Source: Candidatus Aldehydirespirator sp. (lineage in GTDB: Bacteria; Actinomycetota; Acidimicrobiia; Acidimicrobiales; Aldehydirespiratoraceae). From it: DNA of 64,000 nucleotides. The stretch's first letter is position 1; every line of letters begins with the position of its first letter. The notes beneath the pieces were generated by a model. The model did no database searches, was not told where the DNA came from, and worked only from the letters and a program-made list of their open reading frames with translations. The stretch covers positions 3,505,605 through 3,569,604 of the forward strand of contig OZ252146.1 in assembly GCA_965248735.1 (NCBI GenBank), in the 5' to 3' direction. Positions 1 through 64,000 of this stretch are shown here, in pieces. The position numbers were made by a program, and so were the translations under genes.

Positions 1-585
1 CGGGTGACGCGCCTGCGTGACTCGTCCACCCCGAATCACGAGTTCAGGCGGCTGCTGCGGGACCTGAGCTCGGTCCTGGTTTACGAGGCGATGCGGCAGG
101 CTCCGCTCGTGCCCGTCAACCTCACCACGCCCATGGGCCCCGCCACCGGCGTGCGCTTCGAGCGCCTCCCGGTGGTGGTGCCGGTGCTGCGGGCCGGCCT
201 GGGGATGCTCGACGCTGCGCTGGAGCTTCTCGGCGACGTGGAGGTGGCGTTCGTGGGGCTCAGGCGCAACGAGAGCACGCTGGTGGCGCGGGAGTATGCG
301 AGCACCCTGCCCGAGGACCTTGAAGGCCGCGATGCGCTGATCCTGGATCCGATGTTGGCCACCGGAGGATCGTGCGTGCACGCCTGCGAGTTGCTGCGGG
401 CCGCGGGAGCGAGCCGGGTCACTGCGGTGTGCGTGATCGCGGCTCCCGAGGGGATCGAGCGGGTCCGAGACTCCGGGTTGGCCGACGCCGTCTGCGTGGC
501 CGCGGTCGACGAATCGCTCGACGAGAACGGGTTCATCCTGCCGGGCCTCGGCGACGCCGGAGACCGCCAGTTCGACCCGCCGTGA
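1..585 (+). CDS. upp: uracil phosphoribosyltransferase, 5' end outside window
   Basis: ORF 4..585. PRPP-binding loop LILDPMLATGGS and C-terminal GFILPGLGDAGDR are typical of Upp. Similarity to Upp begins about 13 residues into the family, so the true start is probably upstream of the window. Confidence 0.9.
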   Translation, partial: RVTRLRDSSTPNHEFRRLLRDLSSVLVYEAMRQAPLVPVNLTTPMGPATGVRFERLPVVVPVLRAGLGMLDAALELLGDVEVAFVGLRRNESTLVAREYASTLPEDLEGRDALILDPMLATGGSCVHACELLRAAGASRVTAVCVIAAPEGIERVRDSGLADAVCVAAVDESLDENGFILPGLGDAGDRQFDPP

Positions 586-745
586 GCCGGACCCTGATGC
601 CAGCCCCGCAGCCGAGCCGGTCATGAGCCGGGCCCTGCCACCAGCCCCGCAGCCGAGCCGGTCGTGAGCCGGGTCCCATCAGCCTCCGCAGCCGGGCCGG
701 TCGTGAGCCGGGTCCCATCAGCCTCCGCAGCCGGGCCGGTCTCGG
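582..745 (+). repeat. tandem repeat (41,41,39,39 nt) built on the upp stop / next-gene start junction
   Basis: Units start at cGTGAgccgg (582), cATGAgccgg (623), cGTGAgccgg (664) and cGTGAgccgg (703). The first unit contains the upp TGA (583-585). Unit heads resemble the GTGAGCCAG start at 771. Relay ORFs run 582..626, 623..667 and 664..756. Confidence 0.9.
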
Positions 746-770
746 CGGTCGCCTGATTCCGGGGAGCGCG

Positions 771-1703
771 GTGAGCCAGCTTGTCGCGGTGGCGCCAGAC
801 ACCCGTCCCGTGATGCACGGCGCCTTCGTGGCCGCGGTGCACGACGCCGGCGGCGACGTGGCGGTGTCGGCGGCGGAGCTGGCCGAGGCCAAGGCCCTGG
901 TCTGGGCCGACCCGTTCGCGCCCCACCTGTACCCGGATGTGGTCGCCTCGGTCCCGGCCGTGGAATGGGTGCAGCTGCCGTTCGCGGGCATCGAGCCGTT
1001 CATCGACTATCTCGACGCACGCCTGGTGTGGGCCTGCGCCAAGGGCGTGTACGCCGACCCGGTGGCGGAGTGGGTCATGGCCGCGCTGCTGATGGGCCTG
1101 CGCGACTTCCATCTGTTCGCCGCGGCCGACTCGTGGTGCGCCGAGACGGGGCGCAACCTGCTGGGCGCCCGAATCACCGTGCTCGGCGGGGGCGGCATAA
1201 CCCGCTCGCTGCTGCGGCTGCTGGAGCCATGGGATTGCCAGGTAACGGTGGTGCGGCGCTCCGGCGAGCCCGTCGAGGGCGCGGCTCGCACGCTGACGCT
1301 CGCTCGGGTGCACGAAGCGGTGGCGGGCGCCGACGCGGTGGTGGTGGCGCTGGCCCTCACCTCCGAGACCCACCATGTGGTGGACGCGGCCCTGCTGGAG
1401 TCCATGGGGCCCCAGTGCTGGGTGGTCAACGTGGCCCGCGGCGGCCATGTCGACCACGGCGCGCTGGGTGCCGCGCTGCGGTCGGGAGCCATTGCGGGAG
1501 CGGTGCTGGATGTGACCGACCCCGAGCCGCTGCCGGACAGCTCCGAGCTGTGGGCGCTGCCCAACTGCGTGATCACCCCCCACATAGGCAACACCCGCGA
1601 CATGGGACTGCCGCTGATCACCAACCGGGTGCGCGAGAACGTGCGCCGCTGGCTGGCCGGCGAGGAGTTGTTGGGCCTGGTCGACATGGCCCTCGGCTAC
1701 TGA
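771..1703 (+). CDS. D-isomer-specific 2-hydroxyacid dehydrogenase (NAD-binding)
   Basis: 310 aa. Rossmann motif VLGGGGITRS, then VVNVARGGHVDHGAL and the catalytic-His region VITPHIGNT typical of the D-2-HADH family. GTG start preceded by GGGGAG. Confidence 0.85.
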   Translation: MSQLVAVAPDTRPVMHGAFVAAVHDAGGDVAVSAAELAEAKALVWADPFAPHLYPDVVASVPAVEWVQLPFAGIEPFIDYLDARLVWACAKGVYADPVAEWVMAALLMGLRDFHLFAAADSWCAETGRNLLGARITVLGGGGITRSLLRLLEPWDCQVTVVRRSGEPVEGAARTLTLARVHEAVAGADAVVVALALTSETHHVVDAALLESMGPQCWVVNVARGGHVDHGALGAALRSGAIAGAVLDVTDPEPLPDSSELWALPNCVITPHIGNTRDMGLPLITNRVRENVRRWLAGEELLGLVDMALGY

Positions 1704-1768
1704 CGCCCGCCTCTCGCCATTGAGTAGCTGCATCTTCAATATATTTAGTGATATTACGTTTGCAATGA

Positions 1769-2164
1769 GTGCGGGGGTCCGGTAGCGTCCCGAGCGTGGA
1801 GACCGCACTCGTCACGATGGGCGCCGCACTCCTCGCGATGGTCGCCGCAACGTTCGCCGCCGTGCTTGGGAGCATCTACGAGCTGCGCAGAGAGGGGACC
1901 AAGACCCGCGACAAGCTGGACGAGAACAACGAGAAGCTGGACGAGAACAACGAAGCTCTGCGAGAACTCGCGGCCCGGACCACGATCCTTGAGGCCAGCC
2001 ACCAGCACCTGCTACAGGACTTCGCGGAGCACCGCCGCATAGCCGACAAGAACCACGCCGAGGTCACCGGCAGTCTCATCGACGCCCGCGAGCGGCTGGC
2101 CCGCATCGAGGGACATATGGGCATCGGCATTCCGCCACCAAACCCGACCGGACCGAACGGCTAG
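1769..2164 (+). CDS. hypothetical small membrane-anchored coiled-coil protein
   Basis: ORF with one N-terminal hydrophobic helix (LVTMGAALLAMVAATFAAVLG) followed by heptad-like KLDENNEKLDENNEALREL. The upstream flank is AT-rich. The start (1769, 1796 or 1817) is not resolved. Confidence 0.45.
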   Translation: MRGSGSVPSVETALVTMGAALLAMVAATFAAVLGSIYELRREGTKTRDKLDENNEKLDENNEALRELAARTTILEASHQHLLQDFAEHRRIADKNHAEVTGSLIDARERLARIEGHMGIGIPPPNPTGPNG

Positions 2165-2179
2165 CTCCAGACCGGGCAC

Positions 2180-2227
2180 TTGACAGAATTGTCTTGTCAG
2201 TGCAAACTAGTTTGTATTGCAAACTAG
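2180..2227 (+). promoter_or_regulatory. candidate promoter/operator of the membrane-protein + wHTH operon
   Basis: TTGACA at 2180-2185. Perfect 12-bp palindrome CAAACTAGTTTG at 2203-2214, with its half-site repeated (TTGCAAACTAG) at 2217-2227. AGGAGG at 2232-2237 precedes ATG 2245. Confidence 0.4.
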
Positions 2228-2244
2228 ATGTAGGAGGCGGACGA

Positions 2245-2877
2245 ATGCAGGCACTCAATGAAGGCGCTGACGCGCTGACACCCGAGGAGAGCTGGCAGGC
2301 CATCCACACCACCATGGATGAGGCCCGAAGCTCGATGTACCTGGCTGGGAGCACGGCGATCATGCTGCTGTGGGGCGTGATCGGTTCAGTGGGATGGCTC
2401 TCCCAGTACGCCATCGAGACGCTCGCGACTGAGTTCGCCGAGAGCAGGCCGTGGTTCCCAGGCCCGTTGTGGGGTGGCCTCGGGACCGTCGGTGGGGTGA
2501 GTAGCTCCATCATCGGTCGCCGAGCGAGTCGCAAGATCGCGGCCAGCGAAGCGGCCCGCCGTGCGGGGATCCGGGTGTTCCTCTTCTGGGTCACCCTGAC
2601 GGTGGCCGCGTTCCTCCTCACGGGCGCGGCAGGGTTGTGGAACGCCGAAAGCGGCGAGAACATCCCGCGCGTCTGGGTCGGTATGGCGGCACTCGGCTAC
2701 ATCCTTTTTGGTCTCATGAACCGCCCGTTGATTGCGGTCGTGGGTGCAGGGATCGCGGCGACGTTCTACATCCCGAGCTACCTGGCTGGCGACGCGGCGC
2801 TAGCGGTGTCGGCCGCGGCCACGCTCGCGGTGGCCACACTGGCCTTCGCATGGCTCCGCAAGATCGGCGAATGGTGA
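2245..2877 (+). CDS. hypothetical polytopic membrane protein
   Basis: In frame with track ORF 2194..2877. ATG 2245 has an AGGAGG RBS, whereas the track start is TTG. Several hydrophobic helices. The stop overlaps the next start (ATGGTGA). Confidence 0.6.
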   Translation: MQALNEGADALTPEESWQAIHTTMDEARSSMYLAGSTAIMLLWGVIGSVGWLSQYAIETLATEFAESRPWFPGPLWGGLGTVGGVSSSIIGRRASRKIAASEAARRAGIRVFLFWVTLTVAAFLLTGAAGLWNAESGENIPRVWVGMAALGYILFGLMNRPLIAVVGAGIAATFYIPSYLAGDAALAVSAAATLAVATLAFAWLRKIGEW

Positions 2878-3491
2878 ACAAACAGATCTCGGCGACCAGT
2901 GAGGCACCTCCGAACCACGAGTCCTCTCCTGCTGGCGAGTCCGCCATGAGCGCAGAGTCCTCTCCTGCTGGCGAGTCCGCCATGAGCGCAGAGTCCTCTC
3001 CTGCTGGCGAGTCCGCCATGAGCGCAGAGTCCTCTCCTGCTGGCGAGTCCGCCATGAGCGCAGAGTCCTCTCCTGCTGGCGAGTCCGCCATGAGCGCAGA
3101 GTCCTCTCCTGCTGGCGAGTCCGCCATGAGCGCAGAGTCCTCTCCTGCTGGCGAGGCAATCGTCCTCAACGAGACGATCCACCAGCCGACCCGGCTGCGC
3201 ATCATGACGCTGCTCGTCTCCGTGCCGGAAGCAGACCGGCTGGCCTACGGGTTCATCCAGAAGACACTCGGGCTCACCGGCGGAAACCTGACCATCCATC
3301 TGCGCAAGCTTCAGGAAGCGGGCTACCTGTTCATCACCAAGGAGTTCCAAGGCTCCAAGCCCCGCACCTGGGTGCAGGCGACCACCACCGGGCGTCAAGC
3401 CTTCGCCAAGTACCTGTCGAACCTCCAGAGGGCCCTGGGATTGCGTGTTCAAGAAGCCGCTGTCGACGACGGACGGGCAGGTGGGTTGTGA
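2871..3491 (+). CDS. winged-helix (HTH_34/ArsR-like) transcriptional regulator with repetitive N-terminus
   Basis: C-terminal part IHQPTRLRIMTLLV...GFIQKTLGLTGGNLTIHLRKLQEAGYLFI...RTWVQATTTGRQAF matches the wHTH pattern. ATG 2871 overlaps the upstream stop. Confidence 0.75.
   Translation: MVNKQISATSEAPPNHESSPAGESAMSAESSPAGESAMSAESSPAGESAMSAESSPAGESAMSAESSPAGESAMSAESSPAGESAMSAESSPAGEAIVLNETIHQPTRLRIMTLLVSVPEADRLAYGFIQKTLGLTGGNLTIHLRKLQEAGYLFITKEFQGSKPRTWVQATTTGRQAFAKYLSNLQRALGLRVQEAAVDDGRAGGL
2919..3155 (+). repeat. 36-bp in-frame coding tandem repeat (about 6.6 copies, ESSPAGESAMSA)
   Basis: Identical unit gagtcctctcctgctggcgagtccgccatgagcgca repeated head to tail. Each unit carries an in-frame ATG. 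Confidence 0.95.
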
Positions 3492-3592
3492 CCGACGGCG
3501 TCCTGGAGCATCTGCGACGCATCGACATGGTTTCGACGGGGCGCGTGACGCTCTATTTCAGCCACGACCACCACACGCTGCCGATCAAGTGA
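3488..3592 (+). CDS. possible 34-aa coupled small ORF (VTDGVLEHLRRIDMVSTGRVTLYFSHDHHTLPIK)
   Basis: GTG 3488 overlaps the regulator stop (GTGA). Third codon positions are strongly G/C. No homology recognised. Confidence 0.25.
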   Translation: MTDGVLEHLRRIDMVSTGRVTLYFSHDHHTLPIK

Positions 3593-3759
3593 CCGCTGCG
3601 GGTGCCCCGGTGAGGAGCGGCACGGACGGAGGCCGTTTCTTGCATTCGACGTAACCGCACTAACGCCCGCTTCCCTCCGGACTCACGGCCGATCAATGAT
3701 GAATCGCACATGATATTTATTGAAACAGCCTGACAGTTGTCACACCCCTATGGCATGAT

Positions 3760-5361
3760 GTGTTCATGGGTATCGAGACGGCACGACGAGTGCGGGATCA
3801 GGTGCGGGAGGGGCTCGCAGAGCTGATCCGGCTCGTCAACGACCCCTCCACGCCGATTGCGGATGTGCGGGAAGTGCTGAGCGCGTCGAAGGCTCTCGGT
3901 GCTCAGGTGTCGGTGCTGCAGGCCGACGCTGCGGTGGTGGTCTCGGCCCGGGAGCGTCACGGTGATTCGGGTGTCGGGGTGCTGGCGCGGTCAGCGGGGC
4001 TGTCGCGGCGGGACGCGGCGGGGCAGGTCCAGACCGCGCAGAGCTTGCAGTCGATGCCCGCGGTGCGCGACGCGGTGGAGACTGGCCAGATCTCTGTTGC
4101 CAACGCCAAGACGCTGGCGAGAGCTTCAGGCAAGACGAGCGCCGACCAGGTCGACGGCGACGCCGAGTTGTTGGAGAAGGCCGCGGAGATGTCTGTCGAG
4201 CAGTTCGCCCGCGAGGCCGGCCGCTGGGCAGTCAAGCGTCAGGACGACGGCGGTGAGGGTGAGTATCGGCGGCAGCGGGCTCGGCGGCGGTTGAGCATTT
4301 GGGACGGCGATGACGGGATGGTGCATCTGCGGGGAGAGCTGGACCCGGTGGCGGGGGCCAAGGTGCGCAAGCGGTTCTTGTTGGAGGCTGAGCGGCTGCG
4401 GCGTGTGGATCTGCGCAGTCCTGGCGGGGAGAAGCGCAGCCTCAACCAGCGCATGGCCGACTCGCTCGACACTCTGACCGAGCACGGAAGCGTCTACTCC
4501 AAGGCCGGAAGCGCGACACCCAGCGGACACGGCCGTGGCGGCACCGGTGTCGCCACCAATGCCAGCAGGGGCGTGAGCGAGTCTGATCGCGGCTCTAGCG
4601 AGGATCGAGGCGGCGTGAGCCAGAACGGCAAGTGTGGTGACGCGAGCCAGGCCAGTGGCGAGGTGAGCCATGCCGAGAGCGCGAGATTGAGCCTGACCAG
4701 TGGTGGCGATGATTCGAGCCGGACAATCGGCGGCGGTAAGTGCGGGTGTGGGGGTCGGCCGTCGGCTGATATCACCATCGTGCAGCATCTCAGCGCGGAT
4801 GGCACCGACGCGTTCGCGGAGATCGCCGGTGGCGGTGTGATCCCCCCGAGCGTGCTCGAGGAGTATTTCTGTAACGCCCGGATCAAAGGGGTGGTGTTCA
4901 GCCATAAGGGTCTGCCTCTGTGGCACAGCCACGCCAAACGGCTCGCCACCAAGGCCCAGATGAGCGCGCTGCGGACCCTCTACGGAGCATGCGGCGGCTG
5001 CGGCGCCGACATGTGGGTATGCCAGGGCCATCACATCAGACCCGTGTCTGAGGGCGGCACGACTGACATTGACAACATGATGTTGTTGTGCTGGGCCTGC
5101 CACCAGAAGGTGCACCACCACGGTTGGCGGGTGGTGCCCGACGGGCGGGGCCCTCACACCATCGCACCGCCTGAGCGGACCCGCTACGGACCCGCACACG
5201 CCCCCGACCCCCCGCCAGCCCACGGGCCCCCGCCCCCGCGCAATACAGCAAGACACCCCGGGGCAGGCTCCATCGCCCGGGCGGCACCCGACCGAGTCAA
5301 CCTGGCCGAAAGCCCCTTGGCCGAAGCCCAGCAGCCCGAGCCGCTGTTCACCCTCGCCTAG
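3760..5361 (+). CDS. DUF222 / HNH endonuclease family protein (REP13E12-like)
   Basis: 533 aa. The N-terminal helical region is typical of DUF222. The C-terminal HNH motif is CGGCGADMWVCQGHHIRPVSEGGTTDIDNMMLLCWACHQKVHH. AT-rich upstream flank. Confidence 0.85.
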   Translation: MFMGIETARRVRDQVREGLAELIRLVNDPSTPIADVREVLSASKALGAQVSVLQADAAVVVSARERHGDSGVGVLARSAGLSRRDAAGQVQTAQSLQSMPAVRDAVETGQISVANAKTLARASGKTSADQVDGDAELLEKAAEMSVEQFAREAGRWAVKRQDDGGEGEYRRQRARRRLSIWDGDDGMVHLRGELDPVAGAKVRKRFLLEAERLRRVDLRSPGGEKRSLNQRMADSLDTLTEHGSVYSKAGSATPSGHGRGGTGVATNASRGVSESDRGSSEDRGGVSQNGKCGDASQASGEVSHAESARLSLTSGGDDSSRTIGGGKCGCGGRPSADITIVQHLSADGTDAFAEIAGGGVIPPSVLEEYFCNARIKGVVFSHKGLPLWHSHAKRLATKAQMSALRTLYGACGGCGADMWVCQGHHIRPVSEGGTTDIDNMMLLCWACHQKVHHHGWRVVPDGRGPHTIAPPERTRYGPAHAPDPPPAHGPPPPRNTARHPGAGSIARAAPDRVNLAESPLAEAQQPEPLFTLA

Positions 5362-5443
5362 CAGCCGGGTAGCACACCCTGGCAGAGCCAACCGAAGCGG
5401 CAGGCGGTTCACGAGCCAACCCGGCCACCGACCAGCCGTAGCT

Positions 5444-6052
5444 CTAGCGGTCGCGCTGTCTTGCGCCGAGGTAGCGCACGCCGAGCCAGGATCCGACCAT
5501 GCCTCCTGCGGTGGACAGGGCCAGGTCGCCGACGGTGTCGCCGTAGGTGAGAGCCAGCCCGCCGCCGGCGCCGGTCTCGGCCACGATCCACTCTGCGATC
5601 TCCCAGCCGACGATGGCCAGCGCGCCTATGCCCGCCCCCAGCAGCCATGCGTCGGCACCCGACATGGCTTCGACCGAGCCGCCCCGGCGATAGCGCCAGG
5701 CGTGGAACGCAGCCACCAGCAGCACCCAGTTGAGGGTGTGCAGCACGTCGTCGGTGACGTCGAACGAGTCGTAGAGGCCGACCAGGTTGCCCAGCGTGTC
5801 CAGCAGGAACGGCGCCACCACCAGCACGTCTGCGGTCGCCGGATAGGGCGAGAAGCGCCGCCGCCACGCCAGCGGCACCACCGCGGCCGACAGCATGAAC
5901 AGCGGGAACCGGAAGGCCATGCCCTTGCCCTCGAGTTGCTCCAGCGGCACCGTCAGCGCCACCACGAACGCCAGCGCCAGCGCGGCCTTCATCCCCACGG
6001 CGGCTGAGACCGCCCACCGGCCGGCGTCCAGTCGTTCCGCTTCGACGCTCAC
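5444..6052 (-). CDS. hypothetical membrane protein, paralog A
   Basis: In frame with track ORF 5444..6412. GTG 6052 chosen by alignment with paralog B (VSVEAERLDAGRWAVSAAVGMKAAL versus MGTGAERLDATRWATQAAVGMKAAL). About 5-6 hydrophobic helices. Confidence 0.65.
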   Translation of the reverse strand: MSVEAERLDAGRWAVSAAVGMKAALALAFVVALTVPLEQLEGKGMAFRFPLFMLSAAVVPLAWRRRFSPYPATADVLVVAPFLLDTLGNLVGLYDSFDVTDDVLHTLNWVLLVAAFHAWRYRRGGSVEAMSGADAWLLGAGIGALAIVGWEIAEWIVAETGAGGGLALTYGDTVGDLALSTAGGMVGSWLGVRYLGARQRDR

Positions 6053-6104
6053 GAGCCGCAACCCTAGATCGCGGGGCCGAGCTTGAAGTCGCGCGCCGCC
6101 ACGG

Positions 6105-6719
6105 TCACGCCGGGCCCGGCCGATTTTGGGGACCCAGGAACCGGACGCCGAGCCAGGAGCCGACCATCCCGCCCGCGGTGGAAGAGGCCAGATCGCCCAC
6201 TGTGTCGCCGTAGGTGAGCGGGATCCCGAAGTCGAAGCCGGCCTCAACCACGGCCCACTCGGCCACCTCCCAGCCGACGATGGCCAGGGCCCCGATACCT
6301 GCGCCGAGCAGCCACCAGTCCCTCCGCGACCCTCCCTCGCCGCCGAGTCGGCGGAACCGCCAGGCGTGGAACGCCAGCACCACCAGCAACCCGCTGAGCC
6401 CGTGGACCACATCGTCGGTGGCGCCGAAGGCGTCGTAGAACCCGGCGATGTTGGCGAGCGCGTCCGCCAGGAACGGCGCCACCAGCAGGGTGTCAGCCCC
6501 GGCCGGATACGGCGAGAAACGCCGCCACCCCCACGCCAGGGGCACCACCATCGTCGACAGCATGAACAGCGGGAACCGCAAGGCCATGCCCTTGTCTGCG
6601 AGATGGTCCAGCGGCACCGTCAGCGCCACCACGAACGCCAGCACCAGTGCGGCCTTCATCCCCACCGCAGCCTGTGTCGCCCAGCGGGTGGCGTCCAACC
6701 GTTCCGCACCGGTGCCCAC
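6105..6719 (-). CDS. hypothetical membrane protein, paralog B
   Basis: 204 aa, collinear with paralog A along its full length (shared ...FPLFMLS..VVPLAW..RFSPYPA.AD.L.VAPFL.D...TYGDTVGDLA.STAGGMVGSWLGVR). Confidence 0.65.
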   Translation of the reverse strand: MGTGAERLDATRWATQAAVGMKAALVLAFVVALTVPLDHLADKGMALRFPLFMLSTMVVPLAWGWRRFSPYPAGADTLLVAPFLADALANIAGFYDAFGATDDVVHGLSGLLVVLAFHAWRFRRLGGEGGSRRDWWLLGAGIGALAIVGWEVAEWAVVEAGFDFGIPLTYGDTVGDLASSTAGGMVGSWLGVRFLGPQNRPGPA

Positions 6720-6799
6720 TGCCGAACCCTAGGCCGTGCCGCCCCAATCGGCCGGGTGCAACCCGGCCAGGCCGGGGCGGCAACCTCGGAGACGATCCT

Positions 6800-6960
6800 G
6801 GACCGAGCTGTGGAGCCTGCCGACTGCGTGATCATGCCCCGCATCGCCAACACGCTCGAGATGGGCCTGCCGCTGATGACCAGCAGGGTGCGCGAGAACG
6901 CCCACCACTGGCTGTTCCGCGAAGAACCCCTAGGCCAAGCCGACGTCACACCATCATTGA
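6800..6960 (+). pseudogene. decayed copy of the 3' end of the 2-hydroxyacid dehydrogenase gene (771..1703)
   Basis: 6803-6950 aligns with 1540-1690 at DNA level (shared ccgagctgtgg, ctgcgtgatca, atggg.ctgccgctgat.acca.c.gggtgcgcgagaacg). It translates as DCVIMPRIANTLEMGLPLMTSRVRENAHHW versus NCVITPHIGNTRDMGLPLITNRVRENVRRW. The frame is broken upstream and the catalytic His is replaced. Confidence 0.6.
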
Positions 6961-7010
6961 TCCATCCAGCGATGACGGGGCAAAGACCTGCCGCCAGACC
7001 GTTAAGACTC

Positions 7011-7859
7011 TCAGGCCAGGAGGCTCCGCAACTCGGCCAGGCGCGGGGCTACCACCTCCGCGATGCTCCTGGCCCGCTCGGTCGGCGGGGCCAGAGCGGC
7101 CTCCCCCCAGAGGGCTCGTCCGGCCATGAACCCGGAGCAGCCCTCGGAAACGGCGATCTCCACCTGGTCGCGGTAGGACCGGTAGGAGCCGCCGCCCGAG
7201 AGCAGCGTCCAGGGCATGTGGCACCGCTCGCTGATCTCCGCGCAGGCGGCCGCCCACACACCGCGATCAGGCTCGTGGGCCGGGTCCACCGGGAACGGCA
7301 GCTTGAGCAGATGCGGGTCCATGGCCGCGAAGCGCTCCACGGTCTCGATCACCAGCTCCCGGCGAGCACGTGGGTCGTCGAGCCCGTAGAACAGCGGCTC
7401 CAGCACCAGCGGGATGCCCACGCGCCGGCACCCGGCGAGGATCTCGGCCGCCACCCGCTCCTGGGCTGCACCGTGGGGACGGTCCGGGCGGTACAGCACC
7501 AGCAGCTTGGCCGCAGCTGCCCCCGAAGCCGCGGCCGCGGCAACCGACCAGCCCTCCAGGACCCGCGTTGGGGCAACCTCCGGATCGGCGGCGTAGCCCT
7601 GGGCCTCCAGCGCGGCCGTGAAACCGACCCCGTCGGGCAGCGTGCCGTCGAGGAGCTGCGGGATCGAGTACTCGGGCTCGAGCATCACCCCGGTTGCGCC
7701 CTCAGCCAGCGCGCCCACCAGCTCACGCTTGAGACCGGTTATGGCATCGGCGCCGACCGAGTCCGGATCGTCAGGGGCCAGCACGGCCCGAAGGGAGTCC
7801 CGGTGATCGATGGCGAGCACCGCGAAGCGCCCGCCGTCGGAGATGCCGTCCAGGCTCAC
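7011..7859 (-). CDS. class I (LacD/YihT-type) aldolase, probable 5-dehydro-2-deoxyphosphogluconate aldolase of the iol pathway
   Basis: 282 aa. N-terminal FAVLAIDHRDSLR resembles the LacD/YihT family motif. It is the last gene of the iol operon. The functional assignment is by context. Confidence 0.7.
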   Translation of the reverse strand: MSLDGISDGGRFAVLAIDHRDSLRAVLAPDDPDSVGADAITGLKRELVGALAEGATGVMLEPEYSIPQLLDGTLPDGVGFTAALEAQGYAADPEVAPTRVLEGWSVAAAAASGAAAAKLLVLYRPDRPHGAAQERVAAEILAGCRRVGIPLVLEPLFYGLDDPRARRELVIETVERFAAMDPHLLKLPFPVDPAHEPDRGVWAAACAEISERCHMPWTLLSGGGSYRSYRDQVEIAVSEGCSGFMAGRALWGEAALAPPTERARSIAEVVAPRLAELRSLLA

Positions 7860-7936
7860 AGCAACCCCCAGCCGCTCGATGCTCCGTGCGGGCCCACAAC
7901 CGCACTCCCGCCGCCCACAACCAGACAGGGGCTCAC
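7856..7936 (-). other. 26-codon relay ORF bridging iolB stop and aldolase start
   Basis: GTG 7936-7934 overlaps the iolB TGA (7935-7933). Its TGA 7858-7856 overlaps the aldolase GTG (7859-7857). It contains a decayed junction copy (GGAGTGCGGTTGTGGGCC versus GGAGTGCGGCGGTGAGCC). Confidence 0.4.
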
Positions 7937-8793
7937 CGCCGCACTCCTGGACCGTCGGGAGTCACTACCGGCAGACCCCACTCCCCCACGTTCCAGTCGG
8001 CTTCGATCCAGGTGTGCTCGGCCATGAAACACGGCGGCGTGCGGCGATCGTCGTCCTGCAGTTCGCCCGCCAGATAGTTCAGGAAGTACATGTTGGAGCC
8101 AGGGCAGGCGACCGAGGTGTGGTAGCCCTTGGGAACGAGCGCCGCGTCGCCGTCGGATACGACCATGGCGTCGTCGTAGGACTCGTCGTGGCGCCAGTTG
8201 CGGTGGATGGCGTAGCCCTCGGGGCGGTCGAGGCGGAAGTAGTACACCTCCTCCAGGTACGGCGAGCCGTCGCGGCCGTCGTGGCAATGCGGGGGCCAAC
8301 CCGACCAGGTGCCCCGGGGCACGTACACCTCGTAGAGAATCAGGCGCTCCGCGGGCAGCGGATGGGCCAGCGAATGGACCACCTGCCGGTAGGCCTGACC
8401 GCCGCCCCGGATCTCGGTGCGCATCTCCGACGGCTCGAAGACCCGCACCGGATAGCGGCCCTCGGCCGGGGCCGAGCCGACCGACGCCTGCAACCCGGCC
8501 TCCGACTCGATCCGGAAGGGGGTTCCCGGCGGCAGGTACACGATCCGCGCCATCTCTTCGAAGACCGAACTGCGGCTCAACTCCACAAGCATCTCGTCGC
8601 CGACATGAACGCGTCCCTCGCCGGACAACGGCACTATCGCGGTCTCCCGATCAGCCGAGACGCCCGACCACGGCGCGTCCGCAGCCACCTCGACCACGCT
8701 GAACTCCACATAGTCCCAGCCGGCGGACTCAGGCGTCACATGCAGGATCCGGCCAGGCCCGTCAGCGGGCCGCAACAGGGACGAACTGGTCAT
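7933..8793 (-). CDS. iolB: 5-deoxy-glucuronate isomerase
   Basis: KduI/IolB-like sequence across the whole length. ATG 8793 is preceded by AAGGAGG. The track ORF extends to 8859, but that part has no RBS. Confidence 0.88.
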   Translation of the reverse strand: MTSSSLLRPADGPGRILHVTPESAGWDYVEFSVVEVAADAPWSGVSADRETAIVPLSGEGRVHVGDEMLVELSRSSVFEEMARIVYLPPGTPFRIESEAGLQASVGSAPAEGRYPVRVFEPSEMRTEIRGGGQAYRQVVHSLAHPLPAERLILYEVYVPRGTWSGWPPHCHDGRDGSPYLEEVYYFRLDRPEGYAIHRNWRHDESYDDAMVVSDGDAALVPKGYHTSVACPGSNMYFLNYLAGELQDDDRRTPPCFMAEHTWIEADWNVGEWGLPVVTPDGPGVRR

Positions 8794-8943
8794 CGTGATG
8801 CCTCCTTTGCCATGCGACCACACGAAATCAGTAGAGAAACCCGTCATATATCCGCACAAGTCGCACCGAGAATCTGCGAGGCCGCCCGCCGAAGTCGCAA
8901 CCGCGCTCGCAGCGGACCGCGAGACGAGACATCAGCGACGAGC

Positions 8944-9912
8944 TCACGCGGCGGCGAGCCTTCCAGTGGCCCGCTCCCGGCGGAACCGGATCAGCAGCTC
9001 CCGAATGCCGGGCGGCTCGTACCCGAGGACTTCCCTGGTGCGCCGCACGCTGAGACTGGTGTCATAGGGGATCGGGAAATCGCCCACCGCGCCCGCAGCC
9101 GATGTGTCGGGCGGTGTCGAGCTCAGCAGGGCCGGGTCGAGATCGAAGACGTCGCAGGCTATGCGGGCCAGCTCCATACGACCGGTCGACTCGGCCCCGC
9201 AGCAGTGGAAGACCCCGACGGCGGACTCGGCGGCCGCGATGCGCCACATCACCTCGGCGCACTCGCTGGCCAGCGACGGGGTAGCCGCCATGTTGATGTT
9301 GTCGGCCTCCCAGACCGCGAACTGCCGGCCGGCCTCCAGCGCGTCGACGATCGAAGTGACGAAGTAACCGAAGCCGCCGTCCTGCACCCGGGGCGTAGAG
9401 TCCCGCATCCGGTGCATACCGCTGACCGCCGACACCCGGGCCACCGCGGCCCGCCCGGCGCTCAGCATCGCGGCCTGCTCGCTGGCCATCTTGAGCACCC
9501 CGTAGAGATTCACCGGGTTGGGCGGCGTGTCCTCGTCGGCACCGGACTGGGTGCCGTCGAACACCCAGTCGGTGGACACCACGATGAGCTTGGCCCCGAC
9601 CTCGTCGGCCGCCCGGGCCAGAGTCTCGGTGGTGCCGACATAGCTGCGCCAGGCCAGGTCGCGGTCGGCGTACATGGCCGCGAAGTCGTTGAGGATCATC
9701 GAATGCACGATCACATTGGGTCCGAACGCGGCCACGCTGGCCCGCACGGCTCCGTCGTCGAGCAGGTCCAGGCGCTCCGTGGTGAACCCGCTCGATTCAG
9801 CGGGAACGAACCGGTGGACCGGGCAGTGCACGTCGGCTAGGTGGCGCTCGGCGAACACTTTGACAATGTTGGACCCGACGAAGCCGGTGCCTCCGGTCAC
9901 ATAGGCGCGCAC
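8944..9912 (-). CDS. NAD-dependent epimerase/dehydratase (RmlD-like sugar nucleotide-binding protein)
   Basis: N-terminal RAYVTGGTGFVGSNIV Rossmann motif and extended-SDR layout. GTG start. Confidence 0.8.
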   Translation of the reverse strand: MRAYVTGGTGFVGSNIVKVFAERHLADVHCPVHRFVPAESSGFTTERLDLLDDGAVRASVAAFGPNVIVHSMILNDFAAMYADRDLAWRSYVGTTETLARAADEVGAKLIVVSTDWVFDGTQSGADEDTPPNPVNLYGVLKMASEQAAMLSAGRAAVARVSAVSGMHRMRDSTPRVQDGGFGYFVTSIVDALEAGRQFAVWEADNINMAATPSLASECAEVMWRIAAAESAVGVFHCCGAESTGRMELARIACDVFDLDPALLSSTPPDTSAAGAVGDFPIPYDTSLSVRRTREVLGYEPPGIRELLIRFRRERATGRLAAA

Positions 9913-9939
9913 AGCGGCATCTCCCCAGTGGCCATCACC

Positions 9940-10068
9940 GAATTGGCAGTGTTGTGCTCACATACCGTGCAACACACTGCCAATTCCAATCTGCACCCGC
10001 CTGGATCACCCCGTTCGAACCGAACTGGCAGCATTCTGCTCGCAAACCGTGCAACACACTGCCGATTC
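9940..10068 (-). promoter_or_regulatory. two tandem 47-nt inverted-repeat elements between iolG and the epimerase gene
   Basis: 9940-9986 is gaattggcagtgttgtgc-tcacatacc-gtgcaacacactgccaattc. 10022-10068 is gaactggcagcattctgc-tcgcaaacc-gtgcaacacactgccgattc. The right arms are near identical. No U-tract follows. Confidence 0.5.
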
Positions 10069-10099
10069 GCTCGGCGGGAGCAGGCGGGTCGCATCTCTC

Positions 10100-11110
10100 T
10101 CAGCCGATCTCTGAGATGGCCACCGGGCGGCCCTCTCGGACCGAAGCCCACGCGGCCAGACCCATCACCAGCGGGGCGCGCCCGTCGGCCAAACTCACCG
10201 GCGACGGCGCGCCGTTCACCATGGCAACGAAGGCGTCCCACTCGGCCAGATACGACGCGGTGTAGCGCTCCAGGAAGAAGTACGGCAGCGGCGGCCCGTG
10301 GGACCCTTCCGGCCCCCAGTAGAGCGCGGTTGCCGCGGGCGGGTTCTGGGAGGTGGCCATGCCGCCCGAGCCGAACGCCTCCACCCGCTGGTCGTAGCCG
10401 TAGACGGCCCGGCGGCTGTTGTCGATGGTGGTGATGGCGCCGTTGGCATGGGTCACGACCACCACGACGGTGTCGAGGTCGCCGGCCTCGCCTATGGCCG
10501 GATCTACCCGCACCGCGCCGGTTGCGTATACCTCGACCGCCTCGCTGCCGATGACGAACCGAGCCATGTCGAAGTCGTGGATCGTCATGTCGCAGAAGAT
10601 CCCGCCGGACACCTCAATGTAGGCGATGGGCGGCGGGTCGGGGTCGCGGCTGGAGATGCGTACCAGGTGCACGTCGCCCACGTCGCCGGCGGCCACCCGG
10701 TCGCGCACATGGCGGTGGGCCGCGTCGAAGCGGCGGTTGAAGCCCACCTGCACCGCGATCCCGGCCTCGGTCGCCGCCCCGATGCCCCGGTCCACCTCGG
10801 CCAGGTCCAGAGACAGCGGCTTCTCGACGAAGGCAGGCTTGCCCGCGGCCGCGACCTCCACCAACAGGTCCATGTGGGTGTCGGTGGAGCTGCAGATGGC
10901 CACGGCGTCCACGTCGTCAGCCTCGATCAGCTCAGTTGCACTGGACGCCCGCCGGGCGCCGAAGGTCTCCGCGACCGAGATGGCCATGTCGGCAGCAACG
11001 TCGTAGACAGCGGCAAGGGCCGTGCCCGGGACCCTGCGAGCGACCAGGTCGGCGTGCATGGAGCCGATACGCCCACACCCGAGCAGCCCGATGCGCACTC
11101 GTTCACTCAC
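10100..11110 (-). CDS. iolG: Gfo/Idh/MocA oxidoreductase, probable myo-inositol 2-dehydrogenase
   Basis: N-terminal IGLLGCGRIGSMHA and the AFVEKPLS (EKP) motif. GTG 11110 is preceded by GGAGAGGGGAG. iol operon context. Confidence 0.8.
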   Translation of the reverse strand: MSERVRIGLLGCGRIGSMHADLVARRVPGTALAAVYDVAADMAISVAETFGARRASSATELIEADDVDAVAICSSTDTHMDLLVEVAAAGKPAFVEKPLSLDLAEVDRGIGAATEAGIAVQVGFNRRFDAAHRHVRDRVAAGDVGDVHLVRISSRDPDPPPIAYIEVSGGIFCDMTIHDFDMARFVIGSEAVEVYATGAVRVDPAIGEAGDLDTVVVVVTHANGAITTIDNSRRAVYGYDQRVEAFGSGGMATSQNPPAATALYWGPEGSHGPPLPYFFLERYTASYLAEWDAFVAMVNGAPSPVSLADGRAPLVMGLAAWASVREGRPVAISEIG

Positions 11111-11760
11111 CGCGCCGTGCTCCCCTCTCCAGCTCCCCGCAACCAGCCCGACCCGAAGGAGCACTCACCGCGCCGCCTCCCATGGCCCGGATCGTTGTCG
11201 ATCGGCCAGCCTGCATCGCGGCCGGCGCGCTCACCGCGCCTCGGCCTGCTGGCGGGGCGCGAGGAGCGACACCAGCCGGCCGTTACGCCGTCCACGTCGT
11301 AGACCTGCATCGCGGCCGGCGCGCTCACCGCGCCTCCGCCCCTCACGGCCACGGCCACGCCGTCCACGTCGTAGACCTGCATCGCGGCCGGCGCGCTCAC
11401 CGCGCCTCCGCCCCTCACGGCCACGGCCACGCCGTCCACGTCGTAGACCTGCATCGCGGCCGGCGCGCTCACCGCGCCTCCGCCCCTCACGGCCACGGCC
11501 ACGCCGTCCACGTCGTAGACCTGCATCGCGGCCGGCGCGCTCACCGCGCCTCCGCCCCTCACGGCCACGGCCACGCCGTCCACGTCGTAGACCTGCATCG
11601 CGGCCGGCGCGCTCACCGCGGTTCCGCCCCTCACGGCCACGGCCACGCCGTCCACGTCGTAGACCTGCATCGCGGCCGGCGCGCTCACCGCGGTTCCGCC
11701 CCTCACGGCCACGGCCACGCCGTCCACGTCGTAGACCTGCATCGCGGCCGGCGCGCTCAC
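11107..11760 (-). repeat. 72-bp tandem repeat (6 intact copies plus about 218 nt of decayed copies) forming one 217-codon bridging ORF
   Basis: The gctcaccgcg junction motif recurs at 11325, 11397, 11469, 11541, 11613, 11685 and 11757. There are two unit variants (gcctccgcc and ggttccgcc). GTG 11760 overlaps the desaturase TGA. The open frame ends with TGA 11109-11107, which overlaps the iolG GTG 11110. Confidence 0.95.
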
Positions 11761-13214
11761 CGCGGTTCCGCCTGCTGGCGAGGAGCGAGGCGCGACACCA
11801 CCCGCCCGTTGCGCACGGCCACGTCGTAGAGGGTGATCGGCTCCGTCGCCGGGAAGCGCAGGGCCTCCCCGGTGCGCAGGTCGAAGCAGCCGCTGTGCTT
11901 GGGGCACTCGATCATGCCGTCGAGCACGGCTGCCTCGGCGAGGTGGGCCCTCCCGTGGGTGCACAGCCCGTCACTCAGCACGAATTCCGCGGTGGGCTCA
12001 ACGCCCCCGGTCTCGGCATCGACCTCGACCCGGTACAGGGCATAGGTGCTGTCACCGTGGTCCACCCGGCGCGCCGATCCGGGGCTCAGACCCTCGGCCG
12101 CGCCGAGGTCGACCAGCCCGTCGTGCACCTCCCCGGCCCACGCGGTGACCCCCGTGTCCACGAACGACCGCTCCTCGCCGGCGACCTCGGGCACGTCGGG
12201 ACGGGGCTCGTCATAGGACGGGTCGCGCCACTGGCGGCGCAGCGTCGCCAAGATCCGCCGGTAGGCGGTCAGCGTGGACGGATCCGGCGGGGCCAGATAC
12301 TCCTTGATCTCGGCATGGAGCGCCGGCAGCGCGTAGTAGGGCACCGTCGGGAAGATGTGATGCTCGACGTGATAGTTCATGTTGGAGTACAGGAACCTGA
12401 GCACCGGGTTCATGTACACCGTGCGGGAGTTGAGGCGATGGTCGAGCACGTCCTCTCGCAGACCCGCATGCTGCGTGACCGCGAAGAACACCATGAGCCA
12501 GGCCCCGTAGACCGTCGGCAGCCCGATGTACAGTGCCGGCACGATCGAGCCGATGGCCACGCACCACACCGCGGTGCCGGCCAGGACGGCGATGTAGGCC
12601 CGCGACTCCCACTTGAGCTTGCCCAACTCGTCGGCGGGGATAAAGTCCCGGGCGTCGTCGTCGATGCGTCCCGCGGCGTGCTTGAGGGTGCGCCACATAG
12701 CCCGGGGGACGTTCAGCACCGGCACGAACACGCCCAGCACGGCCCGCGGTGACGAGGGACGCGAGAACACGATCTCGGGGTCGCGCCCCACGACGATGGT
12801 GTCGGTGTGATGGCGCACATGCGACCAGCGCCACAGGGTGGGCTGGCGCAGCAGCATGAACGACGCGATGTAGTAGACGACATCGTTGAGCCACTTGGCC
12901 CGGAACGCGGTGCCGTGCCCGCACTCGTGCCAGCGGGAGTCGCCGGCGCCGCCGTAGAGGGCACCGTAGGCCATGAACGCCGGCACCGCCCACCACGAGC
13001 CCAGCGCGCGGAAGGCGAGATAGCCGAAGACGGCCAGCAGACCGAGCCACATGATCGTGTCGCGGGCCGCCCGGGCGTTCGTGCGGACCTGCAGAGCCCG
13101 CAGCCGCTCGGCGTCGATGGGCGGGCGGAACCACTCGGCCTCAATCAGGCCGAGATCCACCGCCCGCCGCGAGTCCGCTCCGGTCAGGCCGTAGTCGCGA
13201 ACGGTCGCGGTCAC
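11757..13214 (-). CDS. membrane fatty-acid-desaturase/hydroxylase-family di-iron protein fused to a C-terminal Rieske [2Fe-2S] domain (MocD+MocE-like)
   Basis: His boxes HECGH, HVRHH and HVEHH lie in a polytopic N-terminal part. C-terminal CTHGRAHLAEAAVLDGMIECPKH fits the Rieske pattern (CxH-16-CxxH). Confidence 0.85.
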   Translation of the reverse strand: MTATVRDYGLTGADSRRAVDLGLIEAEWFRPPIDAERLRALQVRTNARAARDTIMWLGLLAVFGYLAFRALGSWWAVPAFMAYGALYGGAGDSRWHECGHGTAFRAKWLNDVVYYIASFMLLRQPTLWRWSHVRHHTDTIVVGRDPEIVFSRPSSPRAVLGVFVPVLNVPRAMWRTLKHAAGRIDDDARDFIPADELGKLKWESRAYIAVLAGTAVWCVAIGSIVPALYIGLPTVYGAWLMVFFAVTQHAGLREDVLDHRLNSRTVYMNPVLRFLYSNMNYHVEHHIFPTVPYYALPALHAEIKEYLAPPDPSTLTAYRRILATLRRQWRDPSYDEPRPDVPEVAGEERSFVDTGVTAWAGEVHDGLVDLGAAEGLSPGSARRVDHGDSTYALYRVEVDAETGGVEPTAEFVLSDGLCTHGRAHLAEAAVLDGMIECPKHSGCFDLRTGEALRFPATEPITLYDVAVRNGRVVSRLAPRQQAEPR

Positions 13215-13291
13215 TGCGGCATCTCCGCGGTCAACAGTTCCGGGCCCGATTCCGGTCCGGGGAGGCCGTAGTCGCGCACGATCGTCCTCAT
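13211..13291 (-). other. 26-codon relay ORF made of a copy of the desaturase head plus the SDR tail
   Basis: ATG 13291 overlaps the SDR TGA (ATGA). TGA 13213-13211 overlaps the desaturase GTG 13214 (GTGA). The peptide is MRTIVRDYGLPGPESGPELLTAEMPQ; compare the desaturase head MTATVRDYGLTGADS and the SDR tail PGPELGPRPAESGTQP. Confidence 0.5.
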
Positions 13292-14142
13292 GGCTGCGTT
13301 CCCGACTCAGCCGGCCGCGGACCCAGTTCCGGTCCGGGGAACACAGAGTCGCCCGCGCCCAGCACGGTCTGGTCCCACTCCACCACCGCGCCGGTCATCA
13401 TCCCCGACTCGGCCGTGGCCAGATGCACGATCGTGCGGGCGATCTCGGAGGGCTTGATCAGCCGGCCGAAGGGCATCTCGGCCTCGGCCCGCTCCAGCCA
13501 TCCGTCGGTGGCGCCGCCGAAGGTCCGCTGCACGATGTCCTCGGCGGGGGTGTCCATCCATCCCGGGCACAGCAGGTTCACGCGGATCCGGTGGCGCATC
13601 AGCGCGAAAGCCAGGTTGCGGGTCATCGCCACCAGCGCCCCCTTGGAGGTGGCATAGGGCAGCAGCTTCGGCGGGCCTCCCCGACCGGCGATCGAGCCGA
13701 TCAGCACGATGGTGCCCTCGACGGACTCTCGGGCCATGATCCGGGCCACCCCTTGGCTGAGCAGGCCCGGCGCCTTCACGTTGACGGCCAGCATGGCGTC
13801 CCACAGCTCGGGCGTGGCGTCCCACACCGAGCCCCGGTCGGTGACGGCCGCGCAGTTGACGAAGCTGTGGCAGGTGCCGAATCTCTCGTCCAGGGCCACG
13901 ATCACCGTCTCGCAGGCATCGGGATGGGCAAGGTCAGCGGCCACGAACTCCGCCCGGCATTCAGGCGTTCGCAGCGAGGCCGCGGCAGCCTCTCCCTTGG
14001 CCCGGTCCCGACCGACCAGCATGAGCCCGGCCGCCCCCTCCGACACCAATCGCTGGGCCACCGCGTAGCCAAGACCCTGGGAGCCGCCGGTGACCAGCGC
14101 GATTCCACGGCTGAACGAACCAAGAGGACGCGGCTCGGTCAT
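13288..14142 (-). CDS. short-chain dehydrogenase/reductase (SDR)
   Basis: ALVTGGSQGLGYA cofactor motif and classical SDR length. ATG 14142 chosen because everything upstream is the 35-bp repeat. Confidence 0.85.
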   Translation of the reverse strand: MTEPRPLGSFSRGIALVTGGSQGLGYAVAQRLVSEGAAGLMLVGRDRAKGEAAAASLRTPECRAEFVAADLAHPDACETVIVALDERFGTCHSFVNCAAVTDRGSVWDATPELWDAMLAVNVKAPGLLSQGVARIMARESVEGTIVLIGSIAGRGGPPKLLPYATSKGALVAMTRNLAFALMRHRIRVNLLCPGWMDTPAEDIVQRTFGGATDGWLERAEAEMPFGRLIKPSEIARTIVHLATAESGMMTGAVVEWDQTVLGAGDSVFPGPELGPRPAESGTQP

Positions 14143-14425
14143 GCGGCCGCGGTCCCAACCCCGGCAGGCTCGGTCATGCGGCCGCGGTCCCAACCCCGGC
14201 AGGCTCGGTCATGCGGCCGCGGTCCCAACCCCGGCAGGCTCGGTCATGCGGCCGCGGTCCCAACCCCGGCAGGCTCGGTCATGCGGCCGCGGTCCCAACC
14301 CCGGCAGGCTCGGTCATGCGGCCGCGGGTCCCAACCCCGGCAGGCTCGGTCATGCGGCCGCGGTCCCAACCCCGGCAGGCTCGGTCATGCGGCCGCGGTC
14401 CCAACCCCGGCAGGCTCGGTCACCG
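14132..14425 (-). repeat. 35-bp tandem repeat (8 intervals, one of 36) encoding a chain of 7 relay mini-ORFs upstream of the SDR gene
   Basis: Minus-strand unit ATGACCGAGCCTGCCGGGGTTGGGACCGCGGCCGC. Start codons at 14423 (GTG), 14388, 14353, 14317, 14282, 14247, 14212, 14177 and 14142 (SDR). Each 12-aa ORF MTEPAGVGTAAA ends in an ATGA shared with the next start. Confidence 0.95.
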
Positions 14426-14454
14426 ACCCGCGCACCCAGCTCCGCACGACACGG

Positions 14455-16338
14455 TCACCAGCCCACCCGCTGGGCGGCGCGGCCCGCGTCCATCGCCGCC
14501 CTGGCCTCCTTCACCGAGGCGCGGCCGCTCACCTCGGGCACGCCCACCTCCCAGAACGAGCCGCCCTCGGTCCAGCGGTGGGGATGGGTCTTGAGGGCGA
14601 TCACGTAAGTGCGGTCGGAGGCTCTGGCCCGCTCGATGGCCGACTCCAGCTCGGAGATGGAGCCCACCGTCTCGGTCTCGCAGCCCATCGAGGCCGCATG
14701 GGCCGCGAAGTCGACAGCGACCAGCCGCTCGGTGCGGCAGTCCTCGAAGAGATTGTTGAACGAGGCGCCGCCCTGATTGACCTGGAGCCGGTCGATCACC
14801 GCGTAGCCGCCGTTGTCGGCCACGATCACGATGAGCTTGTGCCCGGTGAGCACCGTGCTGTACAGGTCACTGTTCATCATGAGGTAGGAGCCGTCGCCCA
14901 GCAGCACCACCACCTCGCGCTCGGGCATCGCCATCTTGGCGCCCCAGGCGCCTGAGATCTCGTAGCCCATGCACGAGTAGCCGTACTCGCAGTCAAAGGA
15001 ATGCACCGTGCGGGCGCGCCAGCCGTTGACGAGCTCGCCGGGCAGGCCCCCGGCCGCGGCGACGACGTAGGTGGAGGCGTCCGCGGCCCGGTCCACCGCC
15101 CCCACCACCTGGGCGTAGGTGGGCAAGTCGGCGTGAGGGTCCGAAGATCGGTCGCCGCCGGTGGCCGCGACAGTCACTGGCGCGGCGATCTTGTCGATGT
15201 AGGCGTGGTACTGCGCGGTCTCCGACGCAGCCCGCACCGTCCAGTCGCCGCTGGCCCGGTAGTCGCTGAGGGCCGTGCCCAACTCCCGGAGGCCCTCGCG
15301 GGCGTCGGCCACTAGCGGCAGGCACATGTGCTTGGTGGCATCGAAGCGGGCCGCGTTGAGCCCGACGATCTCTGCGGACTCGTCGCCGAACACCGTCCAT
15401 GAGCCGGTGGTGAAGTCCTGCATTCTCGTGCCCACCGCCAGCACCACATCGGCGTCGGCGGCCATGGCGTTGGCCGAGACGCAGCCGGTCACTCCGATGG
15501 GGCCGCAGTTCAGCGGATGGTGCGCCGGCAGTGAGGTGCGGCCCGCGGTGGTCTCTACCACGGGGATGCCGTGGGCTTCGGCGAAGGCGGCGAGCTGCTC
15601 CTCCGCCAGCGACCAGCGCACCCCTCCGCCCGCGATGATGAGGGGGCGCTCGGCTCGGGCCAGCGCAGCCGCGGCCCTTCGCAGCTCGCCCGCGTCGGGG
15701 CGGGGCCGGCGGATGTGGTGCACCCTCTCGGCGAAGAACCCGACCGGATAGTCGTAGGCCTCGGCCTGAACGTCCTGGGGCAGGGCGATGAAGGCCGGGC
15801 CGCAGTCGCCGGGGTCGAGCATGGTGTTGAGAGCCTGGGGCAGCGACTGCACCACCTGCTCGGGGGTGGTGATCCGGTCCCAGTAGCGCACTACCGCCCG
15901 GAAGGCGTCGTTGACGGTGGTGGCCGGCGCCCCGAAGTGCTCCACCTGCTGCAGCACCGGGTCCACGATGCGATGCTCGAAGGTGTCGCCGGCCAGCAGC
16001 AGCAGCGGCAGCCGGTTGGCGAGCGCCACCGCGGCCGCGGTCACCATGTTGGTGGCGCCGGGGCCGATCGAGCTGGCCGCCACCATGATCCGGCGGCGCT
16101 TGGCGGCCCGGGCGAACCCGCAGGCGGCCAGCGCCATCCCCTGCTCGTTCTGGCCCCGCCAGGTGGGCAGCACATCCTGTGCCTGCTCGAGCTCGTGGCC
16201 GAGGCAGGTCACGTTGCCGTGGCCGAATATGGCGAACACGCCCGCGAACAGCGGCACCACCTGACCGTCGACCTCGATGCGCTGGGCAGCCAGGTAGCGC
16301 ACCACGGCGCCCGATGCAGTCAGCCTGATCGTGTCCAC
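14455..16338 (-). CDS. iolD: 3D-(3,5/4)-trihydroxycyclohexane-1,2-dione acylhydrolase (ThDP-dependent)
   Basis: 627 aa with ThDP-enzyme layout and the GDGSYLM cofactor motif. The N-terminus IRLTASGAVVRYLAAQ is typical of IolD. Confidence 0.9.
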   Translation of the reverse strand: MDTIRLTASGAVVRYLAAQRIEVDGQVVPLFAGVFAIFGHGNVTCLGHELEQAQDVLPTWRGQNEQGMALAACGFARAAKRRRIMVAASSIGPGATNMVTAAAVALANRLPLLLLAGDTFEHRIVDPVLQQVEHFGAPATTVNDAFRAVVRYWDRITTPEQVVQSLPQALNTMLDPGDCGPAFIALPQDVQAEAYDYPVGFFAERVHHIRRPRPDAGELRRAAAALARAERPLIIAGGGVRWSLAEEQLAAFAEAHGIPVVETTAGRTSLPAHHPLNCGPIGVTGCVSANAMAADADVVLAVGTRMQDFTTGSWTVFGDESAEIVGLNAARFDATKHMCLPLVADAREGLRELGTALSDYRASGDWTVRAASETAQYHAYIDKIAAPVTVAATGGDRSSDPHADLPTYAQVVGAVDRAADASTYVVAAAGGLPGELVNGWRARTVHSFDCEYGYSCMGYEISGAWGAKMAMPEREVVVLLGDGSYLMMNSDLYSTVLTGHKLIVIVADNGGYAVIDRLQVNQGGASFNNLFEDCRTERLVAVDFAAHAASMGCETETVGSISELESAIERARASDRTYVIALKTHPHRWTEGGSFWEVGVPEVSGRASVKEARAAMDAGRAAQRVGW

Positions 16339-16363
16339 GGCGGCCTCCCCGTTCTCGTCACCG

Positions 16364-17536
16364 TCAATCGATCCTCACCGACACGACGTCCGTCCAGGCG
16401 CCGGTCTCCCAGCTTCGCAGCAGCGCCGCCTGCACGCTCACGTACTCCAACGCCTGCTCGAGGCCGGCCGAGTGGGGCCGGTCCTCGGCGACCGCCGTGA
16501 GGAACTCGTAGTCCTGGATCGTTACCACGTCCTCGAATCCGATCGAGTTGGCCTCACCCGGGACAAAGTCGCTATGGAAGGGATGCCGCTCGCCGGCAAA
16601 AACTGTGGTGTAGCCCTGGTCGCCGCGGCCGAGCTGGAACATCCGGATCTCGTTCATCGTCTCCAGGTTCCAGCTGAGCGCGCCCTCGGTGCCGTGAACG
16701 TCGAAGGCCATCTGGCTCTGAGGCCCAACCATCGTCCGGCTGGCCTCGAAAGTGCCGCGACTGCCGTTGGCGAACACGGCCATAGCGCCGAAGTAGTCCT
16801 CGTTGGTGACCACGCCCACCGGGTCGCCCGGCACGCCCCGGTCGTAGTGGGTTCCCGACGCGGACGGCAGCGGCCTCTCCTTGATGAACGTCTCGCCGGT
16901 TCCCACCACCCGCAGGATCGGGCCGTTGAGCATCATCGCCAAGTCGATGGCGTGGCTGAGGATGTCGGTGGACACGCCGTGCCCCGCCTGATCGAGCAGG
17001 AAGCGCCATGTGAGCAGGCCGAGCGGGTCGGCGCCGTACACCGACAGGAAGCGGCCCCGATAATTGGTGATCTGGCCCAGCTCGCCGGAATCGATCAGGT
17101 TGCGGACGTGCTGCACGAGCGGCACGAACCGGTAGTTGTAGCCGACCCCCGTGATGACCCCTGCGTCGCGGCAGGCCTTCTCGGCCCGGGCCGTCTGCTC
17201 GGGGGTGCCCCCGACCGGCTTCTCGCAGAACACGTGCTTTCCCGCTCCGGCGGCCGCCTCGACGATCTCGCAGTGCAGTATGTTGGGCGCGCAGATCACG
17301 ACAACGTCCACCTCAGGGTGCTCGACCGCGGCTCGCCAGTCGCCGGTGGTGTGACGGAAGCCGAAATCGGTGGCCGCCGAGGAGCGCCGCTCTGCCAGCG
17401 TGTCAGCGCATACCGTCAGCTCGGGCCGGCACGCGAGGCCGTCGAAGATCATGGGCAGGCGCGCGTAGGAGCGGGCGTGGGCCTGGCCCATCCAGCCGAA
17501 GCCGATCACCGCCATGCCCAGGCGGCGGGCGCTCAT
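16364..17536 (-). CDS. Gfo/Idh/MocA family oxidoreductase (second inositol/inosose dehydrogenase candidate)
   Basis: MAVIGFGWMGQAHA Rossmann motif and the FCEKPVGG EKP motif. ATG 17536 gives a family-typical N-terminus; the track start at 17761 adds an Arg/Pro-rich extension. Confidence 0.85.
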   Translation of the reverse strand: MSARRLGMAVIGFGWMGQAHARSYARLPMIFDGLACRPELTVCADTLAERRSSAATDFGFRHTTGDWRAAVEHPEVDVVVICAPNILHCEIVEAAAGAGKHVFCEKPVGGTPEQTARAEKACRDAGVITGVGYNYRFVPLVQHVRNLIDSGELGQITNYRGRFLSVYGADPLGLLTWRFLLDQAGHGVSTDILSHAIDLAMMLNGPILRVVGTGETFIKERPLPSASGTHYDRGVPGDPVGVVTNEDYFGAMAVFANGSRGTFEASRTMVGPQSQMAFDVHGTEGALSWNLETMNEIRMFQLGRGDQGYTTVFAGERHPFHSDFVPGEANSIGFEDVVTIQDYEFLTAVAEDRPHSAGLEQALEYVSVQAALLRSWETGAWTDVVSVRID

Positions 17537-17598
17537 CGGACTCCGCCACCGGCGGCGGCCGGGTCGAGCGAGGTCGAAGGGTTGCCAGGCGCGGTCAT
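17533..17598 (-). other. 21-codon relay ORF bridging the 2-HADH stop and the Gfo oxidoreductase start
   Basis: ATG 17598 overlaps TGA 17597-17595. TGA 17535-17533 overlaps ATG 17536. Peptide MTAPGNPSTSLDPAAAGGGVR. Confidence 0.35.
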
Positions 17599-18551
17599 GA
17601 CGCTCTGCGACGGTCCACAGCCGGGTCGGCCGCGGAGGCATCCAGGAGGTGCTCAGGCGTTTCGCCGCGCAGCCATTGGGCCGCCTGGCCGAGGGCCTGA
17701 CCGATGAGGCGCACAGCCCCGGCGGTGGTGGACGAGGCCACGTGCGGGGTGACGATAACATCTTCGCGCCCGAGCAGCGGATGGCCCGCAGGCAGCGGTT
17801 CGGGCTCGGTCACATCGAGGCCGGCCCCTGCGATTTGACCGGACTCAAGGCCGGCGAGCAGCGCGTCGTGGTCGATCAACGAGCCCCGGGCACAGTTGAC
17901 GATGATCACGCCCGGTCGCATGGCCGAAATGCTGTCGGGGTTGACCATGTGGCGTGTCGCCTCGGTCGCAGGCGCGTGCAGCGACACCGCATCACTGCAC
18001 CGCCACAGTTCGTCGAGGTCCACGAGTTCGGCCACGCCCTCGGTGTCGGATGCCTGCAGGTGCGCGTCGTACACGAGAACTCTCATGCCCAGCGCGGCCG
18101 CGTAGCGCGCCACGCGCCTGCCGATGCGCCCGCAGCCGACCAGCCCCAGAGTCCGGCCCTCGAGTTCGAGGGCGCAGTGAACCGCCCGATAGTCACCGAG
18201 ACCAGCGTGAAGCCGCAGCTCAGAGCGCTTGATCCGTTTGGCCACAGCCAACAGCAGCGCCAGGGAGTGCTCGGCGGTGGAGACCGTGGGAGCGGCGGGC
18301 GTGTTGCACGCAGCAACCCCGACCGCCGCGCACCCGGCCGGATCGACATTGTCGTAGCCGATGCCGGCGCGGGCCACCACCTTGAGCCGGGGCAGGCGGC
18401 TGCACACGGCCGCGTCCCAGGGTTCGTTGGCGCCCACGATCACACCGTCCGCGTCGGCGAGGTCGCCGGTCAGCTCGAGGTCGTCGGGGATGGCGACCTC
18501 CGGCGGCGGCGGTCGGTCGATCCAGATGCGCCAGGGCGCCGCGGTGCTCAC
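17595..18551 (-). CDS. D-2-hydroxyacid / phosphoglycerate dehydrogenase-like NAD-dependent dehydrogenase
   Basis: GLVGCGRIGRRVA Rossmann motif, IVNCARGSLID, and the VIVTPHVAS catalytic-His region. GTG 18551 overlaps the iolC stop (GTGA). Confidence 0.85.
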   Translation of the reverse strand: MSTAAPWRIWIDRPPPPEVAIPDDLELTGDLADADGVIVGANEPWDAAVCSRLPRLKVVARAGIGYDNVDPAGCAAVGVAACNTPAAPTVSTAEHSLALLLAVAKRIKRSELRLHAGLGDYRAVHCALELEGRTLGLVGCGRIGRRVARYAAALGMRVLVYDAHLQASDTEGVAELVDLDELWRCSDAVSLHAPATEATRHMVNPDSISAMRPGVIIVNCARGSLIDHDALLAGLESGQIAGAGLDVTEPEPLPAGHPLLGREDVIVTPHVASSTTAGAVRLIGQALGQAAQWLRGETPEHLLDASAADPAVDRRRAS

Positions 18552-19519
18552 GCCGCCGACACCTGAGCAATCCCGGGGTCCGCGCCGGCGAGCACGGCGT
18601 CGATCTCGGCTGCGGTGGGCATGGCGTCGGCGCACGTCAGCCGGCCAGCCACGATCGCACCCGCGGCGTTGGCCCTGGTGACGGTCTCGGTGGGTTCGAG
18701 GCCTGCCAGGAGCCCGTCGGCCAGCGCACCGCCGAAGGCGTCGCCAGCGCCGAGCCCGCACACCACCTCGACCGGCACCGGTGGAACCGCCGACCTGCTG
18801 TCGGGCGTCGCGACCAGCACGCCATCGGCCCCCATCTTCACCACCGCCAGCGACACGCCCCGTTCGAGCAGCCGGTCGGCGGCCTCATCCGGATCGGCGG
18901 TGCCCACCGCGATCTCGCACTCGGTCCGGTTGCCGACGGCCACCGTGGCGTAGTCGACAGCCGCCCCGATGTGCTCGGACGCCTCGGCCGGCGACGACCA
19001 GAAGCTAGGGCGGTAGTCCAGGTCGAGAACGGTGTGCTCGGTCCGGTTGCGCCTTTCCAGCGCGGTGCGCACCGCCGAGCGTGACGGCTCCTGCGCGAAG
19101 CGCGAGCCCGTCACCCACAGCACAGGCACAGCGTAAGCCGCCTGGGGAATGTCGGCGATCGTGAGGTTCATGTCGGGACCTCGCGGCTCCCGGTAGAAGA
19201 GCAGGGGCGGGTCGGTCGGGGGATCCAGCGCACAGAAGGCCAAGGCGGTTCGCAGGTGCGGGTCCACCGAGACGTAGTCGTTGACCACACCGAACTGCTC
19301 GGCCAGGGCCGTGCGGATGTACTCGCCGAAGCCGTCGTCGCCGACCCGGGTGACCACCGCGGCCCGCCGGCCCAGCCGGGAGGCGGCCACGGCAACGTTG
19401 GTGGGCGAGCCGCCGATCGACTTGACGAACGACGACACCCCGCTGAGGGGCACCCCGCTCTGCTGCGGGTAGAGATCGACGCTGACGCGGCCGACGGTCA
19501 GCAGCTCGAGCTCAGCCAT
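18548..19519 (-). CDS. iolC: 5-dehydro-2-deoxygluconokinase (PfkB family)
   Basis: PfkB signatures (GGSPTNVAVA and GAGDAFGGAL) in iol context. ATG 19519 gives a family-typical N-terminus (MAELELLTVGRVSVDLYP). Confidence 0.85.
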   Translation of the reverse strand: MAELELLTVGRVSVDLYPQQSGVPLSGVSSFVKSIGGSPTNVAVAASRLGRRAAVVTRVGDDGFGEYIRTALAEQFGVVNDYVSVDPHLRTALAFCALDPPTDPPLLFYREPRGPDMNLTIADIPQAAYAVPVLWVTGSRFAQEPSRSAVRTALERRNRTEHTVLDLDYRPSFWSSPAEASEHIGAAVDYATVAVGNRTECEIAVGTADPDEAADRLLERGVSLAVVKMGADGVLVATPDSRSAVPPVPVEVVCGLGAGDAFGGALADGLLAGLEPTETVTRANAAGAIVAGRLTCADAMPTAAEIDAVLAGADPGIAQVSAA

Positions 19520-19586
19520 CGAGCGCCGTCCGACCTGTTGCGACCCGCCACCGACGACGGCGAAGGCCGATAGACCCTGTTCACCC

Positions 19587-20372
19587 TCAGTTGGTGCCGG
19601 CCTGAGCCAGTTCGTGCTGCAACTCCTTGAGTTCGGCGCCACCGGCCATGAGCTGGGTCAATTCGGCCTGCGACAGCTCGTCCTTGGCCCAGTTGCCGAG
19701 CGACTGGCCCCGCTGCAGGATCACAAAACGGTCGCCCACGGGGTAGGCGTGGTTGGGGTTGTGGGTGATGAAGATCACGGCCAGACCCTGGTCGCGGGCC
19801 TCGACGATGCGGCGCAGCACCACGCCAGACTGCTTCACGCCCAGCGCCGAGGTGGGCTCGTCGAGGATCAGCACCCGGGCGCCGAAGTAGCTGGCCCTGG
19901 CGATGGCCACCGACTGGCGCTCGCCGCCCGAAAGCGTGCCCACGCTCTGCTCGGTGTCGCGGATGTCGATGCCCATCTTGGCCATCTCGTCCTTGGCGAT
20001 CATCTTGGCCTTGTCGATGTCGATCTGGCGGAACGGCCACACGCCCTTCTTTGGCTCCTGGCCGAGGAAGAAGTTCCGCCAGACCGACATCAGGGGGACC
20101 ATGGCCAGATCCTGGTACACGGTGGCGATGCCCGCGGTCAGCGCCTCGCGCGGGGAGGCGAACTTCACGTGGGTGCCCTCCAGGAGCAGTTCTCCCTCGT
20201 CGTGCTGGTGCACGCCGGCAAGGATCTTGATGAAGGTGGACTTGCCTGCGCCGTTGTCGCCGAGCACGCATGTCACCTCGCCGGGGTTGACGGTCGTGGT
20301 GACGCCGGTGAGAGCGATGATGTTGCCGTAGAACTTCGACAAGCCACGAAGCTCGAGGAATTCGGTGCTCAT
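19587..20372 (-). CDS. sugar ABC transporter ATP-binding protein (single NBD)
   Basis: Walker [10 protein letters not shown], signature LSGGERQ, Walker B LILDEPT. ATG 20372 is preceded by AAAGGAGG and overlaps the permease stop (ATGA). Only the last 261 codons of track ORF 19587..22142 are real. Confidence 0.9.
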
Positions 20373-22747
20373 TCCTTGTCCTCCTTTGAACTGGAAGGTC
20401 CCTTGGGCACGATGATGGTGATCCCAGTCTGGTCGGGTTTGGTGGCACTGGACTTGACCGGCGCCTTCCCGGCTCGGCCGCGCACGTAGTTGTTGACCAG
20501 CACCGCCACCAGCAGAAGGGCTCCGAGGACCAGGAATCTCCAGTCGCTGTTCCATTGGGCGAAGCCGATGCCCTGGGAGATCATGCCCCAGATCAAAGCT
20601 CCAATGCCCGCACCGAGCGCCGATCCGTAGCCGCCGGTCAGCAGGTTGCCGCCCACAACGGCGACGATGATGTAGCGGAACTCGTTGCCGTCGCCCACGT
20701 CGGCCTGCACGGCGGTGAGCCGGAAAGCGATCAGCATCCCGGTGATCCACGCCGCCGCCGACACGAGCATGAACAGCGTGGTCTTGGTGCGGGCCGCGGG
20801 CACGCCCACCGAGCGGGCCGCCTCCTTGTTCCCGCCGACGGCCATGATCCAGCTGCCGAACTGCGTGCGCATCAACAGCCACGAACCGACGGCCGCGAAG
20901 ACGACGAACGACAGCACGACCACACCGAACTGCGTCTGGGGGCACCGCAGCTCTCCGTCCGTGCCGACCGTGCAGATCTTGTCCAGTTCGGTTCCGGTCA
21001 CGAACAGCAGCCGGGTGACGACGCTGAGCATGACGGCCCCGATGCCCACCGACACCAGGGCCCGCCCGACTCCCTCGTCGCGCGTGAAGAGCGTGTATGC
21101 CACGGTGACGAGGGCGTACACGAAGAAGGCGGCGAGGCCACCCTTGGCAACCCCGATGAGCAGTGCATAGAGGATCCCGTCGCCATCGACCATTTCCATG
21201 ACGAAGAAAACAACCGTGGCCACAGCTCCGATGACGGCACACAAGTGCATCCATCGGCCGAACTGAGCGGGCGGAGGTGCCGACGTGCGAGCCGAGCCCA
21301 GGTAGCGGGCCACCGCGGACGCGGCCAGCACAAGTGCCACCAGCAACAGAACAGTGAACAACTCCACACGGATCTTGCGGGAGCCAGCCTCGCTCTGTAT
21401 GAAGAAGGCCAGCACCACGATCACGACGGAGATGGCCAGAGAGACGCCGACCGACGGCCGAACCCTTCTGGCCGCACCCGACAGCAGCGACACCCCCAGC
21501 AGGGCGAGCCCGCCGAAGAGGATGGTCCGAGCTGCCTGCACCGTCACCAGGAAGCTGATCGACGGCACGGCCACGAGTACGGCCCCGATGGCGGGATAGC
21601 CGGGCGTGACCCGTCCCAGAGCGGCCAACACGGCCAGAACGCCGACGACGGCAATACCGAGCGCGAACACAAACTTGCCGACGGAGCCGCCCAGGAAGCC
21701 CAACTGCGAGGAGTCCTCGGCGTTCATGACAGCGGCGATGATCATGGCCACCGACGCCGCAGCCAGTCCGGCAACCAGGTACTGCCACCACCCCGCGGAC
21801 GCACCGCGGTCGGAGCGGTCCGGCGACTCGTAGCGGGCCAGGCACCAGCCGGCAACGCCGACCAACACACCGGCCGCTGCCAGGAATCCTCCGATCCAGT
21901 TGGATGTGGACCCGTCCCCCACCAGCAACAGAACGAAGCCGACCACACCCAGCGCAACGCCCACGATTGCGACCAGGCCCGACCCGACGTTCATGGACTT
22001 GCGCCGAGCGTATGTGAGCTCGAACACCCCCAGCAGCAAGGCCAAGCTGCCGCAGGTGAGCAGGCCGGCCCAGACTTCGTCGCGGACCAACCACACGCCG
22101 GACCATCTTCGGGCGTCCCAGACATGTCCGTTGCGGAGCCATTCAGCGCCGAAGATGCCGTTCCAGAAGTCGTAGCCCTCAGCTTCGTCGAGGCCCTCTA
22201 CCAGCACCTTGTTGGTGAACAGCTTGGAGAATCCGAGCTTTGCGCCGATCAGCATGAAGAAGGTGCCGAGAGTGACGATGAAGCTGGGCAGCGACGTCTT
22301 CTCCACCACCGTGCCGTTGAACCAGCCGATGGCCAGCGCGAAGGCCAGCGACAGGGGAACGGCGACATGAAGGCCCAGTCCCGCGCCGTTGATGTCGTTG
22401 GCCAGCAGGATGGCGACAATGGCGGTGGCGCCGGTCATGGCGCCCGAGGAGAGGTCGAACTCCCCGCCGATCATCAGCAGCGCGACCGGCACGGCCATCA
22501 GGCCAAGGTAGGCCGCGACATCGAGGAAGTTGGCGGTGCCGCCGACGGTGCCGAACGGCGCTGACACCAGCCAGAAGAGCACCCATACGCCCACGGCGCC
22601 GAGCAGTGCCCCGATCTCGGGGCGGGTCAACAGCTGCTGGATCGGCCCCCTGTGGGCGAGCCGCTCATCGACGGACCCGCCGCCGGCGGCATTGTCATCG
22701 GCGGCAACTGTGTCGTCGTTGGCAATGGTGTTGTCGGCTGCAGCCAT
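20369..22747 (-). CDS. sugar ABC transporter permease (RbsC/XylH-type) with a roughly 400-aa multi-helix insertion
   Basis: 792 aa. N-terminal [12 protein letters not shown] and C-terminal [20 protein letters not shown]...[12 protein letters not shown] permease motifs are separated by about 535 residues containing about 12 extra hydrophobic helices. Confidence 0.85.
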
Positions 22748-22855
22748 GCAGTGCCCCAATCGTTGGCTACGTCCCCACGGCCGATTCGAAGGTTCAGAAG
22801 ACCGCGGATCCCAATGCGTGGCTACGGCGCGCGTCGCCCCGCATGACGGAAGCTA

Positions 22856-22891
22856 GTCGAGGGCGGCCGGAGTTGTCCGGCCGCCCTCGAC
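22856..22891 (-). terminator. perfect 16-bp stem / 4-nt loop hairpin just downstream of the binding-protein gene (intra-operon attenuator or mRNA stabiliser)
   Basis: gtcgagggcggccgga-gttg-tccggccgccctcgac, 13 nt after the SBP stop (22905-22907). No U-tract. Confidence 0.6.
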
Positions 22892-22904
22892 CACTAAGGA
22901 TTGA

Positions 22905-23948
22905 TCAGCGAGTGCCCTGGCTGACCAGTTCCTTGACCGCCGATGCGTTGGCGGTGTCCACGAAACCAGGACCGGTGAGGATCGGCAGGCCGCCGCCCGC
23001 GGTGTTCTGGTTGGTGGCCTGCAGGTGCATCAGGATCACCGGCAGATATCCCTGCAGGTACTGCTGCTGGTCGACGGTGAAGGCCACATCGCCGGCCTCG
23101 ATGGCGTCGATCAGGTCGCCGGACAGGTCGAAGCCGCCGATGACCAATTGGCTACCGGCCTGCTCTCCCGCGGCGAGGGCTCGCAGCGGGAGGTTCGGGC
23201 CGACGCCGAGCACGCCGTCGATGGAGGGATCGGCCTGGAGGATGGCCGCGATGCTGTTCTGCTGCTCGTCCGGGTTGGCGTCGAGTCCGACGAACTCGGA
23301 GGTCACCTCGCCGTTGAAGGTCTCGGCCAGGCCCTGGCAGCGCTCCTCGAGCGCCACGTTGGACTGCTCCTGGCGGGCGCACAGCACATGGGTCGCGCCC
23401 AGCGCGTTGAAGCGCTCGCCCGCGCCGTTGCCGGCCACGATCTCGGTCTGGCCCACATGGGTGGCCGCGCCGAGGTCCTTGTAGTTGTTCACGCCCGAGT
23501 TGAGCGTGTACAGCGGGATGCCCGCAGCCACCACGGCCTCGGCCGCGGCGGTCACGCCCGCCGGGTCGGCCAGCGAGATAGCAATGCCGGAAGAGTTGGA
23601 CGCTATGGCGGCCTCGATCTCCTGGGACTGCGCCAGCGCGTCGTTATTGGAGCCGAAGTACACGACGTTGCAGCCGATTGCGTTCGCCGCGTCGCGCACT
23701 GCCACCTCGACGACGGACCAGAACACGCCGGAATCGCCGTGGGTAATCACGTGGTAGGTGTTGTCACAGCCCTGCGTGTCGACTACCTCGTCGGTCGCGG
23801 CCGGGGCGGCCTCGCCGTCATCGTCTGGCGGCGCGGTCGTCTCGGCGGGGGCCGCCGGCGTCGAATCATCGTCCTCGTCACCGCCGCAGGCGGCCGCGAC
23901 GAGCGTGATGGCGAACATCACGGCGAGCAGCTTCCATAGTTTTGACAT
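22905..23948 (-). CDS. sugar ABC transporter substrate-binding lipoprotein
   Basis: Lipobox signal MSKLWKLLAVMFAITLVAAAC. The mature part looks like a type I periplasmic binding protein. ATG 23948 is preceded by GGAGGG. Confidence 0.85.
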   Translation of the reverse strand: MSKLWKLLAVMFAITLVAAACGGDEDDDSTPAAPAETTAPPDDDGEAAPAATDEVVDTQGCDNTYHVITHGDSGVFWSVVEVAVRDAANAIGCNVVYFGSNNDALAQSQEIEAAIASNSSGIAISLADPAGVTAAAEAVVAAGIPLYTLNSGVNNYKDLGAATHVGQTEIVAGNGAGERFNALGATHVLCARQEQSNVALEERCQGLAETFNGEVTSEFVGLDANPDEQQNSIAAILQADPSIDGVLGVGPNLPLRALAAGEQAGSQLVIGGFDLSGDLIDAIEAGDVAFTVDQQQYLQGYLPVILMHLQATNQNTAGGGLPILTGPGFVDTANASAVKELVSQGTR

Positions 23949-23953
23949 GTTGT

Positions 23954-24904
23954 TTATCCCTCCGGGAATTGGTGGTTGCTGTTTATTTTTCCGCTGCCCG
24001 CACCGGCGGGCACCAGACCTTGCAGGAACTCTCGACTTAGATCGGCGTTGCGTCTGAGCCAGGCAACCGCGGAGAGGTCGCCGTCCGCGATGGCTGCGTC
24101 CTGCTCCAGGACGTACCAAAGGTCTCGTCCTGACTCTTCGAGGCGGGTGACGACCTCTGCGATCGCCACCTCTCCTCGACCCAGCGGCGGGAACAGGCCG
24201 CGCTGCACGGCCTGCATGAGCGACAACTCTCCCGCCGTCAAACGCGCCCTCAGCGCGGGATCCACGTCCTTGAGGTGGACGAGGCCCACGCGGTGCGCGT
24301 AGCGATCCAACAGTCCCACCACATCGGTCCCGCCGAGCGTCAGGTGGGCGGTGTCCAGCACGACCGAGACCCCGGAGCCCCGCAGGACCCGGGCGAGCTC
24401 GGCGTCAGTCTCCACCAACGACCCGAAATGGGAGTGGTACACCTGCTGCAGTCCATGCTCGGCCGCGACGCGGTCGATCTCGGCCAGAGACCGGCAGAGC
24501 ACCGCCCATTCGGTGTCGGTCAACGGCGCCTGGCGCCATTCGTCTTGATGGCTGACGGCGCAGCTGACGAAGAACTGCCCTCCGGCCCCGGCGATGAGCT
24601 CGGCCCAACGATGCGCCGCGTCCCGGGCCGCCTCGGCGCGGCCGGGATCGTGCAGGACCAGCGGCACGAATCCCCCCAGCAGGCTCAGGCCGTGGCGGAC
24701 GAGAGTCTGGCGCAGCGCCACCGGCTGCGTCGGCAGGTAGCCGAGGGCTCCCAACTCGGTGTGGGTGAAGCCGGCATCGGCCATCTCGGCCAGAACCCTG
24801 TCGACGGGAAGCTGGTACCCCCAGCCCGGCACTTCGCACACGCCCCAACTGATGGGCGCGGTGGCCACCCGATCAAGGAGCGCCGTGCGCGTCGCGGTCG
24901 TCAT
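23954..24904 (-). CDS. iolE: xylose-isomerase-like TIM-barrel protein, probable inosose dehydratase
   Basis: APISWGVCEVPGW start and sugar-phosphate isomerase/epimerase-type sequence. First gene of the iol operon. Confidence 0.75.
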   Translation of the reverse strand: MTTATRTALLDRVATAPISWGVCEVPGWGYQLPVDRVLAEMADAGFTHTELGALGYLPTQPVALRQTLVRHGLSLLGGFVPLVLHDPGRAEAARDAAHRWAELIAGAGGQFFVSCAVSHQDEWRQAPLTDTEWAVLCRSLAEIDRVAAEHGLQQVYHSHFGSLVETDAELARVLRGSGVSVVLDTAHLTLGGTDVVGLLDRYAHRVGLVHLKDVDPALRARLTAGELSLMQAVQRGLFPPLGRGEVAIAEVVTRLEESGRDLWYVLEQDAAIADGDLSAVAWLRRNADLSREFLQGLVPAGAGSGKINSNHQFPEG

Positions 24905-24994
24905 GCTGCGCACGCGGCTGGCCCTCGGCATGTATCGGGCTTAGCTTCCCCCACCGGCATGCCCCATTTCCCCCTCACCGACTCAACCTAGGGT

Positions 24995-25021
24995 TTGGAG
25001 CGCTCTAATAGAGCGCTCCAA
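24995..25021. promoter_or_regulatory. 27-bp perfect palindrome, candidate LacI-family operator (iol promoter side)
   Basis: TTGGAGCGCTCTA-A-TAGAGCGCTCCAA. The 13-nt arms are exact reverse complements. It lies 91 nt upstream of the iolE start. Confidence 0.6.
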
Positions 25022-25145
25022 CGGTCTACCGCGCCGGCTGCGGTGTGTCAAGCCGCACCTCGTCGGCTGACACGAGCCGCTCAAGGCCTGCGAGCCTGCG
25101 ACAGCTAGGAGGCCGCGTCGCGGTCTCATCCGCCTGCGCATTGCC

Positions 25146-25159
25146 TTGGAGCGCTCCAA
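25146..25159. promoter_or_regulatory. 14-bp perfect palindrome, candidate LacI-family operator (regulator side)
   Basis: TTGGAGCGCTCCAA, 51 nt upstream of the LacI-family gene start. Same half-site as 24995-25021. Confidence 0.6.
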
Positions 25160-25209
25160 AGCTCTATTGTTGCCCGCTATGGCGCATCGAGCCGCTGGCC
25201 GGAGCTGAC

Positions 25210-26223
25210 ATGGGCCGCCCGACCATGGAAGACGTGGCCGAGCGGGCGAACGTGTCGCGCGCCCTCGTGTCGCTGGTGATGAACAACTCGCCGCAGGTGT
25301 CCGACGAGAAGCGGCGCTCGGTGCTGCGCGCCGCCCGCGAACTCGGCTACCGGCCCAACCTGATAGCCCGCAACCTCGCGCAGCAGCGCACGCACACCAT
25401 CGGCGTGCTAGTCGACGACCTGCGCAACCCGTTCTTCGGAGAGGTCGTCGACGGGATCGAGGCGGAGGCCGCGGAACACGGCCTCCGAGTGCTCATACTC
25501 AACGGCCACCGCGACCTGCAGCGCGAGCTGGCCGCGGTGGAGACCCTCCTGCAGTTCCGGGTTGAGGGGATGGCGCTGGTCGGACCCCGCATCGGAGAGA
25601 ACGACCTGGTCCGCATCGGCGGATCCGCTCCCTGCGTGGTGGTGGCATCCGGCACGGCCCATCCCGGCGTCGACACCGTGGGAACCGACGGTCGCCGGGG
25701 AGCCGAACTGGCGGTGGAGCACCTGGCGGCGCTGGGCCACCGGCGGATCGTCCACCTGGACGGCGCGGCCAACGTGTCCGCTGCGGAGCGCCGAGCCGGC
25801 TACCGCTCCGGCATGCGGACCGCGGGCCTCGGCGACCTCATCGACATCCGCCCTGCCGGCGACGACGAGGCCGACGCGCTCGCAGTGATCGACGAGCTGC
25901 TGGCTGAGAACGATCCACCGACCGCCATCTTCGCATTCAATGATCTGCTCGCCGCCGGCGCGCTCGACCGGCTCGACGACGCGGGCCTGGCCGTGCCCGG
26001 CGACATGTCCCTGGTCGGATTCGACAACACCTTCATCTCCGCCCTGCGCCATTTCTCGCTCACCACGATCAACCAGCCCACCCTCTCGATGGGCCGACTG
26101 ACGGTCACGACGCTGGTCGAACGCATCTCCGGTGGCCCCGGCGAGCCGATCCGCCATACGCTCGAGCCGGAACTGGTGGTGCGGGGCACCACCGGACCGC
26201 CGCCGGAGGGGGGACCCCGATGA
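25210..26223 (+). CDS. LacI family transcriptional regulator (likely iol repressor)
   Basis: N-terminal HTH PTMEDVAERANVSRALVSLVMNN followed by a periplasmic-binding-fold effector domain. Divergent from the iol operon. Confidence 0.9.
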   Translation: MGRPTMEDVAERANVSRALVSLVMNNSPQVSDEKRRSVLRAARELGYRPNLIARNLAQQRTHTIGVLVDDLRNPFFGEVVDGIEAEAAEHGLRVLILNGHRDLQRELAAVETLLQFRVEGMALVGPRIGENDLVRIGGSAPCVVVASGTAHPGVDTVGTDGRRGAELAVEHLAALGHRRIVHLDGAANVSAAERRAGYRSGMRTAGLGDLIDIRPAGDDEADALAVIDELLAENDPPTAIFAFNDLLAAGALDRLDDAGLAVPGDMSLVGFDNTFISALRHFSLTTINQPTLSMGRLTVTTLVERISGGPGEPIRHTLEPELVVRGTTGPPPEGGPR

Positions 26224-26254
26224 ACGACGGCACTGCCCAATCGGCCGTCTGAAG

Positions 26255-26860
26255 ATGCTCGACCATGTCTTCACCGACGCCATCGGCGCCCTGCGCGACG
26301 CCTTCGAGGACGCGCTGCTGGAGCGGCAGGCGGGCGAGGAGCGATTCCAGACCGACGTGCTGGCAGGCGACGTCTCCTGGGAGAACTCCTACGCCCTGCC
26401 CGGGGAGGGGCAGCCGCCCCGGGTGTGCGCCGACGTCAGCTGCGTGTGGCCCACATGGTCGCAGGCGGCCTACCTGAGCTGGTACGCGGGGGACGGCTAC
26501 GTCGAGCCGCCGCGCATCGAGATCAAGATCCTGCTGCGGGCCCAGTGCCTGGCCGAGGCCCCCGCGCCGGCCATGGTCCTCGACGTGCTGCCCCCGGCGA
26601 GCCCCAACATCGGCGGCGAGCCGCTCACACGGGGCGGTCCGAGGGGCGAGTCGATCTATGCCGAGGATCTCGACGACGCCGACGCGACCGAGTACGCCAT
26701 CGATGTCAACTACGAGGGTGCCTACGAGCTAGACGAGGCGGGCCTGTCCGACGGCGCCGAGCTCGACAAGGACTTCACCGCGCTGGGCGGGTGGATCGCC
26801 TCGATGCTGGTGCGTCTGGGCGACCTCGAACTGCGCTACCGGCCGGTTCTGGAGGACTGA
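26255..26860 (+). CDS. hypothetical acidic protein
   Basis: In frame with track ORF 26132..26860. Codon bias looks coding. No family recognised. Confidence 0.45.
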   Translation: MLDHVFTDAIGALRDAFEDALLERQAGEERFQTDVLAGDVSWENSYALPGEGQPPRVCADVSCVWPTWSQAAYLSWYAGDGYVEPPRIEIKILLRAQCLAEAPAPAMVLDVLPPASPNIGGEPLTRGGPRGESIYAEDLDDADATEYAIDVNYEGAYELDEAGLSDGAELDKDFTALGGWIASMLVRLGDLELRYRPVLED

Positions 26861-26883
26861 TCGCGCTTGCGGGCAAGAGCGGC

Positions 26884-27300
26884 TCACAAGCCGCGCCGCA
26901 CCTCGGGCAGGTCTTCATAGGAGGGCGGGCGGCTCTCGGACTGGGCCGCGAACGACTCGGCCAGGTCTTGGGGGTGGAACATCCCCGACTGCCACAGCGC
27001 GATGTGGCGAAGCGAGTCCTCCACCGTGTGATCACGGCTGTAATTGATGGCCTCCTTGGTGCCGTGCAGCGCCAGCGGCGACTTGGCCGCGATCTCCGCG
27101 GCGATCGCCATCGTCGCCTCCATCATCGAGTCCCGATCATCGAAGACCTCATTGACCAGGCCCAGCTGGTGGGCCCGCTCCGCCGGCATGCGCCGGCCCG
27201 TGTATGCGTACTCGCGGGCCACACCCGACGGGATGAGCTTCGGCACACGCTGCAGCGTGCCCACATCGGCGGTCATCCCGATGTTGCTTGTACCCCACGC
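26884..27300 (-). pseudogene. 3' fragment of an enoyl-CoA hydratase/isomerase (crotonase) gene
   Basis: Only the C-terminal part of the fold is present (MTADVGTLQRVPKLI...GLVNEVF...AIAAEIAAKSPLALHGTKE). The N-terminal ~120 residues, including the oxyanion-hole region, are missing, and the TetR gene end (27339) abuts the break. Confidence 0.7.
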
Positions 27301-27338
27301 CCGCAGCGTACCCATGCGCGACACCGCCAACGGTGGGA

Positions 27339-28034
27339 TCACTCCTCGGCCGATGGCCGGTTCGGGGAAGCCGCAGGGCCCAAGGCCGCAACCAGCCGAG
27401 CAATCAACGCCTCCCAATCCGCGCTGGGTACACCGCTGTCCGACGCGGCGGAGACCACCAGGTGCATCCCCAGACCCAGGGCCTGGTAGAACGCGACAAT
27501 GGCGCGCGTGCTCAGATCCGCGTCGATGGATCCTTCGGCCTTGCCCCTGGACACGATCTCGCCGAGACGCACCGCGTCGTGCTCCATGGACCGGGCGACC
27601 GCGGCGCGGAAGTCGTTGTCGCGCCGAGCACTGACGAATGCCTCCAGCACCACGTCGCGGGCCCGGGCGCTCGGCGTGTTCACGAGACTCGAGCCCCGAG
27701 CGGCCCGCGTTTCGGTAGCCGGAATGTCGGCGGCGACCGCCAAGGGGTCCATGAACTGCGGAGCGACGTGGCCGACGGCATCAACGATCAGGGCACGCTT
27801 GCCCCGCCAGCGGGCGTAGATGGCACCGGTGGTGAGGCCGGCTCGACGGGCGATCTCTGCGACGCGGGCAGCCTCAAACCCGCGCTCGGCGAACACTTCG
27901 ACGGCGGCATCCAGCAGGCGCGTGGTCACTTCGTGCGACCGGCTGACGCCCTCCGTCGCTGGCGCGGTCTCGGAACCGGCGCCATCGATGGCGTCGGCAT
28001 CCGTTGCGGCACCATATGTTTCTGCATCATCCAC
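27339..28034 (-). CDS. TetR family transcriptional regulator
   Basis: HTH region LLDAAVEVFAERGFEAARVAEIARRAGLTTGAIYARW. GTG start. Confidence 0.85.
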   Translation of the reverse strand: MDDAETYGAATDADAIDGAGSETAPATEGVSRSHEVTTRLLDAAVEVFAERGFEAARVAEIARRAGLTTGAIYARWRGKRALIVDAVGHVAPQFMDPLAVAADIPATETRAARGSSLVNTPSARARDVVLEAFVSARRDNDFRAAVARSMEHDAVRLGEIVSRGKAEGSIDADLSTRAIVAFYQALGLGMHLVVSAASDSGVPSADWEALIARLVAALGPAASPNRPSAEE

Positions 28035-28051
28035 GGCGGCGGCAAACTGGT

Positions 28052-28064
28052 AATAACCGTTATT
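28052..28064. promoter_or_regulatory. candidate TetR operator
   Basis: AATAAC-C-GTTATT palindrome, 18 nt upstream of the TetR start, in an AT-rich spacer. Confidence 0.35.
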
Positions 28065-28219
28065 GTCTGAAATAGGCTGACACTATTTAGAATAATATTA
28101 GATGGCGTCACCGAATCCACCGCCTTGGGCGAAATCGCCGCAGGGCGCGAGTGCCTCCGGGGTACGGGGCGGGGCGAGACAACGGCGCCCAACACGACGG
28201 CGCCGACGGTGATCGGCAG

Positions 28220-28663
28220 TCAGAACCGGGCCGCGAAACGACGGAGACTGCGATCCCACACAGCCCTGAGCACCGGACGGGCCACGGCCGCGCCGAGCGA
28301 TCCGCCCATCCACCATCGGAACCGGAGCGTCTCGGTCCACTCAAACCGTGTGTGGATCTCGCCAGCCGGCTGAGGGCACGGAGAGAGCCGGAACTGCCCG
28401 GTGCCCGAGACCGCCCCGCGGTGGCGGATCCCCATGACCTCGGTGTTGCGCCACTCGGTCACCTCCATGCGGTCGATGACCCGCATCGGGCCGACTCGGG
28501 TAGCGCACTCAAAGCGCACACCGACGCCCTCAGTGGCCTCGGTGAGGAAGCGGATCGAGTAGGCGTCGCTCATCCAATCGACGTGGCGGCCGATGTGGCG
28601 CAGGTCCTCCCATACTGCCGCGGGCGCCGCGGGCACCACCGTCGAGACCCGGATCGTCGCCAC
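28220..28663 (-). CDS. SRPBCC (polyketide cyclase/dehydrase-like) family protein
   Basis: 147 aa. The start (I.VST.V.A....VW..L....) is typical of this fold family. Confidence 0.7.
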   Translation of the reverse strand: MATIRVSTVVPAAPAAVWEDLRHIGRHVDWMSDAYSIRFLTEATEGVGVRFECATRVGPMRVIDRMEVTEWRNTEVMGIRHRGAVSGTGQFRLSPCPQPAGEIHTRFEWTETLRFRWWMGGSLGAAVARPVLRAVWDRSLRRFAARF

Positions 28664-28751
28664 GCGTCGAGCCTAGGAGGCCGAGCGGATCCGACGGCGC
28701 CCCGAACCAGACGGCCCCGCGAGCCCGAGGCGGCGCCCGGAACGCCCTCGA

Positions 28752-29813
28752 TCACACGAGCCCGGCCGCGACGGCGCGCTGTGACAGCGACACCAGGGGA
28801 CGTGCGCCCACATGGCCGATCACCTCGGCCGCGGCCAGGCTTCCCAATTGTCCGCAGCGGGCCAGGGGCGCGCCCCGGCTGAGACCCCACAGGAAGCCCG
28901 CGGCGTACAGATCGCCGGCGCCGGTGGCGTCCACGACCTGCGGAACCGGGATCGCGGCGACCCCCTCCACCGTTGCGCCCTCGGCCAGAACGGAACCACG
29001 GGCGCCGCGGGTGACAACCACAGTCCGGGCCATCTCGGCCGTGCGGGCGCGGGCCGCTGACAAATCGCCGGTCGAGTGCAGGGCGCACACCTCCGCCTCG
29101 TTGGCGAACACCACATCGACGCGGTCCTCGATCAGGTCCAGCCACTCGGCGCGGTGGCGCTCCACGCAGTAGGAGTCGCTCAGGGCCAGCGCCACCGTCC
29201 GGCCGGCCTCGCCCGCAGCCTCCATGGCCACGCGGATGGCGTCCTTGGCCACTTGTACGTCCCAGAGATAGCCCTCGCAGTACGTGATCGCCGCCGAGGC
29301 CACCAGGCCCGTGTCCACGTCGGCGGGTCCCAGCAGGGCCGAGGTGCCCAGGAAGGTGTTCATGGTCCGCTCGGCATCGGGGGTCACCTGGATCAGGCAG
29401 CGGGCGGTGGGCGGGCCGTCCGGTGCCGGCGGCACGTCGAAGGCGACTCCCGTCGCCCGGATGTCGTGCACGAAGACTTCGCCCAACTGGTCGTCGCGCA
29501 CCTTGCCGATGAACCCGGCCCGGCCGCCGAAGGAGGCCACGCCGGCCATGGTGTTGGCCGCCGAGCCGCCGGAGGCCGCTATCCCGGGCGGCATGGCGTC
29601 GTACAACTCAGCTGACCTCTCGGCGCCGACCAGGGTCATGGCCCCCTTCACCAGGCCGTGGTCCGCGATGAACGACTCACCGACCGCCGCGATCACATCG
29701 ACGATTGCGTTGCCGACACCCACCGCATCGAGCACAGGTTCCAAGGGGCCTCCCCAGGGGTCGGCCCAGACAGTAGGCCGGAACCGGGCCGCTCGGCCTC
29801 TGTGCAGCCGCAA
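28752..29813 (-). CDS. PfkB-family kinase, adenosine-kinase-like
   Basis: VGVGNAIVDVIA...SGGSAANTMAGVASFGG...FIGKVRDDQLG and C-terminal TGAGDLYAAGFL. The real start is probably near 29735-29744; the track start is TTG 29813. Confidence 0.75.
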   Translation of the reverse strand: MRLHRGRAARFRPTVWADPWGGPLEPVLDAVGVGNAIVDVIAAVGESFIADHGLVKGAMTLVGAERSAELYDAMPPGIAASGGSAANTMAGVASFGGRAGFIGKVRDDQLGEVFVHDIRATGVAFDVPPAPDGPPTARCLIQVTPDAERTMNTFLGTSALLGPADVDTGLVASAAITYCEGYLWDVQVAKDAIRVAMEAAGEAGRTVALALSDSYCVERHRAEWLDLIEDRVDVVFANEAEVCALHSTGDLSAARARTAEMARTVVVTRGARGSVLAEGATVEGVAAIPVPQVVDATGAGDLYAAGFLWGLSRGAPLARCGQLGSLAAAEVIGHVGARPLVSLSQRAVAAGLV

Positions 29814-29823
29814 ACATCACAAG

Positions 29824-29879
29824 CTATGATCAATTCTGAACCTATGATGTACCATAAGTTATAATTCATCATAAGTTAT
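29824..29879 (+). promoter_or_regulatory. AT-rich candidate promoter/operator region of the giant gene
   Basis: TATAAT at 29860-29865. Direct repeats CATAAGTTAT at 29853-62 and 29870-79 (each contains the small palindrome ATAAGTTAT). CTATGAT at 29824-30 and 29842-48. The local AT content is very unlike the flanks. Confidence 0.4.
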
Positions 29880-29895
29880 CGTTGACTGGAAGTCA

Positions 29896-32800
29896 TTGTC
29901 TCTGACGTCTTGCGCAAGGAATCCGCCGGGGGGTGTGGGCGTGCGTGAGCGACCGCGCCGACAGGTGTCGGTGGCGGCGCTGCTGACCGCGGCGCTCCTG
30001 GCCGTGGCCGCGCCGACGCCTGCTCACGCCGACTCGCATCCGGTGGTGACGGTGGCTGCGGGCACGGTGCCGAACACGTTCAGCGCCACCGACGACGACC
30101 CGCACGACACCACCTGGCACTACGCGTGGATCACCGGCAGCGACCCGTGCGGGCCCTCGACCACGTTCCCGTCTGCGCAGACCTACGCCGAGGGCAACGA
30201 CGTCTCCTATGGCACCAGCAACCTCGGCCAGAGGCTGTGCTTGCGCGCCGTGGACTCCAGCAGCAACACGGGCTACGCCACGTCGGACATCGTCGACCAC
30301 CTGGCCCCACCCAGGGTCCCGTTCCGAATCGGCGAGATCATGGCCACGCCCGGCGACGAGTCGGTCACCCTCACATGGGAGGCGCCCTACGACGGCGGCT
30401 CGCCCATCACCCAATACGTAGTCCTCAGCAACCCACCAGGCGGCCTCTGCATCACCAGCGTCCCGGGCTGCACCATGACCGGGCTCGCCAACGGCACCGC
30501 CTACGACTTCGAGGTGAGCACCTTCAACGCTATTGGCTACGAAGACTCCTTCTTCCCGCTACAAGTCACACCCACCGCCGACCCACCGGCCACAGACCCA
30601 CCAGCCACAGACCCACCGGTGACCGACCCACCGGCCACAGACCCACCAGCCACAGACCCACCGGTGACCGACCCACCGGCCACAGACCCACCGGCCACAG
30701 ACCCACCGGTGACAGACCCACCAGCCACAGACCCACCGGTGACCGACCCACCAGCCACAGACCCACCGGTGACCGACCCACCAGCCACAGACCCACCGGT
30801 GACCGACCCACCAGCCACAGACCCACCGGTGACCGACCCACCAGCCACAGACCCACCGGTGACCGACCCACCAGCCACAGACCCACCGGTGACCGACCCA
30901 CCAGCCACAGACCCACCGGTGACCGACCCACCAGCCACAGACCCACCGGTGACCGACCCACCAGCCACAGACCCACCGGTGACCGACCCACCAGCCACAG
31001 ACCCACCGGTGACCGACCCACCAGCCACAGACCCACCGGTGACCGACCCACCGGTGACCGACCCACCGGCCACAGACCCACCGGCCAAAGACCCACCGGT
31101 GACCGCACCAGGCGGAAGCGGAGGCAGTGGGTCCTCGGGCGGCGACGGTGAGCGCGCCGCGCGGACTACGGAAACGACGACGCTGTCGGGCATCACCGTC
31201 GATGGGACCGCGATCCCCGACTTCGATGCGGAGCGGGACTCGTACACGGTCGGGCTCGCCAACGGCGTGGCCACCGCGACCGTGGCGGCCACACCGACCG
31301 CGAGCTCCGCCACCGTGACGTGCTCGGTCGATGCCGATGGCAATGCGGCCGGATGCCAGGTCGCGCTCACGGCGGGCGCGGGAGTCGACCTGACCCTGAC
31401 CGTGACCGATAGCTCGGCAACGATGGACTACACGCTCACGCTCAACCGCGGCCTGACCGGCACCTTCGCGTGGAAGGCGTCCGACGACATCTACGGCCTG
31501 GCCGCCGTGCTTGGAGAAAACACCAGCAGGACGAGGGGCATTTGGAGCGACGGCACCACGTTGTGGGTCGCCGACAATGACCGAAGGAATTCGAAGCTGG
31601 TCGCCTTCAACCTCGAAACCAAGGCACGACAGTCGCTCAACGACATCAACACGGGTGCGAGCGACCTTCTTCATGTGCGCAGGCCGGTGGGCGTCGCGGG
31701 AACTGACGACGGCTCGGTGCTGGTCGCCCGCAGACACAACGGACTCACTGAACAGGCCAGGATTCAAGGATTCCGTCGAAACGACGCATCAGAGTGGCAG
31801 CCCGACATCGAGGAGAGCTATGTACTGCCGTCCGATATTATTCTTGCTCCGTCAATCAGAGGCATCTGGACTCACGGAGAACGGCTGTATATCGCCGACG
31901 ATAGCTCAGACAATGCGGTCTTGGCATTCACCTGGAACTCTGACCGCTCCAACATGGTGCACGATTCCCCCGGGGACATCACTCTCGCCAGCGAGAACGA
32001 CAGTCCGGCCGGCATATGGTCCGACGGCGAGACGATATGGGTCGCCGACGCCCTGACGGAACGAATCTTTGCCCACAAGACGGTCGACGGCCAGCGTGAC
32101 ACCGCCAAGGAGTTCACCCAGAGCCACCTGACCGTGAAGGACACTCCCATCAAACCCTGGGGCATCTGGTCCGACGGCGAGACGATGTGGGTAGTCGACC
32201 GCGGCACCGCGATCGTCTACTCCTTCAACCTGCCGGTGTCGAACAACCCGGGGCTGAGTCAGCTCGAGGTTCAGCACGGGGAGGATCCTGTCGAGCTCAG
32301 TGTGGCCGAGACCACGCACACGGTGGTGCTGCCGGGCAGTCCGACCTCGACAACGTTGACGATTGCGCCGCGCAACCGCTTCGCGACCGTAGACGTCCTC
32401 CCGGCCGATGCCAACCTCAGCCTCGGCGGGTACCAGGTCGACCTGACCGGCGGCCCGGTCGAGGTCACGATCACGGTGACCGCGGCCGACGCCACAACAA
32501 GGCAGGTCTACACGGTCACGGTCGGGCCCGCGCCACTCGAGATCACGAGCGTCATCGCGACGCCCAACACCCGTCTGCTGCAGGTGAGCTGGCACGAACC
32601 GTCGAACAGCGCGACCTTGGGCGTGACCGCCTACGACTTGCGCTACGCACGCACCGACGCAGACAACCTCGAGAACGACGACCAGTGGACCGTGATCGAC
32701 GATGTCTGGACCACGGGCGGCGGCGACCTCTCCTACATCCTCAGGGGATTGACCAACGGTCAGGCCTACTACGTCCAGGTGCGCGCGGTCAACGCCCTGC

Positions 32801-35800
32801 GCGAGGGACCGTGGCTTCCCCACGAGCGCATCAGCGAGTCTGCAACCGGCACGCCCGCGGCTTCAACCTCGCTCGATGCCAGTCTCAGCGCCATCACGGT
32901 CAACGGCGCGGCGATTCCCAACGTTGCAATGGACCGCGGCAACTACACGGTGGGCGTCGCCAGCTCGGTCGCGACGGCGACGGTGATCGGCACACCCAGG
33001 GATGTCGGCGCGACCGTTTCGTGCATCGACGACTCCGATCCGGTGGCCGACGGATGCCAGGCCTCCCTCACTGAGAATGGCAGCACCGAAGTCCAGCTCA
33101 CCGTGACGATAGGCACCACCGTCGGCAACTACACGATCACGATCAACCGCGGGCGAGGCGGGACCTTCCACTGGAAGGCGTCGCAGGACATCTACGGCCT
33201 GGACGCATCTTTGACCACGAGCTTCCCGCGGGGCATCTGGAGCGACGGCACCACGCTGTGGGTGGTGAACAACGGAACACCGAAAGGGTTGTTCGCCTTC
33301 GATCTGGAGACCGGGGCGCGCCAACCCCAAGCGGACATCGTGCAGACACTCGCGGAGACTCAGGCCAGCCTGCGCGGGCTCGCCGGAGCCGACGAGATGA
33401 TATTCGTGGCCGACTCCAAACCCACCAATGCCCTCCGGTACACCAAAGTGTTCGCCTACACCCAGGGCTCGAGCGGCGACTGGCAGCACAACCCACTCCT
33501 CGATCTCACCGGCTCGTCCGTGGGACTCCTGGACACGAACACAATTCAGGGCATCTGGACGGACGGCGAGGTGCTCTGGGGATCCGTCGGAGGAGCCATT
33601 CGCGCCGTTTGGCTCACCGGCCCGAGCAGGAACCAGCGCCTACCGGCGAGAGACTTCGGTATTGCGTCACTCTCACAGTTCCGCGGCCTATGGTCCGACG
33701 GCGAGACGATGTGGGCTGCGGAGTCCTCCGAGATCCGTGCCTACGACATGCTGACCAGAGCGCACGTTGCGAGCAAGTCGTTCGACAGCGACCACCTGCG
33801 GGTGCCAGGCTCGACGGTCGATCCTTGGGGCATCTGGTCCGACGGCGAGACGATGTGGGCCGTCGACAGCGTCAAGGGGAACGCCTACTCCTTCGAGATG
33901 CCCGTCTCGAACAACGCGACGCTGCAACACTTGCGGATCGACGGTGTGGACGCTGCGGAGTTCGACCGGGAGCTGAGCAGCCAGACCCTCGGCCTTGCCA
34001 ACGACGCCTCTACCATCACCCTCGACGCGCGCCCGCGACACTTCCAGGCCGAGTACCTCATCACCTCAACCGACGACGACAGCATGGAAGGGCACCAGAT
34101 CGACGTATCGGGCGCGGCCAAGACCTTCACCGCCACCGTTACCGCGCAGGACGCCGTGACGACGAAGACATACAGCATCGAGATCGGGCGCCTGCCCGCG
34201 CTGATCGTCGGCGCCGACGCGACCCCCGGCCCCAACAGCCTGAGCGTCGGCTGGAGCGCGCCCTCCGACCCGGGCTCATCGGCCGTCACGAGCTACGACC
34301 TGCGCTACGCGGCGACACAGACAGAGCGGTTGCACGAGGATTCTCGATGGACCGAGGTTCCCGGCGTCTGGCAGACCGGGGGCGGCACGCGGTCGCACCA
34401 GATCAGCGGTCTCGACCCGAGAGACGAGTACTACGTGCAGGTCCGCGCCAACAACGGGGTCGGCTCCGGCCCGTGGATGCCGCACTCACGGATCGGCGAG
34501 TCGGGACGCGGCACGCCACAGGCCTCCGGCTCCGATGTCTCTTCACTGAGCAGTCTCAGCGTCAGCCCGGGGGCGCTGTCGCCCGGCTTCGACGCCGGCA
34601 CGACCGGCTACTCCGTGGAGCTGGGCTTCTCGGTCGAACGGATCACCGTTGCCGCCGCGACGACCGACTCGAACGCCGACTACGAGATCCTGGGAGGCAG
34701 CGAGCAGACAACGCTGGTCGACGCCGACCCGAACACGCCCGGATTCGAGGTGGATGTCCCCGCGGGGGCCTACACGATCACGGTCAGCGTGACCTCCCAG
34801 CATCTCCTCGAATCGACCGACTACACGATCAGCATCACCCGGGCCGCCGCCGCAACCGATGCCAATCTGTCGGTCCTCTCGCTCAACGACGCCGATCTCG
34901 ACGAACTGCTGGACTTCGACACCGCCACGACCTCCTACACCTTCGCTGTCCCGAACGACTCTGCTCGGATCACGGTGACGGCGACGGCGCGCAGCGCGAG
35001 GGCCACGATCGCCTTCCTCGACGGCGCCTCGGGCACAGTCGAGCTCCCGGACGCCGATCGGAGAGCGAACGGCTTCCAGATCGATCTCATCGGGGGCCAA
35101 CAGAAGACGTTCAGGGTCGTGGTGACCGCGGAGTCCGGCACCAAGAGGACGTACACGCTGAGAGTCACCCGCTCCCAGCCGCGGGTCGGCGTGGAGGTCG
35201 TGCCGCCCCTCGACGGCGACGCGAACGAGATTCCCTATGTCGAGGGCGACTCGCTGAACTTCACGGTCTCCTTGGGGTCGGCCCTGTCGTCAGACGTCGA
35301 CGTGGCCTACACATTGACCGGCGACATCGTAGCTGGGGCGACCTCGGGCACGGCCAGGATCGTCGCCGGCCAGACCTCGGTCGATGTGACCGTGCCGACC
35401 AGCGGCAACACGCTCTACTCCGACCACCACACGGTGACGCTGACGCTCACCGCTCCCGGCGACGGCGCCTACGCATTCGTGACGAACAAGCAGTCGGTCG
35501 CCGTCGAGGTTCGCGACGACGACTTTCCCGACATCAGCAATGCCGTTGCCGATATGGAAGTGGACGGCACGAGCGTGGTGGAGGGGGGCACCGTCACCGT
35601 GACGGTGCGGATTGAGTTGGACAGCCTCACAGACTTCCCCCACGCGAGTTCGACGCCTGTCCGGCTCTACACGGCAGACCGTCCAGCGAACACGCCAGGA
35701 GATAAAGCGACCGCGGGCGACGACTACCAGGCGCTGGACGTACAGGTCTCCATACCGCCGGAGAACTTCGAAATCGGCAACGGCTTCTTCGGCCCAACAA

Positions 35801-38800
35801 TTGTCGGGACCGCCACCCTCGAGATTCCGATCCTCTTCGACCCCGAGGCCGAGGCCGCCGAGCAGTTCGACGTCCACCTCTCCGACAGCCGCTTCGCATA
35901 TGCCTTCGTAGTCACCCGTTCGCAGACCATCACGATCGCGGCGAACGCGGCAGCCTCGACCGAGGCCGCGCTGGGCTCGCTGAGCGCGTCGCCCGCGGCG
36001 CTCACTCCAGACTTCGCCCCGACGACGTACTCATACGCCGGGTCGGTGGCCAGCACCGTCACGCAGGTGACGCTGGCCGCCGCGCCCAGCGACCCCGACG
36101 CCCACCTGGTGGAGTACCTCGACGACAACAACGACGCGATCGTCGACGCCGACGGCAACGAGGGCAACGGCCTCCAGGCGGCGCTGGCGGTCGACCGCAA
36201 CGTGTTCACGGTGAGAGTCACCGCGGAGGACCGCGCCACCACGCAGGACTACACCGTCACCATCACCCGGCGCCTGTCCGATGTGGCCACCCTCAGCGCC
36301 CTCACGATCCGCGACAGCGCGGCCACGGGCACGTTCACCCAGTCGTTCTCCACCAACTGCAACACCTGCACCCACACCGCACGGGTCGACGGCGACGTGG
36401 AGCAGCTGACGATCACGCCGACGCCGACCGACCAAGACGCCTCGGTCAGCTACCACCGCGGCGATACCGAGCTGTCCGACGCCGACACCGCAACGGCGGA
36501 CACGTTCGAAGTCGACCTCGCGGAGGGCGACAACGTGATCGAGGTCAGGGTCACCGCGGGCGACGGCACAACCACCAAGAGCCATACCCTGACCGTCACC
36601 CGGGCCAGCGACAAACCCGTGGCCAGCGTCCGTGCGCCCACGGGCACGCCCGTCGAGGGCGCCACCCTGGCGTTCGCGGTCAGGCTGTCACGAGCAGCCG
36701 AAGCGGACATCACCATCGGCCTCAGCGCAACACAGACCGGCACCATGATCGTCGCCAAACCACCGAGCGTCACGATCGCGGCGGGCGACACCTCGGCCAC
36801 CGCCGAGGTGACCACCCAGGCCGATCTCATCTGGGAGGAGCACTCCGAAATCACGCTGGAGATCGACGCCAGCACCAACGACGACTACACCGTGAGCGGC
36901 TCCGCCGGCAGCGCCACAAAGACCGTCCAGGACGACGACTTCCCACTCGGCGATGCGGTGCTCGCCCTCACCGCAGACACCGTCGACGAAGGCACATCCG
37001 TCACCGCCACCGTGACCGTCACGACACGGGGCGACGAGCAGCCGCACACCGCCAGCGGGCACATGGTGATAGCGACCGAGGACGGCGTCGGCAGCGGCGG
37101 TGCCGTCTCGCCGGCCGACTTCACGGCTGTGACCGCCCGGCGCTTCAACCTGCCCATGAACAGGTTCACGCAGGTGGACGTCGACGACGATCCCGTAGCG
37201 GAGGACCCTCGCTGGCGGGCCGCCTATGAGCTGACGATCAACACCGTCAACGATGCCAACCCCGAGGTCGCGGAGACGTTCGACGTGCTGCTCCGCACCG
37301 ACTCCACCAGCGAGCACGCCGACAAGCTGTCGGTGTCGGGCTCGCCGGCCACGGCCACCATCCGCACCAGCGACTTCGCCGAGGTGAGGATCAGCAGCAC
37401 GAAGTCCGACAGCACCGAGGGCGCCAGCATCAGCTACACCGTCACACGCTCGGGACCGGCGGCGACAGCGGACATCGTCGTCAACCTGGCCGTCGAAGAA
37501 GACGGCGACATGCTGTCGGCGAGCGACGAGGGCGAGCGGACGGCGACCATCCCCGCCAACCAGAGCTCGACGACGTTCACGCTTCCGACGCAGACCGACA
37601 CCATCTACGAGGAGCACTCCACGATCACGGTCACCGTCGTCGACGGCGGCGGCTACACCCACCGCGAGGCGACCGGCCGCGCGACCGACGTCATCGACGA
37701 CGACGACTTCCCCGCAGCGCAGGCGACGCTGGCCGTCTCCGCGCCCCAGCTCGACGAGGGCGACACCCTGACGCTGACCTACACCGTCACCACCGACGCC
37801 AACGAGATCCCCCACCGCGGCACCGGCCTGCTGCGGGTGGCGGCCGCGTCGGGCACGGCCACTGCCGGGCTCGACTTCGCCGGGCTCGACGAGCAGCTGG
37901 ACTTCGAGGTGGACGACTTCGAGGAAGTCGACGTCGACGACACCGTCAGCGGTGAAGACCTGCGCCGGCAGGCCACCAAGGAATGGGAGATCCTGATCAC
38001 CGACGACAACTCCGGAGAACGGGCCGAGACGTTCACCGTCTCGCTGCGCAGCATCAGCGGCGGATCCAACCCGACCGCGGCCAACATCGACATCGCACCC
38101 TCCGACCCCGCCGAGCTCACGGTCACCATCGGCCCCAGCGACCTTCCGATCATCAGCATCACCACGGACACGGCAACCGTCGTCGAGGGCAACGCCATCG
38201 AATACACCGTGGCCCGCAGTTTCGCCACGACCGAGGCGCTGATGGTCACGGTCGTCGTCACCGAGACCAGCACCCTCGCCGCCGCCGGCGAGACCGGCGA
38301 CCGCACAGTCACCATCGGTGCCGGCCGGCCGTCGGCGACGCTCATCGTGGCCACTTCGACCGACACCGAGTGGGACGAGCACGGAACGGTAACGGCGGTG
38401 GTCGTCGCAGGCGACGGCTACACGGTCAGCGACAGCCGACGAGCGGCGACGCGCAACGTGGAGGACAACGACTTCCCCGAGGCCAGCCTCAGCCTGCAAA
38501 ACAGTCCCGCCACGGTCTGGGAAGGCTTCGACCAATCGCTCGGGTATCTGTTCCTGACCGCCGACGACCACCAGCCCCACAAGTCCACCGGCGAGTTCAT
38601 CCTCTCGATCCTCGGCGGCACCGCGGTCGTGGGACCGCGGGGCGACGGCGTCGACGTGATCGAATTCGAGCCGCTGGTCTTCAGCGTCGACGCGGGCAGC
38701 TTCACGCGAGTCGACCTCGACCTCGGCCCGGGCTTCGACTGGCGTTGGAGCGCGAGCACAATCACCTCGCGACGCCTCAATGTGGTCGATGACATCGATG

Positions 38801-41800
38801 AGGAGGCCCTCGAACAGTTCAGCCTCAACCTCGTCGCGGCGATCATGGTCGACTCGTCCAACCCCGCCGATGGGAACATCATGGTGACGAGTCCCGGCGT
38901 GATCCAGATCAGTGCCAACGACATCGATCTCAGATCCGAGGACGCCACCCTCTCGGGCCTAGATTTGAGAACCGACAACTCCATCCCGGCCCTCTCTCCC
39001 GGCTTTGTGGGCAACCAGCTCGAGTACACGGCCACGGTGGCGTTCGCGGAAACCGAGCTCACGATCACCCCGACCACCAACGACATGAACGCTTCGGTGA
39101 CCTACCGGGAAGGAACCATCGGAAGTCTCACAGCGGTCACCGGCGGCTCATTCCAGGTCAACCTGGCCGAGGGCCCCAACGTGATCGAGATACATGTCGC
39201 GGCCCATGATCCCCGCTACACGGAGACCTACACGGTTGCCGTCACCCGCCAGCCGCAGGTGAGCATCGCGGTGAAGACCACCGGAGCGGTCACCGAGGGC
39301 GGCCACGTCGAGTTCACCGTGACCCGCAGCCGGGCCAGCGACGCGGACCTCGTCGTCGACCTGACAGTGACCGATGTCGGCGATGTGATCGATCCCGATG
39401 GCGAGGGCGCCAAGCAGGTGACGATTCCGGCCGATCAGCGGTCGGCGGACTACACCGTGACCACCAGGGGCAACACGGCGTACGCAGCGCGCGCCGAGGT
39501 CACCGTCGCGGTCACCGGCGGCGATGGGTACACGCCAGCCACCACGGGCGGCAGCGCCAGCAAAGACATCCGAGACGACGACTTCCCCGGAGCGGAAATC
39601 ACCCTGACCGTGGACAAGAACACAGCCGCGGAGGGCGAGTCGGTCACCGCCACGGTGACCGTCCAGGTCAGCAACACGGACATTCTGCACGCAGGAGTGG
39701 ATGCCGGCGTGATCGTGCTGAGAGCCTCGGACACCGCATCGTCGACCCCGGGAACCGACTACTCGTTCACCGAGATGGAGTTGCCGTTCAACTACGGGGA
39801 CTTCTCCCCCGAAGACATCGACCCCGGAAACCCCCAGGACTTCCGCTCCACGGCACGCAGGACGGTCACGATCCGGATCACCGATGACAACGTTACAGAG
39901 GGCGACGAGGACCTCACGCTGCTGCTGGTCCGCCCCGACCGGCAGCAGCAGCCCGACGCCCTGCATCCCAACATCAGGCTCGGCACGGCAACCGCAACCG
40001 TCACCATCCCGGCCAACGACTCGGCCGACGCCACTCTGAGCGCTCTCGCCCTGACAGACGGCACGGACAGCATCGGGCACCTCGACCCGGCGTTCCGCAC
40101 GAGCGTGACCGAGTACCGCGCCGGAGTGGGCTTCGACACCACGAGCGTCACGCTGGCAGCGACGGCCCACCACGAGGAAGCCCGGGTCAGCATCGCCGGG
40201 CGCGCCCAGCGGGACCGAACTTCCAGCGAGACGCTGAACCTGCGCGTGGGCGAGAACGTCCTCACCGTGGTGGTCACTGCCGAGAACGACACAACGACCC
40301 AGACGTACACGGTCAGGGTCACGCGGGCCCCCCAGGTCACCTCGCTCACCCCGACCGCCTCCGACCCGGCAGCCGCCTATGCGACCACCGCGACCTACGA
40401 CATCGTCTTCCGCGGCCACTGGAACCAGCAGGTGACACCGCCGAGAGTGCCCGCGAACGCGCACTTCACCGCGCTGGTCGGCGGCGTCCACGGCGACGCC
40501 GTGAGCTTCCTCACCGCCGGAGGGCAGGCCACCGCCGGGGTGGAAGCCATGGCCGAGACCGGCGCCACCCAGGGGCTGCAGGCGGAGGTCCAGATCGCCA
40601 TGGACGCCGCCGACCCGACCGCGTACGGCACGTTCCGGCAGACTGTCGGCGGCGGCCCCACCGCCGTCGCAACCCTGAACGAGATCGTGTTCACGTCCGA
40701 GTTCCCCCGCCTGACGCTGACTTCGATGATCGCCCCCACGCCCGACTGGTTCGTGGGCGTCTCGGGCCTGCCGATGCTCGACAACCAGGGGCGCTGGCTG
40801 CGGGAGCGCACTGTCAACCTGTATCCCTGGGACGCGGGAACTGAGGACGACGTCTCCGACGACAACGGCTTCAGCTTGGGCGGGCTGGACACCGACCCGC
40901 AGGAGAACATCCGGAGCCTGCGCGGCGCCGGACCGTTCACGATCGAGCGGATCGCCTCCCTCGAGGTCACCCTGCACTCCGTCGCCACGATGCGCGAACT
41001 CGACGAGAACACCGGCGCGGGCGTCAACATCGGAGCGGCCGTGGCCTCGCCGGCGGCCCCGCCGGCGGGCAGCGGAACGATCACCTACAGCCTCGCCGGC
41101 GCCGACGCCGGCTCATTCGAGATCAACACCACAACGGGACAGCTCCGGGCCAAGTCCGGCGTGGACTACGACTTCGAGGCCAGGTCCGGGAACAGCTACG
41201 CGCTGACCGTCGTGGCCACCGACGCAGGCCCGGACCCCGAGGTGGTGACCAACATCGATGTCACCATCATTCTGCGCAACGTGGAGGAGGCGGGCGAACT
41301 GGCGGTTGCTCCCGCAGCGGCCGGCGTCAACGTGCTGCTGACGGCGTCGCTGTCTGACCCCGACGGGGGCGTGGCCGACGAGACTTGGAGATGGGAGCGC
41401 TCCGACAACGGCGTCAGCGGCTGGAGCGCGATCGCCAACGCCGACACCGCAACCTACATCCCGGTCGCCGACGACGAGGCCAAGTACCTGCGGGTGACGG
41501 TGACCTACGACGACGCGCAGGGGATGGGCCGGAGCCTCAGCCAGGTGCTGGGCCCCGTGGAGGCGCCGGCTCAGCTGAGCGACGACAGCACACTGAGCGC
41601 GCTGTCACTGAGCGGCCTCACCCTCAACCAAAGCTTCAGTTCGAGCGTCACCACCTACACCGCCGCAGCCGACTACACGACGGTGCAGACCACCGTGACC
41701 GCCACCGCCGGCGCCGCGGCCGACGGGGCGGCGGTCCAGATCCTGGACGGCAACGGCGACGCAATCCCCGACGCCGACGATCGGACCGGAGGCCACCAGG

Positions 41801-44800
41801 TTGCGCTCACCATCGACGTGAACGTGATCGTGGCGAAGGTCACCGCGGAGGACGGCTCGTCGCAGTCGTACACGGTGACAGTGACCCGCGCCCAGCCGAC
41901 GGTCACCGTCACCGCGCCCGCGGCGACGCTGACCGAGGGCAGCACGGTGCCGTTCGTGGTGAGCCGCTCGGAGGCGGCCGGGGACGGCTTGGTGGTGAAG
42001 GTGGAGGTCAGCGAGGTGGGCGAGATGGTGGCCGCCGCGAACGAGACGGTGCACACGGTCACGATCCCCGCCGACGCCCAGAGTCTGCGGCTCGAGATCG
42101 CCAGCGTCAGCGACGAGTCTTGGGAGGCTCACGCCGTGGTGACCGCGGCCGTGCAGGCCGATGCGAGCTACACGGTGGGCAGCCCGGGCTCGGCGGAGCA
42201 GACCGTTTCCGACAACGACTTCCCCGACGCCGAGGCCGTCCTCGAGGTGACCGACGAGGTCGACGAAGGCGGATCGGCCACCGCCACCGTGACGATCACG
42301 ACAGCGGGCGATCACATGCCGCACGAGGACTCGGGTCCGATCCTGGCAAGCACACAGACCGGCTCGGCGGGCGGTGGTGATTTCACGGCGCTCACCGCGA
42401 TGACCGGCACGCTGGAGTTCGCGGCGGACGATTTCGTGGCCGGGAACGGAGACAACGGCTGCCCCACCGGCACGTACTGTCTGAGCCAGAGCGTGGACAT
42501 CGCGATCACCGACGACGACCTGGCCGAGAACGCTGAGACGTTCGCGGTTGCCATGGCCAGGGTGAATCCGGCCAATCCGTCCGAGGCCCGAACCGACGGC
42601 GCGATCACACTCGACGGCACGAGCACGCCGCAGACGGTGACCATCCGACCGAGCGACCGTTCCAGCGTCAACACGCTGGGCAGCCTGAGCCTTGACGGCA
42701 CCGTGCTGACAGCCGCGTCGGACGGGAGCTACGCAGCGACCGTCAACTTCGCCGACGAGCAGATCACCGTGGTTGCCGCCGCGGGAGACAACACCGCGAC
42801 GGTGTCGTTCCTCGACCAGAACGACGCCGAGCTCGACGACGCCTCGACGATTCCGGGCCATCAGGTCGATGTGGTGATCGGAGAGACCGTGTTCAAGGTG
42901 CTGGTCACCGCCCAGGACACCACCGCAGCGACCTACACGGTGACGGCGACGCGGTCCGGGCCGGTGCTGACGCTGAGCGTGACCGCCACCGAGCTGACCG
43001 AGGGCGGCAACGTGGTGTTCACAGTGTCGCGCAACGGGGCCACGTCGGACACCACTGCTTTCGAGCTGGCGGTGACTGAGACAGGCGGGCCGATGGCAAC
43101 GGCCGGACTCAGCACCTCGCCGCTGTCCCTGTCCATCGGCAGCGGGCAGAACTCGGTCACCCACACGGTGCCCACCGAGGGCGACGACAACTGGGAGCCC
43201 CATGCCCAGATCACCGCCGCCGCCACCTCGGCCTACAGGTTCGAGAACGACACCAACTCGATCACCAAGGAAGTGCTCGACGACGACTTCCCGGCCGCGG
43301 AGGCCGTGCTCACCGTGTCGCCGACGACGATCGCGGAGCGGGACGGCGCCACGGTGACCGCGACGCTGACCGTCACAACCGACGCCAACGAGCAGCCCCA
43401 CAAGGCCAGCGGCACGATCCGGCTGGCCACCGCGCCGAACACGGCGAACACGAGCGACTACCAGGCGATCAGCTCGACTGCGGGCGCGGTGAGCTTCGAC
43501 GCCGCAGACTTCGCTGAAGTCGACATCGGCGGCGGGGTGATGCGCTGGCAGGCGAGCCGGGCGGTGCAGATCGGCATCGTCGACGACGCCATCAAGGAGC
43601 CGCAGGAGCAGTTCAGTGTCACGATGGCGGTCACGACGGGATCGAGGCCGACCGACGCGCACATCCGGCTGCACGCTGATGCCGAGTTCGTGGTCAGCAT
43701 CGATCCGAGCGACCGTTCCAGCGACGCATCGCTGCAGAGTCTCGGGCTCAGTGCGGGTCGCCTGGACACCGCGTTCCAGTCGGGAACCATCGCCCACACC
43801 GTGACGGTGCCGTTCGGGAGCCCCCGAATCACCGTCAGCCCGCAGGCCACCGACTCGAACGCCGTGTCGGTGGAGGTGCTCGACGGCACTGACCAGACCG
43901 CCGAGGTGGACGTCGACCCGAACACGCCGGGCACGCAGGTCGACCTTGAGCTCAACACGCCGAGGGCGATCGCCATCACGGTGACTGCGGAGGACACCAC
44001 CACGATGCGCACCTACACCCTGACGATCACGCGCCAGTTGCCCGAACTGACGATCAGCGTCACCGACGACGAACTGGCCGAAGGCGAAAGCGTAGTCGCG
44101 ACGATCAGCCGTGACGCCGCCACTGATGAGACGACCGCGTTCACCCTGAGCGTCAGCGAGGACGGCACGATGGTCGATGACGTGCTCGAGACGGACGGCG
44201 TGACGTACCTGATTCAGGCCGAGCAGACCGCGTTCGAGCTGGAGATCCCCACCCAGGCCGACGACGTCTGGGACGCCGCCTCGACGGTCAGCGTGGAACT
44301 CGAGGAGAACGACGCCGCCTACAGAACGTCGGGCCCGCTGACGGTGACCGCCGCGGTGAGCGACAACGACTTCCCCGAGGCGGCCGCGGTGCTGGCCGTG
44401 TCGAGCGACACCGTCGACGAGAGCCAGACGGTCACGGCCACGGTGACCATCACGACGGCGCGTGCCGAGCAGCCCAACGAGGACGGGGGCAAGCTGCTGG
44501 TGAGCACGTCCGACGGGCCCGACCCCGACGGTGCCGGCAACGGAGCGCCGGCCACCGCAGGCATCGACTACCGAGCGCTCACCGCGACGACGGGAGAGTT
44601 GACCTTCCGCCAGCAAGAGTTCGTCGAAGGGGACGAGACGAACGACTGCCCGGTCTCTAGGTGGTGCGCGAGCAAGAACATCGAGATCGCCACCCTCGAC
44701 GACAACGAGAGCGAGCAAGTCGAGCGGTTCACCCTCAGCCTGGCTGCGGTCACGACCGATCCGGACCCGACCGATTCCAACATCGCGCTCGACCCCGACC

Positions 44801-47799
44801 GCAGCAGCCAGCACGTCGACATCGCGCCCAACGACCTGACCGACAAGGCCGGCCTCCAGGCCATCGAGCTGACCGGCGGCGAGCTCAGCCCGACCTTCAT
44901 CAGCACGACCACCGAGTACACGGCCAGCATCGGCTTCGACCATCCACAGATCACGATCGCGCCCGAGACGCTGAACCCCGGTGAGACGTTCGACTTCTAC
45001 GGCCAGGAGGGACTCACCCTCCTGGACGACGCCGACATCACCGCGCCCGGCTTCCAGGTCGACCTGCCCGTGGGCACGGCCGTGGTCGTCAGGATCGTGG
45101 CCACCGCCCGGGACCGGCTGACTATCGAGACCTACACGGTCACGTTCACGCGCCAGGTGCCAGAGGTTGCCATTGGCGTGCCCCAGACCTCCGGGCTCGA
45201 GGAGGGCGCCGAGCTGACCTTCACCGTGACGCTGAACGGGCCGGTGGAAGCCCCCGCCGGGCTCGACGTGACGCTGACGATCGACGAGACGGGCGGGATG
45301 CTGCCTCCGCCCGGCGAATCCCCCCGAACGGTCACGGTCAACGTGCCCCAGGGCCGGACCACGGCCACACACACGCTGGCGACCGTGGACGACGATGCGT
45401 GGGAGGAGCACTCCACGATCAGCGTGTCCGTCTCGCCGACACCGGGCTCGTACACGGTTCCGTCCGGCTCGGAGGCGGCGTCGCACATCGTCATGGACGA
45501 CGACTTCCCCGAGGCGACGGCCGTTCTGGAGGTCTCGCCCCGACCGGTGGACGAAGGCGGCACCGTCACCGCGGCGGTCGTGATGACGACGGCGCGTGAC
45601 GAGCAGCCCCGCGAGGACGCAGGCACAATCCTCCTCAGCACCACCGATGGCACCGCCACCGCCGGCGACGACTACACCGCCATCTCGCCTGCGTCGGGGG
45701 CGCTCACGTTCGCCCAGGCCGACTTCAAGCGCGTCGACCTCGACACCGACTCCGGCGACAATGTCACGGACTATCGATGGCGCGCGGCCAAGGCGGCGAC
45801 CATCTCTGTGGCCAACGACACCGCCGACGAGCCCGACGAGACCTTCAGCGTGGCCATGGCCGCGGACGCGACGGGCTCGTCGCCGACGGACGGTGCGATC
45901 ACGCTGGACTCGAGCACCTCCTCGCTCGACGTGACGATCAACGCGAGTGATGTGCACCGTGTCGCCATCGTCACGGTGGGCAGCCCTAGCCAGACTGGCG
46001 CGACCGCGACGGTCTCAATCACCAACCCGAGCCGGGCGAGCGTCACGGTTTACCTGCGGTACCGGCCGGATGGCGGGGCGTACGGGCCGGCGGTGGAGAT
46101 GCAGACCTCCCGGGCCAGCGTGCAGTTCGAGCTCAGCGGGCTGAGCGAGGCGACGCTGTACGAAGTGCAGGCCTCCCTGGACAATGGGTTCGCGTCGCCC
46201 AAGACCGCGCGGTTCTCCACGCTCGGGAGTGCGCCCGCGGTGTCCGAGCTCGAGGTGGAGAACGCGGGCCAGACCGGGGCGTCGGTGACTGCGTTCATCG
46301 CCAACGTCGGCACCACCACTGCCGGGACATCGGCTCGCAGCCTCGGCGATCGAACAGTCATGGCGCTCACGGCCAAGACGCAGCCTGTCGGCGCACCAAC
46401 GGTCGGGGCACGAACAGTCGGCGCAGCAACAGTCGGGGCACGAACAATCAGCGCACCAACAGTCCAGACGCAGCCGCCCGAGCACACGGTCAGCCTGCGC
46501 TACCGCTACGAGGGCGAACCATGGTCACAGGAGCAGTCGATGACGACCACGGCGTCCTCGGTGACCTTCCATCTCACCGGCTTGCGGGCCGGCGCTACGC
46601 CAGAGGTGGAGGCGACGCTGAGCGACAGCTTCGATGATGTGGGCGTGCAGTCGTTGCAGTTCGACACGGAGCCCCCCGCCGTGACCGCGGTCGCGGTCGA
46701 CGCCGCCGACATCACCGCACACACGGCCAAGCTCACGGTGACCGTCAGCGACCGCAACGGCGACCGGGTACATCTGCGCTACCGCGCCGACAGCCATTGG
46801 ACGCAGATGAGCAAGGTCTTCGACGAGGGCGGCAGCGACGACACATTCGAACTGCCCGGCCTCGTCGCGGGCACCGCGTACAACGTGGAGGCTTCGTTTG
46901 ACAGCACCTTCGGCGACAGGACTGCAACCAGGTGCATGAGCTTCGTCACCGACACCGCACCGGACTCCGACGATGGCCGCCAGACCGGCGCGAACTGCCG
47001 GGGATCGGCGGTCACCCCTGGCAACGTCGGCCGAGGAGGGCCAGCGCCTGGCGGCGGCGGAGGGCTACCGCCCGGTGGCGAGCCGGAGCCCGAGACGGCG
47101 CAGCCGGATGTGGTCTTCGGCGACGTGCCCCAAGACGCCTGGTACCACGACGCCGTGCAGCACATAGCCCGGCTCGGCATCACCACAGGCTGTCTCACCG
47201 AGCCGCTGCGCTACTGCCCCGCCCAACCGGTCAGCCGAGCCCAATTGGCCGCGTTCCTGTCACGGCTTCTCGGCGGACCCCCTGCCGACAACGCGCCGGA
47301 TGTGGTCTTCGGCGACGTGCCCCAAGACGCCTGGTACCACGACGCCGTGCAGCACATAGCCCGGCTCGGCATCACCACAGGCTGTCTCACCGAGCCGCTG
47401 CGCTACTGCCCCGCCCAACCGGTCAGCCGAGCCCAGATGGCCGCGTTCCTGTCACGGCTTCTCGGCGGACCCCCTGCCGACAACGCGCCGGATGTGGTCT
47501 TCAGCGACGTGCCCCAAGACGCCTGGTACCACGACGCCGTGCAGCACATAGCCCGGCTCGGCATCACCACAGGCTGTCTCACCGAGCCGCTGCGCTACTG
47601 CCCCGCCCAACCGGTCAGCCGAGCCCAAATGGCCGCGTTCCTGAGCCGAGCCATCACCCACTCCGAAGCCCGCGACGACAACGCCGCAGCCACTTGGGCC
47701 GGCACCTTCACACCCCAAGCCGTGCGATCGGGGGCCGCCCTCCAAGTTAGCCAGTGGCCACCCGGCGGGCCAGGGACCGGAACGCCATCACGAAGGTGA
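29896..47799 (+). CDS. giant (5,967 aa) secreted, SLH-anchored mosaic cell-surface protein
   Basis: A single open frame of 17.9 kb with coherent domain grammar throughout. Sec-type signal ...RRQVSVAALLTAALLAVAAPTPAHA/D. The likely start is GTG 29935 or 29941 rather than TTG 29896. See the sub-features. Confidence 0.93.
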   Translation: MSLTSCARNPPGGVGVRERPRRQVSVAALLTAALLAVAAPTPAHADSHPVVTVAAGTVPNTFSATDDDPHDTTWHYAWITGSDPCGPSTTFPSAQTYAEGNDVSYGTSNLGQRLCLRAVDSSSNTGYATSDIVDHLAPPRVPFRIGEIMATPGDESVTLTWEAPYDGGSPITQYVVLSNPPGGLCITSVPGCTMTGLANGTAYDFEVSTFNAIGYEDSFFPLQVTPTADPPATDPPATDPPVTDPPATDPPATDPPVTDPPATDPPATDPPVTDPPATDPPVTDPPATDPPVTDPPATDPPVTDPPATDPPVTDPPATDPPVTDPPATDPPVTDPPATDPPVTDPPATDPPVTDPPATDPPVTDPPATDPPVTDPPATDPPVTDPPVTDPPATDPPAKDPPVTAPGGSGGSGSSGGDGERAARTTETTTLSGITVDGTAIPDFDAERDSYTVGLANGVATATVAATPTASSATVTCSVDADGNAAGCQVALTAGAGVDLTLTVTDSSATMDYTLTLNRGLTGTFAWKASDDIYGLAAVLGENTSRTRGIWSDGTTLWVADNDRRNSKLVAFNLETKARQSLNDINTGASDLLHVRRPVGVAGTDDGSVLVARRHNGLTEQARIQGFRRNDASEWQPDIEESYVLPSDIILAPSIRGIWTHGERLYIADDSSDNAVLAFTWNSDRSNMVHDSPGDITLASENDSPAGIWSDGETIWVADALTERIFAHKTVDGQRDTAKEFTQSHLTVKDTPIKPWGIWSDGETMWVVDRGTAIVYSFNLPVSNNPGLSQLEVQHGEDPVELSVAETTHTVVLPGSPTSTTLTIAPRNRFATVDVLPADANLSLGGYQVDLTGGPVEVTITVTAADATTRQVYTVTVGPAPLEITSVIATPNTRLLQVSWHEPSNSATLGVTAYDLRYARTDADNLENDDQWTVIDDVWTTGGGDLSYILRGLTNGQAYYVQVRAVNALREGPWLPHERISESATGTPAASTSLDASLSAITVNGAAIPNVAMDRGNYTVGVASSVATATVIGTPRDVGATVSCIDDSDPVADGCQASLTENGSTEVQLTVTIGTTVGNYTITINRGRGGTFHWKASQDIYGLDASLTTSFPRGIWSDGTTLWVVNNGTPKGLFAFDLETGARQPQADIVQTLAETQASLRGLAGADEMIFVADSKPTNALRYTKVFAYTQGSSGDWQHNPLLDLTGSSVGLLDTNTIQGIWTDGEVLWGSVGGAIRAVWLTGPSRNQRLPARDFGIASLSQFRGLWSDGETMWAAESSEIRAYDMLTRAHVASKSFDSDHLRVPGSTVDPWGIWSDGETMWAVDSVKGNAYSFEMPVSNNATLQHLRIDGVDAAEFDRELSSQTLGLANDASTITLDARPRHFQAEYLITSTDDDSMEGHQIDVSGAAKTFTATVTAQDAVTTKTYSIEIGRLPALIVGADATPGPNSLSVGWSAPSDPGSSAVTSYDLRYAATQTERLHEDSRWTEVPGVWQTGGGTRSHQISGLDPRDEYYVQVRANNGVGSGPWMPHSRIGESGRGTPQASGSDVSSLSSLSVSPGALSPGFDAGTTGYSVELGFSVERITVAAATTDSNADYEILGGSEQTTLVDADPNTPGFEVDVPAGAYTITVSVTSQHLLESTDYTISITRAAAATDANLSVLSLNDADLDELLDFDTATTSYTFAVPNDSARITVTATARSARATIAFLDGASGTVELPDADRRANGFQIDLIGGQQKTFRVVVTAESGTKRTYTLRVTRSQPRVGVEVVPPLDGDANEIPYVEGDSLNFTVSLGSALSSDVDVAYTLTGDIVAGATSGTARIVAGQTSVDVTVPTSGNTLYSDHHTVTLTLTAPGDGAYAFVTNKQSVAVEVRDDDFPDISNAVADMEVDGTSVVEGGTVTVTVRIELDSLTDFPHASSTPVRLYTADRPANTPGDKATAGDDYQALDVQVSIPPENFEIGNGFFGPTIVGTATLEIPILFDPEAEAAEQFDVHLSDSRFAYAFVVTRSQTITIAANAAASTEAALGSLSASPAALTPDFAPTTYSYAGSVASTVTQVTLAAAPSDPDAHLVEYLDDNNDAIVDADGNEGNGLQAALAVDRNVFTVRVTAEDRATTQDYTVTITRRLSDVATLSALTIRDSAATGTFTQSFSTNCNTCTHTARVDGDVEQLTITPTPTDQDASVSYHRGDTELSDADTATADTFEVDLAEGDNVIEVRVTAGDGTTTKSHTLTVTRASDKPVASVRAPTGTPVEGATLAFAVRLSRAAEADITIGLSATQTGTMIVAKPPSVTIAAGDTSATAEVTTQADLIWEEHSEITLEIDASTNDDYTVSGSAGSATKTVQDDDFPLGDAVLALTADTVDEGTSVTATVTVTTRGDEQPHTASGHMVIATEDGVGSGGAVSPADFTAVTARRFNLPMNRFTQVDVDDDPVAEDPRWRAAYELTINTVNDANPEVAETFDVLLRTDSTSEHADKLSVSGSPATATIRTSDFAEVRISSTKSDSTEGASISYTVTRSGPAATADIVVNLAVEEDGDMLSASDEGERTATIPANQSSTTFTLPTQTDTIYEEHSTITVTVVDGGGYTHREATGRATDVIDDDDFPAAQATLAVSAPQLDEGDTLTLTYTVTTDANEIPHRGTGLLRVAAASGTATAGLDFAGLDEQLDFEVDDFEEVDVDDTVSGEDLRRQATKEWEILITDDNSGERAETFTVSLRSISGGSNPTAANIDIAPSDPAELTVTIGPSDLPIISITTDTATVVEGNAIEYTVARSFATTEALMVTVVVTETSTLAAAGETGDRTVTIGAGRPSATLIVATSTDTEWDEHGTVTAVVVAGDGYTVSDSRRAATRNVEDNDFPEASLSLQNSPATVWEGFDQSLGYLFLTADDHQPHKSTGEFILSILGGTAVVGPRGDGVDVIEFEPLVFSVDAGSFTRVDLDLGPGFDWRWSASTITSRRLNVVDDIDEEALEQFSLNLVAAIMVDSSNPADGNIMVTSPGVIQISANDIDLRSEDATLSGLDLRTDNSIPALSPGFVGNQLEYTATVAFAETELTITPTTNDMNASVTYREGTIGSLTAVTGGSFQVNLAEGPNVIEIHVAAHDPRYTETYTVAVTRQPQVSIAVKTTGAVTEGGHVEFTVTRSRASDADLVVDLTVTDVGDVIDPDGEGAKQVTIPADQRSADYTVTTRGNTAYAARAEVTVAVTGGDGYTPATTGGSASKDIRDDDFPGAEITLTVDKNTAAEGESVTATVTVQVSNTDILHAGVDAGVIVLRASDTASSTPGTDYSFTEMELPFNYGDFSPEDIDPGNPQDFRSTARRTVTIRITDDNVTEGDEDLTLLLVRPDRQQQPDALHPNIRLGTATATVTIPANDSADATLSALALTDGTDSIGHLDPAFRTSVTEYRAGVGFDTTSVTLAATAHHEEARVSIAGRAQRDRTSSETLNLRVGENVLTVVVTAENDTTTQTYTVRVTRAPQVTSLTPTASDPAAAYATTATYDIVFRGHWNQQVTPPRVPANAHFTALVGGVHGDAVSFLTAGGQATAGVEAMAETGATQGLQAEVQIAMDAADPTAYGTFRQTVGGGPTAVATLNEIVFTSEFPRLTLTSMIAPTPDWFVGVSGLPMLDNQGRWLRERTVNLYPWDAGTEDDVSDDNGFSLGGLDTDPQENIRSLRGAGPFTIERIASLEVTLHSVATMRELDENTGAGVNIGAAVASPAAPPAGSGTITYSLAGADAGSFEINTTTGQLRAKSGVDYDFEARSGNSYALTVVATDAGPDPEVVTNIDVTIILRNVEEAGELAVAPAAAGVNVLLTASLSDPDGGVADETWRWERSDNGVSGWSAIANADTATYIPVADDEAKYLRVTVTYDDAQGMGRSLSQVLGPVEAPAQLSDDSTLSALSLSGLTLNQSFSSSVTTYTAAADYTTVQTTVTATAGAAADGAAVQILDGNGDAIPDADDRTGGHQVALTIDVNVIVAKVTAEDGSSQSYTVTVTRAQPTVTVTAPAATLTEGSTVPFVVSRSEAAGDGLVVKVEVSEVGEMVAAANETVHTVTIPADAQSLRLEIASVSDESWEAHAVVTAAVQADASYTVGSPGSAEQTVSDNDFPDAEAVLEVTDEVDEGGSATATVTITTAGDHMPHEDSGPILASTQTGSAGGGDFTALTAMTGTLEFAADDFVAGNGDNGCPTGTYCLSQSVDIAITDDDLAENAETFAVAMARVNPANPSEARTDGAITLDGTSTPQTVTIRPSDRSSVNTLGSLSLDGTVLTAASDGSYAATVNFADEQITVVAAAGDNTATVSFLDQNDAELDDASTIPGHQVDVVIGETVFKVLVTAQDTTAATYTVTATRSGPVLTLSVTATELTEGGNVVFTVSRNGATSDTTAFELAVTETGGPMATAGLSTSPLSLSIGSGQNSVTHTVPTEGDDNWEPHAQITAAATSAYRFENDTNSITKEVLDDDFPAAEAVLTVSPTTIAERDGATVTATLTVTTDANEQPHKASGTIRLATAPNTANTSDYQAISSTAGAVSFDAADFAEVDIGGGVMRWQASRAVQIGIVDDAIKEPQEQFSVTMAVTTGSRPTDAHIRLHADAEFVVSIDPSDRSSDASLQSLGLSAGRLDTAFQSGTIAHTVTVPFGSPRITVSPQATDSNAVSVEVLDGTDQTAEVDVDPNTPGTQVDLELNTPRAIAITVTAEDTTTMRTYTLTITRQLPELTISVTDDELAEGESVVATISRDAATDETTAFTLSVSEDGTMVDDVLETDGVTYLIQAEQTAFELEIPTQADDVWDAASTVSVELEENDAAYRTSGPLTVTAAVSDNDFPEAAAVLAVSSDTVDESQTVTATVTITTARAEQPNEDGGKLLVSTSDGPDPDGAGNGAPATAGIDYRALTATTGELTFRQQEFVEGDETNDCPVSRWCASKNIEIATLDDNESEQVERFTLSLAAVTTDPDPTDSNIALDPDRSSQHVDIAPNDLTDKAGLQAIELTGGELSPTFISTTTEYTASIGFDHPQITIAPETLNPGETFDFYGQEGLTLLDDADITAPGFQVDLPVGTAVVVRIVATARDRLTIETYTVTFTRQVPEVAIGVPQTSGLEEGAELTFTVTLNGPVEAPAGLDVTLTIDETGGMLPPPGESPRTVTVNVPQGRTTATHTLATVDDDAWEEHSTISVSVSPTPGSYTVPSGSEAASHIVMDDDFPEATAVLEVSPRPVDEGGTVTAAVVMTTARDEQPREDAGTILLSTTDGTATAGDDYTAISPASGALTFAQADFKRVDLDTDSGDNVTDYRWRAAKAATISVANDTADEPDETFSVAMAADATGSSPTDGAITLDSSTSSLDVTINASDVHRVAIVTVGSPSQTGATATVSITNPSRASVTVYLRYRPDGGAYGPAVEMQTSRASVQFELSGLSEATLYEVQASLDNGFASPKTARFSTLGSAPAVSELEVENAGQTGASVTAFIANVGTTTAGTSARSLGDRTVMALTAKTQPVGAPTVGARTVGAATVGARTISAPTVQTQPPEHTVSLRYRYEGEPWSQEQSMTTTASSVTFHLTGLRAGATPEVEATLSDSFDDVGVQSLQFDTEPPAVTAVAVDAADITAHTAKLTVTVSDRNGDRVHLRYRADSHWTQMSKVFDEGGSDDTFELPGLVAGTAYNVEASFDSTFGDRTATRCMSFVTDTAPDSDDGRQTGANCRGSAVTPGNVGRGGPAPGGGGGLPPGGEPEPETAQPDVVFGDVPQDAWYHDAVQHIARLGITTGCLTEPLRYCPAQPVSRAQLAAFLSRLLGGPPADNAPDVVFGDVPQDAWYHDAVQHIARLGITTGCLTEPLRYCPAQPVSRAQMAAFLSRLLGGPPADNAPDVVFSDVPQDAWYHDAVQHIARLGITTGCLTEPLRYCPAQPVSRAQMAAFLSRAITHSEARDDNAAATWAGTFTPQAVRSGAALQVSQWPPGGPGTGTPSRR
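30576..31106 (+). repeat. 15-bp coding tandem repeat, about 35 copies of TDPP(A/V)
   Basis: acagacccaccagcc / accgacccaccggcc / acagacccaccggtg units head to tail, giving a Pro/Thr-rich stalk after the first FN3 domain (30330-30570). Confidence 0.95.
31183..34530 (+). other. duplicated super-module: cadherin-like beta-sandwich, 5 Trp-rich blades, cadherin-like beta-sandwich, FN3 (two copies: 31183-32860 and 32866-34530)
   Basis: Blades carry GIWSDG(T/E)T(L/I/M)WV(A/V)D-type motifs (8 clear and 2 degenerate). FN3 copies contain TAYDLRYA...GL.....YYVQVRA.N. The cadherin-like units follow L..L.V.G..L.P.F......YT..V. Confidence 0.7.
34537..40330 (+). other. array part 1: cadherin-like beta-sandwich domains alternating with five Calx-beta-like domain pairs
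   Basis: Recurrent pattern V.EG....FTV.RS.A...DL.V.L.V...G...(T)IPA.Q.S....V.T..D...E.H...T..V, then D(D/N)DFP, then VDEG..VTATVTVTT...E.PH...G...D(Y/F)......F...DF..VD...R(W)...E.F.V.L. The D(D/N)DFP boundaries lie near 35515, 36935, 37695, 38465 and 39575. Confidence 0.7.
40340..41290 (+). other. Spondin_N-like domain (40340-40986) followed by a cadherin repeat (40987-41290)
   Basis: YDIVFRGHWN...HFTALVGGVH...MIAPTPDWFVGVSGL...NLYPWDAGTEDD matches the F-spondin N-terminal domain signature from memory. ITYSLAGADAGSFEINTTTGQLRAKSGVDYDFE...YALTVVATDAG matches the cadherin-repeat pattern. Confidence 0.65.
41575..45950 (+). other. array part 2: four more cadherin-like beta-sandwich + Calx-beta-like pair modules
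   Basis: Same grammar as 34537-40330. The D(D/N)DFP boundaries lie near 42215, 43280, 44365 and 45495. Confidence 0.7.
45955..46950 (+). other. three FN3-like domains, the second interrupted by a 5x pentapeptide (VGA.T) 15-bp repeat at 46384-46460
   Basis: Repeated pattern T.A.VTV......V.LRYR....W...........F.L.GL...T.Y.V.AS.D..F. Confidence 0.5.
47104..47679 (+). repeat. three near-identical 192-bp repeats, each encoding an SLH (S-layer homology) domain
   Basis: Copies start at 47104, 47296 and 47488. Each encodes FGDVPQDAWYHDAVQHIARLGITTGCLTEPLRYCPAQPVSRAQ(L/M)AAFLSR, which fits the SLH consensus (F.DV...W....I..L...GI..G.....P...V.R.Q.A.FL.R). Only a handful of nucleotide differences separate the copies. 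Confidence 0.85.
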
Positions 47800-48559
47800 C
47801 GGCACCCAGTCCGACGATGGCGGCAATTCCCTTGCCCAGAGAGGCCACGTCCCAGTTGTCGGACATCAGCGACCGCATCGCCTCGAGCAGGTAGGTCACG
47901 GGGTTCCAGGCGGCCACGGTCTGCATCCATCCGGTCATCAGCTCGCGCGGCAGGTACGCGGGCGTCAGGAAGGCGAAGGGGAAGAAGATCAGGAATGACG
48001 AGTTGACCGCGGCTGGATTCCCGGTGCGCAGGGCCACCGTGTACGGGAATCCCGTGAAGGAGAGGCTCCACGCCACCGCCAGGACCAGGAAGACCAGGAT
48101 CCCCGGCAGCCCGGTTCCGAAACTCACGCCGAAGACGAAGCCCATGGCGATCACGACGAGCGACAACGCCACTGCCAGAGCAACGTCGGCGACCATCATG
48201 CCGAGCAGCAGCGTGGTCCGGCGTACCGGCGTGACGAGCATCCGGTCTAGGTAGCCGGTCTGGATGTCGATGACCAGAACCGACGCGCGGGAGATGCCGG
48301 TGACCGCGAAGATTATGGCGACGGGTATCTGGAACGCCCTGTAGTCGATGCCGGGGGTGCGCTCCACGAACGACTCCAGCGCGCCGACGTTGACGATGAA
48401 GAAGAACGTCGGGATGATCAGAGCCGGGGCCATCGCCTCCGGCTCGCGCAGCAGGCTGCGCACGGAGCGGCGGGCCACCGTGGCGATGTCGGTGAGGATC
48501 CCGACAGGCCGGACCATGCCGCCGGCGGGCACGGAGGGCGCACCAGTCTGAAGGCTCAC
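47747..48559 (-). CDS. ABC-2 type transporter permease (DrrB-like)
   Basis: 270 aa with six hydrophobic helices. GTGA overlap with the upstream ATPase gene. Its 3' end overlaps the giant gene 3' end by 53 nt (convergent). Confidence 0.85.
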   Translation of the reverse strand: MSLQTGAPSVPAGGMVRPVGILTDIATVARRSVRSLLREPEAMAPALIIPTFFFIVNVGALESFVERTPGIDYRAFQIPVAIIFAVTGISRASVLVIDIQTGYLDRMLVTPVRRTTLLLGMMVADVALAVALSLVVIAMGFVFGVSFGTGLPGILVFLVLAVAWSLSFTGFPYTVALRTGNPAAVNSSFLIFFPFAFLTPAYLPRELMTGWMQTVAAWNPVTYLLEAMRSLMSDNWDVASLGKGIAAIVGLGAVTFVMAFRSLARRVATG

Positions 48560-49623
48560 GGTTGGCTGCTCCCCCGAGGCGCCGCCGACTTTGTGGGGCG
48601 AGCCTCCCAGGATCCTGATCCCCCGGCAGCGCGGCCGGCTTCGGCGGTTGAGTCCAGGGCCGACATCCGGTATCCGGTCGCCAGGAGGAACACATCGTCG
48701 AGCGATGGCGTGCGCACGGTGAGCGATAGCGGGTGCAGTCCAGCAGACGACAGAGCCACGGCCACACTCCCGACGGTGGCCGCGCCGTCGGCGGTGGCGA
48801 TGGTGATGCCGCGGCGACCCTGGGTAACGGCATCGACCTCCGGCACGGTCTCTGCAACAGCCATAGCCGGTGCAATTGCGTCAGATGGAAGGTCGACGAC
48901 GATCACGTCCGCACCCACGGCCCGCTTCAGGTCCGATGGCGGCCCCTGCTCGACTATGCGGCCGTCGTCGATGATGGCCACCCGGTCCGCCAGCGCGTCG
49001 GCCTCCTCGAGGTACTGGGTGGTCAGGAACACCGTCACCCCGAGCTCGCGGTTCAACCGGCGCACCTCGTCCCAGACCTGCGCCCGGCTGACCGGGTCGA
49101 GGCCGGTGGTGGGCTCGTCCAGGAAGAGCACTTCGGGGCCGTGTATCAGCGAGGCGGCCAGATCGAGGCGGCGTCTCATGCCGCCGCTGTAGGTCTTGAC
49201 ACGGGCATCCATGGCGTCGCCGATATCAGCGAGGTCCACTGCCCGTGCGATGGAGGCGGCGCGGTCGGCCGCGCTCAACCCGTATAGGCGGGCCTGAAGA
49301 TCCAGTATCTCCCGGCCGGTCTGGCGTTCGTCGAGCGCCGCATCCTGCAGGGCGACGCCGATGCGGATGCGAACCTCTCCAGGATGGTCGACGACGTCGT
49401 ATCCGGCCACCGATGCCCGCCCCTCCGTGGGCTTCAGCAAGGTGCACAGCATCCGCACCGTGGTGCTCTTGCCCGCGCCGTTGGGACCGAGGAAGCCGTA
49501 TATCTCCCCGGAGCTGACGGCAAGGTCGACTCCGTCCACGGCCCGATTGCTGCCGAAGGTCCGAACCAGCCCGCGAGCGGAGATCGCTGAGTTCTGAGCC
49601 CCGCTTCGGGCAGTATCGGGCAC
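48556..49623 (-). CDS. ABC transporter ATP-binding protein (DrrA-like)
   Basis: Walker A GPNGAGKST, signature YSGGMRRRL, Walker B LFLDEPTTGLD, plus the C-terminal extension typical of the DrrA family. Confidence 0.9.
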   Translation of the reverse strand: MPDTARSGAQNSAISARGLVRTFGSNRAVDGVDLAVSSGEIYGFLGPNGAGKSTTVRMLCTLLKPTEGRASVAGYDVVDHPGEVRIRIGVALQDAALDERQTGREILDLQARLYGLSAADRAASIARAVDLADIGDAMDARVKTYSGGMRRRLDLAASLIHGPEVLFLDEPTTGLDPVSRAQVWDEVRRLNRELGVTVFLTTQYLEEADALADRVAIIDDGRIVEQGPPSDLKRAVGADVIVVDLPSDAIAPAMAVAETVPEVDAVTQGRRGITIATADGAATVGSVAVALSSAGLHPLSLTVRTPSLDDVFLLATGYRMSALDSTAEAGRAAGGSGSWEARPTKSAAPRGSSQP

Positions 49624-49736
49624 GGGGCCGCAGACTACCGGAGTCGAACGTTGGCGAGTCCGGGCGAGACCTCGATCATCAGCGCTGCGGGGTCATGCGC
49701 GGCTGACAGCGCCGACGCCGCGAGTACGGTCGGGCC

Positions 49737-52280
49737 ATGAGCCCGAGACTGCCTGCCGGCGTCGCTCCCCGGCACTACGCCATTGAACTGGAGCCCGACC
49801 TTGAGGCTGCGACCTTCGCGGGAAGCGTCGCAATCGATATCGACGTCACCGAGCCGGCGGGCTCGATCGTGTTGAACGCGGCGGAGCTGAGCATCGTCAA
49901 CGCTCAACTCGACGCCGCGGGCGACGAGGCCGTCGAGCTCGACTGCTCCCTTGATGAGGAGTCGGAGCGCCTGACGCTGTCCCGGCGAAACGGCGGGGGC
50001 GAGTTCGCCGCAGGGCCGGCCCGGCTGGACATCTCCTTCACAGGGGTGCTCAATGACCAGCTCCACGGCTTCTACCGCTCCACCTACACCGACGATGCCG
50101 GCGCCATCCACACCATCGCCACCACCCAGTTCGAGTCCACCGACGCCCGGCGGGCCTTCCCCTGCTTCGACGAACCCGCGCTGAAGGCCACCTTCGCGAC
50201 AACGCTGGTGGTGGACGAGGGCCTGCTGGCGGTGTCCAACACGGCCGAGACCGGCCGCGAGCCGCTCAGCGACGGCCGGGTGAGGGTCAGCTTCGCCCCC
50301 ACCATGGTGATGTCCACGTACCTGGTGGCCTTCGTGGTCGGCCCGCTGGAGGCCACCGACGCGATCGACTGCGGCGGGGTGCCCGTGCGGGCGATCCACC
50401 GGCCCGGCCGGGGCGACCAGACCGGCTTCGCTCTGAACGTGGCCGCCCACGCGCTGGAGTGGTACTCCGACTACTACGGCCTGCCCTATCCCTCCGACAA
50501 GCTCGATCTGGTAGCCATCCCCGACTTCGCGTTCGGTGCCATGGAGAACCTCGGCTGCGTGACCTTCCGGGAAGTGCTCCTGCTGGTCGACGAAACCGCG
50601 GCGAGCCAGCCCGAGCTGCAGAGGGTGGCCGACGTGATCAACCACGAGCTGGCCCACATGTGGTTCGGCGACCTTGTGACCATGGCCTGGTGGGAGGGCA
50701 TCTGGCTCAACGAGGCCTTCGCCACGTTCATGGAGACGGCCTGCACCGACGGCTACCGGCCCGACTGGAAGGTCTGGTCGACGTTCTGCCGCAGCCGTGC
50801 CTCCGCGCTGTCGACCGACGCCCTCGGCAACACCAGGGCGGTGGAGTACCCGGTGCACTCCCCCGCCGAGGCCGAGGACATGTTCGACGTGATCACCTAC
50901 GAGAAGGGCGCGGCCCTGGTCCGCATGCTGGAGCAGTATCTCGGTGCGGAGACGTTCCGGGCCGGGGTGCGCCTCTACCTGCGGCGGCACGCCTACGCCA
51001 ACACCGTGACCGCGGACCTGTGGGACGCGCTGGCTGAAGCGTCGGGTCAGCCCGTGCGACAGATCATGGAGGGCTGGATACTCCAGGGCGGGCATCCATC
51101 GGTGAGCGCCACCAACACCGGGCACGGCCTCGAAGTGGCCCAGCGCCACTTCACCCTCGACCCCGGTCGGGCCGACGAACGCAGTTGGGTGGTCCCGCTG
51201 CGGCTGCGGGTGCGGCAGCCCGAGGGCGACCGGCGTGAGCTGAGACTTCTGCTCGACCAGGCCCGCCGGACCCTGACCGTCGCCGCATCCGAGGTGGTGA
51301 CGCTGAACAGCCGCGCCTCCGGCTTCTACCGCGAGGAAGTGCCCGCCGAGGTCCTCGCCGCCGTCTCCGCGGCTGGACCCGGGGACCGCAACGCCGAGGA
51401 GCGCCACGGCCTGATCGACGACGCATGGGCCGCGACCCTGGCCGGAAGACTCAACTCGCCGGCCCTCCTCGATCTTGTGCTGACTGGCTTCACCGGCGAG
51501 CGAGACCTCACCGTGTGGCAGGCAATCGCCGGTGCGCTGGGCCACCTCCGCAGGCTGCTCGACGGCGACGCCGCACAGCGCTTCGGCGAACTCGTCGCCG
51601 CGTCCAGCGACCCCGCCGCGACCGAGATGGGGATCGACCCGGCGCCCGAGGGGGACGAGGACGACCGCACCAGGGAGCTGCGAGCAACCCTGGTGCGGCT
51701 GCGGGGCGCAACCGCGGACCACCCGGCCACGATCGAGGCGTGCCAACAGAGGCTCGACCACCCGGACCCCACGCTGGCCGCGGCCGCCCTAGCCGTGGTG
51801 GCGGCCCACGGAGACGCCGCCGACTTCGCCCGGATCCGCCAGCGCTTCGAGAAGGCGTCGGATCCCCAGACCGAGCAGCGCCACCTCGCCGCCCTGGCCG
51901 ACTTTCCCGACGCCGAACTCGTGCGCTCCATCCTGGAGGGCACCCTCGACGGCTCGGTGCGCACCCAGGACGGGCCCTACCTGATCCGCCGCGCCCTCGC
52001 CAACCGACGCTGCGGACCCGACGCGTGGGACTTCCTGGCTGAGCACTGGGACCGTCTCCTCGCGATCTTCCCGACCAACTACTCGCTGGCCCGGATGCTG
52101 GAGGGCGTGACCGCGCTCGACCGGGCGGCGCTGGCCGCCCGGGTGCGAGACTTCATGGCCGCGCACCCGTTGCCCCAGGGGACGAAGCAGGTTGCCCAGC
52201 ACTTGGAGCGGCTCGACATCAACGTCGCTCTGCGGGCCCGCGAGTCCGATCGTCTCGCAGAAGCGGTACTCAGCCGCTGA
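49737..52280 (+). CDS. pepN: aminopeptidase N (M1 family)
   Basis: GAMENLG exopeptidase motif and HELAHMWFGD...E zinc motif. 847 aa. Confidence 0.93.
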   Translation: MSPRLPAGVAPRHYAIELEPDLEAATFAGSVAIDIDVTEPAGSIVLNAAELSIVNAQLDAAGDEAVELDCSLDEESERLTLSRRNGGGEFAAGPARLDISFTGVLNDQLHGFYRSTYTDDAGAIHTIATTQFESTDARRAFPCFDEPALKATFATTLVVDEGLLAVSNTAETGREPLSDGRVRVSFAPTMVMSTYLVAFVVGPLEATDAIDCGGVPVRAIHRPGRGDQTGFALNVAAHALEWYSDYYGLPYPSDKLDLVAIPDFAFGAMENLGCVTFREVLLLVDETAASQPELQRVADVINHELAHMWFGDLVTMAWWEGIWLNEAFATFMETACTDGYRPDWKVWSTFCRSRASALSTDALGNTRAVEYPVHSPAEAEDMFDVITYEKGAALVRMLEQYLGAETFRAGVRLYLRRHAYANTVTADLWDALAEASGQPVRQIMEGWILQGGHPSVSATNTGHGLEVAQRHFTLDPGRADERSWVVPLRLRVRQPEGDRRELRLLLDQARRTLTVAASEVVTLNSRASGFYREEVPAEVLAAVSAAGPGDRNAEERHGLIDDAWAATLAGRLNSPALLDLVLTGFTGERDLTVWQAIAGALGHLRRLLDGDAAQRFGELVAASSDPAATEMGIDPAPEGDEDDRTRELRATLVRLRGATADHPATIEACQQRLDHPDPTLAAAALAVVAAHGDAADFARIRQRFEKASDPQTEQRHLAALADFPDAELVRSILEGTLDGSVRTQDGPYLIRRALANRRCGPDAWDFLAEHWDRLLAIFPTNYSLARMLEGVTALDRAALAARVRDFMAAHPLPQGTKQVAQHLERLDINVALRARESDRLAEAVLSR

Positions 52281-52432
52281 GGCTAGAGGCCGAGCGGATG
52301 GGCGACACTTCACGTCGAATCTCGCAAGGTGTTGAGCGAGGCCGTGGCCCGAGCGGCCCGTGAGCGCAGCGAACAAGAGCGGGAAACACAACTCCTAACC
52401 GCGAGGCGCTCACCACCTATCCGCGCATGTTC

Positions 52433-53380
52433 TCAGACCAGGCCGAGCCGGCCCCGGGCGTCGGCAACATCGAGGGCGAGCTGCTCAGAGAGGTGCTCCA
52501 GCCCCTCGAACTTGCGCTCGCTCCGCAGGAAGTCGACGAACTCCACTCGCACCTCGCACCCGTACAGGTCGCCGTCGAAGTCGATGACGTGGACCTCCAG
52601 GAGCGACTGCTGAGCGTGCTCGTAGAAGGTGGGACGGCGGCCGATGTTGATGGCGCAGCCCCGCCGGCTGCCGTCCGGCAGCGTGCACCATCCCGCGTAG
52701 ACGGCGTCGGCCGGCCAGGCCATGGCTTTGGGAACGGGCACGTTGGCGGTAGGGAACCCGACCGTCACCCCTCGCCGGTCCCCGGGAACGACCTTGCCGC
52801 GCACCTCGTAGTAGCGCCCCAGCATGGCCGCGGCCCGAGCCACGTCGCCGCCGGCGAGGGCCCTGCGCACGGTCGTCGACGACACCGGCTCGCGGGCGTC
52901 GCTGCGGTGGCGTATGAGCTCTAGGGGAACCACCTCGAAGCCCCACTCGCGGCCTAGGCGCTCCAGCTCGGCCACGTTGCCGGTGCGGCCCTTGCCGAAG
53001 TGGAAGTCCTCCCCCACCACCACGGCCCGGGCGTGGAGGGCATCGAGGAACACCTGCTCGACGAACTCCTCGGGCCGGGTATCGGCCCGAGCCTCGTCGA
53101 ACTCGATGACGTAGCAGTAGTCGAGGCCGGTGGCCTCCAGCAGTTCGAGCTTCTGCTCAAGCGTCGTGAGCAGCTTCGGCGCGTTCTCCGGGCGAACCAC
53201 ATAGGCCGGATGGGTGTCGAAGGTGACGACCGCCGACGCGACGTCAAGGCGCCCGGCGGTCTCACGGACCCGGGTCAGCACCTCCCGATGGCCAAGGTGC
53301 ACCCCGTCGAACACGCCTATGGTCGCCGCGGCTGACACCGTGGGGGGCAGTTGATCGCGCCGATCATGCAGCAACTCCAC
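52433..53380 (-). CDS. ribF: bifunctional riboflavin kinase / FMN adenylyltransferase
   Basis: GVFDGVHLGHREVL (FAD synthetase) and GFPTANV (riboflavin kinase) motifs. Conserved position next to truB. Confidence 0.92.
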   Translation of the reverse strand: MELLHDRRDQLPPTVSAAATIGVFDGVHLGHREVLTRVRETAGRLDVASAVVTFDTHPAYVVRPENAPKLLTTLEQKLELLEATGLDYCYVIEFDEARADTRPEEFVEQVFLDALHARAVVVGEDFHFGKGRTGNVAELERLGREWGFEVVPLELIRHRSDAREPVSSTTVRRALAGGDVARAAAMLGRYYEVRGKVVPGDRRGVTVGFPTANVPVPKAMAWPADAVYAGWCTLPDGSRRGCAINIGRRPTFYEHAQQSLLEVHVIDFDGDLYGCEVRVEFVDFLRSERKFEGLEHLSEQLALDVADARGRLGLV

Positions 53381-53453
53381 AAACGCCTCCAGCGCGGATA
53401 GTGGGTGTTCCGGGACCTGAGCCGGCTCGTGAGAGGCTACCGAGGCCGGTGCT

Positions 53454-54320
53454 CTACCTCACACCCGCCACGACCACCGCAGGCTTCGCGCCCTCTCGAA
53501 ACGGCTCGTAGACCGCGAGCAGTCCGCCCTCGGAGTCGTGCACCGCCCACGGGCCGGCGCCCGCCGCGCCCAGGCGGTCGAGGTCCAGAACCCGGCCGTG
53601 GGCCACCTCCGCGGCCACTGCGGGACCCACCCGCACACCCGACAAGTGCTCGACGGACCTCGACATCGGCAGGACCTCGGGCGACTCCACCGGACGGGCC
53701 TGAGCCAGCCCGAAGCCTCCCACCGCGGTGCGGCGGAGGCATCTCAAGTGGGCGCCCCCTCCGAGCGCCCGGCCCAGATCCGCGGCCAGCACCCGCACGT
53801 AGGTGCCCGACGAGCACTCCACGGCGGCGCGGAGCACGCCCTCGCGGCCTGGCGCTGAGGCCACCTCGAAGCGGTAGACCGTGACGGGCCGCGGCTTGCG
53901 CTCCACCTCCACACCCTCCCTGGCCAGCTCGTGGAGCCTCCGCCCTCCCACCTTCACCGCCGAGACCATGGGCGGCACCTGAAGGATGTCGCCGGTCAAC
54001 GAGGCGGCCGCTTGGCGCGCTTGAGTCTCGCTCACGCCGTCCATCCGGTGGCGTGCCGTCACCCGTCCCGCCGAATCGAGGGTGTCGGTCTCGACTCCGA
54101 GCACGATCTCCGCCTCGTAGCTCTTGGGCAGCTCGGTGAGGAACCGCAGCAGCCGGGTGGCCCGGCCGATTCCGAGCACGAGAACTCCGGTGGCGTCGGG
54201 ATCGAGGGTGCCGCTGTGCCCCACCTTGCGGGTGCCCAGCACGCCCCTCGCCTTGGCCACCACGTCATGGCTGGTCCACCCCGCCGGCTTGTCTATTACT
54301 GCGATCCCGTCAAGCAGCAT
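53454..54320 (-). CDS. truB: tRNA pseudouridine(55) synthase
   Basis: HSGTLDPDATGVLVLG catalytic motif. Synteny with rbfA and ribF. Confidence 0.92.
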   Translation of the reverse strand: MLLDGIAVIDKPAGWTSHDVVAKARGVLGTRKVGHSGTLDPDATGVLVLGIGRATRLLRFLTELPKSYEAEIVLGVETDTLDSAGRVTARHRMDGVSETQARQAAASLTGDILQVPPMVSAVKVGGRRLHELAREGVEVERKPRPVTVYRFEVASAPGREGVLRAAVECSSGTYVRVLAADLGRALGGGAHLRCLRRTAVGGFGLAQARPVESPEVLPMSRSVEHLSGVRVGPAVAAEVAHGRVLDLDRLGAAGAGPWAVHDSEGGLLAVYEPFREGAKPAVVVAGVR

Positions 54321-54443
54321 CAGCTGGCGGGATCCGCAGCGCGGGCCATACCGTCGAGCACTGTCAGCTCTCCGGATCGGCGGCGCCGGCCATACCGTCG
54401 CTCTCCGGATCCGCAGCGCGGGCCATACCGTCGAGCACTGTCA
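54320..54443 (-). repeat. duplicated rbfA/truB junction (77 + 41 nt) with two relay mini-ORFs
   Basis: GTG 54438..TGA 54364 encodes VLDGMARAADPESDGMAGAADPES. GTG 54361..TGA 54320 encodes VLDGMARAADPAS. The last TGA shares its A with the truB ATG. Heads resemble the truB start MLLDGI and tails resemble the rbfA end LLDGMAGAADPES. Confidence 0.85.
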
Positions 54444-54842
54444 GCTCTCCGGATCGGCGGCGCCGGCCATACCGTCGAGCAGCCTCTCTATGCGTTCGGC
54501 CGAGCGCAGCGCGGTGTCCGGGCGGAACACCAGCTCGGGTGTGCGCCGCAGCCGGGTCTGGTCCCCGACGGTGCGCCGCAGTTCGCCAGCGTGTTCCTCG
54601 AAGGCCTCGGCTATGTCGATGTCGCCGTCGTCGTCGTCGGTATCGCCCAGCGACGTGAACCACACCACTGCTCGGTGCAGGTCACGGTCCACATCCACGG
54701 ATGTCACCGACACCATGGCCAGCCGGTCATCGTCCAGTTGCTCCATGGACTCGGCGACTATGCGCCTGATGAGCTCGCCTACCCGGGCGGTGCGGTGACC
54801 GGCCCGGTGGTCGGGCTGGGAGCGTCTCGTGCGTCGTGTCAT
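54441..54842 (-). CDS. rbfA: ribosome-binding factor A
   Basis: RVGELIRRIVAESMEQL...VSVTSVDVDRDLHRAVVWF is typical of RbfA. Synteny between infB and truB. Confidence 0.88.
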   Translation of the reverse strand: MTRRTRRSQPDHRAGHRTARVGELIRRIVAESMEQLDDDRLAMVSVTSVDVDRDLHRAVVWFTSLGDTDDDDGDIDIAEAFEEHAGELRRTVGDQTRLRRTPELVFRPDTALRSAERIERLLDGMAGAADPES

Positions 54843-54870
54843 CGGTTGTCTCGGACCGCGTGCGGGCCCC

Positions 54871-57639
54871 TCACCCCTCGAGGGTTCGGGCCACCTCGCG
54901 CTCGGTGTAGGTCTCGATGACGTCGCCCGCTTTGAGGTCCTGGAAGTTGCTCAGGCCTATGCCGCACTCGAAACCGGACTGAACCTCGCGGACATCGTCG
55001 GAGAAGCGCTTGAGCGACGTGATGGTCCCCTTCCAGATGATCGTCTGATCGCGCAGGAACCGCACGCTGGATCCCCTGGTGATGGTGCCGTTCTGCACGT
55101 AGCAGCCCGCCACCGCACCCACGCGGGGGATGCGGAAGACCTGACGCACCTCGGCATCGCCCGTCACGATCTCCTCGATGTCGGGGGCCAGCATCCCGAC
55201 CATCGCCGAGGACACGTCCTCGAGGAGCTTGTAGATGATCTCGTAGGTGCGGATCTCCACGTTCTCGGCGTCGGCGGCCTCGCGGGCCTTGCGGTCGGGT
55301 CGGACATTGAACCCGATGATGGTCGCGTTCGAGGCCGAGGCCAGCTGGATGTCGCTCTCGTTGATGCCGCCGACGCCGCGGTGCACGATGGCGATGCGGA
55401 CGTCCCCGGTCGCTAGCTTGCGCAGGCTCTCGGTGACGGCTTCGAGCGAGCCGTTCACATCGGCCTTCACGATGGCGTTCAGAGTGGCGGTCTCGCCCCG
55501 CTGGATCCGAGTGAAGAGATCCTCGAGCTTGGCCCCGCCCGACAGGGTGTGCGCCTCGCGGCCCAGGCTCGACAGCCGCTGCCAGTGCTCACGGGTGTCG
55601 GCCACCCGGCCCGCGATCTTCTCGTTGGGAGCCACCGCGAAGGCGTCACCCGCGATCGCGACCTCCGACAGGCCCAGGACCTGGACCGGTGCGGACGGCG
55701 GAGCCGCGCCGACATTCTGGCCCAGCTCGTCGAGCAGGGCCCGGACCCGGCCCCAGGCCGCTCCCGCGACCACCGGGTCGCCCACCCGCAGCGTGCCCCG
55801 CTGCACCAGCACAGTGGCCACCGGACCCAGCCCGATGTCGAGGTTCGACTCGAGCACGACACCTCCCGCTCGGCCCTCCGGCAAAGCTCGGAACTCCTCG
55901 ACCTCAGCCACCAGCAGGATCTGATCCAGCAACTCCTCGATGCCCTCGCCGGTCAGGGCCGAGATCTCGCAGTAGATCGTGTCCCCGCCCCAGACTTCGG
56001 GAACCAGTCCCTGCTCGGCCACCCCAGCCACCGTCCTCTGCGTGTCGGCGTTCGGTCGGTCGATCTTGTTCACGGCCACAACGATGGGAACGTCGGCAGC
56101 CTTAGCGTGGTTGATGGCTTCTACCGTCTGGGGCATCACGCCGTCGTCGGCCGCCACCACCAGAACCACGATGTCGGTGGCGCTCGCGCCCCGGGCCCGC
56201 ATCGCAGTGAACGCCTCGTGGCCCGGAGTGTCTATGAACGTGAGTGTCCGGCCGTTGCGCTCGACCTGGTAGGCGCCGATGTGCTGAGTGATCCCGCCCG
56301 CCTCGCCGTCAACCACATTGGTGTCGCGGATGCGGTCCAGCAGCAGGGTCTTGCCATGGTCCACATGGCCCATGACCGTCACTACCGGAGGCCGAAGCGG
56401 CGCCTCGTCGGTGTCGTCGGCGTCGCCATCGATGCCGAGGAGCTTGCGGAGCTCGACCTCCTGCTCCTCGCCCGGATCGACAAGCCTGATCTCGGCATCG
56501 ATCTCCGCCGCGAAGAGCTCCATCATCTCGTCACTCAGCGACTGGGTGGCGGTGACCATCTCGCCGTGCTGCATGAGGAAGCGGACCACATCGGCGGCGG
56601 TGCGGTTCAGTTTGGGGCCGAAGTCCTGGGCCGCTGAGGCCCGTTCGACCACCACCACGCCCGGCGGTACCGCCGCATGACGGGGCGTGTAGGTCGGAAT
56701 GTCCATCGGCTGGAGCTCTTCACGCACCCGGCGCCGACGGCTCTTGCGTCGGGGCGGGCGCCGCTGCGCGCCGCCGGGACCGCCTCTGCCAGGTGGGCGG
56801 CCCCCGGGTCCCGGCGCTCCGGGGCGCGGCCCGCCGAGAGGGCGAGGGGCCGCCGCGGGCGCGCCGCGGCGAGCGCCCGCGCCGCGATCGGGCCCGCCCG
56901 AGGGCCGGAACCCCGTGGGACGGGCACCCGGACCTGCGGACCGGCGCTCGGCAGCCGAGGCGCCGGGCCGCGTCGGGCCGCCCGGAGGGGGAGGCGGGTG
57001 CAGGCGGCGCGGCGGAGGAGGGGGCGGGATGGGTTTGCCCGAACGCGAGACGGGCGGGATCCCCGACCTGAGGGAGCGGGCCGGAGGGGCGCTGGCGGGC
57101 GCCCTCTGACCAGCCTGCCTCTGCAGTGGCGGCTCTTCGGCCGGGGGCTGGGGTTCGTCTCGGACGACACGCTTGGCCGGGGCGACGCTACCGCTCGAGG
57201 AGATCGTCACCCTGGGTTTGGGCGCGCTCTGTTCCCTCCTGGCCGCGGCCGGAGGGGCCTTCGCCACCCGTGGCCCATCGGAACCGGCCAGCGGCGCGGC
57301 CCGCTTTTGCTGCTCAACGGGCTTGTCGGGCCGCAAGACGGCTGGGCTCTCGGCTGGCGGGGGCGGAGGCTTCCTGGCCGCGGCGGGCTGGGAACGCACA
57401 GGCTCGTCATGCGGCTCCGGGGCCACCGGCGCCGCGAGTTCAACCACCGGCGGCGGGGGCGGCGGCTTCAGCAAACCGTCGCGCTGTGCCCTTCGCCGGA
57501 CGCGGTCGGCTTGGGCTTCGACAATGCTTGAGGAGTGGGACTTGACCCCGATGCTGAGCGCGAAGCAGAGTTCGAGCGTCTCCTGATTGGTCAACCCGAG
57601 TTCTTTGGCGAGCTCATGGACGCGGATCTTGCCTGGCAA
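54871..57639 (-). CDS. infB: translation initiation factor IF-2
   Basis: GHVDHGKT and DTPGHEAF GTPase motifs, the Pro/Ala/Gly/Arg-rich N-terminal region usual for high-GC Gram-positives, and a TTG start after GAAGGGGG. Confidence 0.95.
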
Positions 57640-57651
57640 AGCGTGCCCCCT

Positions 57652-57939
57652 TCAGGACTGTGCCGCGCGGCTGCCCGGTCCGGGAGCGTCCCCGGGACCC
57701 GACGGCCACGCTTGTTGAAGCCTATCGATCTCGACCGGCTCAACGTCAGGCCGAAAAGCCCGCGCGAATGCTCGACGGCGCCGGGCCGCGTCCAAGCAGG
57801 CGATGTCGTCGCACAACCAGGCACCGCGCCCCGCCCCGGGGCCGAGGCGCAGAGCGCCGCCCGCGTCCATGCGCACGCGCCGCAACTCCGCGCTGGGCCG
57901 GCGAGTGCGGCAGCCGATGCAGGTGCGAACGGGGCTCAG
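57652..57939 (-). CDS. ylxR: YlxR/DUF448 family protein; start codon uncertain
   Basis: The conserved RTCIGCRTRR...ELRRV motif lies upstream of the track start (TTG 57885) and is in frame with it. The only candidate start is CTG 57939, which overlaps the nusA TGA (CTGA). Confidence 0.65.
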   Translation of the reverse strand: MSPVRTCIGCRTRRPSAELRRVRMDAGGALRLGPGAGRGAWLCDDIACLDAARRRRAFARAFRPDVEPVEIDRLQQAWPSGPGDAPGPGSRAAQS

Positions 57940-59108
57940 ACGCTCTCCGCCCGCTTCGCCGGGATCTCGGCCCCCTTGGCACCGGGGGCTTCGGCCCGGT
58001 CCTGGGCCGCGGCCTCGGCCCAGGCCTGGGCGCTGACAGCCTCGCCGCCATCAGCAGGCTGCCACAGCTGCTCTCCTGTGGCACGGTCGGTGATCCACTC
58101 TCCCTCGGCCCATTCCACGTCGCCGTAGGCCGCCTCCTCGGCCAGCTGGGTCTCGCTCTTGATGTTGATTCCCCAGCCGGTGAGCCGGCTGGCCAGGCGA
58201 GCGTTCTGGCCCTCCTTGCCGATGGCGAGCGAGAGCTGGTAGTCGGGGACGATCACGTCGCAGTCGCCGGTCAGCTCGTTGGGGCGGACCTCCTTGATCC
58301 TTGCCGGCGACAGCGCCTTGGTGACGAACTCCTGGAGCTCGCTGCTGTAAGGGACGATGTCGATCTTCTCGCCGCGCAGCTCGTTGACGACCTGGCGGAC
58401 CCTTGCTCCCCGGGCCCCCACGCACGCGCCCACCGGATCAACGTTCGGGTCGTTGGAGGACACCGCGATCTTGGTGCGGTGGCCCGGCTCGCGCGCGCAC
58501 GCCTTGATCTCCACTATGCCGTCCGCGATCTCGGGGACCTCGAGCTCGAACAGCCGCTTCACCAGACCGGGATGGGTGCGGCTGACCACAATCTGGGGCC
58601 CCTTGGCCGTCTTGCGGACCTCGACGATGTAGGCCTTGAGCCGGGTGTTGGAGTCGGGGCGCTCGTAGGGGACCTGCTCCGCCTGGGGCAGCAGGGCCTC
58701 GACTCTCCCCAGGTCGAGGAGGGTGTAGCGGGCGTCGGTCTGCTGGATCATGCCGGTGACGATGTCCCCCTCGCGGCCCGCGTACTCCTCGTACTTGAGC
58801 TCCCGCTCCGCCTCGCGGATGCGCTGGGTCATGACCTGGCGGGCGGTCTGGGCCGCGATGCGCCCGAAGTTGTTCGGCGTCACCTCGAACTCCTCGCCGA
58901 CCGGGTTGCCGTCGGCGTCCAAGTCCTGGGCCAGCACGCGGAACTCCAAGCTGGTGGGATCGATCGTCACCCAGGCGTACTCCTTGGCATCGGGCAGCCG
59001 CTTGTAGGCCGACTCCAGCGCATCGGCCAGGGCCGAGTACAGGGCGTCGACGGTGATGCCCCGCTCGGCCGCCATCGCCTGCAGCGCTTCCATCATCTCT
59101 GCGTTCAT
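57936..59108 (-). CDS. nusA: transcription termination/antitermination factor NusA
   Basis: N-terminal MEALQAMAAERGI, then S1 and KH regions. ATG 59108 follows GAGGAG and overlaps the rimP stop (ATGA). Confidence 0.95.
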   Translation of the reverse strand: MNAEMMEALQAMAAERGITVDALYSALADALESAYKRLPDAKEYAWVTIDPTSLEFRVLAQDLDADGNPVGEEFEVTPNNFGRIAAQTARQVMTQRIREAERELKYEEYAGREGDIVTGMIQQTDARYTLLDLGRVEALLPQAEQVPYERPDSNTRLKAYIVEVRKTAKGPQIVVSRTHPGLVKRLFELEVPEIADGIVEIKACAREPGHRTKIAVSSNDPNVDPVGACVGARGARVRQVVNELRGEKIDIVPYSSELQEFVTKALSPARIKEVRPNELTGDCDVIVPDYQLSLAIGKEGQNARLASRLTGWGINIKSETQLAEEAAYGDVEWAEGEWITDRATGEQLWQPADGGEAVSAQAWAEAAAQDRAEAPGAKGAEIPAKRAESV

Positions 59109-59608
59109 GGCTTCTCCTCGGTGTGGGCTCGTTGTTGGGACTCTTGTGGATCGCGGCGGCGCGGGCCCCACTCGAAGACGGTGCGGGCCGAGGCCAACTG
59201 CTCGAAGGCGATGCGGGACAGCTGGCCGTCATCGCCCCGCAAGTCGAAACCGTCGTCGGCCACGGCCTCCAGCACTCCGGTAAGCCGGCGGGGCCCCTCG
59301 AACCCGGGCCGGGTCTTGACTCTCACCTCGGAGCCCGCGGCCCGGCGGAAGTGATCGAGCGTGCGCAGGGGGCGCTCCAAGCCTGGGCTCGACACCTCCA
59401 GCGTGTACCGACCCGGTATGAGATCGTGCTCGTCAAGGGCGCGGCTTACCGACCGCGCCAGCCGGGCGATGACGTTCAAATCGATGCCGCCGTCGTTGTC
59501 GACGAGGACTCGCACGGTGCCTCCGTTGTGCTCTACGTCGTAGAGGTCGACCGAGGCGGCCTCAGCCAGCGGGGCAACAAGTTCGCGGACGCGATCGGTG
59601 ATCGCCAT
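59105..59608 (-). CDS. rimP: ribosome maturation factor RimP
   Basis: 167 aa with a typical RimP N-terminus (VRELVAPLAEAASVDLYDVE). Lies upstream of nusA. Confidence 0.88.
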   Translation of the reverse strand: MAITDRVRELVAPLAEAASVDLYDVEHNGGTVRVLVDNDGGIDLNVIARLARSVSRALDEHDLIPGRYTLEVSSPGLERPLRTLDHFRRAAGSEVRVKTRPGFEGPRRLTGVLEAVADDGFDLRGDDGQLSRIAFEQLASARTVFEWGPRRRDPQESQQRAHTEEKP

Positions 59609-59728
59609 GATATTCCCTGGGATTCTGCTCTCGGGGTGCTGCTCGAATCTGGGCCCGAACCGGCAACGGCGTGGGCACCAGCCCACGCCGCTTCCGCAGA
59701 ATCGAACGTGTCGGGAAGTATACCCGGG

Positions 59729-60970
59729 TTACGGGCTAGTGGAGCGGCTCTTGCGCCGGATCCCCGCCACCACCGCCTCCGAGTTGTTGGCGTCGTCCCC
59801 GAGCTCGTCGAGGTTGCGACGCCGATCCTCCTCAGCCGCCCGCCGAGCCGAGGCGCGGGTCTTCTTGGCCCGCTCCAGTGCGGCCTCGGAGCCGTGCTCG
59901 CAGATGAACTCGGCCCATTCCAGAAGCGCGTCCACCATCTCGTCCTCAGCGACGACCGCCACGTTCTCGCCCTTCACAAAGAGGTGTCCCCGTCGATTTC
60001 CCGCCGCGATGCCGAGGTCGGCGTCGCGGGCCTCGCCCGGACCGTTCACGACGCAGCCCATCACGGCCACCTGCAGCGGAATCTCACGCTCGCCGAAGGC
60101 TTCCATCGCCCGCTGGGCGATGCCAAAAACGTCCACCTCGGCCCGCCCACAGCTGGGGCAGGCAATCAGGTCGACGTTGCGGCGCTCGCGCAGTCCCATC
60201 GCCTCCAGCAGCTTCCGGCCGGCCCGGGCCTCCTCAACCGGGTCGGTGGTCAGCGAATAGCGGATCGTGTCGCCGATTCCCTCAGCCAGCAGCGCGGCGA
60301 TCCCAGCCGTCGACTTGATGGTCCCGGCGGGCGGGGGCCCGGCCTCGGTCACGCCGAGATGCAGCGGATGGTCTGTCGCGTCGGCGAGATGGCGGTAGGC
60401 CTCGATCATGAGCGGAACGCTCGACGCCTTAACCGAGATCTTCACCAGGTCGAATCCGACGTCGTCGAAGTAGGCGAGCTCCCGCATCGCGGAGGCCACC
60501 ATCGCCTCGGGTGTAACTCCCAGCTCCGGGTGGTAGAGGTCGGGATCGAGCGACCCTCCGTTGACTCCGATGCGGATGGGCACGCCCCGGTCCCGGCACT
60601 CACGCGCCACCGCCTTGATGTGCTCGGGCCTGCGGATGTTGCCCGGATTGAGCCGCAGGCATTGCACCCCGGCCTCCAACGCGGCCAGCGCCATGCGGTA
60701 GTTGTTGTGGATGTCGGCGACGATGGGCACCGGCGAGCGGGGCACGATCCGGGCCAGCCCCTCGGCGGCCTCGCGCCGGTTGCAGGTGCAGCGCACAATG
60801 TCGGCGCCCGCGGCCGCCAGCGCGTAGATCTGCTGCAGAGTGGCCTCGTAGTCGGCCGTCTTGGTGACCGTCATCGACTGCACGGACACCGGCGCGCCCC
60901 CGCCCACCGGCACCGCCCCGACCATGATCTGCCGTGTGGCTCGCCGCGGGAACCTCGCGGTCACCTTCAC
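59729..60970 (-). CDS. ispG: 4-hydroxy-3-methylbut-2-en-1-yl diphosphate synthase
   Basis: RRATRQIMVGAVPVGGGAPVSVQSMT start, and the CPSCGR and C-terminal Cys/Glu Fe-S ligand regions. It has a charged C-terminal tail of about 45 aa. Confidence 0.93.
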   Translation of the reverse strand: MKVTARFPRRATRQIMVGAVPVGGGAPVSVQSMTVTKTADYEATLQQIYALAAAGADIVRCTCNRREAAEGLARIVPRSPVPIVADIHNNYRMALAALEAGVQCLRLNPGNIRRPEHIKAVARECRDRGVPIRIGVNGGSLDPDLYHPELGVTPEAMVASAMRELAYFDDVGFDLVKISVKASSVPLMIEAYRHLADATDHPLHLGVTEAGPPPAGTIKSTAGIAALLAEGIGDTIRYSLTTDPVEEARAGRKLLEAMGLRERRNVDLIACPSCGRAEVDVFGIAQRAMEAFGEREIPLQVAVMGCVVNGPGEARDADLGIAAGNRRGHLFVKGENVAVVAEDEMVDALLEWAEFICEHGSEAALERAKKTRASARRAAEEDRRRNLDELGDDANNSEAVVAGIRRKSRSTSP

Positions 60971-61014
60971 GTCGGCGAGTCTACCCGGACCCGGTCTACC
61001 CGCTCGGCCTCTGG

Positions 61015-62493
61015 TCAGCCGAAGCTGACCGGGTCGAAGATGTCGCGCACCAGCGCCACGCCACCGACCAGCAGCAGCAGCGCCACCACGGCATAGGTGA
61101 GCGGCAGGAGCCGGGACGCGTCCACCCGGTGGGAGCGGCCACCGATGGAGCGGATGCGCTCGTAGGTGGCCACAACCACGTGGCCCCCGTCGAGGGGCAG
61201 CAGCGGCAGCAGGTTGAACACGCCGAGGAAAATGTTGACGTACACCAGCAACAGCAGCACCTGGGACGCCCCGTCGGAGGCCGCCTCCGCGCCGATCCGA
61301 GCCACTCCGTAGATCGAGAGGATCCGGTTCTCGTCCGGATGGGACCGGTCGAGACGCCGGACTTCTAGCTCGCGCACCGTCTCGGCCCGGCTCGCGGCCG
61401 GTTCGTCGCCCCCCAGACCGTCCAGCGTGCCGCCGAATCCGTCCGTCACGATGCTGGGGATGGCGAAGACCACGTCGCGCACGGTTGCGGTCAGCAGGCG
61501 CACCGACTCGCCGGTGGCCTGCACCACACCTAGCGGTGGGTTGCGGTAGTCGGCCGAGACCCCGAAGAAGCCCATGACCCCAGACGAGGGATCGACGAGC
61601 TCGTCGATCATCGCGCCCTGCACCACCACCGGGCGGCCCGTTCGAGTGTCGACAACGGTTATGTCGATCGGCTCGCCCAGCCGGTGGCGCGCGTGCGCGG
61701 CCACCTCGGCATAGGTCGGGGCGCCATCGGATTGGAGCCCCTCGACGGCGAGGATCCGGTCACCCTGGATCAACCCGACGATACCGGCCGCGCCCGCGGC
61801 GGTGAGACGCTCGCCGATCCGCGTCACGGCGGTGTGCGCCACCCCGTCGCGCCAGTAGACCACCTCCACCTCCGCGCCCGGGAGCTGCTGGACCTGGCGA
61901 GAGAAGTCGGCGAAAGTCGTCCGGCCCACACCCGCGACCGAGATCAGCTCGTCGCCGGGCCGCAGGCCCGCGGCGGAGGCCGCGCTGTCGACCGAGACAG
62001 TGGCCAGCGTCCACTCCCCGACCTCGTCCGCCTCGGAGGTGGCACCGACTGACAGGCTCCCGTCGAGAGTGAGCAGCGCGAACAGCAGCGCCAGCGCGAT
62101 GACGAAGTGCATGCCGGATCCCGCCGTCAGCACGAGCAGCTTCCTCGGGTAGCTCTTCTGCCGGAAACTGCGGGGCTCGTCGCGCGGGTCAACCTCCTCA
62201 AGGTTGTTCATCCCCACGATGCGGACGTAAGCGCCCACCCAGACGGCCTTGACTCCGTATTCCGTCTCGCCGCGGCGGAAGGACCAGACGCGGGGGCCGA
62301 ATCCGATGAAGAACTCGCTGACCTTCATGCCCGTCAGGCGGGCGGTGAGATAGTGGCCGAGCTCGTGCATGAACAGCATGGCGACCAGCAACACGATGAT
62401 CACCACCCAGCTCGCTCCGCCGAGCACGCCGATCAGCACCAGCAGGGCGACGAGGCCGACCAACCCGCCGTGATCGCTCAGACGCTTGTGCAT
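61015..62493 (-). CDS. rseP: RIP (site-2) zinc metalloprotease, RseP/Rip1-like
   Basis: HELGHYLTA zinc motif, a PDZ-like middle region, and a C-terminal NLLPLLPLDGGH motif. ATG 62493 overlaps the dxr stop (ATGA). Confidence 0.9.
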   Translation of the reverse strand: MHKRLSDHGGLVGLVALLVLIGVLGGASWVVIIVLLVAMLFMHELGHYLTARLTGMKVSEFFIGFGPRVWSFRRGETEYGVKAVWVGAYVRIVGMNNLEEVDPRDEPRSFRQKSYPRKLLVLTAGSGMHFVIALALLFALLTLDGSLSVGATSEADEVGEWTLATVSVDSAASAAGLRPGDELISVAGVGRTTFADFSRQVQQLPGAEVEVVYWRDGVAHTAVTRIGERLTAAGAAGIVGLIQGDRILAVEGLQSDGAPTYAEVAAHARHRLGEPIDITVVDTRTGRPVVVQGAMIDELVDPSSGVMGFFGVSADYRNPPLGVVQATGESVRLLTATVRDVVFAIPSIVTDGFGGTLDGLGGDEPAASRAETVRELEVRRLDRSHPDENRILSIYGVARIGAEAASDGASQVLLLLVYVNIFLGVFNLLPLLPLDGGHVVVATYERIRSIGGRSHRVDASRLLPLTYAVVALLLLVGGVALVRDIFDPVSFG

Positions 62494-63656
62494 CAGGCCG
62501 CCTCGCGCCGCTTCACCAGGCCGGCAGCGACCCGGCGGGCCTGGTGGTCGGCGACCAGCACCGCGTCGACGTCGGAAGCCCGATCGCCGGGCCACAGCCC
62601 GAGCGCCTCCTCCAGCACGCGGACGATGTCCAACCAGCGGATCCTGCCGTCGAGGAAGGCGTGAACGGCTACCTCGTTGGCAGCGCTGAGCCAGGCCGGC
62701 GCGGTCTCGGAGGCCCGTCCGGCCTCATAGGCCAAGTCGATGCAGCCGAAGGCGCGGCGGTCGGGAGGCTCGAAGTCCAGCCGGCCCATCTCGTCCCAGT
62801 CGATGGCGCCGTAGGCCAGATCGAGGCGATCGGGATAGGCGAGCGCGTAGCCGATGCAGAGCCTCATGTCCGGCTTTGACAGCTGGGCCACGGTGGCCCC
62901 GTCGCTGTACGTGACCATCGAATGGACGATGGACTGCGGGTGAACGACGACCTCGATCTGGTCGTAGCCGATCCCGAAGAGCTCGTGGGCCTCGATGACC
63001 TCGAGGCCCTTGTTCATCAGCGTGCTGGAGTCGATGGTGATCTTCGGGCCCATCTGCCAGGTCGGATGGGCCAGGGCATCGGAGACGGTGACCGCTTCCA
63101 ACTCGGCTCTGGTGCGGCCCCGGAAGGGTCCGCCGCTAGCCGTCAAGACGATGGAGGACACCCGATCCGGATGATCGTTGGCCCGCAGGCACTGGTGAAC
63201 GGCGCAGTGCTCGGAGTCGACCGGAATGATCTCGGCCCCCGGATTGGAGCGGACCCGCTGAACCACCGGTCCGGCCGCGATCAGCGACTCCTTGTTGGCC
63301 AGCCCGAGCCGCTTGCCCGCCTCCAGGGCCGCCAGCGTCACCGGCAGCCCGGCGAACCCGACTACTCCGTTGATGACCGTGTCGGCGGCGGTGGCCGCGG
63401 CCGCCATCGCGTCCTCGCCGGCGAGCAGCTCCACGCCGGCCGGCAACAGCTCGGCCAGAGCGGGGGCGCGGGACGCGTCGGCCAGCGCGACGATCTCAGG
63501 CCGGAAGCGCCGGGCCTGCTCGGCCAGCAGCTCCACGGAGCGGGCTGCTCCCAGCGCGACCACGCGGTAGCGGTCGGGCCGGGCCCGCACGATGTCGAGC
63601 GTCTGGGTTCCAATCGATCCGGTCGAGCCCAGAACGGCGACCGCAGACGAGCTCAA
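62493..63656 (-). CDS. dxr: 1-deoxy-D-xylulose 5-phosphate reductoisomerase
   Basis: LGSTGSIGTQTLDIV NADPH motif and full-length Dxr-like sequence. Confidence 0.95.
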   Translation of the reverse strand: MSSSAVAVLGSTGSIGTQTLDIVRARPDRYRVVALGAARSVELLAEQARRFRPEIVALADASRAPALAELLPAGVELLAGEDAMAAAATAADTVINGVVGFAGLPVTLAALEAGKRLGLANKESLIAAGPVVQRVRSNPGAEIIPVDSEHCAVHQCLRANDHPDRVSSIVLTASGGPFRGRTRAELEAVTVSDALAHPTWQMGPKITIDSSTLMNKGLEVIEAHELFGIGYDQIEVVVHPQSIVHSMVTYSDGATVAQLSKPDMRLCIGYALAYPDRLDLAYGAIDWDEMGRLDFEPPDRRAFGCIDLAYEAGRASETAPAWLSAANEVAVHAFLDGRIRWLDIVRVLEEALGLWPGDRASDVDAVLVADHQARRVAAGLVKRREAA

Positions 63657-63711
63657 GTCAGGTCACGCTGGACGCTGGGGCCGCCAAGGCGAACTCAAGT
63701 CACCCCGGACA

Positions 63712-64000
63712 TCAGACAACGCCGGTCATGAGAGCCACGTAGTAGGTGGCGGGCAGCACGAACAGCAGCGCGTCGAAACGGTCCAGAATCCCGCCGTGGC
63801 CGGGCAGCAGCGAGCCCATGTCCTTGATGTTGAGGTCGCGCTTGAGCATCGACTCGGCCAAGTCCCCGATGGGGGCGGCCACCGCGACCACCACGGCCAG
63901 AAGGATCACCGTCCATGCGCTTCCGGGCTCGGCCGCGATCGGCGCAGGCATTCCCGCCAGCCCCATGATCACGCCGACGCCGACGGTGACAACCATGCCC
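63712..64000 (-). CDS. cdsA: phosphatidate cytidylyltransferase, 3' part only (5' end outside window)
   Basis: C-terminal signature [27 protein letters not shown]. Synteny with dxr. Confidence 0.8.

Follow-up and report, generated by a model that had tools for sequence, protein, structure and literature searches.

A 26-codon open reading frame between an SDR gene and a desaturase-Rieske gene in an uncultured Acidimicrobiia lineage: an old tandem copy of an overlapping stop/start junction

How does a small open reading frame come to lie between two genes of an operon in such a way that it opens on the stop codon of the one and closes on the start codon of the other, and does it serve any purpose there? 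The question is raised by a locus in a 64-kb window (the whole stretch of DNA that was analysed, with a G+C content of 69%) from an uncultured Acidimicrobiia lineage. The closest relatives are MAGs labelled Acidimicrobiaceae, Acidimicrobiales or Acidimicrobiia, and several of them carry sponge-type bin names. The genes concerned all lie on the minus strand, and the gene of a short-chain dehydrogenase/reductase (SDR) and that of a desaturase-Rieske fusion belong to a co-oriented string of genes, with a unit of 77 nt between them that holds a mini-ORF of 26 codons. The mini-ORF is very probably one extra, old and diverged tandem copy of the 77-nt stop/start junction; a misalignment of repeats would account for it, and its role, if any, would be to pass ribosomes on between the two genes.

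Genes at the junction and the functional desaturase start

The three reading frames at the junction are as follows.
14142 to 13288, minus strand (13288..14142): SDR gene; Pfam adh_short_C2 (7e-46) and adh_short (2e-43).
13291 to 13211, minus strand (13211..13291): mini-ORF of 26 codons, encoding MRTIVRDYGLPGPESGPELLTAEMPQ followed by the stop; no Pfam family.
13214 to 11757, minus strand (11757..13214): fusion gene of a fatty-acid desaturase and a Rieske [2Fe-2S] domain, with a GTG start at 13214; Pfam FA_desaturase (8e-39) and Rieske (3e-10).

The SDR probably starts at the ATG at 14142..14140, within the last unit of a 35-nt array that lies upstream, which gives a protein of 284 amino acids, the same length as the ortholog in the relative L082. 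Its C-terminal tail, ending in FPGPELGPRPAESGTQP before the stop, is orthologous to the tails in L082 (24/33 nt) and L083 (22/33 nt). A previous sequence-only reading of this DNA had described the mini-ORF as opening in an ATGA on the SDR stop and closing in a GTGA on the desaturase start, and the coordinates bear this out. The ATG of the mini-ORF (13291..13289) overlaps the SDR stop TGA (13290..13288) to form ATGA (13291..13288), and its own stop TGA (13213..13211) overlaps the desaturase start GTG (13214..13212) to form GTGA (13214..13211). The same reading spoke of a spacer of 77 nt; this is correct as the spacing of the two NTGA junctions, but the stretch that belongs to neither flanking gene is 73 nt long (13287..13215). 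Purine runs resembling Shine-Dalgarno (SD) sequences precede both starts, GGGAA before the ATG of the mini-ORF and GGAG 10 nt before the GTG of the desaturase. There is no gene call at this site in L081, the other genome that carries the insert.

Both the mini-ORF and the desaturase gene begin with a desaturase-like head. Among 120 homologs, the N-terminus of the desaturase family follows the pattern M-x(3-5)-RDY-x-L-T/V-G, and 34 aligned homologs all have R6, D7, Y8 and G12. The N-terminus of the desaturase, VTATVRDYGLTG, aligns with the M-x3-4-RDYxLTG start of the homologs. Since RDYxLTG is the conserved N-terminal motif of the family, the copy at 13214 is the functional desaturase head, and the RDYGLPG of the mini-ORF a redundant copy of it. 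It was also considered whether translation of the desaturase might in fact begin at the ATG of the mini-ORF and shift frame later; this was rejected, as the GTG at 13214 yields the N-terminus of all homologs, 4-5 residues before RDY.

The duplicated unit, its joint and the ancestral junction

The sequence-only reading had held that the first 12 codons of the mini-ORF are a diverged copy of the desaturase start and that its end copies the 3' end of the SDR gene. The first part was upheld: identity to the desaturase start is 28/36 nt over the first 12 codons and 36/48 nt over the first 16, and the peptides share 9/15 residues. When aligned locally with the first 81 nt of the desaturase gene, the mini-ORF scored 47, compared with 16.4±2.7 for dinucleotide shuffles (n=2000), none of which reached 47 (0/2000). 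On aligning the mini-ORF with the last 81 nt of the SDR gene, a score of 31 was obtained, compared with 15.7±2.6 for shuffles, of which 1/2000 reached it. Both scores thus exceed the shuffled controls that had been proposed for judging the similarity. The copied SDR 3' end was upheld as well. A 14-mer of the mini-ORF, TCCCCGGACCGGAA, is found exactly in the SDR 3' end, but the distal portion that had been quoted (the mini-ORF tail ending in CCGCAGTGA against the tail of its own SDR ending in CAGCCATGA) is weak when taken alone (16/33 in register, p ~0.02). When the 33 nt ahead of the mini-ORF stop are compared with the SDR 3' end of L083, 24/33 positions agree, a value reached by 0/5000 shuffles.

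The head and tail alignments are both in register and form a single self-similarity, shifted by 77 nt, that covers ~13356 to ~13170 and dips midway. The identity at this shift is 0.76-0.86 at both ends of the unit and 33-43% between the copies in its middle, where homology follows from the comparison with relatives and compensating indels may be hidden. When the 77-nt unit was searched against the 64-kb window (blastn-short), its only significant matches were to its own two flanks, as two exact 14-mers. Tandem Repeats Finder (TRF) did not report the repeat even at a minimum score of 30, because the copies are too diverged. The parts of the duplication are the following.
13352 to 13276, minus strand (13276..13352): copy A of the 77-nt unit, made up of the last 61 nt of the SDR gene up to the ATGA and the head of the mini-ORF; from the shift-77 self-identity profile.
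13275 to 13199, minus strand (13199..13275): copy B of the unit, made up of the tail of the mini-ORF up to the GTGA and the first 16 nt of the desaturase gene; from the same profile.
13198 to 13173, minus strand (13173..13198): third occurrence of the boundary motif GCGACTACGGCCTGACCGGAGCGGAC, at desaturase codons 6-14; from the same profile.
13276 to 13250, minus strand (13250..13276): duplication joint; from the blastn-short search of the unit against the window.

Copies A and B are identical at 47 of 77 positions (61%), and copy B keeps the junction type of the relatives, as indicated by the match of its distal tail to that of L083. At the joint, 13276..13263 (CGCGACTACGGCCT) is identical to 13199..13186 in the desaturase gene, and 13263..13250 (the 14-mer already mentioned) is identical to 13340..13327 in the SDR gene. 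The two exact 14-mers, one from each flank, therefore abut at and share base 13263, which places the joint to one base. The boundary motif occurs three times in the window at a spacing of 77 nt (13352, 13275 and 13198), and the joint lies inside the middle occurrence; the duplication ends at a short direct repeat, of which the third occurrence forms the downstream member.

The orthologous SDR-desaturase junction was recovered from 13 other genomes. It had been expected that relatives lacking the duplication would show a direct NTGA overlap, and this was found in 11 of them (L001-L006, L082, L083, L084, L088 and L089; desaturase 83-86% identical), which have a 4-nt GTGA or ATGA and no insert. 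One exception was observed: L007 has a different and unrelated spacer of 146 nt at this junction, with a 49-codon ORF of the same relay geometry that is unlike its flanks, which hints that the geometry itself may be maintained. The insert is carried only by the window and L081, the desaturases of which are 96% identical. No further carriers were found in the metagenome contigs that were scanned with the joint as a degenerate codon pattern; three unrelated chance matches were returned. In a neighbour-joining (NJ) tree of the desaturase, the window and L081 group with L084, L007, L088, L082 and L083, and the sister group consists of L001-L006 and L089. Single-copy junctions thus occur on both sides of the window lineage, and therefore the insert is the derived state.

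The single-copy SDR tails of L082 and L083 resemble both copies in the window, and hence both copies descend from a junction of the L082/L083 type. Before these two genomes were compared, the mini-ORF tail had been seen to resemble the tails of L001-L003, and the SDR tail of the window that of L005. For each single-copy relative, a duplication was also made in silico by joining the first 29 nt of its desaturase gene to the last 48 nt of its SDR gene and an NTGA. The chimeras from L083 and L088 agreed with the real mini-ORF at 62/81 and 61/81 positions, respectively, compared with 22.7±4.3 (maximum 38) for random 81-mers from the same loci.

The end points of the duplication can be recognized in the single-copy relatives as well. 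The segment 61-36 nt before their junction, in the SDR gene (GCGACTCGGTGTTCCCCGGACCGGA), and the segment 16-41 nt after it, in the desaturase gene (GCGACTACGGCCTGACCGGCGGGGA), are imperfect direct repeats that lie exactly 77 nt apart, with 13-16 of 26 positions matching in 8 of the 11 genomes. The background is 7.5±2.3 matches, and the observed values are among the top 0.07-2% of positions. The exceptions are L003, with 11/26, and L004 and L084, which differ in the length of the tail. The locus thus shows head-to-tail copies with a constant period, a single copy in relatives and a direct repeat at the end points that holds the joint, as is expected of a tandem duplication.

With regard to the age of the event, the mini-ORF is identical over its 81 nt in the window and L081. 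This is no sign of constraint, because the two genomes diverge by only ~1-2% near the site. At four-fold degenerate sites of the desaturase gene, the window is 62-74% identical to the single-copy relatives and 96% identical to L081. The 61% identity of the two copies is similar to the former values, which indicates that the duplication is old; it dates back roughly to when the window lineage and the nearest single-copy lineages sampled parted, long before the window and L081 separated. The earlier suggestion that the insert shows the mechanism has to be qualified accordingly: the event is an old one, with copies that are 61% identical, and does not provide a fresh snapshot.

The anatomy of the unit suggests the following course of events. 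The ancestor had a 4-nt NTGA overlap between the SDR and desaturase genes, and two imperfect short direct repeats (beginning GCGACTnnGnnnTCnCCGG) 77 nt apart, of which the first fell within the last ~20 codons of the SDR gene and the second within desaturase codons 6-14. Misalignment between these two repeats would then have duplicated the intervening segment, either by replication slippage or by unequal exchange, which look alike in these data. The unit includes the NTGA and has a length of 3n+2 nt, so that the extra copy opens on the SDR stop and closes on the desaturase start, with the copy of the desaturase head first and that of the SDR tail after it. The geometry follows from the length, since an NTGA-containing unit of 3n+2 nt passes from the frame of the downstream gene to that of the upstream gene of the next copy and so stops exactly on the next NTGA. 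After the duplication, the SDR gene retains its tail and stop, and the desaturase gene its head and the GGAG upstream of it; the duplication is tolerated because both enzymes keep their native ends.

Neighbouring arrays, possible translation of the mini-ORF and other explanations

The junction studied here is not the only one in its operon to be affected. Two of the other repeats are arrays at neighbouring junctions, and a third lies elsewhere in the window.
14132 to 14422: array of a 35-nt unit, 8.3 copies, at the junction of the TPP-enzyme and SDR genes; same operon, one gene upstream.
11285 to 11772: array of a 72-nt unit, 6.8 copies, at the junction of the desaturase and MocA genes; same operon, one gene downstream.
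54330 to 54477: repeat of a 77-nt unit, 1.9 copies, 100% identical, at rbfA/truB; in the window.

Every unit of the 35-nt array is a 12-codon ORF, and the units are chained by ATGA; one diverged unit lies ahead of them and is also present in L082. Units at the TPP/SDR junction are of 37-38 nt in L001-L003, of 33 nt (2.8 copies) in L004 and of 35 nt in L082 and the window, and L083 has two units; L005, L006 and L084 simply have a GTGA overlap there. At the desaturase/MocA junction, the 72-nt array has 6.8 copies in the window against 2.8 in L081; in L089 there is a 50-nt unit whose head is identical at 39/40 positions, and L084 has two units of ~63 nt. In a unit at the KduI/DeoC junction of L004, both the head and the tail can be recognized. 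Altogether, there are about eight sites of junction duplication in the 64-kb window, and 5 of the 9 junctions of one operon are affected. The units of five other arrays in the window are unrelated to the 77-nt unit and to each other.

A mechanical scan was made for ORFs of 6-60 codons that overlap the stop of a long upstream ORF and the start of a long downstream ORF by 4 nt each. It gave ~27 matches in ~210 kb of clade sequence, a few of which are probably false, compared with six in ~600 kb from other taxa; as one operon is sampled repeatedly among the clade loci, these counts are not independent. Across this Acidimicrobiia clade, junction duplications of all ages recur, and so do doubly overlapped mini-ORFs. 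It may be, though the proposal is a tentative one and somewhat against the odds, that junction-spanning tandem duplication is a systematic process in the clade that turns 4-nt overlaps into chains of relay mini-ORFs and VNTR-like arrays, the geometry being selected for coupling. If so, the -4 overlaps and the 3n+2 length would outlast the similarity to the flanks, as in the 146-nt spacer of L007 and a 92-nt spacer of L082, and there would be a model of local origin for MIRU-type intercistronic repeats in Actinomycetota.

The arrays also bear on the number of copies that the junction once had. The insert could be what remains of a multi-copy array that shrank until a single extra copy was left, with divergence following afterwards; near-identical multi-copy arrays are present one gene upstream and one gene downstream in the same operon, and the copy number of the 72-nt array evidently varies. 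However, no trace of more copies was found, as the similarity at shift 77 ends at the third boundary motif, which is present in single-copy relatives also, and such a history is not recoverable from two diverged copies. This explanation is considered unlikely. The sequence-only reading had proposed one tandem duplication across the stop/start junction, in support of a model for the multi-copy arrays: the duplication is well founded, with 61-62/81 matches for the in-silico products, but 'one' cannot be told apart from a larger array that has collapsed.

As for function, termination-reinitiation at overlapping ATGA/GTGA is an established mechanism of translational coupling (Huber et al. 2019, PMC6728339; review PMC12548453). 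The junction has the sequence features of a coupled pair, namely overlapping stops and starts (ATGA and GTGA) and no match to a promoter or terminator within 12900-13600. The mini-ORF would then be translated: ribosomes that end on the SDR would reinitiate on the mini-ORF, end 26 codons on and reinitiate on the desaturase. Since termination-reinitiation at such overlaps is established, a relay is the likeliest 'function' of the mini-ORF, which is most likely without function as a peptide and, if it acts at all, would be a neutral or nearly neutral relay that keeps the translational coupling.

It is very unlikely that the mini-ORF is a functional micropeptide or a regulatory leader peptide kept for its own sake. 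Its frame has stayed intact despite a divergence like that of four-fold sites between genera-level relatives, and SD-like purine runs precede both starts; an open frame is weak evidence, however, as by our own estimate ~60% of random 24-codon stretches are free of stops at 69% G+C. Of 12 more distant relatives that have this operon, 11 lack the mini-ORF, and its sequence is fully accounted for as the head and tail of its neighbours. A leader peptide or attenuator would be marked by a conserved peptide together with alternative RNA structures or a terminator. Here, the peptide had no match in Pfam and is missing in relatives, no terminator was matched, the spacer belongs to no Rfam family, and its RNA structure is not unusual (fold z = -1.0).

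That a MIRU-like mobile or dispersed element, with its own coupled mini-ORF, was inserted at the desaturase start codon is highly improbable. The insert resembles MIRUs in its size of 77 nt, in lying between cistrons and in having a -4 overlap at either end (PMC12548453; units of 77 bp and 53 bp, PMC4213456), but the unit matches only its own two flanks in 64 kb, the other junction arrays are unrelated to it, and each of its halves shows homology both with the adjacent genes and with the single-copy junction of the relatives. Chance similarity in G+C-rich coding DNA, in which short motifs such as CCGGACCGG recur randomly and on which TRF is silent, or an assembly artefact can be set aside almost entirely, since the alignment scores were reached by only 0 and 1 of 2000 shuffles and have independent support from the relatives, and since the same diverged insert is present in the independent assembly L081 and an artefact would yield identical copies rather than ones that are 61% alike.

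Comparison with known systems

Tandem duplication between short direct repeats (microhomology), or slipped-strand mispairing, is an established mutational mechanism. The mini-ORF has in common with it the head-to-tail copies, the bounding imperfect repeat that already exists in unduplicated relatives, and the joint inside that repeat. There is no mechanistic difference; what is unusual is the position exactly over an overlapping stop/start, where the duplication is silent for both proteins. Taken alone, the insert is an ordinary tandem duplication between short repeats at a harmless place. It is modestly interesting as such, and more so as an instance of a process that recurs across the clade. 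In the limited literature searched, no earlier account was found of bacterial duplications that span a junction in this way, nor of repeats in the Acidimicrobiia of sponges. The birth of a small ORF can be traced fully at this locus, as all its parts come from its neighbours and the ancestral state is extant in relatives. As the locus shows, overlapping stop/start junctions are safe sites for tandem repeats, in that the protein ends are kept and a unit of 3n+2 nt is automatically coupled at both ends, and the near-identical multi-copy arrays at the neighbouring junctions could modulate translational coupling by their copy number.

On comparison with pairs of genes coupled by termination-reinitiation, the canonical 4-nt overlap is found at both ends of the mini-ORF, and the ancestral junction, as seen in 11 relatives, is one such overlap. 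The difference is that two overlaps are placed in series here, with a 26-codon ORF between them, and that the coupling here is a presumed one. Short 'ribosome-delivery' ORFs coupled to annotated genes have been described in mycobacteria (Shell et al. 2015, as cited in PMC12548453). The mini-ORF likewise is short, and plausibly does no more than pass ribosomes on to the gene that follows it; most of those ORFs are 5'-proximal uORFs whose origin is not known, whereas the mini-ORF is internal to an operon and its origin can be traced.

The closest resemblance in form is to the MIRUs, which are described as dispersed, related units that are regarded as mobile, are found only in mycobacteria, and are intercistronic with a small ORF and -4 overlaps (Supply et al. 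1997, as cited in PMC12548453). The MIRU units of senX3-regX3 in M. tuberculosis are of 77 bp and 53 bp (PMC4213456). The insert agrees with them in being an intergenic unit of ~77 nt (within the range of 40-100 bp) between two genes of an operon, in its small ORF with -4 spacing to both flanks, and in a unit length of 3n+2 (77 and 53 in M. tuberculosis; 77 and 35 here); as at MIRU-VNTR loci, the neighbouring junctions bear tandem arrays of variable copy number. It differs in that each unit here is built from its two adjoining genes, that no dispersed family was found within the 64 kb searched, and that the host is an uncultured member of the Acidimicrobiia and not a Mycobacterium. MIRU-like intercistronic repeats have until now been regarded as mobile elements, and the locus suggests an origin for them that can be tested. 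Judged from its sequence, the insert appears to work like a MIRU without being one: it is a locally generated equivalent, with a presumed relay function.

Arrays flanking the SDR and desaturase genes

11285-11772, minus strand: array of a 72-nt unit (6.8 copies) at the desaturase/MocA junction, beginning on the desaturase stop (GTGA)
14132-14457, minus strand: array of near-identical 35-nt units (8.3 copies) between the TPP-enzyme stop and the start of the short-chain dehydrogenase/reductase (SDR) gene

The start of the 72-nt unit, GTGAGCGCGCC, resembles that of the following units, and its end, ...GGCGGAGGCGCG, resembles the tail of the desaturase. The copy number of this array is only 2.8 in L081, the closest of the relatives' loci, versus 6.8 in the window. 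Elsewhere among these loci, single units of other lengths lie at this junction (92 nt in L082, 68 nt in L083 and 50 nt in L089), L084 carries a double unit of 2 × ~63 nt, and the junction in L088 is a direct overlap. At the second array, the TPP-enzyme stop is a GTGA (14458..14455, minus strand) and the 35-nt unit is a 12-codon ORF, MTEPAGVGTAAA, each being chained to the next by ATGA; an extra C brings one unit to 36 nt. An older, diverged unit at 14457..14423 is common to the window and L082. In L081, every unit of this array is 36 nt long, and the units are therefore in frame and form an N-terminal extension of the SDR.

Doubly overlapped ORFs with and without recognisable flank copies

L007 3855-4004: 49-codon ORF with a period of 146 (3n+2) at the SDR/desaturase junction, the same junction as that of the window's 77-nt insert
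7856-7936, minus strand: 26-codon mini-ORF with a period of 77 at the KduI/DeoC junction
17533-17598, minus strand: 21-codon mini-ORF with a period of 62 at the 2-hydroxyacid-dehydrogenase/MocA junction

The ORF in L007, a relative's locus, begins on the stop codon of the SDR gene and terminates on the start codon of the desaturase gene, is richer in T than its surroundings and showed no similarity to either flank (SDR or desaturase); it has the relay geometry without a recognisable duplication origin. The flank similarity of the two window mini-ORFs is no longer significant; at the KduI/DeoC junction of L004 and L006, head plus tail are still recognisable in a 74-nt unit.

Repeats elsewhere in the window

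54330-54477, minus strand: 77-nt repeat (1.9 copies, 100% identical) covering the stop codon of rbfA and the start codon of truB
601-741, plus strand: 39/41-nt array (3.6 copies) beginning on the GTGA stop of an ORF that ends at 585
2919-3155, plus strand: 36-nt array (6.6 copies, 100% identical) with ATGAGCGCA in each unit
29875-47799, plus strand: giant open frame of ~5,970 codons with high GC3
30580-31105: internal 30-nt repeat of this frame (17.5 copies)
47103-47643: internal 192-nt repeat of this frame (2.8 copies)

The microhomology CTGCTCGACGG occurs both in the tail of rbfA (..RLLDGMAGAADPES*) and in the head of truB (MLLDGIAV..). The repeat has the appearance of a junction duplication of recent date, within a core translation operon, infB-rbfA-truB. 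Units of the 39/41-nt array open with (G/A)TGAGCCGG, resembling the start of the next ORF, GTGAGCCAG. The 36-nt unit reads in frame as MSAESSPAGESA, and the final unit runs on into ...IVLNETIHQPTRLRIMTLL, apparently the N-terminal sequence of a winged-helix regulator; this array is a repeated gene start, not a stop/start junction.

Follow-up and report, generated by a model that had tools for sequence, protein, structure and literature searches.

A strain-variable 35-nt tandem repeat at an iolD-SDR junction in Aldehydirespiratoraceae carries a chain of overlapping mini-ORFs

Within the window (the 64,000-nt stretch of DNA analysed here), an iolD-like gene, a tandem repeat array and a short-chain dehydrogenase/reductase (SDR) gene lie co-directionally on the minus strand within an operon. 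The iolD-like gene (14455..16338, 627 amino acids [aa]) encodes a thiamine-pyrophosphate enzyme, as judged from its open reading frame (ORF) and Pfam TPP_enzyme_N/M/C domains, and homologues of IolD with 66 to 91% identity are present in 80 Acidimicrobiia loci. Its stop codon, TGA at 14457-14455, is overlapped by a GTG start in the tetranucleotide GTGA (14455..14458, minus strand), the entry to the relay of ORFs described below. The SDR gene (13288..14142, 284 aa; translation and Pfam adh_short) starts at the ATG at 14142. This start fits the N termini of homologues (MTEQRPSFF in L002 and VTEPQDF in L065; L-numbers, from L002 to L104, label the loci or assemblies of relatives compared with the window), and SDR homologues begin MTE(P/Q) directly downstream of iolD. 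Neither the SDR nor the IolD protein of the window had an exact match in the contig index. A search based on anti-Shine-Dalgarno duplex energy found no strong Shine-Dalgarno sequence before the SDR ATG or the ATGs of the repeat units (−6.2 kcal/mol at these starts versus −10 to −12 for GGAGG genes). With no real Shine-Dalgarno sequence ahead of its start, the gene plausibly depends on upstream translation.

The array (14143..14423, minus strand) consists of eight near-identical head-to-tail units, (A/G)TGACCGAGCCTGCCGGGGTTGGGACCGCGGCCGC, seven of them 35 nt long and one 36 nt. Unit heads, (A/G)TGACCGAGCC, lie at 14423 (with GTG), 14388, 14353, 14317, 14282, 14247, 14212 and 14177, and a further head at 14142 is the SDR start. 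Tandem Repeats Finder, run on the window, reported 14132-14422 with a period of 35, 8.3 copies and 99% matches. The heads and this independent call agree with the position, eight copies and 35-nt period given by the first-pass annotation, which had been made from the letters alone. A unit search allowing up to 3 mismatches returned 7 matches in the window and none in 100 shuffles; being ungapped, the search passed over the 36-nt unit. At the same threshold, the array was the only place in the 64-kb window to hold a copy. As a repeat, the array is far beyond what chance would give. One unit, GGGACCCGCGG (14318..14353, minus strand), is 36 nt long: it carries one extra C (a G on the plus strand), and its own ATG is in frame with the next ATG, giving a 24-aa ORF in which two units are fused, just as annotated.

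On the SDR side, the array runs out in a ninth, incomplete copy of the head, ATGACCGAGCC (14132..14142, minus strand), which supplies the initial 11 nt of the SDR gene. The claimed identity of the unit head with the SDR 5′ end is correct, and the array units have an 11-nt repeat of the junction head at their borders. On the iolD side, the sequence and orthologous copies in relatives identify an older, diverged 35-nt copy, GTGACCGTGTCGTGCGGAGCTGGGTGCGCGGGTCG (unit 0; 14424..14458, minus strand), whose GTG overlaps the iolD stop (GGTGA). The annotation counted the eight near-identical copies correctly but overlooked this ninth 35-nt unit at 14458-14424; likewise, it placed the GTG of the first copy properly at 14423, but the distance from the iolD stop is 31 nt rather than 30 nt.

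Chain tracing on the minus strand resolved seven NTGA-linked mini-ORFs (14139..14423), which span 14423-14385, 14388-14350, 14353-14279, 14282-14244, 14247-14209, 14212-14174 and 14177-14139. Each is 12 aa long except for the 24-aa ORF at 14353-14279. The peptides, MTEPAGVGTAAA, each end where the following ATGA supplies a TGA, and the chain's final ATGA gives the SDR start, MTEPRPLG. Unit 0 holds another 12-aa ORF, VTVSCGAGCAGR (14458-14420, minus strand), which ends in the GTGA at 14423. Given that the unit 0 GTG lies on the iolD stop and that its ORF ends at the 14423 GTGA, the relay starts at the iolD stop codon. From there to the SDR start, all nine of the nine links are −4 overlaps, and the ATGA-linked relay proposed up to the SDR start was thus borne out by the tracing.

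The relay was also said to be unusual, in that a period that is not a multiple of three nevertheless gives perfectly phased ORFs. This view did not hold. When every single duplication across real −4 junctions was simulated (see below), 99% of those with a 3n+2 period gave a relay; a like pattern recurs at many other junctions in the clade; and the logic is already known from mycobacterial MIRUs (PMC12548453, PMC3184786). Nor is the relay phase fixed, since relative L088 has eight 36-nt units in frame into the SDR gene. Of the four NTGA tetranucleotides, three include a start codon, and with both NTGA ends fixed, an unbroken chain arose in 29% of dinucleotide shuffles of the spacer. Single-locus significance of the unbroken relay was rejected because these shuffles succeed as well. 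The relay is an automatic outcome of a 3n+2 duplication over a 4-nt overlap, not a special design.

Several other properties of the array were examined. The 24-nt tail of its unit does not significantly resemble the iolD 3′ end (z 0.3), and it matches the second iolD-tail copy of L011 only weakly (z 2.9). The predicted RNA fold of the array, in which units pair with each other via the GCGGCCGC palindrome, is moderately unusual (minimum free energy −228.7 kcal/mol versus −211.8 for shuffles; z −2.6). No Rfam match was obtained at a permissive threshold across 13000-15500, and a promoter/terminator scan of the array using a sigma-70-type consensus detected no promoter-like or terminator-like site. 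Plus-strand ORFs over the array (e.g., 13423-14955) were rejected on codon-position GC content as shadow ORFs of a high-GC genome. A CRISPR array was ruled out because the units abut head to tail without spacers, and a leader-peptide attenuator because there is no terminator-like site in or after the array and no Rfam match. A phase-variable contingency locus was likewise ruled out, as gain or loss of 35-nt units keeps both genes intact and the chain unbroken; a switch between relay and fusion occurs only via a change in unit length (35 to 36 nt).

The relatives compared here belong to Acidimicrobiia (Aldehydirespiratoraceae), a clade that is mostly sponge-associated. Among them, the ancestral iolD/SDR junction is a 4-nt overlap, GTGA. 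In L065 and L096, which have no array there, iolD and the SDR gene meet directly in this tetranucleotide; six co-directional junctions in the compact operon of L096 are −4 overlaps; and in L081 the ancestral-type GTGA is the head of the first unit. Array size varies from 2 units in L081 to 4 in L103, L104 and L002, 5 (of mixed types) in L102 and 8 in L088, with DNA identity to the window of 96 to 98% for all of these except L002 (about 87%). Across window-like assemblies, units are 34, 35 or 36 nt long. Units of 35 nt occur also in L081, L102, L103 and L104, and all eight units in L088 are the 36-nt variant matching the window unit at 14318-14353. Orthologues of unit 0 are present in L002, L088, L102, L103 and L104 and absent in L081. 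In all seven sequences (the window plus six relatives), the chain from the iolD stop to the SDR start is unbroken; this survival is weak evidence of selection, however, because any mix of 35- and 36-nt units keeps the chain automatically.

These comparisons provide two checks that the first-pass annotation had called for. Copy number is polymorphic among strains, with 2, 4, 5 or 8 units in independent long-read assemblies that are 96 to 98% identical to the window, and it does not collapse in independent sequencing, since the independent assembly L088 carries eight units plus unit 0. The array is a real, strain-variable minisatellite or variable-number tandem repeat (VNTR), with head-to-tail units of at least 10 nt and a copy number that differs among close strains. 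It is missing at the iolD/SDR junction in most relatives. The P0121 group (L082-L087) has a 211-nt non-repetitive spacer there that is unrelated and therefore uninformative on the array, and the short-read contigs L089-L101 are without arrays; because short reads cannot assemble such arrays, this lack does not equal true absence. An exact search of JGI metagenome contigs with a 25-nt piece of the unit gave no match. Independent arrays occupy the same junction in L014 (54 nt × 5) and L011 (38 nt × 2).

At least four further arrays at gene junctions or gene starts were found in the window, and about 14 in related genomes. A second array in the same operon lies at the junction from a Rieske/FA_desaturase gene to a GFO/IDH/MocA gene (11110..11760, minus strand). 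Here the upstream stop falls within a GTGA at 11760, a 217-aa bridging ORF holds a 72-nt repeat (6.8 copies, 11285-11772), and the final GTGA overlaps the GFO/IDH/MocA start GTG at 11110. The corresponding junction is a plain ATGA overlap in L081, L084, L086 and L087 and contains 2.7 copies in L088. Between upp and a 2-hydroxyacid dehydrogenase gene (582..773, plus strand), units of 41, 41, 39 and 39 nt form GTGA/ATGA-linked ORFs of 14, 14 and 30 aa, followed by GGGAG and a GTG at 771. At the rbfA-truB junction (54318..54443, minus strand), Tandem Repeats Finder and the ORF links revealed a nested 44/77-nt duplication of the rbfA 3′ end, with short ORFs joined by +2 spacing and then a TGATG overlap onto the truB start. 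Finally, a perfect 36-nt × 6.6 array with repeats MSAESSPAGESA (2919..3155, plus strand) includes the ATG of an HTH_34 regulator gene and is in frame with it; relatives have 3.4 to 5.3 copies.

Besides those at 582-773 and 54318-54443, relay arrays were found in L016 (71 nt × 4.9 and 68 nt × 2), L014 (74 nt), L013 (65 nt × 2), L070 (35 nt × 2.5) and L008 (77 nt). In L016 the unit comprises the upstream C terminus, GTGA and the downstream N terminus and is plainly local sequence, as is the unit of the L014 sister array. Among the units of 16 arrays from different loci, no significant similarity was detected apart from variants of the same locus, and the mini-ORF peptide sequences differ at every locus. 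A dispersed mobile family resembling MIRUs was rejected because units differ between loci and the window holds no copy of this unit elsewhere.

Across 19 arrays outside genes, the period was 3n+2 in 11, 3n in 8 and 3n+1 in none; under equal classes, the absence of 3n+1 would have a probability of (2/3)^19 = 4.5e-4, for a census that is small, over-samples one operon and includes arrays that are not all independent. The simulation covered every single duplication across six real −4 junctions. Periods of 3n+2 led to a relay in 99% of cases, periods of 3n to an in-frame fusion in 69%, and periods of 3n+1 to a broken path in 81%. The simulation predicts a ratio of about 10:7:2 (3n+2 : 3n : 3n+1), near the 11:8:0 of the census. 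The period classes suggest that the survivors are only those duplications that keep a translational path. Codon-phase-matched microhomology could favour 3n+2 mutationally, although it leaves 3n versus 3n+1 (8 to 0) unexplained.

The closest known kind is the mycobacterial MIRU/VNTR junction repeat. As far as the accounts drawn on here describe them, MIRUs (Supply et al. 1997) are short GC-rich units of 40 to 100 bp that lie, in many cases as tandem copies, between operon genes read in the same direction and that bear tetranucleotide direct repeats as well as imperfect inverted repeats at their termini; they form one dispersed family of about 40 to 50 related copies per genome that is thought to be mobile (PMC3184786, PMC12548453, PMC4213456). 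Like MIRUs, the array is co-oriented with the operon genes that it separates in a high-GC actinobacterium, its unit ORF ends overlap the neighbours' stop and start by −4 nt so that coupling is kept, and its copy number is strain variable; the classic MIRU units given in those accounts, 77 and 53 bp, are also 3n+2. In contrast, each array here has its own unit built from the local junction, the units are shorter (35 to 36 nt in this array, 38 to 77 nt in sister arrays being the longer ones), and the host belongs to Acidimicrobiia of a mostly sponge-associated clade rather than to the mycobacteria. Because its units are locus specific, the array is not a MIRU member. VNTR3239/ETR-F of the Mycobacterium tuberculosis complex, which begins 40 bp past the rnc stop in the rnc-fpg junction, is likewise a locus-specific, strain-polymorphic tandem repeat filling a junction that is 1 to 6 bp long in related species, with a proposed effect on downstream expression (PMC2734929). 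An ORF relay is not described for VNTR3239, however, and its reported effect is on mRNA level (PMC2734929). In-frame coding minisatellites at the 5′ ends of genes are matched by the L088 allele (8 × 36 nt) and the 2919-3155 array, whereas seven of the eight iolD-SDR units of the window are out of frame with the SDR gene.

We favour, with a probability of roughly 0.6, the explanation that a gene junction with translational coupling has been tandemly duplicated into a hypervariable array, and that the relay keeps the path between the genes. A 35-nt segment with GTGA and the initial 11 nt of the SDR gene would have been duplicated, and the array would later have grown and shrunk by slippage or unequal recombination. 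In each unit, a start and a stop codon overlap as ATGA, and because 35 is 3n+2, a frame that opens at one unit's ATG ends at the TGA of the unit after it. A ribosome that finishes iolD would restart at the start codon overlapping the stop, translate a 12-aa ORF, terminate and restart, step by step as far as the SDR start, so that the relay would preserve the iolD-SDR translational path, probably with some loss per step. Coupling by −4 overlaps and the feeding of ribosomes to a downstream gene by short ORFs are established (PMC12548453). As in such cases, every link here is a canonical NTGA and the downstream start is without a strong Shine-Dalgarno sequence; known cases differ in comprising one step and two genes, whereas up to nine successive steps are predicted here. 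Nine reinitiations in series could let very few ribosomes pass, a point against the relay. From these comparisons we infer that ribosomes use the relay and that path-breaking arrays are selectively removed. The relay is best seen as a condition for the duplication's survival and not as a purpose-built device, and its peptides are probably meaningless. We regard as doubtful the broader proposal that coupled junctions are a genome-wide hotspot for locally arising minisatellites in Aldehydirespiratoraceae, in which only path-keeping periods survive and may provide heritable, quickly mutating protein-ratio settings within operons.

Among the alternatives, the one that survives best is that the array is a neutral slippage repeat in a symbiont genome, its mini-ORFs having no effect and the SDR gene initiating independently at its own ATG. 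The frequency of unbroken chains in shuffled spacers, the free variation of copy number and unit length among close relatives, the lack of the array in most relatives and the change of peptides from locus to locus are all consistent with this. Nevertheless, we consider it somewhat unlikely: the SDR ATG has no real Shine-Dalgarno sequence, the ancestral −4 overlap is the classic coupling arrangement, and none of the 19 arrays falls in the 3n+1 class that broke the path in most simulated duplications. A different role for the same variation, in line with the first-pass annotation's idea that the array could set or vary SDR translation, would be that of an adaptive translational rheostat, in which the number of units would be a heritable and rapidly mutating control of the SDR:IolD ratio, under selection among strains. 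Conspecific assemblies do differ in unit number, the second array of the operon is also polymorphic, and the length of the M. tuberculosis rnc-fpg VNTR correlates with fpg mRNA level (PMC2734929). The variation seems unconstrained, however, since units may be 34, 35 or 36 nt long, the L088 allele is in frame and many relatives lack the array completely, and like arrays at unrelated junctions such as rbfA-truB suggest that the genome tends to mutate in this way, more than that this locus is adapted; a rheostat is thus quite unlikely.

An N-terminal extension of the SDR protein with its start inside the array would suit L088, where the unit 1 GTG is in frame with the SDR gene (a 394-aa ORF, called as 382 aa by the gene caller), but it is highly improbable for the window, where a stop at 14211-14209 closes off the SDR frame, which offers only a TTG ahead of the ATG at 14142; 35 nt is the length of seven of the eight units, and homologues start right after iolD. 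An assembly or sequencing artefact in copy number or unit length could be suspected from the near-perfect repeats, which are prone to assembly error, from the CC/CCC run that makes the 35/36 difference between the window and L088 (a typical site of sequencing error) and from the unmatched unit piece in JGI contigs, but it is very improbable, as the array occurs in six further assemblies from different samples (one at 125x coverage), 35-nt units recur in four of them, and the flanking genes are intact in all.

The practical consequences concern both annotation and strain tracking. The arrays are visible in long-read assemblies only, and they mislead gene callers: the 382-aa SDR call arose in this way in one relative, and the “genes” of 62 and 97 aa called in others are only bridging ORFs. 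As VNTRs, they are strain markers for these symbionts. If the relay is used, the arrays would amount to natural constructs in which one to nine termination-reinitiation steps follow each other, and from which the ribosome flux surviving each step, a point still debated in the translational-coupling field, could be read. The lack of 3n+1 periods would be population-genetic evidence, from uncultured bacteria, of selection on coupling by 4-nt overlaps.

In the window (G+C content, 69%), iolD (14455 to 16338, minus strand, TPP-enzyme domains) is followed by an SDR gene (13288 to 14142, minus strand, adh_short domain). Between them, eight head-to-tail units, (A/G)TGACCGAGCCTGCCGGGGTTGGGACCGCGGCCGC, start at 14423, 14388, 14353, 14317, 14282, 14247, 14212, and 14177 on the minus strand, and an eleven-base partial copy after them forms the beginning of the SDR gene. 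Seven of the eight units are 35 nt long; the one at 14353 is 36 nt. Each unit start codon opens a 12-amino-acid (aa) open reading frame (ORF) closed by the TGA of the following ATGA, two units are joined in a single ORF of 24 aa by the 36-nt unit, and the last ATGA of the chain is the SDR start. The repeat had been described correctly in the first-pass annotation, to which we add a diverged ninth unit of 35 nt (unit 0; 14458 to 14424, minus strand). Because the GTG of unit 0 overlaps the iolD stop codon (GGTGA) and its 12-aa ORF terminates in GTGA at 14423, a gapless chain of overlapping ORFs, or relay, links the iolD stop codon to the SDR start codon.

Clustered at 90% identity, the window SDR protein falls into a group of 49 sequences, and contigs encoding members of this group bear the same array. 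DNA identity to the window was 96 to 98% for the relatives L081, L088, and L102 to L104 and ca. 87% for L002. Copy number, singled out for checking in the first-pass annotation, did not collapse in independent sequencing and is polymorphic among the relatives' assemblies. Unit 0 is followed by units of 35, 35, 36, 35, 35, 35, 35, and 35 nt in the window; 35, 35, 36, and 35 nt in L103 and L104 (two samples); 36, 36, 36, and 35 nt in L002; and eight units of 36 nt in L088. L081 has two 35-nt units without unit 0, and L102 (125× coverage) has five, which are of two types and begin with one of 34 nt. Between the window and L088, each unit differs by a CC/CCC run, a typical sequencing-error site; 35-nt units also occur in L081, L102, L103, and L104, and genes are intact in all these assemblies. 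All seven sequences have an unbroken ORF chain between the iolD stop and the SDR start. In L102, the 34-nt first unit causes the first relay ORF to span three units (35 aa) and reach GTGA, and in L088 the chain is an in-frame fusion of 394 aa (the gene caller reports an SDR protein of 382 aa). L088 also carries a duplication of ca. 42 nt within the SDR 5′ coding region (10263 to 10340; CCTCTTGGTTCGTTCAGCCGT twice), and L102 a higher-order 70-nt repeat (9828 to 9989) in which unit-0-type and unit-type copies alternate.

A search with one genome per species detected iolD homologues at 80 loci, all in Acidimicrobiia-like metagenome-assembled genomes, the nearest being sponge-associated Candidatus Aldehydirespirator and relatives (for family context, see PMC11706023). 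The SDR gene follows iolD at most of these loci. Distant and compact relatives show a 4-nt overlap between iolD and the SDR gene, as in L096 (iolD, 8124 to 10004; SDR gene, 10001 to 10846) and L065 (junction ...GGGCTGGTGACCGAACC...). The window unit head, GTGACCGAGCC, is exactly this 4-nt-overlap junction, an identity which indicates that the array is a tandem duplication of such a junction. Sequence comparison did not trace the source of the 24-nt unit tail.

The first-pass annotation had regarded a phased relay from a period that is not a multiple of 3 as unusual. The usual stop here is TGA, and a start codon arises with three of the four bases that can precede it; with both NTGA ends fixed, 29% of dinucleotide-shuffled spacers also yielded an unbroken chain, and we therefore rejected the relay as special at a single locus. 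For six actual 4-nt-overlap junctions of the compact relative L096, we then simulated all single duplications that could span them. Periods of 3n+2 kept the relay automatically in 99% of cases, periods of 3n led to N-terminal in-frame fusions in 69%, and periods of 3n+1 broke the path in 81%.

Four further arrays of this sort lie within the window. At the Rieske/FA_desaturase to GFO/IDH/MocA junction (11110 to 11772, minus strand), a 72-nt unit repeated 6.8 times with 99% identity forms a single bridging ORF of 217 aa with GTGA overlaps at both ends (11760 and 11110). Its first three units contain GGCGGAACCGCGGTGA and the later ones GGCGGAGGCGCGGTGA, a change that yields a GGAGG Shine-Dalgarno sequence. 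At the same junction, L081, L084, L086, and L087 have a simple ATGA overlap, L082 and L085 an insert of 189 nt, and L088 2.7 repeats, compared to 6.8 in the window. Bridging ORFs at this junction are annotated as separate genes of 62 and 97 aa without a Pfam hit (L088, 12677 to 12865; L102 and L103, 12383 to 12676); repeat-derived ORFs of this kind can enter protein databases as hypothetical proteins. Between upp and a 2-hydroxyacid dehydrogenase gene (582 to 773, plus strand), units of 41, 41, 39, and 39 nt give three ORFs (14, 14, and 30 aa) joined by GTGA/ATGA links; the final step has no overlap, with a GGGAG Shine-Dalgarno sequence and GTG at 771. At the rbfA to truB junction of a housekeeping operon, a nested 44/77-nt duplication (54318 to 54443, minus strand) copies the rbfA C-terminal coding end; its short ORFs are joined by a +2 spacing and overlap the start of truB through TGATG. 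Finally, a perfect 36-nt unit repeated 6.6 times (2919 to 3155, plus strand) takes in the start codon (ATG) of an HTH_34 regulator gene, with every ATG in frame to give MSAESSPAGESA repeats; L081 has 3.4 copies, and L082 to L086 have 5.3 copies of another unit, also of 36 nt. Repeats also occur inside genes: a 5,967-aa ORF (29896 to 47799, plus strand) contains 30 nt × 17.5 (30580 to 31105) and 192 nt × 2.8 (47103 to 47643). An HNH/DUF222 gene adjoining the operon (4126 to 5412, minus strand) varies in length among relatives (474 to 533 aa; downstream regions of L081, L082, L088, and L102), with an internal 63-nt × 2.3 repeat in L102.

Among related genomes, independent arrays occupy the iolD/SDR junction in L014 (54 nt × 5, made from the iolD 3′ end) and L011 (38 nt × 2). 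Neighbouring junctions carry arrays in L016 (71 nt × 4.9 and 68 nt × 2), L014 (74 nt), L005 (50 nt), L013 (65 nt × 2), L008 (77 nt), L003 (51 nt), and L070 (35 nt × 2.5). The L016 unit visibly consists of the upstream C terminus, GTGA, and the downstream N terminus, and the units of one locus bear no sequence relationship to those of another. Within the same operon, L014 also has two near-perfect arrays in ordinary intergenic spacers (72 nt × 3.8, 13807 to 14077; 60 nt × 3.9, 15068 to 15301), and four arrays lie within 6 kb there. No such array was found at 17 loci covering the same operon in the neighbouring clade Poriferisocius, many from complete chromosomes. The tendency to form arrays is therefore specific to the clade to which the window belongs and not a technical effect.

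Across 19 arrays outside genes, periods were 3n+2 in 11, 3n in 8, and 3n+1 in none (chance of zero 3n+1 arrays with equal classes, [2/3]^19 = 4.5 × 10^−4). Codon-phase-matched microhomology could act as a mutational bias favouring 3n+2, but it would not set 3n apart from 3n+1 (8 versus 0). If arrays survived in proportion to their simulated probability of keeping the path, the expected split would be ca. 10:7:2. The missing 3n+1 class is more telling than the relay at a single locus, although, since the sample is small and one operon is over-represented, the pattern is suggestive only.

The ancestral iolD/SDR junction has the −4 overlap of classic coupling (PMC12548453). Anti-Shine-Dalgarno matches before the ATGs of the units and of the SDR gene are at background level (−6.2 kcal/mol); those of neighbouring genes with GGAGG reach −10 to −12 kcal/mol. 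Searches of the array for promoter-like sites, terminator-like sites, and Rfam matches found none. The best-supported reading of the sequence is that SDR translation would depend on ribosomes handed over from iolD, each unit passing them onward by termination and reinitiation; the array would survive because each unit hands ribosomes on. RNA folding predicts strong unit-to-unit self-pairing, consistent with the array RNA needing translating ribosomes to open it.

This logic is that of mycobacterial MIRUs, short units of variable copy number between operon genes whose ORF is coupled to its neighbours at −4 nt (PMC12548453, PMC3184786, PMC4213456); the classic MIRU sizes, 77 and 53 bp, are likewise 3n+2. 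Membership was rejected because the iolD/SDR array belongs to no dispersed family of related units, has a unit of <40 bp, and appears to derive from local sequence, its host belonging to another bacterial class. Also comparable is the VNTR at the rnc-fpg junction of Mycobacterium tuberculosis, whose length correlates with the fpg mRNA level (PMC2734929). Our literature search found no paper on such arrays in sponge-associated Acidimicrobiia.

The initial interpretation stands in part: the array varies in copy number, a tie to translational coupling is plausible, and the array may set or vary SDR translation relative to iolD, but the relay is an expected by-product. The main interest lies in the pattern across the clade and the absence of 3n+1 periods rather than in the iolD/SDR locus alone.

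Follow-up and report, generated by a model that had tools for sequence, protein, structure and literature searches.

What does a single reading frame of 17.9 kb encode, and how did it come to lie between two genes that adjoin each other in related chromosomes? These questions are raised by a stretch of 64,000 nucleotides from Candidatus Aldehydirespirator sp., here called the window. We consider it likely that the gene encodes a giant wall-anchored adhesive fibre of a sponge-associated Acidimicrobiales bacterium and that it was gained as a single-gene insertion.

The reading frame and the order of its domains

A sequence-only reading made earlier had described one uninterrupted gene for a protein of 5,967 aa with a signal peptide at one end, SLH domains at the other and a mosaic of adhesion modules between them. 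The frame is indeed free of internal stops, and by our arithmetic such a run of 5,967 codons at ~69% GC has a chance probability of about e^-120. GC at the three codon positions is 0.63/0.53/0.87, GC3 stays coding-type throughout (0.77-0.94 in all 900-nt blocks) and codon usage is native-like (RSCU r=0.95). The stated length holds for the open frame and not for the product, since TTG 29896 is the earliest possible start and a GTG at 29935 or 29941, preceded by AAGGAA at 29916-29921, is more likely to be the real one, giving ~5,952-5,954 aa. The protein of ~620 kDa is very acidic (pI ~4.1), rich in Thr and Ala, and comprises ~47 heterogeneous adhesion-type domains. Their proposed order was upheld almost point for point by profile and structure evidence, Pfam giving significant matches for SLH, Calx-beta, Cadherin-like, cadherin, fn3 and Spondin_N. 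The features are as follows.

29802..47746, plus strand: inserted segment of 17,945 bp, leader and giant gene minus its last 53 nt (blastn against pepN-anchored loci)
29802..29934, plus: AT-rich leader, putative promoter region (sequence reading, GC computation)
29896..47799, plus: giant surface-protein ORF, uninterrupted, 5,967 codons
29935..30030, plus: likely start and Sec-type signal peptide (read from the sequence, no predictor)
30031..30318, plus: orphan N-terminal head domain, aa 46-141 (sequence; profile and PDB searches without significant match)
30319..30585, plus: FN3 domain 1 (Pfam fn3, 4.3e-11)
30580..31105, plus: stalk of 35 x TDPP(A/V) (TRF, Pfam)
31177..32850, plus: cassette 1, comprising Cadherin-like, five-bladed beta-propeller, Cadherin-like and FN3 (AlphaFold2, Foldseek, Pfam)
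31450-32247, plus: propeller of cassette 1 (AlphaFold2, Foldseek)
32878..34512, plus: cassette 2, same four-domain order (self-comparison, alignment)
33151-33915, plus: propeller of cassette 2 (alignment to cassette 1)
34540..40326, plus: rod part 1, six Cadherin-like domains and five Calx-like/Calx-beta pairs (in-house HMM census, pair alignment)
40390..41565, plus: central insert of Spondin_N, cadherin and Ig-like domains (Pfam, NCBIfam)
40390-40923, plus: Spondin_N (Pfam Spond_N, 8.1e-30)
40999-41268, plus: classical cadherin repeat, aa 3702-3791 (Pfam PF00028, 7.7e-7)
41278-41565, plus: Ig-like sandwich (ZirU, 8e-5)
41587..45951, plus: rod part 2, four units of one Cadherin-like domain and one Calx pair (HMM census, alignment, model of pair 6)
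45952..46953, plus: three FN3-like domains (Pfam profiles, HMM census, TRF)
46993..47106, plus: Gly/Pro-rich linker (translation)
47107..47670, plus: three SLH repeats, aa 5738-5925 (Pfam SLH, TRF, PDB)
47671..47799, plus: C-terminal tail (homology with relatives; orthologue P0121)

The leader has a GC content of 44.5% against a background of ~69%; TATAAT stands at 29860-29865, and CATAAGTTAT occurs twice. A promoter consensus scan returned only a promoter-like site on the minus strand (29896-29868). By direct reading, which supports the signal peptide proposed earlier, the predicted signal is RERPRRQVSVAALLTAALLAVAAPTPAHA followed by D, with cleavage between AHA and D. In Pfam, NCBIfam and the PDB nothing matches the head domain behind it better than E=0.014; a query of head and FN3 together (aa 40-228) found zero homologues in a word-indexed search and only noise in the PDB. 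Moreover, the head is missing in all three collinear orthologues (L081, L084 and L085). Since it is without a homologue, any ligand named for the giant protein is a guess. The following FN3 domain was correctly assigned, and the stalk, put earlier at about 35 pentapeptides, is an array with a period of 30 nt and 17.5 copies at 93% matches (TRF), which equals 35; it also matches Pfam Extensin_1 at 2.8e-30.

The two cassettes had been recognized in the sequence with the same four domains and five blades that Pfam, AlphaFold2 and Foldseek now support. They are 41% identical to each other and appear in the self-comparison at an offset of ~560 aa. The AlphaFold2 model of the propeller cassette (pLDDT 92.6, pTM 0.88) matches the five-bladed glutaminyl cyclases 3mbr and 3nol with a TM score of 0.70, along with NHL and YVTN propellers. 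With enzymes among the closest structural neighbours of the model, the propellers may have a role other than adhesion. Matches of PF22729 ('NACHT C-terminal helical domain 3') to this region were judged to be spurious short-motif matches to the blade motif GIWSDGxTxWV, since the region is modelled with confidence as an all-beta propeller.

The rod consists of Cadherin-like domains (PF12733), of which our in-house HMM delimited 14 copies in the giant protein, with two segments above the Pfam threshold (192 and 181 bits), and of nine Calx pairs. In the C-terminal third, Calx-beta (PF03160) scores 41.4 bits, above its cut-off of 27. Single pairs match Pfam Calx-beta weakly (16.8 bits), and the profile of all nine matches the NCX1 calcium-binding domains in the PDB (1e-4) with the Calx-beta motif aligned, the motifs used as criterion being DGTA-x-AG-x-DY ... 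DD-x3-E-x2-E-x-F. The predicted structure of pair 6 has a pLDDT of 92, and its top ten Foldseek matches in the PDB are all NCX1/CALX CBD12 tandems (E 4e-10 to 3e-7). The acidic motifs DDDFP and DDxxxExxExF are invariant across the nine pairs, as are D109, D111, E127, D210, E214 and E217, and from these residues Ca2+ binding by the pairs is plausible. The number and order of the pairs amid the Cadherin-like domains were as first read; their description as Calx-beta-like needs amending in that the sandwich in the first half of each is divergent, LapA-like/Calx-like (weak match to LapA, 2.4e-5).

In the central insert the Spondin_N domain is secure (PF06468, 104.8 bits against a cut-off of 24; NCBIfam NF038123, 82.6 bits against 40, 4e-23). 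The cadherin repeat is marginal at 29.9 bits against 28.8, the same match in the orthologues being marked 'weak', and the Ig-like domain has weak profile matches, to ZirU and to SCAB-Ig (0.18). A scan of JGI metagenomes with the whole segment gave one weak match only.

The three FN3-like domains proposed for the C-terminal region are found by the HMM census and match fn3 (8e-6), Arylsulfotran_N (8e-6) and CBM_56 (2e-5) in Pfam; the second contains an insert of 15-nt repeats at 46387-46464 (TRF). The Gly/Pro linker can be read in the translation, and beyond it PF00395 recognizes SLH in three stretches (54.1 bits against a cut-off of 20.8, 1.5e-14), over all of which the Bacillus anthracis Sap SLH structure 3pyw aligns at 2.9e-8. 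The repeats have a period of 192 nt and are 98% identical (TRF). In the structures of Sap and SpaA each SLH repeat carries a TRAE/TRAQ-type motif with its Arg. Each repeat here reads PVSRAQ(L/M)AAFLSR, with SRAQ at that position, S standing for T and both R and Q retained. The machinery for an SLH ligand, which had been suggested as something to look for in the genome, was sought in the window: among the genes scanned in these 64 kb there is no csaB-type pyruvyltransferase (PS_pyruv_trans) and no secondary cell-wall polymer gene. Other proteins that combine a propeller with SLH are encoded in related chromosomes, so the clade does use SLH anchoring.

Insertion of a single gene

The window was compared by blastn with the pepN-anchored loci of relatives, and the junctions were read. 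In eight relatives (L001, L021, L024, L012, L025, L041, L003 and L004) pfkB directly adjoins the ABC-2 permease gene; the flanks that end at ~29792 and resume at 47748/47749 in the window are separated there by 0-310 bp. As read from these aligned loci, the giant gene is a precise single-gene insertion between the two, which is newly reported here. The three closest relatives, whose flanks share 90-95% nucleotide identity with the window, and the five more distant ones are all without the gene, and one gain is therefore the most parsimonious history. The sequence-only reading had not recognized that related genomes lack the gene and that it is inserted here.

The insert contains the leader and the giant ORF and nothing else, thus neither an integrase nor a transposase. 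No direct or inverted repeats of at least 8 bp were found at its junctions, and the 64-kb window holds no tRNA and no Rfam family. At the 3' side the reading frame does not end at a stop of its own: the last 17 codons and the stop (47749-47799) are part of the flank shared with the relatives, where they overlap the convergent ABC-2 permease gene at its 3' end. The orthologue P0121 ends directly after '...AITHAQDRDDPDG'. Among the neighbours are sugar-catabolism genes (PfkB kinases, a LacI regulator and inositol-pathway-like genes), which form part of the conserved flank and are unrelated to the insertion.

Host lineage and orthologues

The closest genomes are sponge-associated Acidimicrobiales MAGs, with PepN 93% identical to that of Acidimicrobiales and Ca. 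Aldehydirespirator MAGs, and many of the relatives found by pepN synteny are sponge MAGs by name. From these relatives we infer a sponge habitat for the organism of the window. The Candidatus Aldehydirespirator lineage was formerly UBA11606, and 'eukaryotic-like' proteins with cadherin or Cadherin-like, fn3 and Calx-beta domains are enriched in the genus UBA11606 of the family Aldehydirespiratoraceae (PMC11706023; also PMC8163846). The giant protein probably belongs to this known class of surface proteins of sponge-associated Acidimicrobiales: it carries the Pfam domains that define the class, and its lineage is placed by nearest relatives that are sponge MAGs. The earlier remark that no counterpart could be named, which implied uniqueness, does not hold in view of this clade-wide enrichment and of a full HMMER scan, which at E<=1e-30 returned 2,148 cluster representatives that share modules with the protein, many of them 2,000-6,500 aa long. 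The literature searched contains no experimentally characterised member of the class, nor does it describe a size of 6,000 aa, anchoring by SLH, cassettes with propellers, an insert with spondin or the insertion of such a gene on its own.

Three orthologues, L081, L084 (P0121) and L085, are collinear with the protein at 55-71% amino acid identity over 3,500-5,500 aa, the collinear core being aa 430-5690 of the window protein. Their ends differ. The window protein begins with its N-domain, FN3 and TDPP stalk, whereas L084 has two Big_12-like domains as its head and L085 has no head. L084 ends in three SLH repeats like the window protein, and L085 has three CWB2 modules (PF04122, 1.2e-19) exactly where the SLH triple would be. 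Since two different wall-binding modules occupy the same position, wall attachment is the likely selected function of the C-terminal end. An uncharacterised homologue of 4,607 aa, P0124, has the same module order and ends in a propeller, a Cadherin-like and an unknown domain instead of SLH. The genomic contexts of the three orthologues and of other giant metagenomic homologues (P0124, P0126) differ from that of the window. The insertion, the collinear orthologues with swapped heads and the CWB2-for-SLH anchor are the new observations of this work.

Function and comparison with known systems

An SLH-anchored, secreted mosaic fibre, as first proposed, remains the best reading, and the CWB2 orthologue strengthens it. 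The protein would be exported by Sec through its N-terminal signal peptide and held non-covalently in the wall by its three SLH repeats, whose domain identity is established and whose ligand is presumably a pyruvylated secondary cell-wall polymer. The other ~40 beta-sandwich domains would extend away from the cell as a rod, built of Cadherin-like domains and tandem Calx-beta pairs and probably stiffened by the Ca2+ of seawater. Counting ~44 sandwich domains at ~4 nm apiece and adding the stalk, we estimate that the fibre would be ~150-250 nm long. At the distal end, the orphan head as tip, the Pro/Thr stalk and the two propeller cassettes are candidate ligand-binding parts, and the spondin-N/cadherin insert is a further candidate in the middle of the rod. 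Most likely the fibre would serve to attach the bacterium to the matrix or cells of the sponge, or else to other bacteria. In the window genome the gene appears to have arrived as one precise insertion, and across genomes the family would evolve by cassette exchange of head and wall anchor.

It is tempting to go further and to see the fibre as a strain-variable, laterally exchanged 'one-gene symbiosis island' that swaps its head for host or partner specificity and its anchor (SLH or CWB2) to match the wall polymer of the recipient. We regard this as unlikely; if true, the fibre would decide which sponge or mesohyl niche is colonised, or would allow escape from phagocytosis.

It is rather improbable that the protein is instead a structural component of the envelope, such as an S-layer or sheath, or a coat or spacer against phages, predators and sponge phagocytes. 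An SLH triple is a typical feature of S-layer proteins, and Sap, the best match in the PDB, is one of them. Yet such proteins typically have one crystallisation domain, against 47 heterogeneous domains and variable heads in this family, and no self-assembly domain was recognized in the giant protein. The structural neighbours include a YVTN propeller from an archaeal S-layer protein, and the very acidic, Thr/Ala-rich composition would also suit such a role; nevertheless, the lack of the gene at this locus in eight close relatives fits an accessory better than a core envelope protein.

Several known types of surface protein were considered and rejected because their defining motifs are absent. 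The motif scan of the giant protein returned no LPXTG, no RTX/GGxGxD and no second hydrophobic segment, and among its Pfam matches there are no cohesin, dockerin or catalytic-domain families. It is thus neither an RTX or type I-secreted adhesin (it has an N-terminal Sec-type signal and a C-terminal SLH instead), nor a sortase-anchored adhesin of the MSCRAMM type, nor a cellulosome-anchoring scaffoldin.

A scaffold for substrate capture or feeding, on which the propellers and the CBM-like or FN3-like modules bind host or particulate glycans such as sponge glycosaminoglycans, has in our view only a slim chance. Cellulosome-anchoring scaffoldins are likewise long modular extracellular proteins with three SLH repeats at the C-terminus, and the analogy extends to SLH-bearing glycosidases, but the missing catalytic, cohesin and dockerin families speak against it. 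Five-bladed propellers include lectins. The weak CBM_56 match in the FN3-like region lies below the Pfam cut-off, and the sugar-catabolism genes that adjoin the giant gene are conserved flank; in sponge MAGs, attachment genes have been linked with the degradation of host glycans (PMC8163846).

An assembly artefact or decaying pseudogene, in which a chimeric junction, or the collapse or expansion of repeats, left the frame open by chance, is very improbable: the TDPP and SLH repeats are prone to mis-assembly of their copy number, the frame ends in flank DNA and the orthologous contigs carry one to several frameshifts, but 17.9 kb are stop-free with coding GC3, both junctions with the conserved genes on either side are precise to the base, the internal paralogues are 31-41% identical and therefore cannot collapse, and the domain order recurs in three independent assemblies (L081, L084 and L085) whose frameshifts lie in contigs with the labels 2x and 3x, which presumably denote coverage.

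The giant adhesive fibre that we favour is of interest since the enrichment of cadherin, fn3 and Calx-beta in sponge symbionts is known as domain counts, with the layout and display of the proteins essentially undescribed. At this locus one such protein can be read complete and intact and with its polarity defined, from Sec signal and distal heads through a probably Ca2+-stiffened rod to a wall anchor, and the natural swaps of SLH for CWB2 and of three different heads mark the functional ends of the fibre. The propeller cassettes, the spondin insert and the SLH triple could serve as constructs for binding assays in a symbiosis without a known adhesin-ligand pair.

The locus is not a new kind of system. 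With Sap and EA1 of B. anthracis and the clostridial OlpB and SdbA it shares three tandem SLH domains, aligned at full length to those of Sap; in contrast to these Firmicutes proteins it is without cohesin or crystallisation domains, comes from Actinomycetota, is ~10 times larger and has a putative polymer ligand. SlpA and the Cwp proteins of Clostridium difficile resemble the orthologue L085 in their non-covalent anchoring to a wall polymer by a CWB2 triple, whereas the window protein has SLH and no other similarity to them. LapA, MpIBP, SiiE and BapA are built alike, as a rod of Ig-like/Calx-like sandwiches whose inter-domain Ca2+ sites are acidic and whose ligand-binding modules lie at the distal end, but they use type I secretion with a C-terminal RTX and N-terminal retention in the outer membrane; the polarity of the window protein, with an N-terminal Sec signal and a C-terminal wall anchor, is thus reversed. 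A close likeness is to the published sponge-symbiont class, which has the same clade, the same domains (PF12733, PF00028, PF00041 and PF03160) and a proposed role in attachment (PMC11706023, PMC8163846). The same two studies report that genes with cadherin, fn3 and Calx-beta domains are transferred laterally among these symbionts, and the presence of the gene here against its absence from eight relatives fits that claim. Where the published class is described by domain counts per genome, the window locus presents the full architecture of one such protein.

Reading frame and domain anatomy

The sequence-only reading had reported one uninterrupted 17.9-kb frame of 5,967 aa, and the ORF listing gave the same frame, with TTG as first start and 0 internal stops in the translation. 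At the GC content of the window (~69%) stops make up ~2% of random codons, so that 5,967 open codons are not due to chance (~e^-120). GC1/GC2/GC3 are 0.63/0.53/0.87 over the entire frame and GC3 lies at 0.77-0.94 in all 900-nt blocks, which shows the frame to be coding over its full length; the N-domain, FN3 and TDPP stalk (GC3 0.77-0.81) lie below the remainder of the gene. Codon usage correlates with that of seven neighbouring genes (RSCU, r=0.95). The TTG at 29896 is simply the first possible start. An AAGGAA (29916-29921) and a G-run stand upstream of GTG 29935 and GTG 29941, and a start at either gives M-(G)-V-RERPRRQVSVAALLTAALLAVAAPTPAHA/D, a predicted Sec signal peptide of textbook type. 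From a GTG start the precursor has ~5,954 aa, 620.6 kDa and a pI of 4.14, with 13% Thr, 12% Ala, 9% Asp and <1% Lys.

Features of the giant gene and its product
29896..47799 (+), giant ORF
aa 46-141, orphan N-terminal domain
aa 142-230, FN3 domain
30580-31105, 35 x TDPP(A/V) (TRF, period 30 x 17.5)
31450-32247 and 33151-33915, propellers of the two cassettes (Cadherin-like, propeller, Cadherin-like, FN3; mutual identity 41%)
Whole protein, 14 Cadherin-like domains
Nine Calx pairs (two-domain units)
Mid-protein, Spondin_N, cadherin and Ig-like sandwich
Three FN3-like domains
Gly/Pro linker between FN3-like domains and SLH repeats
Three SLH repeats, 192-nt period, 98% identical (TRF)

For the Pfam search the protein was divided into three overlapping thirds; per-domain scans and in-house HMMs made from internal copies followed, and together these recovered every item of the architecture proposed earlier, ~47 globular domains in total. 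Pfam matches were obtained for Cadherin-like PF12733 (1.9e-57, 6.2e-54, 9e-18), fn3 (2.9e-32), Spond_N (8.1e-30), SLH (6.4e-10), Calx-beta in the last third (1.7e-10) and Cadherin PF00028 (7.7e-7, barely over the cut-off), and an Extensin_1 match covers the TDPP array. No LPXTG, RTX nonapeptide or further hydrophobic segment was found in the protein.

Single Calx pairs lie under the Pfam cut-off. Aligned together, the nine share invariant E-G, DxDFP, E, F and D-x3-E-x2-E positions, and the profile built from them matches the calcium-binding domains of NCX1 (1e-4), bringing the DGTAxAGxDY and DDxxxExxExF motifs into register. When the structure of pair 6 was predicted (pLDDT 92), its ten best PDB matches were all NCX1 or CALX CBD12 tandems, in agreement with the Calx-beta-like assignment made before. 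The first half of each pair, to which a LapA domain matched at 2.4e-5, is, judging by sequence, a divergent relative.

The Trp-rich blades, five of which had been counted in each cassette, match in Pfam only PF22729 (a short motif) and a sub-threshold NHL, and no real family. The AlphaFold2 model of the cassette (38-homologue alignment; pLDDT 92.6, pTM 0.88) predicts a sandwich, a five-bladed propeller, a sandwich and FN3, in that order. Among its single-domain Foldseek matches, two bacterial glutaminyl cyclases with five blades, 3mbr and 3nol, ranked highest (TM 0.70, rmsd 3.7-4.6 Å); NHL propellers came next, together with a YVTN propeller from an archaeal S-layer protein. The whole model matched the propeller and FN3 ectodomains of Sevenless and ROS1. 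Since identity to these structures is 12-15%, the matches give the fold and not the function. The blade consensus is PxGIWSDGxTxWVxD....LYAY.L.TG.R....DF.L, and the propeller family is large, with 125 word-indexed matches (P0001-P0120, P0123, P0124 and P0126 among them), frequently fused to SLH, Cadherin-like or cadherin domains and carrying the propeller many times over in some proteins (P0123). In place of a proper Pfam model, which the family does not have, its members bear the tag PF22729 ('NACHT C-terminal helical domain 3'), apparently a spurious hit on a short motif.

Insertion between the pfkB and ABC-2 permease genes

The giant gene is flanked by ordinary chromosome: upstream by genes for uracil phosphoribosyltransferase, HNH/DUF222, inositol-type sugar catabolism, LacI and TetR regulators and a PfkB kinase, and downstream by an ABC-2 transporter pair, pepN, ribF, truB, infB, nusA, rimP, rseP and dxr. 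A lower-GC patch around 2000-5400 (GC 0.643 at 2001-4000) holds a winged-helix HTH_34 ORF (2637-3491) and the DUF222 and HNH endonuclease gene (3760-5361); genes of the latter type are often mobile in Actinobacteria, and the patch could represent another small accessory insertion, the second in the window.

The closest genomes by PepN anchor were Acidimicrobiales / 'Candidatus Aldehydirespirator' MAGs, with 93% PepN identity in L001 (Langseth_MAG_00132), L021 and L024, and many relatives bear sponge-MAG names (SB06xx_bin, APA_bin, CAR4_bin). Eight relatives (these three, L012, L025, L041, L003 and L004) do not have the giant gene at this locus. In these genomes 0-310 bp separate the homologue of the DNA up to 29792 (PfkB gene) from the homologue of the DNA from 47748/47749 onward, where the ABC-2 permease gene has its stop codon; the nucleotide identity of these flanks to those of the window is 82-95%. 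No pieces of the giant protein were found in 80 pepN loci, apart from unrelated SLH genes. As the three closest and five more distant relatives are without the gene, a single gain in the lineage of the window is most parsimonious.

Within the extra segment (29802-47746, 17,945 bp) lie just a leader of 44.5% GC and the giant ORF, and no recombinase gene. The ORF crosses the right junction and stops 53 nt inside the conserved flank, overlapping by 53 nt the 3' end of the convergent ABC-2 permease gene (47747-48880, minus strand). Its last 17 residues (47749-47799) are thus encoded by flank DNA as a by-product of the insertion, and P0121, the orthologue in contig L084, ends ~39 residues sooner, directly after '...AITHAQDRDDPDG'. 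Terminal repeats of at least 8 bp were absent from the ends of the insertion, and tRNAs and Rfam elements from the 64-kb window. As the codon usage is native-like, the donor may have been similar in composition.

The spacer between pfkB and the ABC-2 gene is hypervariable among relatives (0-310 bp; L024:7720-8030, L021:7880-7970, L001:1470-1615). In L024 it contains about four tandem copies of a ~66-bp unit (CCCGCTCGGCCTCTAGTTTCCCGCTCTTGTTCGC...GGCCACGGCC) that includes a small palindrome, GGCCG-CT-CGGCC, and one GCCGCTCGGCCTCT copy lies at the left junction of the window (29788-29801). The unit may be a REP-like element or a terminator marking a recombination hot spot. The sole sigma-70-like promoter match of the leader (29868-29896, minus strand, ATGACT-17-TATGAT) points toward the PfkB gene; since the insertion parted this gene from the upstream ABC operon, the inserted DNA may now provide its predicted promoter. 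The permease frame has 377 open codons, but its first ATG/GTG/TTG gives only 270 aa (47747..48559), and its Pfam match, counted along the whole frame, sets in at residue 132. This may reflect an unusual annotated start or a degraded N-terminus.

Orthologues and the proposed wall anchor

Three contigs carry collinear orthologues.

L081, aligns to aa 422-3991, 55-66% identity (several frameshifts, 2x contig)
L084, aligns to aa 437-5928, 61-65% identity (one frameshift, 3x contig), three C-terminal SLH repeats
L085, aligns to aa 421-5694, 57-71% aa identity, 73% nt identity over 14.5 kb

This collinearity indicates that the core module order is conserved and is not an assembly chimera; an assembly artefact fits less well. 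The ends, unlike the core, are not conserved. Where the window protein has its N-domain, FN3 and TDPP stalk, the L084 protein has two Big_12-like domains after the signal peptide and the L085 protein passes from its signal peptide directly to the first Cadherin-like domain. At the C-terminus, L085 has three CWB2 repeats (PF04122, 1.2e-19, 3 stretches) in the place of the three SLH repeats of the window and L084, and P0124 (4,607 aa) has a propeller, a Cadherin-like domain and a domain of no known family.

The SLH triple matches the B. anthracis Sap SLH domain (3pyw) at 2.9e-8 across three repeats. Characterised SLH domains have a TRAE/TRAQ motif, and each repeat of the giant protein has SRAQ at this position. 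The protein is a bona fide SLH protein, as had been proposed. Indirect evidence for a wall anchor comes most strongly from the finding that two unrelated modules of predicted non-covalent wall binding occupy one position. With this end on the wall, the N-terminus would lie distally and carry the specificity.

Further SLH-domain genes lie <10 kb from pepN in four related Acidimicrobiales chromosomes (L016:12594-13097, L022:1163-1615, L030:8727-9413, L031:3606-4127; 29-50% identity to the window triple), from which SLH anchoring appears to be common in this clade. More large Cadherin-like/fn3 genes surround the orthologue in L085 (1-190 and 17986-21801), and in L082:1-2518 related SLH/propeller genes adjoin an rve-family integrase and a Type ISP restriction gene, which suggests that surface-protein genes are clustered in variable regions in other genomes.

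Proposed function and known systems

We propose that the protein is exported by Sec and would be held non-covalently on pyruvylated wall polymer by its SLH repeats, as a rod, by our estimate of the order of 150-250 nm long, to which Ca2+ at the invariant acidic motifs between domains would give stiffness. With its propellers, spondin/cadherin insert and head it could adhere to the matrix or cells of the sponge or to other bacteria. This adhesive fibre fits better than either a coat (envelope or spacer) or a scaffold for glycan capture; there is no catalytic, cohesin or dockerin family among the Pfam matches of the protein.

In mode of working the protein may be likened to LapA, MpIBP and SiiE, giant Ca2+-dependent repeat adhesins. 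It lacks, however, their defining RTX repeats and type I secretion signal; its polarity is the reverse of theirs, and its anchor is of Gram-positive type.

Judged by its sequence and predicted folds, the protein contains Calx-beta, Cadherin-like and Spondin_N domains. The clade of the closest genomes (genus UBA11606, family Aldehydirespiratoraceae) is among the sponge-symbiotic Actinobacteriota, in which cadherin (incl. PF12733, PF00028), fn3, Calx-beta and LRR proteins are significantly enriched (PMC11706023). Robbins et al. reported that sponge MAGs are enriched in genes for cadherin and fn3, that these are abundant in Actinobacteriota, and that they occur among laterally transferred genes (PMC8163846). 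The mixture of animal-type domains is therefore a known signature of the niche and no oddity. A full HMMER scan of aa 3380-4579 against 1.84 billion cluster representatives gave 15,217 matches with E<=1e-3; of these 2,148 reached E<=1e-30, and many have a length of 2,000-6,500 aa. The sequence-only reading could name no characterised counterpart; the protein is probably a member of a class already in print, the eukaryotic-like surface proteins found in sponge-symbiotic Actinobacteriota. Its architecture, anchor swap and clean indel are useful and partly new, if no great surprise to a specialist. It would be a new, unusually complete and well-resolved example of that class rather than a new kind of system.

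Follow-up and report, generated by a model that had tools for sequence, protein, structure and literature searches.

The end of rbfA and the start of truB in this Candidatus Aldehydirespirator genome are separated by repeated copies of their own junction, which raises the question of where the copies came from, which of the two genes supplied them, and how translation would proceed across them. The locus lies in a window (the whole 64,000-nucleotide stretch of DNA that was analysed) whose minus strand carries the canonical gene order nusA, ylxR-like ORF, infB, rbfA, truB, ribF. The nusA and ylxR-like labels come from reading the ORF translations, and those of rbfA, truB and ribF from Pfam. The rbfA gene (54441-54842, minus strand) encodes a 133-aa 30S ribosome-binding factor A that matches the Pfam RBFA model over residues 17-122 (E=4e-24; PF02033 profile, 85.2 bits against a curated cut-off of 34.7) and aligns with PDB RbfA chains over residues 16-124. 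The truB gene (53454-54320, minus strand) encodes a 288-aa tRNA pseudouridine-55 synthase (TruB_N, E=1.6e-51; PF01509 profile, 175 bits against a cut-off of 27.3). The infB gene (54871-57639, minus strand) is in canonical order, and truB is followed by ribF (52433-53380, minus strand; Pfam FAD_syn and Flavokinase matches).

Tandem repeats at the rbfA-truB junction

The 3′ end of rbfA translates as ...ERLLDGMAGAADPES followed by a stop, TruB begins with MLLDGIAV, and the gap from the rbfA stop to the truB ATG measures 120 nt (77 + 43, rather than the 77 + 41 given in the first-pass annotation). Positions 54318-54482 of the minus strand are taken up by a 44-nt unit repeated head to tail about four times. 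TRF reports a period of 77 with 1.9 copies, 100% identity and a sub-period of 44/33 (54330-54477), and a second repeat-finding method reproduces this result, bearing out the original observation that the junction is duplicated. The 148 nt between 54330 and 54477 (minus strand) are perfectly periodic at 77 nt (TRF, 100% matches), so the array cannot be due to chance.

Unit 1 (44 nt, CTGCTCGACGGTATGGCCGGCGCCGCCGATCCGGAGAGCTGACA; 54439-54482, minus strand) consists of RbfA codons L121-S133, TGA and a 2-nt spacer; the final 13 codons of rbfA and its stop (TGA at 54443-54441) thus lie within the array, and a GGAG (54450-54447) is found 8 nt 5′ of the next GTG. Units 2 and 3 are fused into a 77-nt segment (54362-54438, minus strand) equal to twice 44 nt minus the 11 nt TGACAGTGCTC. 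The 11-nt deletion eliminates one stop and one start but keeps the frame (44 - 11 = 33), leaving a single 24-codon mini-ORF (A), GTG-VLDGMARAADPESDGMAGAADPES plus stop, that runs from the GTG at 54438 to the TGA at 54366-54364 on the minus strand. Unit 4 (44 nt; 54318-54361, minus strand) contains mini-ORF B, GTG-VLDGMARAADPAS plus stop, from the GTG at 54361 to the TGA at 54322-54320; this TGA and the truB ATG (54320-54318) share one base, the A of TGATG. Both mini-ORF translations, the shared base and the TruB N-terminus are exactly as first annotated.

A partial fifth copy, CTGCTTGACGGGATCGCA, is recognizable within truB codons 2-7 (54300-54317, minus strand), where 13 of 18 bases match the start of the unit in register (P ~1.6e-4 for a fixed position); in strain L001 the figure is 16 of 18 (P ~1.7e-7). 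This partial copy is the right-hand limit of the array, the last copy extending into truB codons 2-6. In the window strain, the latest duplication is the 77-nt one. A single simple duplication was rejected as the source of the 44+33+44+44 layout, the periodicity holding over 148 nt only and not 154. The join that forms the 33-nt segment (GGAGAG/CGACGG) is without clear microhomology. No further site matching the 16-mer core of the unit with up to two mismatches was found in the 64-kb window.

Unit number varies among close relatives

Junction sequences were obtained for 26 relatives at species level, MAGs bearing the label Acidimicrobiales, Acidimicrobiaceae or Candidatus Aldehydirespirator, and for closer ones found by exact-protein look-ups. 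Such look-ups gave no record for the window TruB, nor for the SDR protein encoded 3′ of a second array (14132-14457, described below). Counting rbfA's own tail as unit 1, there is one unit in L035, L036 and L157, two in L032, L033, L034 and L158, three in L002, L003, L030 and L159, 3.75 in the window and four in L001. An identical RbfA protein is encoded in three other metagenome assemblies (L002, L003 and L001), whose flanks are 97-99.7% identical and whose arrays are built of clean 44-nt units; the sister lineages with one, two or three units (L035, L036, L157; L032-L034, L158; L030, L159) are about 93-96% identical in their flanks. In a neighbour-joining tree of the flanks (~2.7 kb), all carriers, being 93% or more identical to the window, fall into one clade. 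Copy number shifts on most branches of this tree and differs between sister tips, as in L032 (two units) and L030 (three). In L159, all three units resemble the lone L035 unit in their variants rather than those of the window, a sign of either concerted evolution or independent expansion. L035, with its one unit, could itself be the product of array collapse and not an ancestor.

One duplication was found outside the array clade. L008 carries, at the same junction (L008 2850-2960), a separate 32-nt duplication whose mini-ORF, VDGAADPESR plus stop, is bounded by TAGTG and TAATG overlaps, both of them kept. Taken with the copy-number shifts, these features make the rbfA-truB junction a recurrent hot spot, with the array behaving as a variable-number tandem repeat (VNTR).

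The same survey bears on whether the copies were made, or mis-counted, by an assembler, which we judge very unlikely. Arrays of two to four units are present in at least nine independent assemblies; the carriers include contigs of 3.4-4.6 Mb with names stating ~94-235x coverage, and two of them (L034 and L159) have names of the form ..._c, read as circular. The points on the side of an artefact are that the exact 44+33+44+44 layout is known from the window assembly alone and that a short-read scaffold, L031, has a run of N inside its rbfA-truB array (~1940-2040). As judged from these assemblies, the array is genuine, with the window's precise layout to be taken as assembled.

RbfA tail as the probable source of the unit

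The first-pass annotation had proposed that RbfA gained its present C-terminal tail when a duplicated copy of the truB head was captured. Relatives devoid of the repeat speak to the direction of the copying. L006, L010, L011, L012, L013, L004 and L160-162 (RbfA 81-89% identical) have an RbfA tail of the type ERLLDG(T/M)xGAADPES(W/R) that runs directly into truB, the stop of one gene overlapping the start of the next. RbfA of L006, L010, L011 and L012 (81-87% identical) ends in ...ERLLDGTDGAADPESW, and the TAG that follows overlaps a GTG (TAGTG). In these repeat-free relatives TruB starts with VPDG(V/I)AV, not with MLLDG (VPDG(V/I)AVIDKP in L006 and L010-L012). The repeat-free junction is spelled TAGTG or TGATG in L006, L010-L012, L009, L014 and L016; the overlap between rbfA stop and truB start amounts to 1 nt in L006, L009-L012, L014 and L016, and also in the one-unit L035. 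The comparison shows that a junction without repeat, in which stop and start overlap, is the ancestral state, and that the 44-nt unit comprises 13 codons of the RbfA tail, its stop and the start codon of truB, with no foreign sequence.

The unexpanded junction also offers a candidate for the origin of the period. In L006, the distance from CTCGACGG in the rbfA tail (...L-D-G) to CCCGACGG in the truB head (P-D-G) is exactly 44 nt, as counted on the sequence; the spacing between TGCTCGACGG and TGCTTGACGG in the one-unit L035 is likewise 44 nt. The period of the array thus equals the spacing of short direct repeats in the unexpanded junction, as in a VNTR produced by slippage or unequal recombination. 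Comparable pairs of 9-mers lying 30-60 nt apart occur in 20% of random 80-nt windows from the same genome, which is 69% G+C and has 2.7 CGACGG per kb. A 9-mer pair being at chance level, the seed microhomology requires no special explanation, and the chance resemblance of CTCGACGG and CCCGACGG probably seeded the duplication.

Capture of truB sequence by rbfA is, on these data, highly improbable. What can be said for it is the in-register likeness between the truB head and the start of the unit (13/18). The junction is duplicated, as first described, but the direction of copying is reversed, with the RbfA tail as the source. The tail is already present in relatives that lack the repeat and whose TruB starts with VPDG, contrary to the expectation that TruB of relatives would begin with an MLLDG-like sequence. 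Nor is it lineage-specific, LLDG(M/T)xGAADPES(W/R) being kept in dozens of homologues, including species without repeat. In the outgroups, RbfA tail and TruB head show no similarity beyond D-G. Finally, PDB alignments reach residue 124 and the Pfam match L122, which makes LL(DG) the last part of the conserved RbfA fold rather than something captured. Structure alignment places IERLLDG of the window protein against MSNLVTS of E. coli and against KIERMIQD of 8bxa, and distant RbfA homologues keep ERIE(R/K)LL and diverge thereafter. A deeper truB origin of the tail was ruled out on the same grounds, homology with solved RbfA structures spanning LLDG. We therefore conclude that the RbfA tail is ancestral and that the copies between the genes are duplicates of that tail together with the truB start codon.

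The likeness of the truB head to the unit may have a different cause. TruB starts with (M)VLDG or MLLDG in the array-bearing clade, as opposed to VPDG in the repeat-free relatives. Over 14 nt the L001 truB head, GTGCTCGACGGTAT, matches the unit completely, whereas sister strains differ at 2 positions; the sister strain L002 has GTGCTTGACGGGAT. This comparison shows array-internal exchange extending into truB codons 2-5. The step from VPDG to VLDG may reflect conversion from rbfA or, alternatively, a point mutation older than the duplication.

Other variation was noted at the end of rbfA. In L007 (2880-3075), a 145-nt spacer of unrelated sequence precedes truB. Some relatives (L007; P0026, P0022, P0006) have RbfA tails lengthened through read-through or short duplications, for instance ...PENWEAERAGGDTW and ...PESGPESW. 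Distant RbfA homologues (P0077, P0069; L024 2880-2945) have C-terminal tandem peptide repeats of their own, with GGVNSADGV repeated, SSGLSAERS repeated, or DLADP present three times. The RbfA tail seems generally repeat-prone in Acidimicrobiales.

A putative chain of coupled mini-ORFs

Nine arrays have two or more units, and in each of them all mini-ORF starts adjoin the preceding stop. The boundaries are either a 2-nt spacer (TGAcaGTG, TGAcgGTG) or a 1-nt overlap (TGATG), and the last start is that of truB. Mini-ORFs are 13-14 codons long across the arrays, the 24-codon one of the window excepted. The junctions are spelled TGATGGTG, TGATGCTG, TGACAGTG or TGACGGTG, each of which keeps at least one of ATG and GTG. 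The P-E-S codons of window-type units contain a GGAG, 8 nt before GTG, that is plausibly a ribosome-binding site. Internal units have this GGAG; the truB ATG of the window, like that of L003, has none upstream, and in the window it would rely on the TGATG overlap. The junction spellings, the frame-keeping 11-nt deletion and the L008 overlaps are consistent with, without proving, a pressure to maintain an intact chain; the intactness could also reflect the mere youth of the copies.

Features that might act at the RNA level were sought in the array. RNA folding of the array was not better than that of shuffled sequences (z = -1.6), with single units at z ~0; an Rfam search of the array returned no family, only sub-threshold miRNA noise; and no terminator or promoter was found on its coding strand. 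A structured RNA, attenuator or terminator was rejected on the array's z value and on the Rfam, terminator and promoter results.

Termination-reinitiation coupling at gene pairs with overlapping stop and start (TGATG, ATGA) has been reviewed (PMC12548453). The rbfA-truB junction resembles such pairs in its ancestral 1-nt overlap (TAGTG/TGATG) and in having all unit boundaries at -1 or +2 nt. It differs from them in that two or three mini-ORFs would lie between the coupled genes, making up a serial relay that is here predicted from sequence. By analogy, we infer that ribosomes could travel along the mini-ORFs from rbfA to truB and that copy number may attenuate truB output.

Relationship to MIRUs and to ordinary minisatellites

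In the parts of PMC12548453 and PMC3184786 that deal with them (after Supply et al. 1997), MIRUs are described as 40-100 bp tandem units between co-transcribed genes, with strain-variable number and with small ORFs that overlap or abut the neighbours' stop and start; they form a dispersed family of some 40-50 loci and are thought to insert at start codons. The parallels with the rbfA-truB array are close. Its units, of 44 nt (77 nt for the higher-order repeat), are intergenic, within an operon-type gene order and in coding-strand orientation; its mini-ORFs overlap the adjoining stop and start (TGATG) or abut them with a 2-nt spacer (TGAcaGTG); and its unit number is polymorphic (1, 2, 3, 3.75 or 4) among strains with flanks 93-99.7% identical. 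Unlike MIRUs, the array shows no interspersed family within the 64 kb: the unit is a local copy of the junction, single in relatives, with no other in this stretch. The host, moreover, is an Acidimicrobiales MAG and not Mycobacterium. The array works in a MIRU-like fashion but is not a member of the MIRU family.

It is correspondingly hard to credit that a mobile, MIRU-like interspersed element inserted itself between rbfA and truB. Such an event would explain the architecture, with its 44-77-nt units inside an operon and its mini-ORFs overlapping the neighbours' stop and start; but the single-copy junction of relatives accounts for each base of the unit, the 64-kb window holds no further copy, and the units of the other arrays in the window are unrelated. 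A metagenome scan with the 17-mer TGCTCGACGGYATGGCC returned at least 120 stretches; none among the matches listed has the 44-nt unit (allowing up to 10 mismatches), the 17-mer being too short and the matches single chance ones.

A closer fit is provided by ordinary VNTRs or minisatellites arising from slipped-strand mispairing. As in these, the copies are head to tail, the period equals the microhomology spacing, copies are rapidly gained and lost, and units are homogenised within an array. Unlike an ordinary VNTR, the rbfA-truB array spans the stop/start overlap of housekeeping genes, making each copy a translation cassette, and its 44-nt period (2 mod 3) suits the frame shift between rbfA and truB. 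The mechanism is that of an ordinary minisatellite generated by slippage or unequal recombination, made special by its position.

Other tandem arrays in the window

At least two further gene junctions in the window bear similar arrays. On the minus strand at 14132-14457, 8.3 copies of a 35-nt unit (99% identity) extend from the stop of a TPP-enzyme gene (14455-16338) to the ATG of the SDR gene (14142). The unit comprises the SDR start codon together with leader and first codons, and encodes MTEPAGVGTAAA followed by a stop, the TGA overlapping the next ATG (ATGA). A close relative, L163, has two units at this TPP-enzyme/SDR junction, and the more distant L164 a different, 74-nt array in two copies. 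The second case is a 72-nt unit in 6.8 copies (99% identity; 11285-11772, minus strand), which runs from the TGA of a fatty-acid desaturase/Rieske gene (11759-11757) toward a GFO_IDH_MocA gene (GTG at 11164). The sequence CGCGGTGAG is found at the desaturase/Rieske stop, in each 72-nt unit and at the start of the downstream oxidoreductase.

A third array, 6.6 copies of a 36-nt unit, ESSPAGESAMSA (100% identity; 2919-3155, plus strand), includes an ATG just 5′ of an HTH_34 winged-helix domain (ORF 2637-3491) and seems to have arisen by in-frame duplication of the region in which a small regulator starts. Repeats occur also within a stop-free frame of 5974 codons (29875-47799, plus strand), in the form of a 30-nt array of 17.5 copies (30580-31105), a 15/30-nt array (46387-46464) and a 192-nt array of 2.8 copies (47103-47643); this frame probably encodes a giant repetitive surface protein. 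One more array, of a 39-nt unit in 3.6 copies (92% matches; 601-741), overlaps ORFs without Pfam match. Tandem duplication of start and junction regions seems common in this genome. The occurrence of several such arrays favours a mutational origin, on which the requirement that the downstream gene stay translated would act as a filter.

Proposed origin and function

We consider it very probable that the array is a VNTR born in place at the rbfA-truB stop/start junction, with copies derived from the RbfA tail and forming a mini-ORF chain. In the starting arrangement, as seen in relatives, the rbfA stop overlaps the truB start by one base, with CTCGACGG and CCCGACGG 44 nt apart. Slippage during replication, or unequal recombination, between these two short chance repeats would then have duplicated the intervening 44 nt. 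Once two copies were present, homology-driven gain, loss and conversion produced the observed range of one to four copies, to which the window strain adds a frame-keeping 11-nt deletion and a recent 77-nt duplication. Each unit being a complete stop/start cassette, the resulting array reads as a chain of mini-ORFs of 13-24 codons. Ribosomes leaving rbfA would probably reach truB by serial termination and re-initiation, in which case coupling would survive the 120-nt spacer and chain-breaking variants would be selected against. In itself the array is probably nearly neutral; its copy number may exert a mild tuning of the output of truB, and possibly of ribF.

A stronger version of the latter idea, compatible with in-place birth, is an adaptive contingency locus, in which selection on copy number adjusts how strongly truB/ribF are translated in relation to rbfA. 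The rapid copy-number turnover, the always intact mini-ORF chain, the maintenance of frame by the 11-nt deletion, the loss of a start codon only where a second start remains, and the presence of similar arrays at other junctions of the same genome all agree with this proposal. The independent mutational events are, however, too few for a test, the reading being drawn from sequence, and young copies would show intact chains anyway; we regard selection of this kind as unlikely.

A broader generalization can be offered tentatively, and with less than even confidence: in sponge-associated Acidimicrobiales (Candidatus Aldehydirespirator MAGs), MIRU-like coupled mini-ORF chains might be repeatedly born in place by stop/start duplication and act as relays whose copy number tunes how adjacent genes are expressed relative to each other. 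The rbfA-truB, TPP-enzyme/SDR and desaturase/oxidoreductase junctions, all within the same 64 kb, would be examples of such birth at stop/start junctions. Taken alone, the rbfA-truB locus is of modest interest, largely a mutational curiosity. If the generalization is true, repeated in-place birth would provide a concrete model for the origin of MIRU-type elements. The natural one- to four-copy intermediates illustrate, stepwise, how a tightly coupled core-gene junction can turn into a minisatellite with both genes unbroken, and relatives directly reveal the local origin of an architecture otherwise known from mycobacterial MIRUs. The locus and the nearby arrays are candidate strain-typing markers for uncultured symbionts. 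Should the relay work, a change in copy number would be an easy and reversible way of shifting the rbfA:truB expression ratio.
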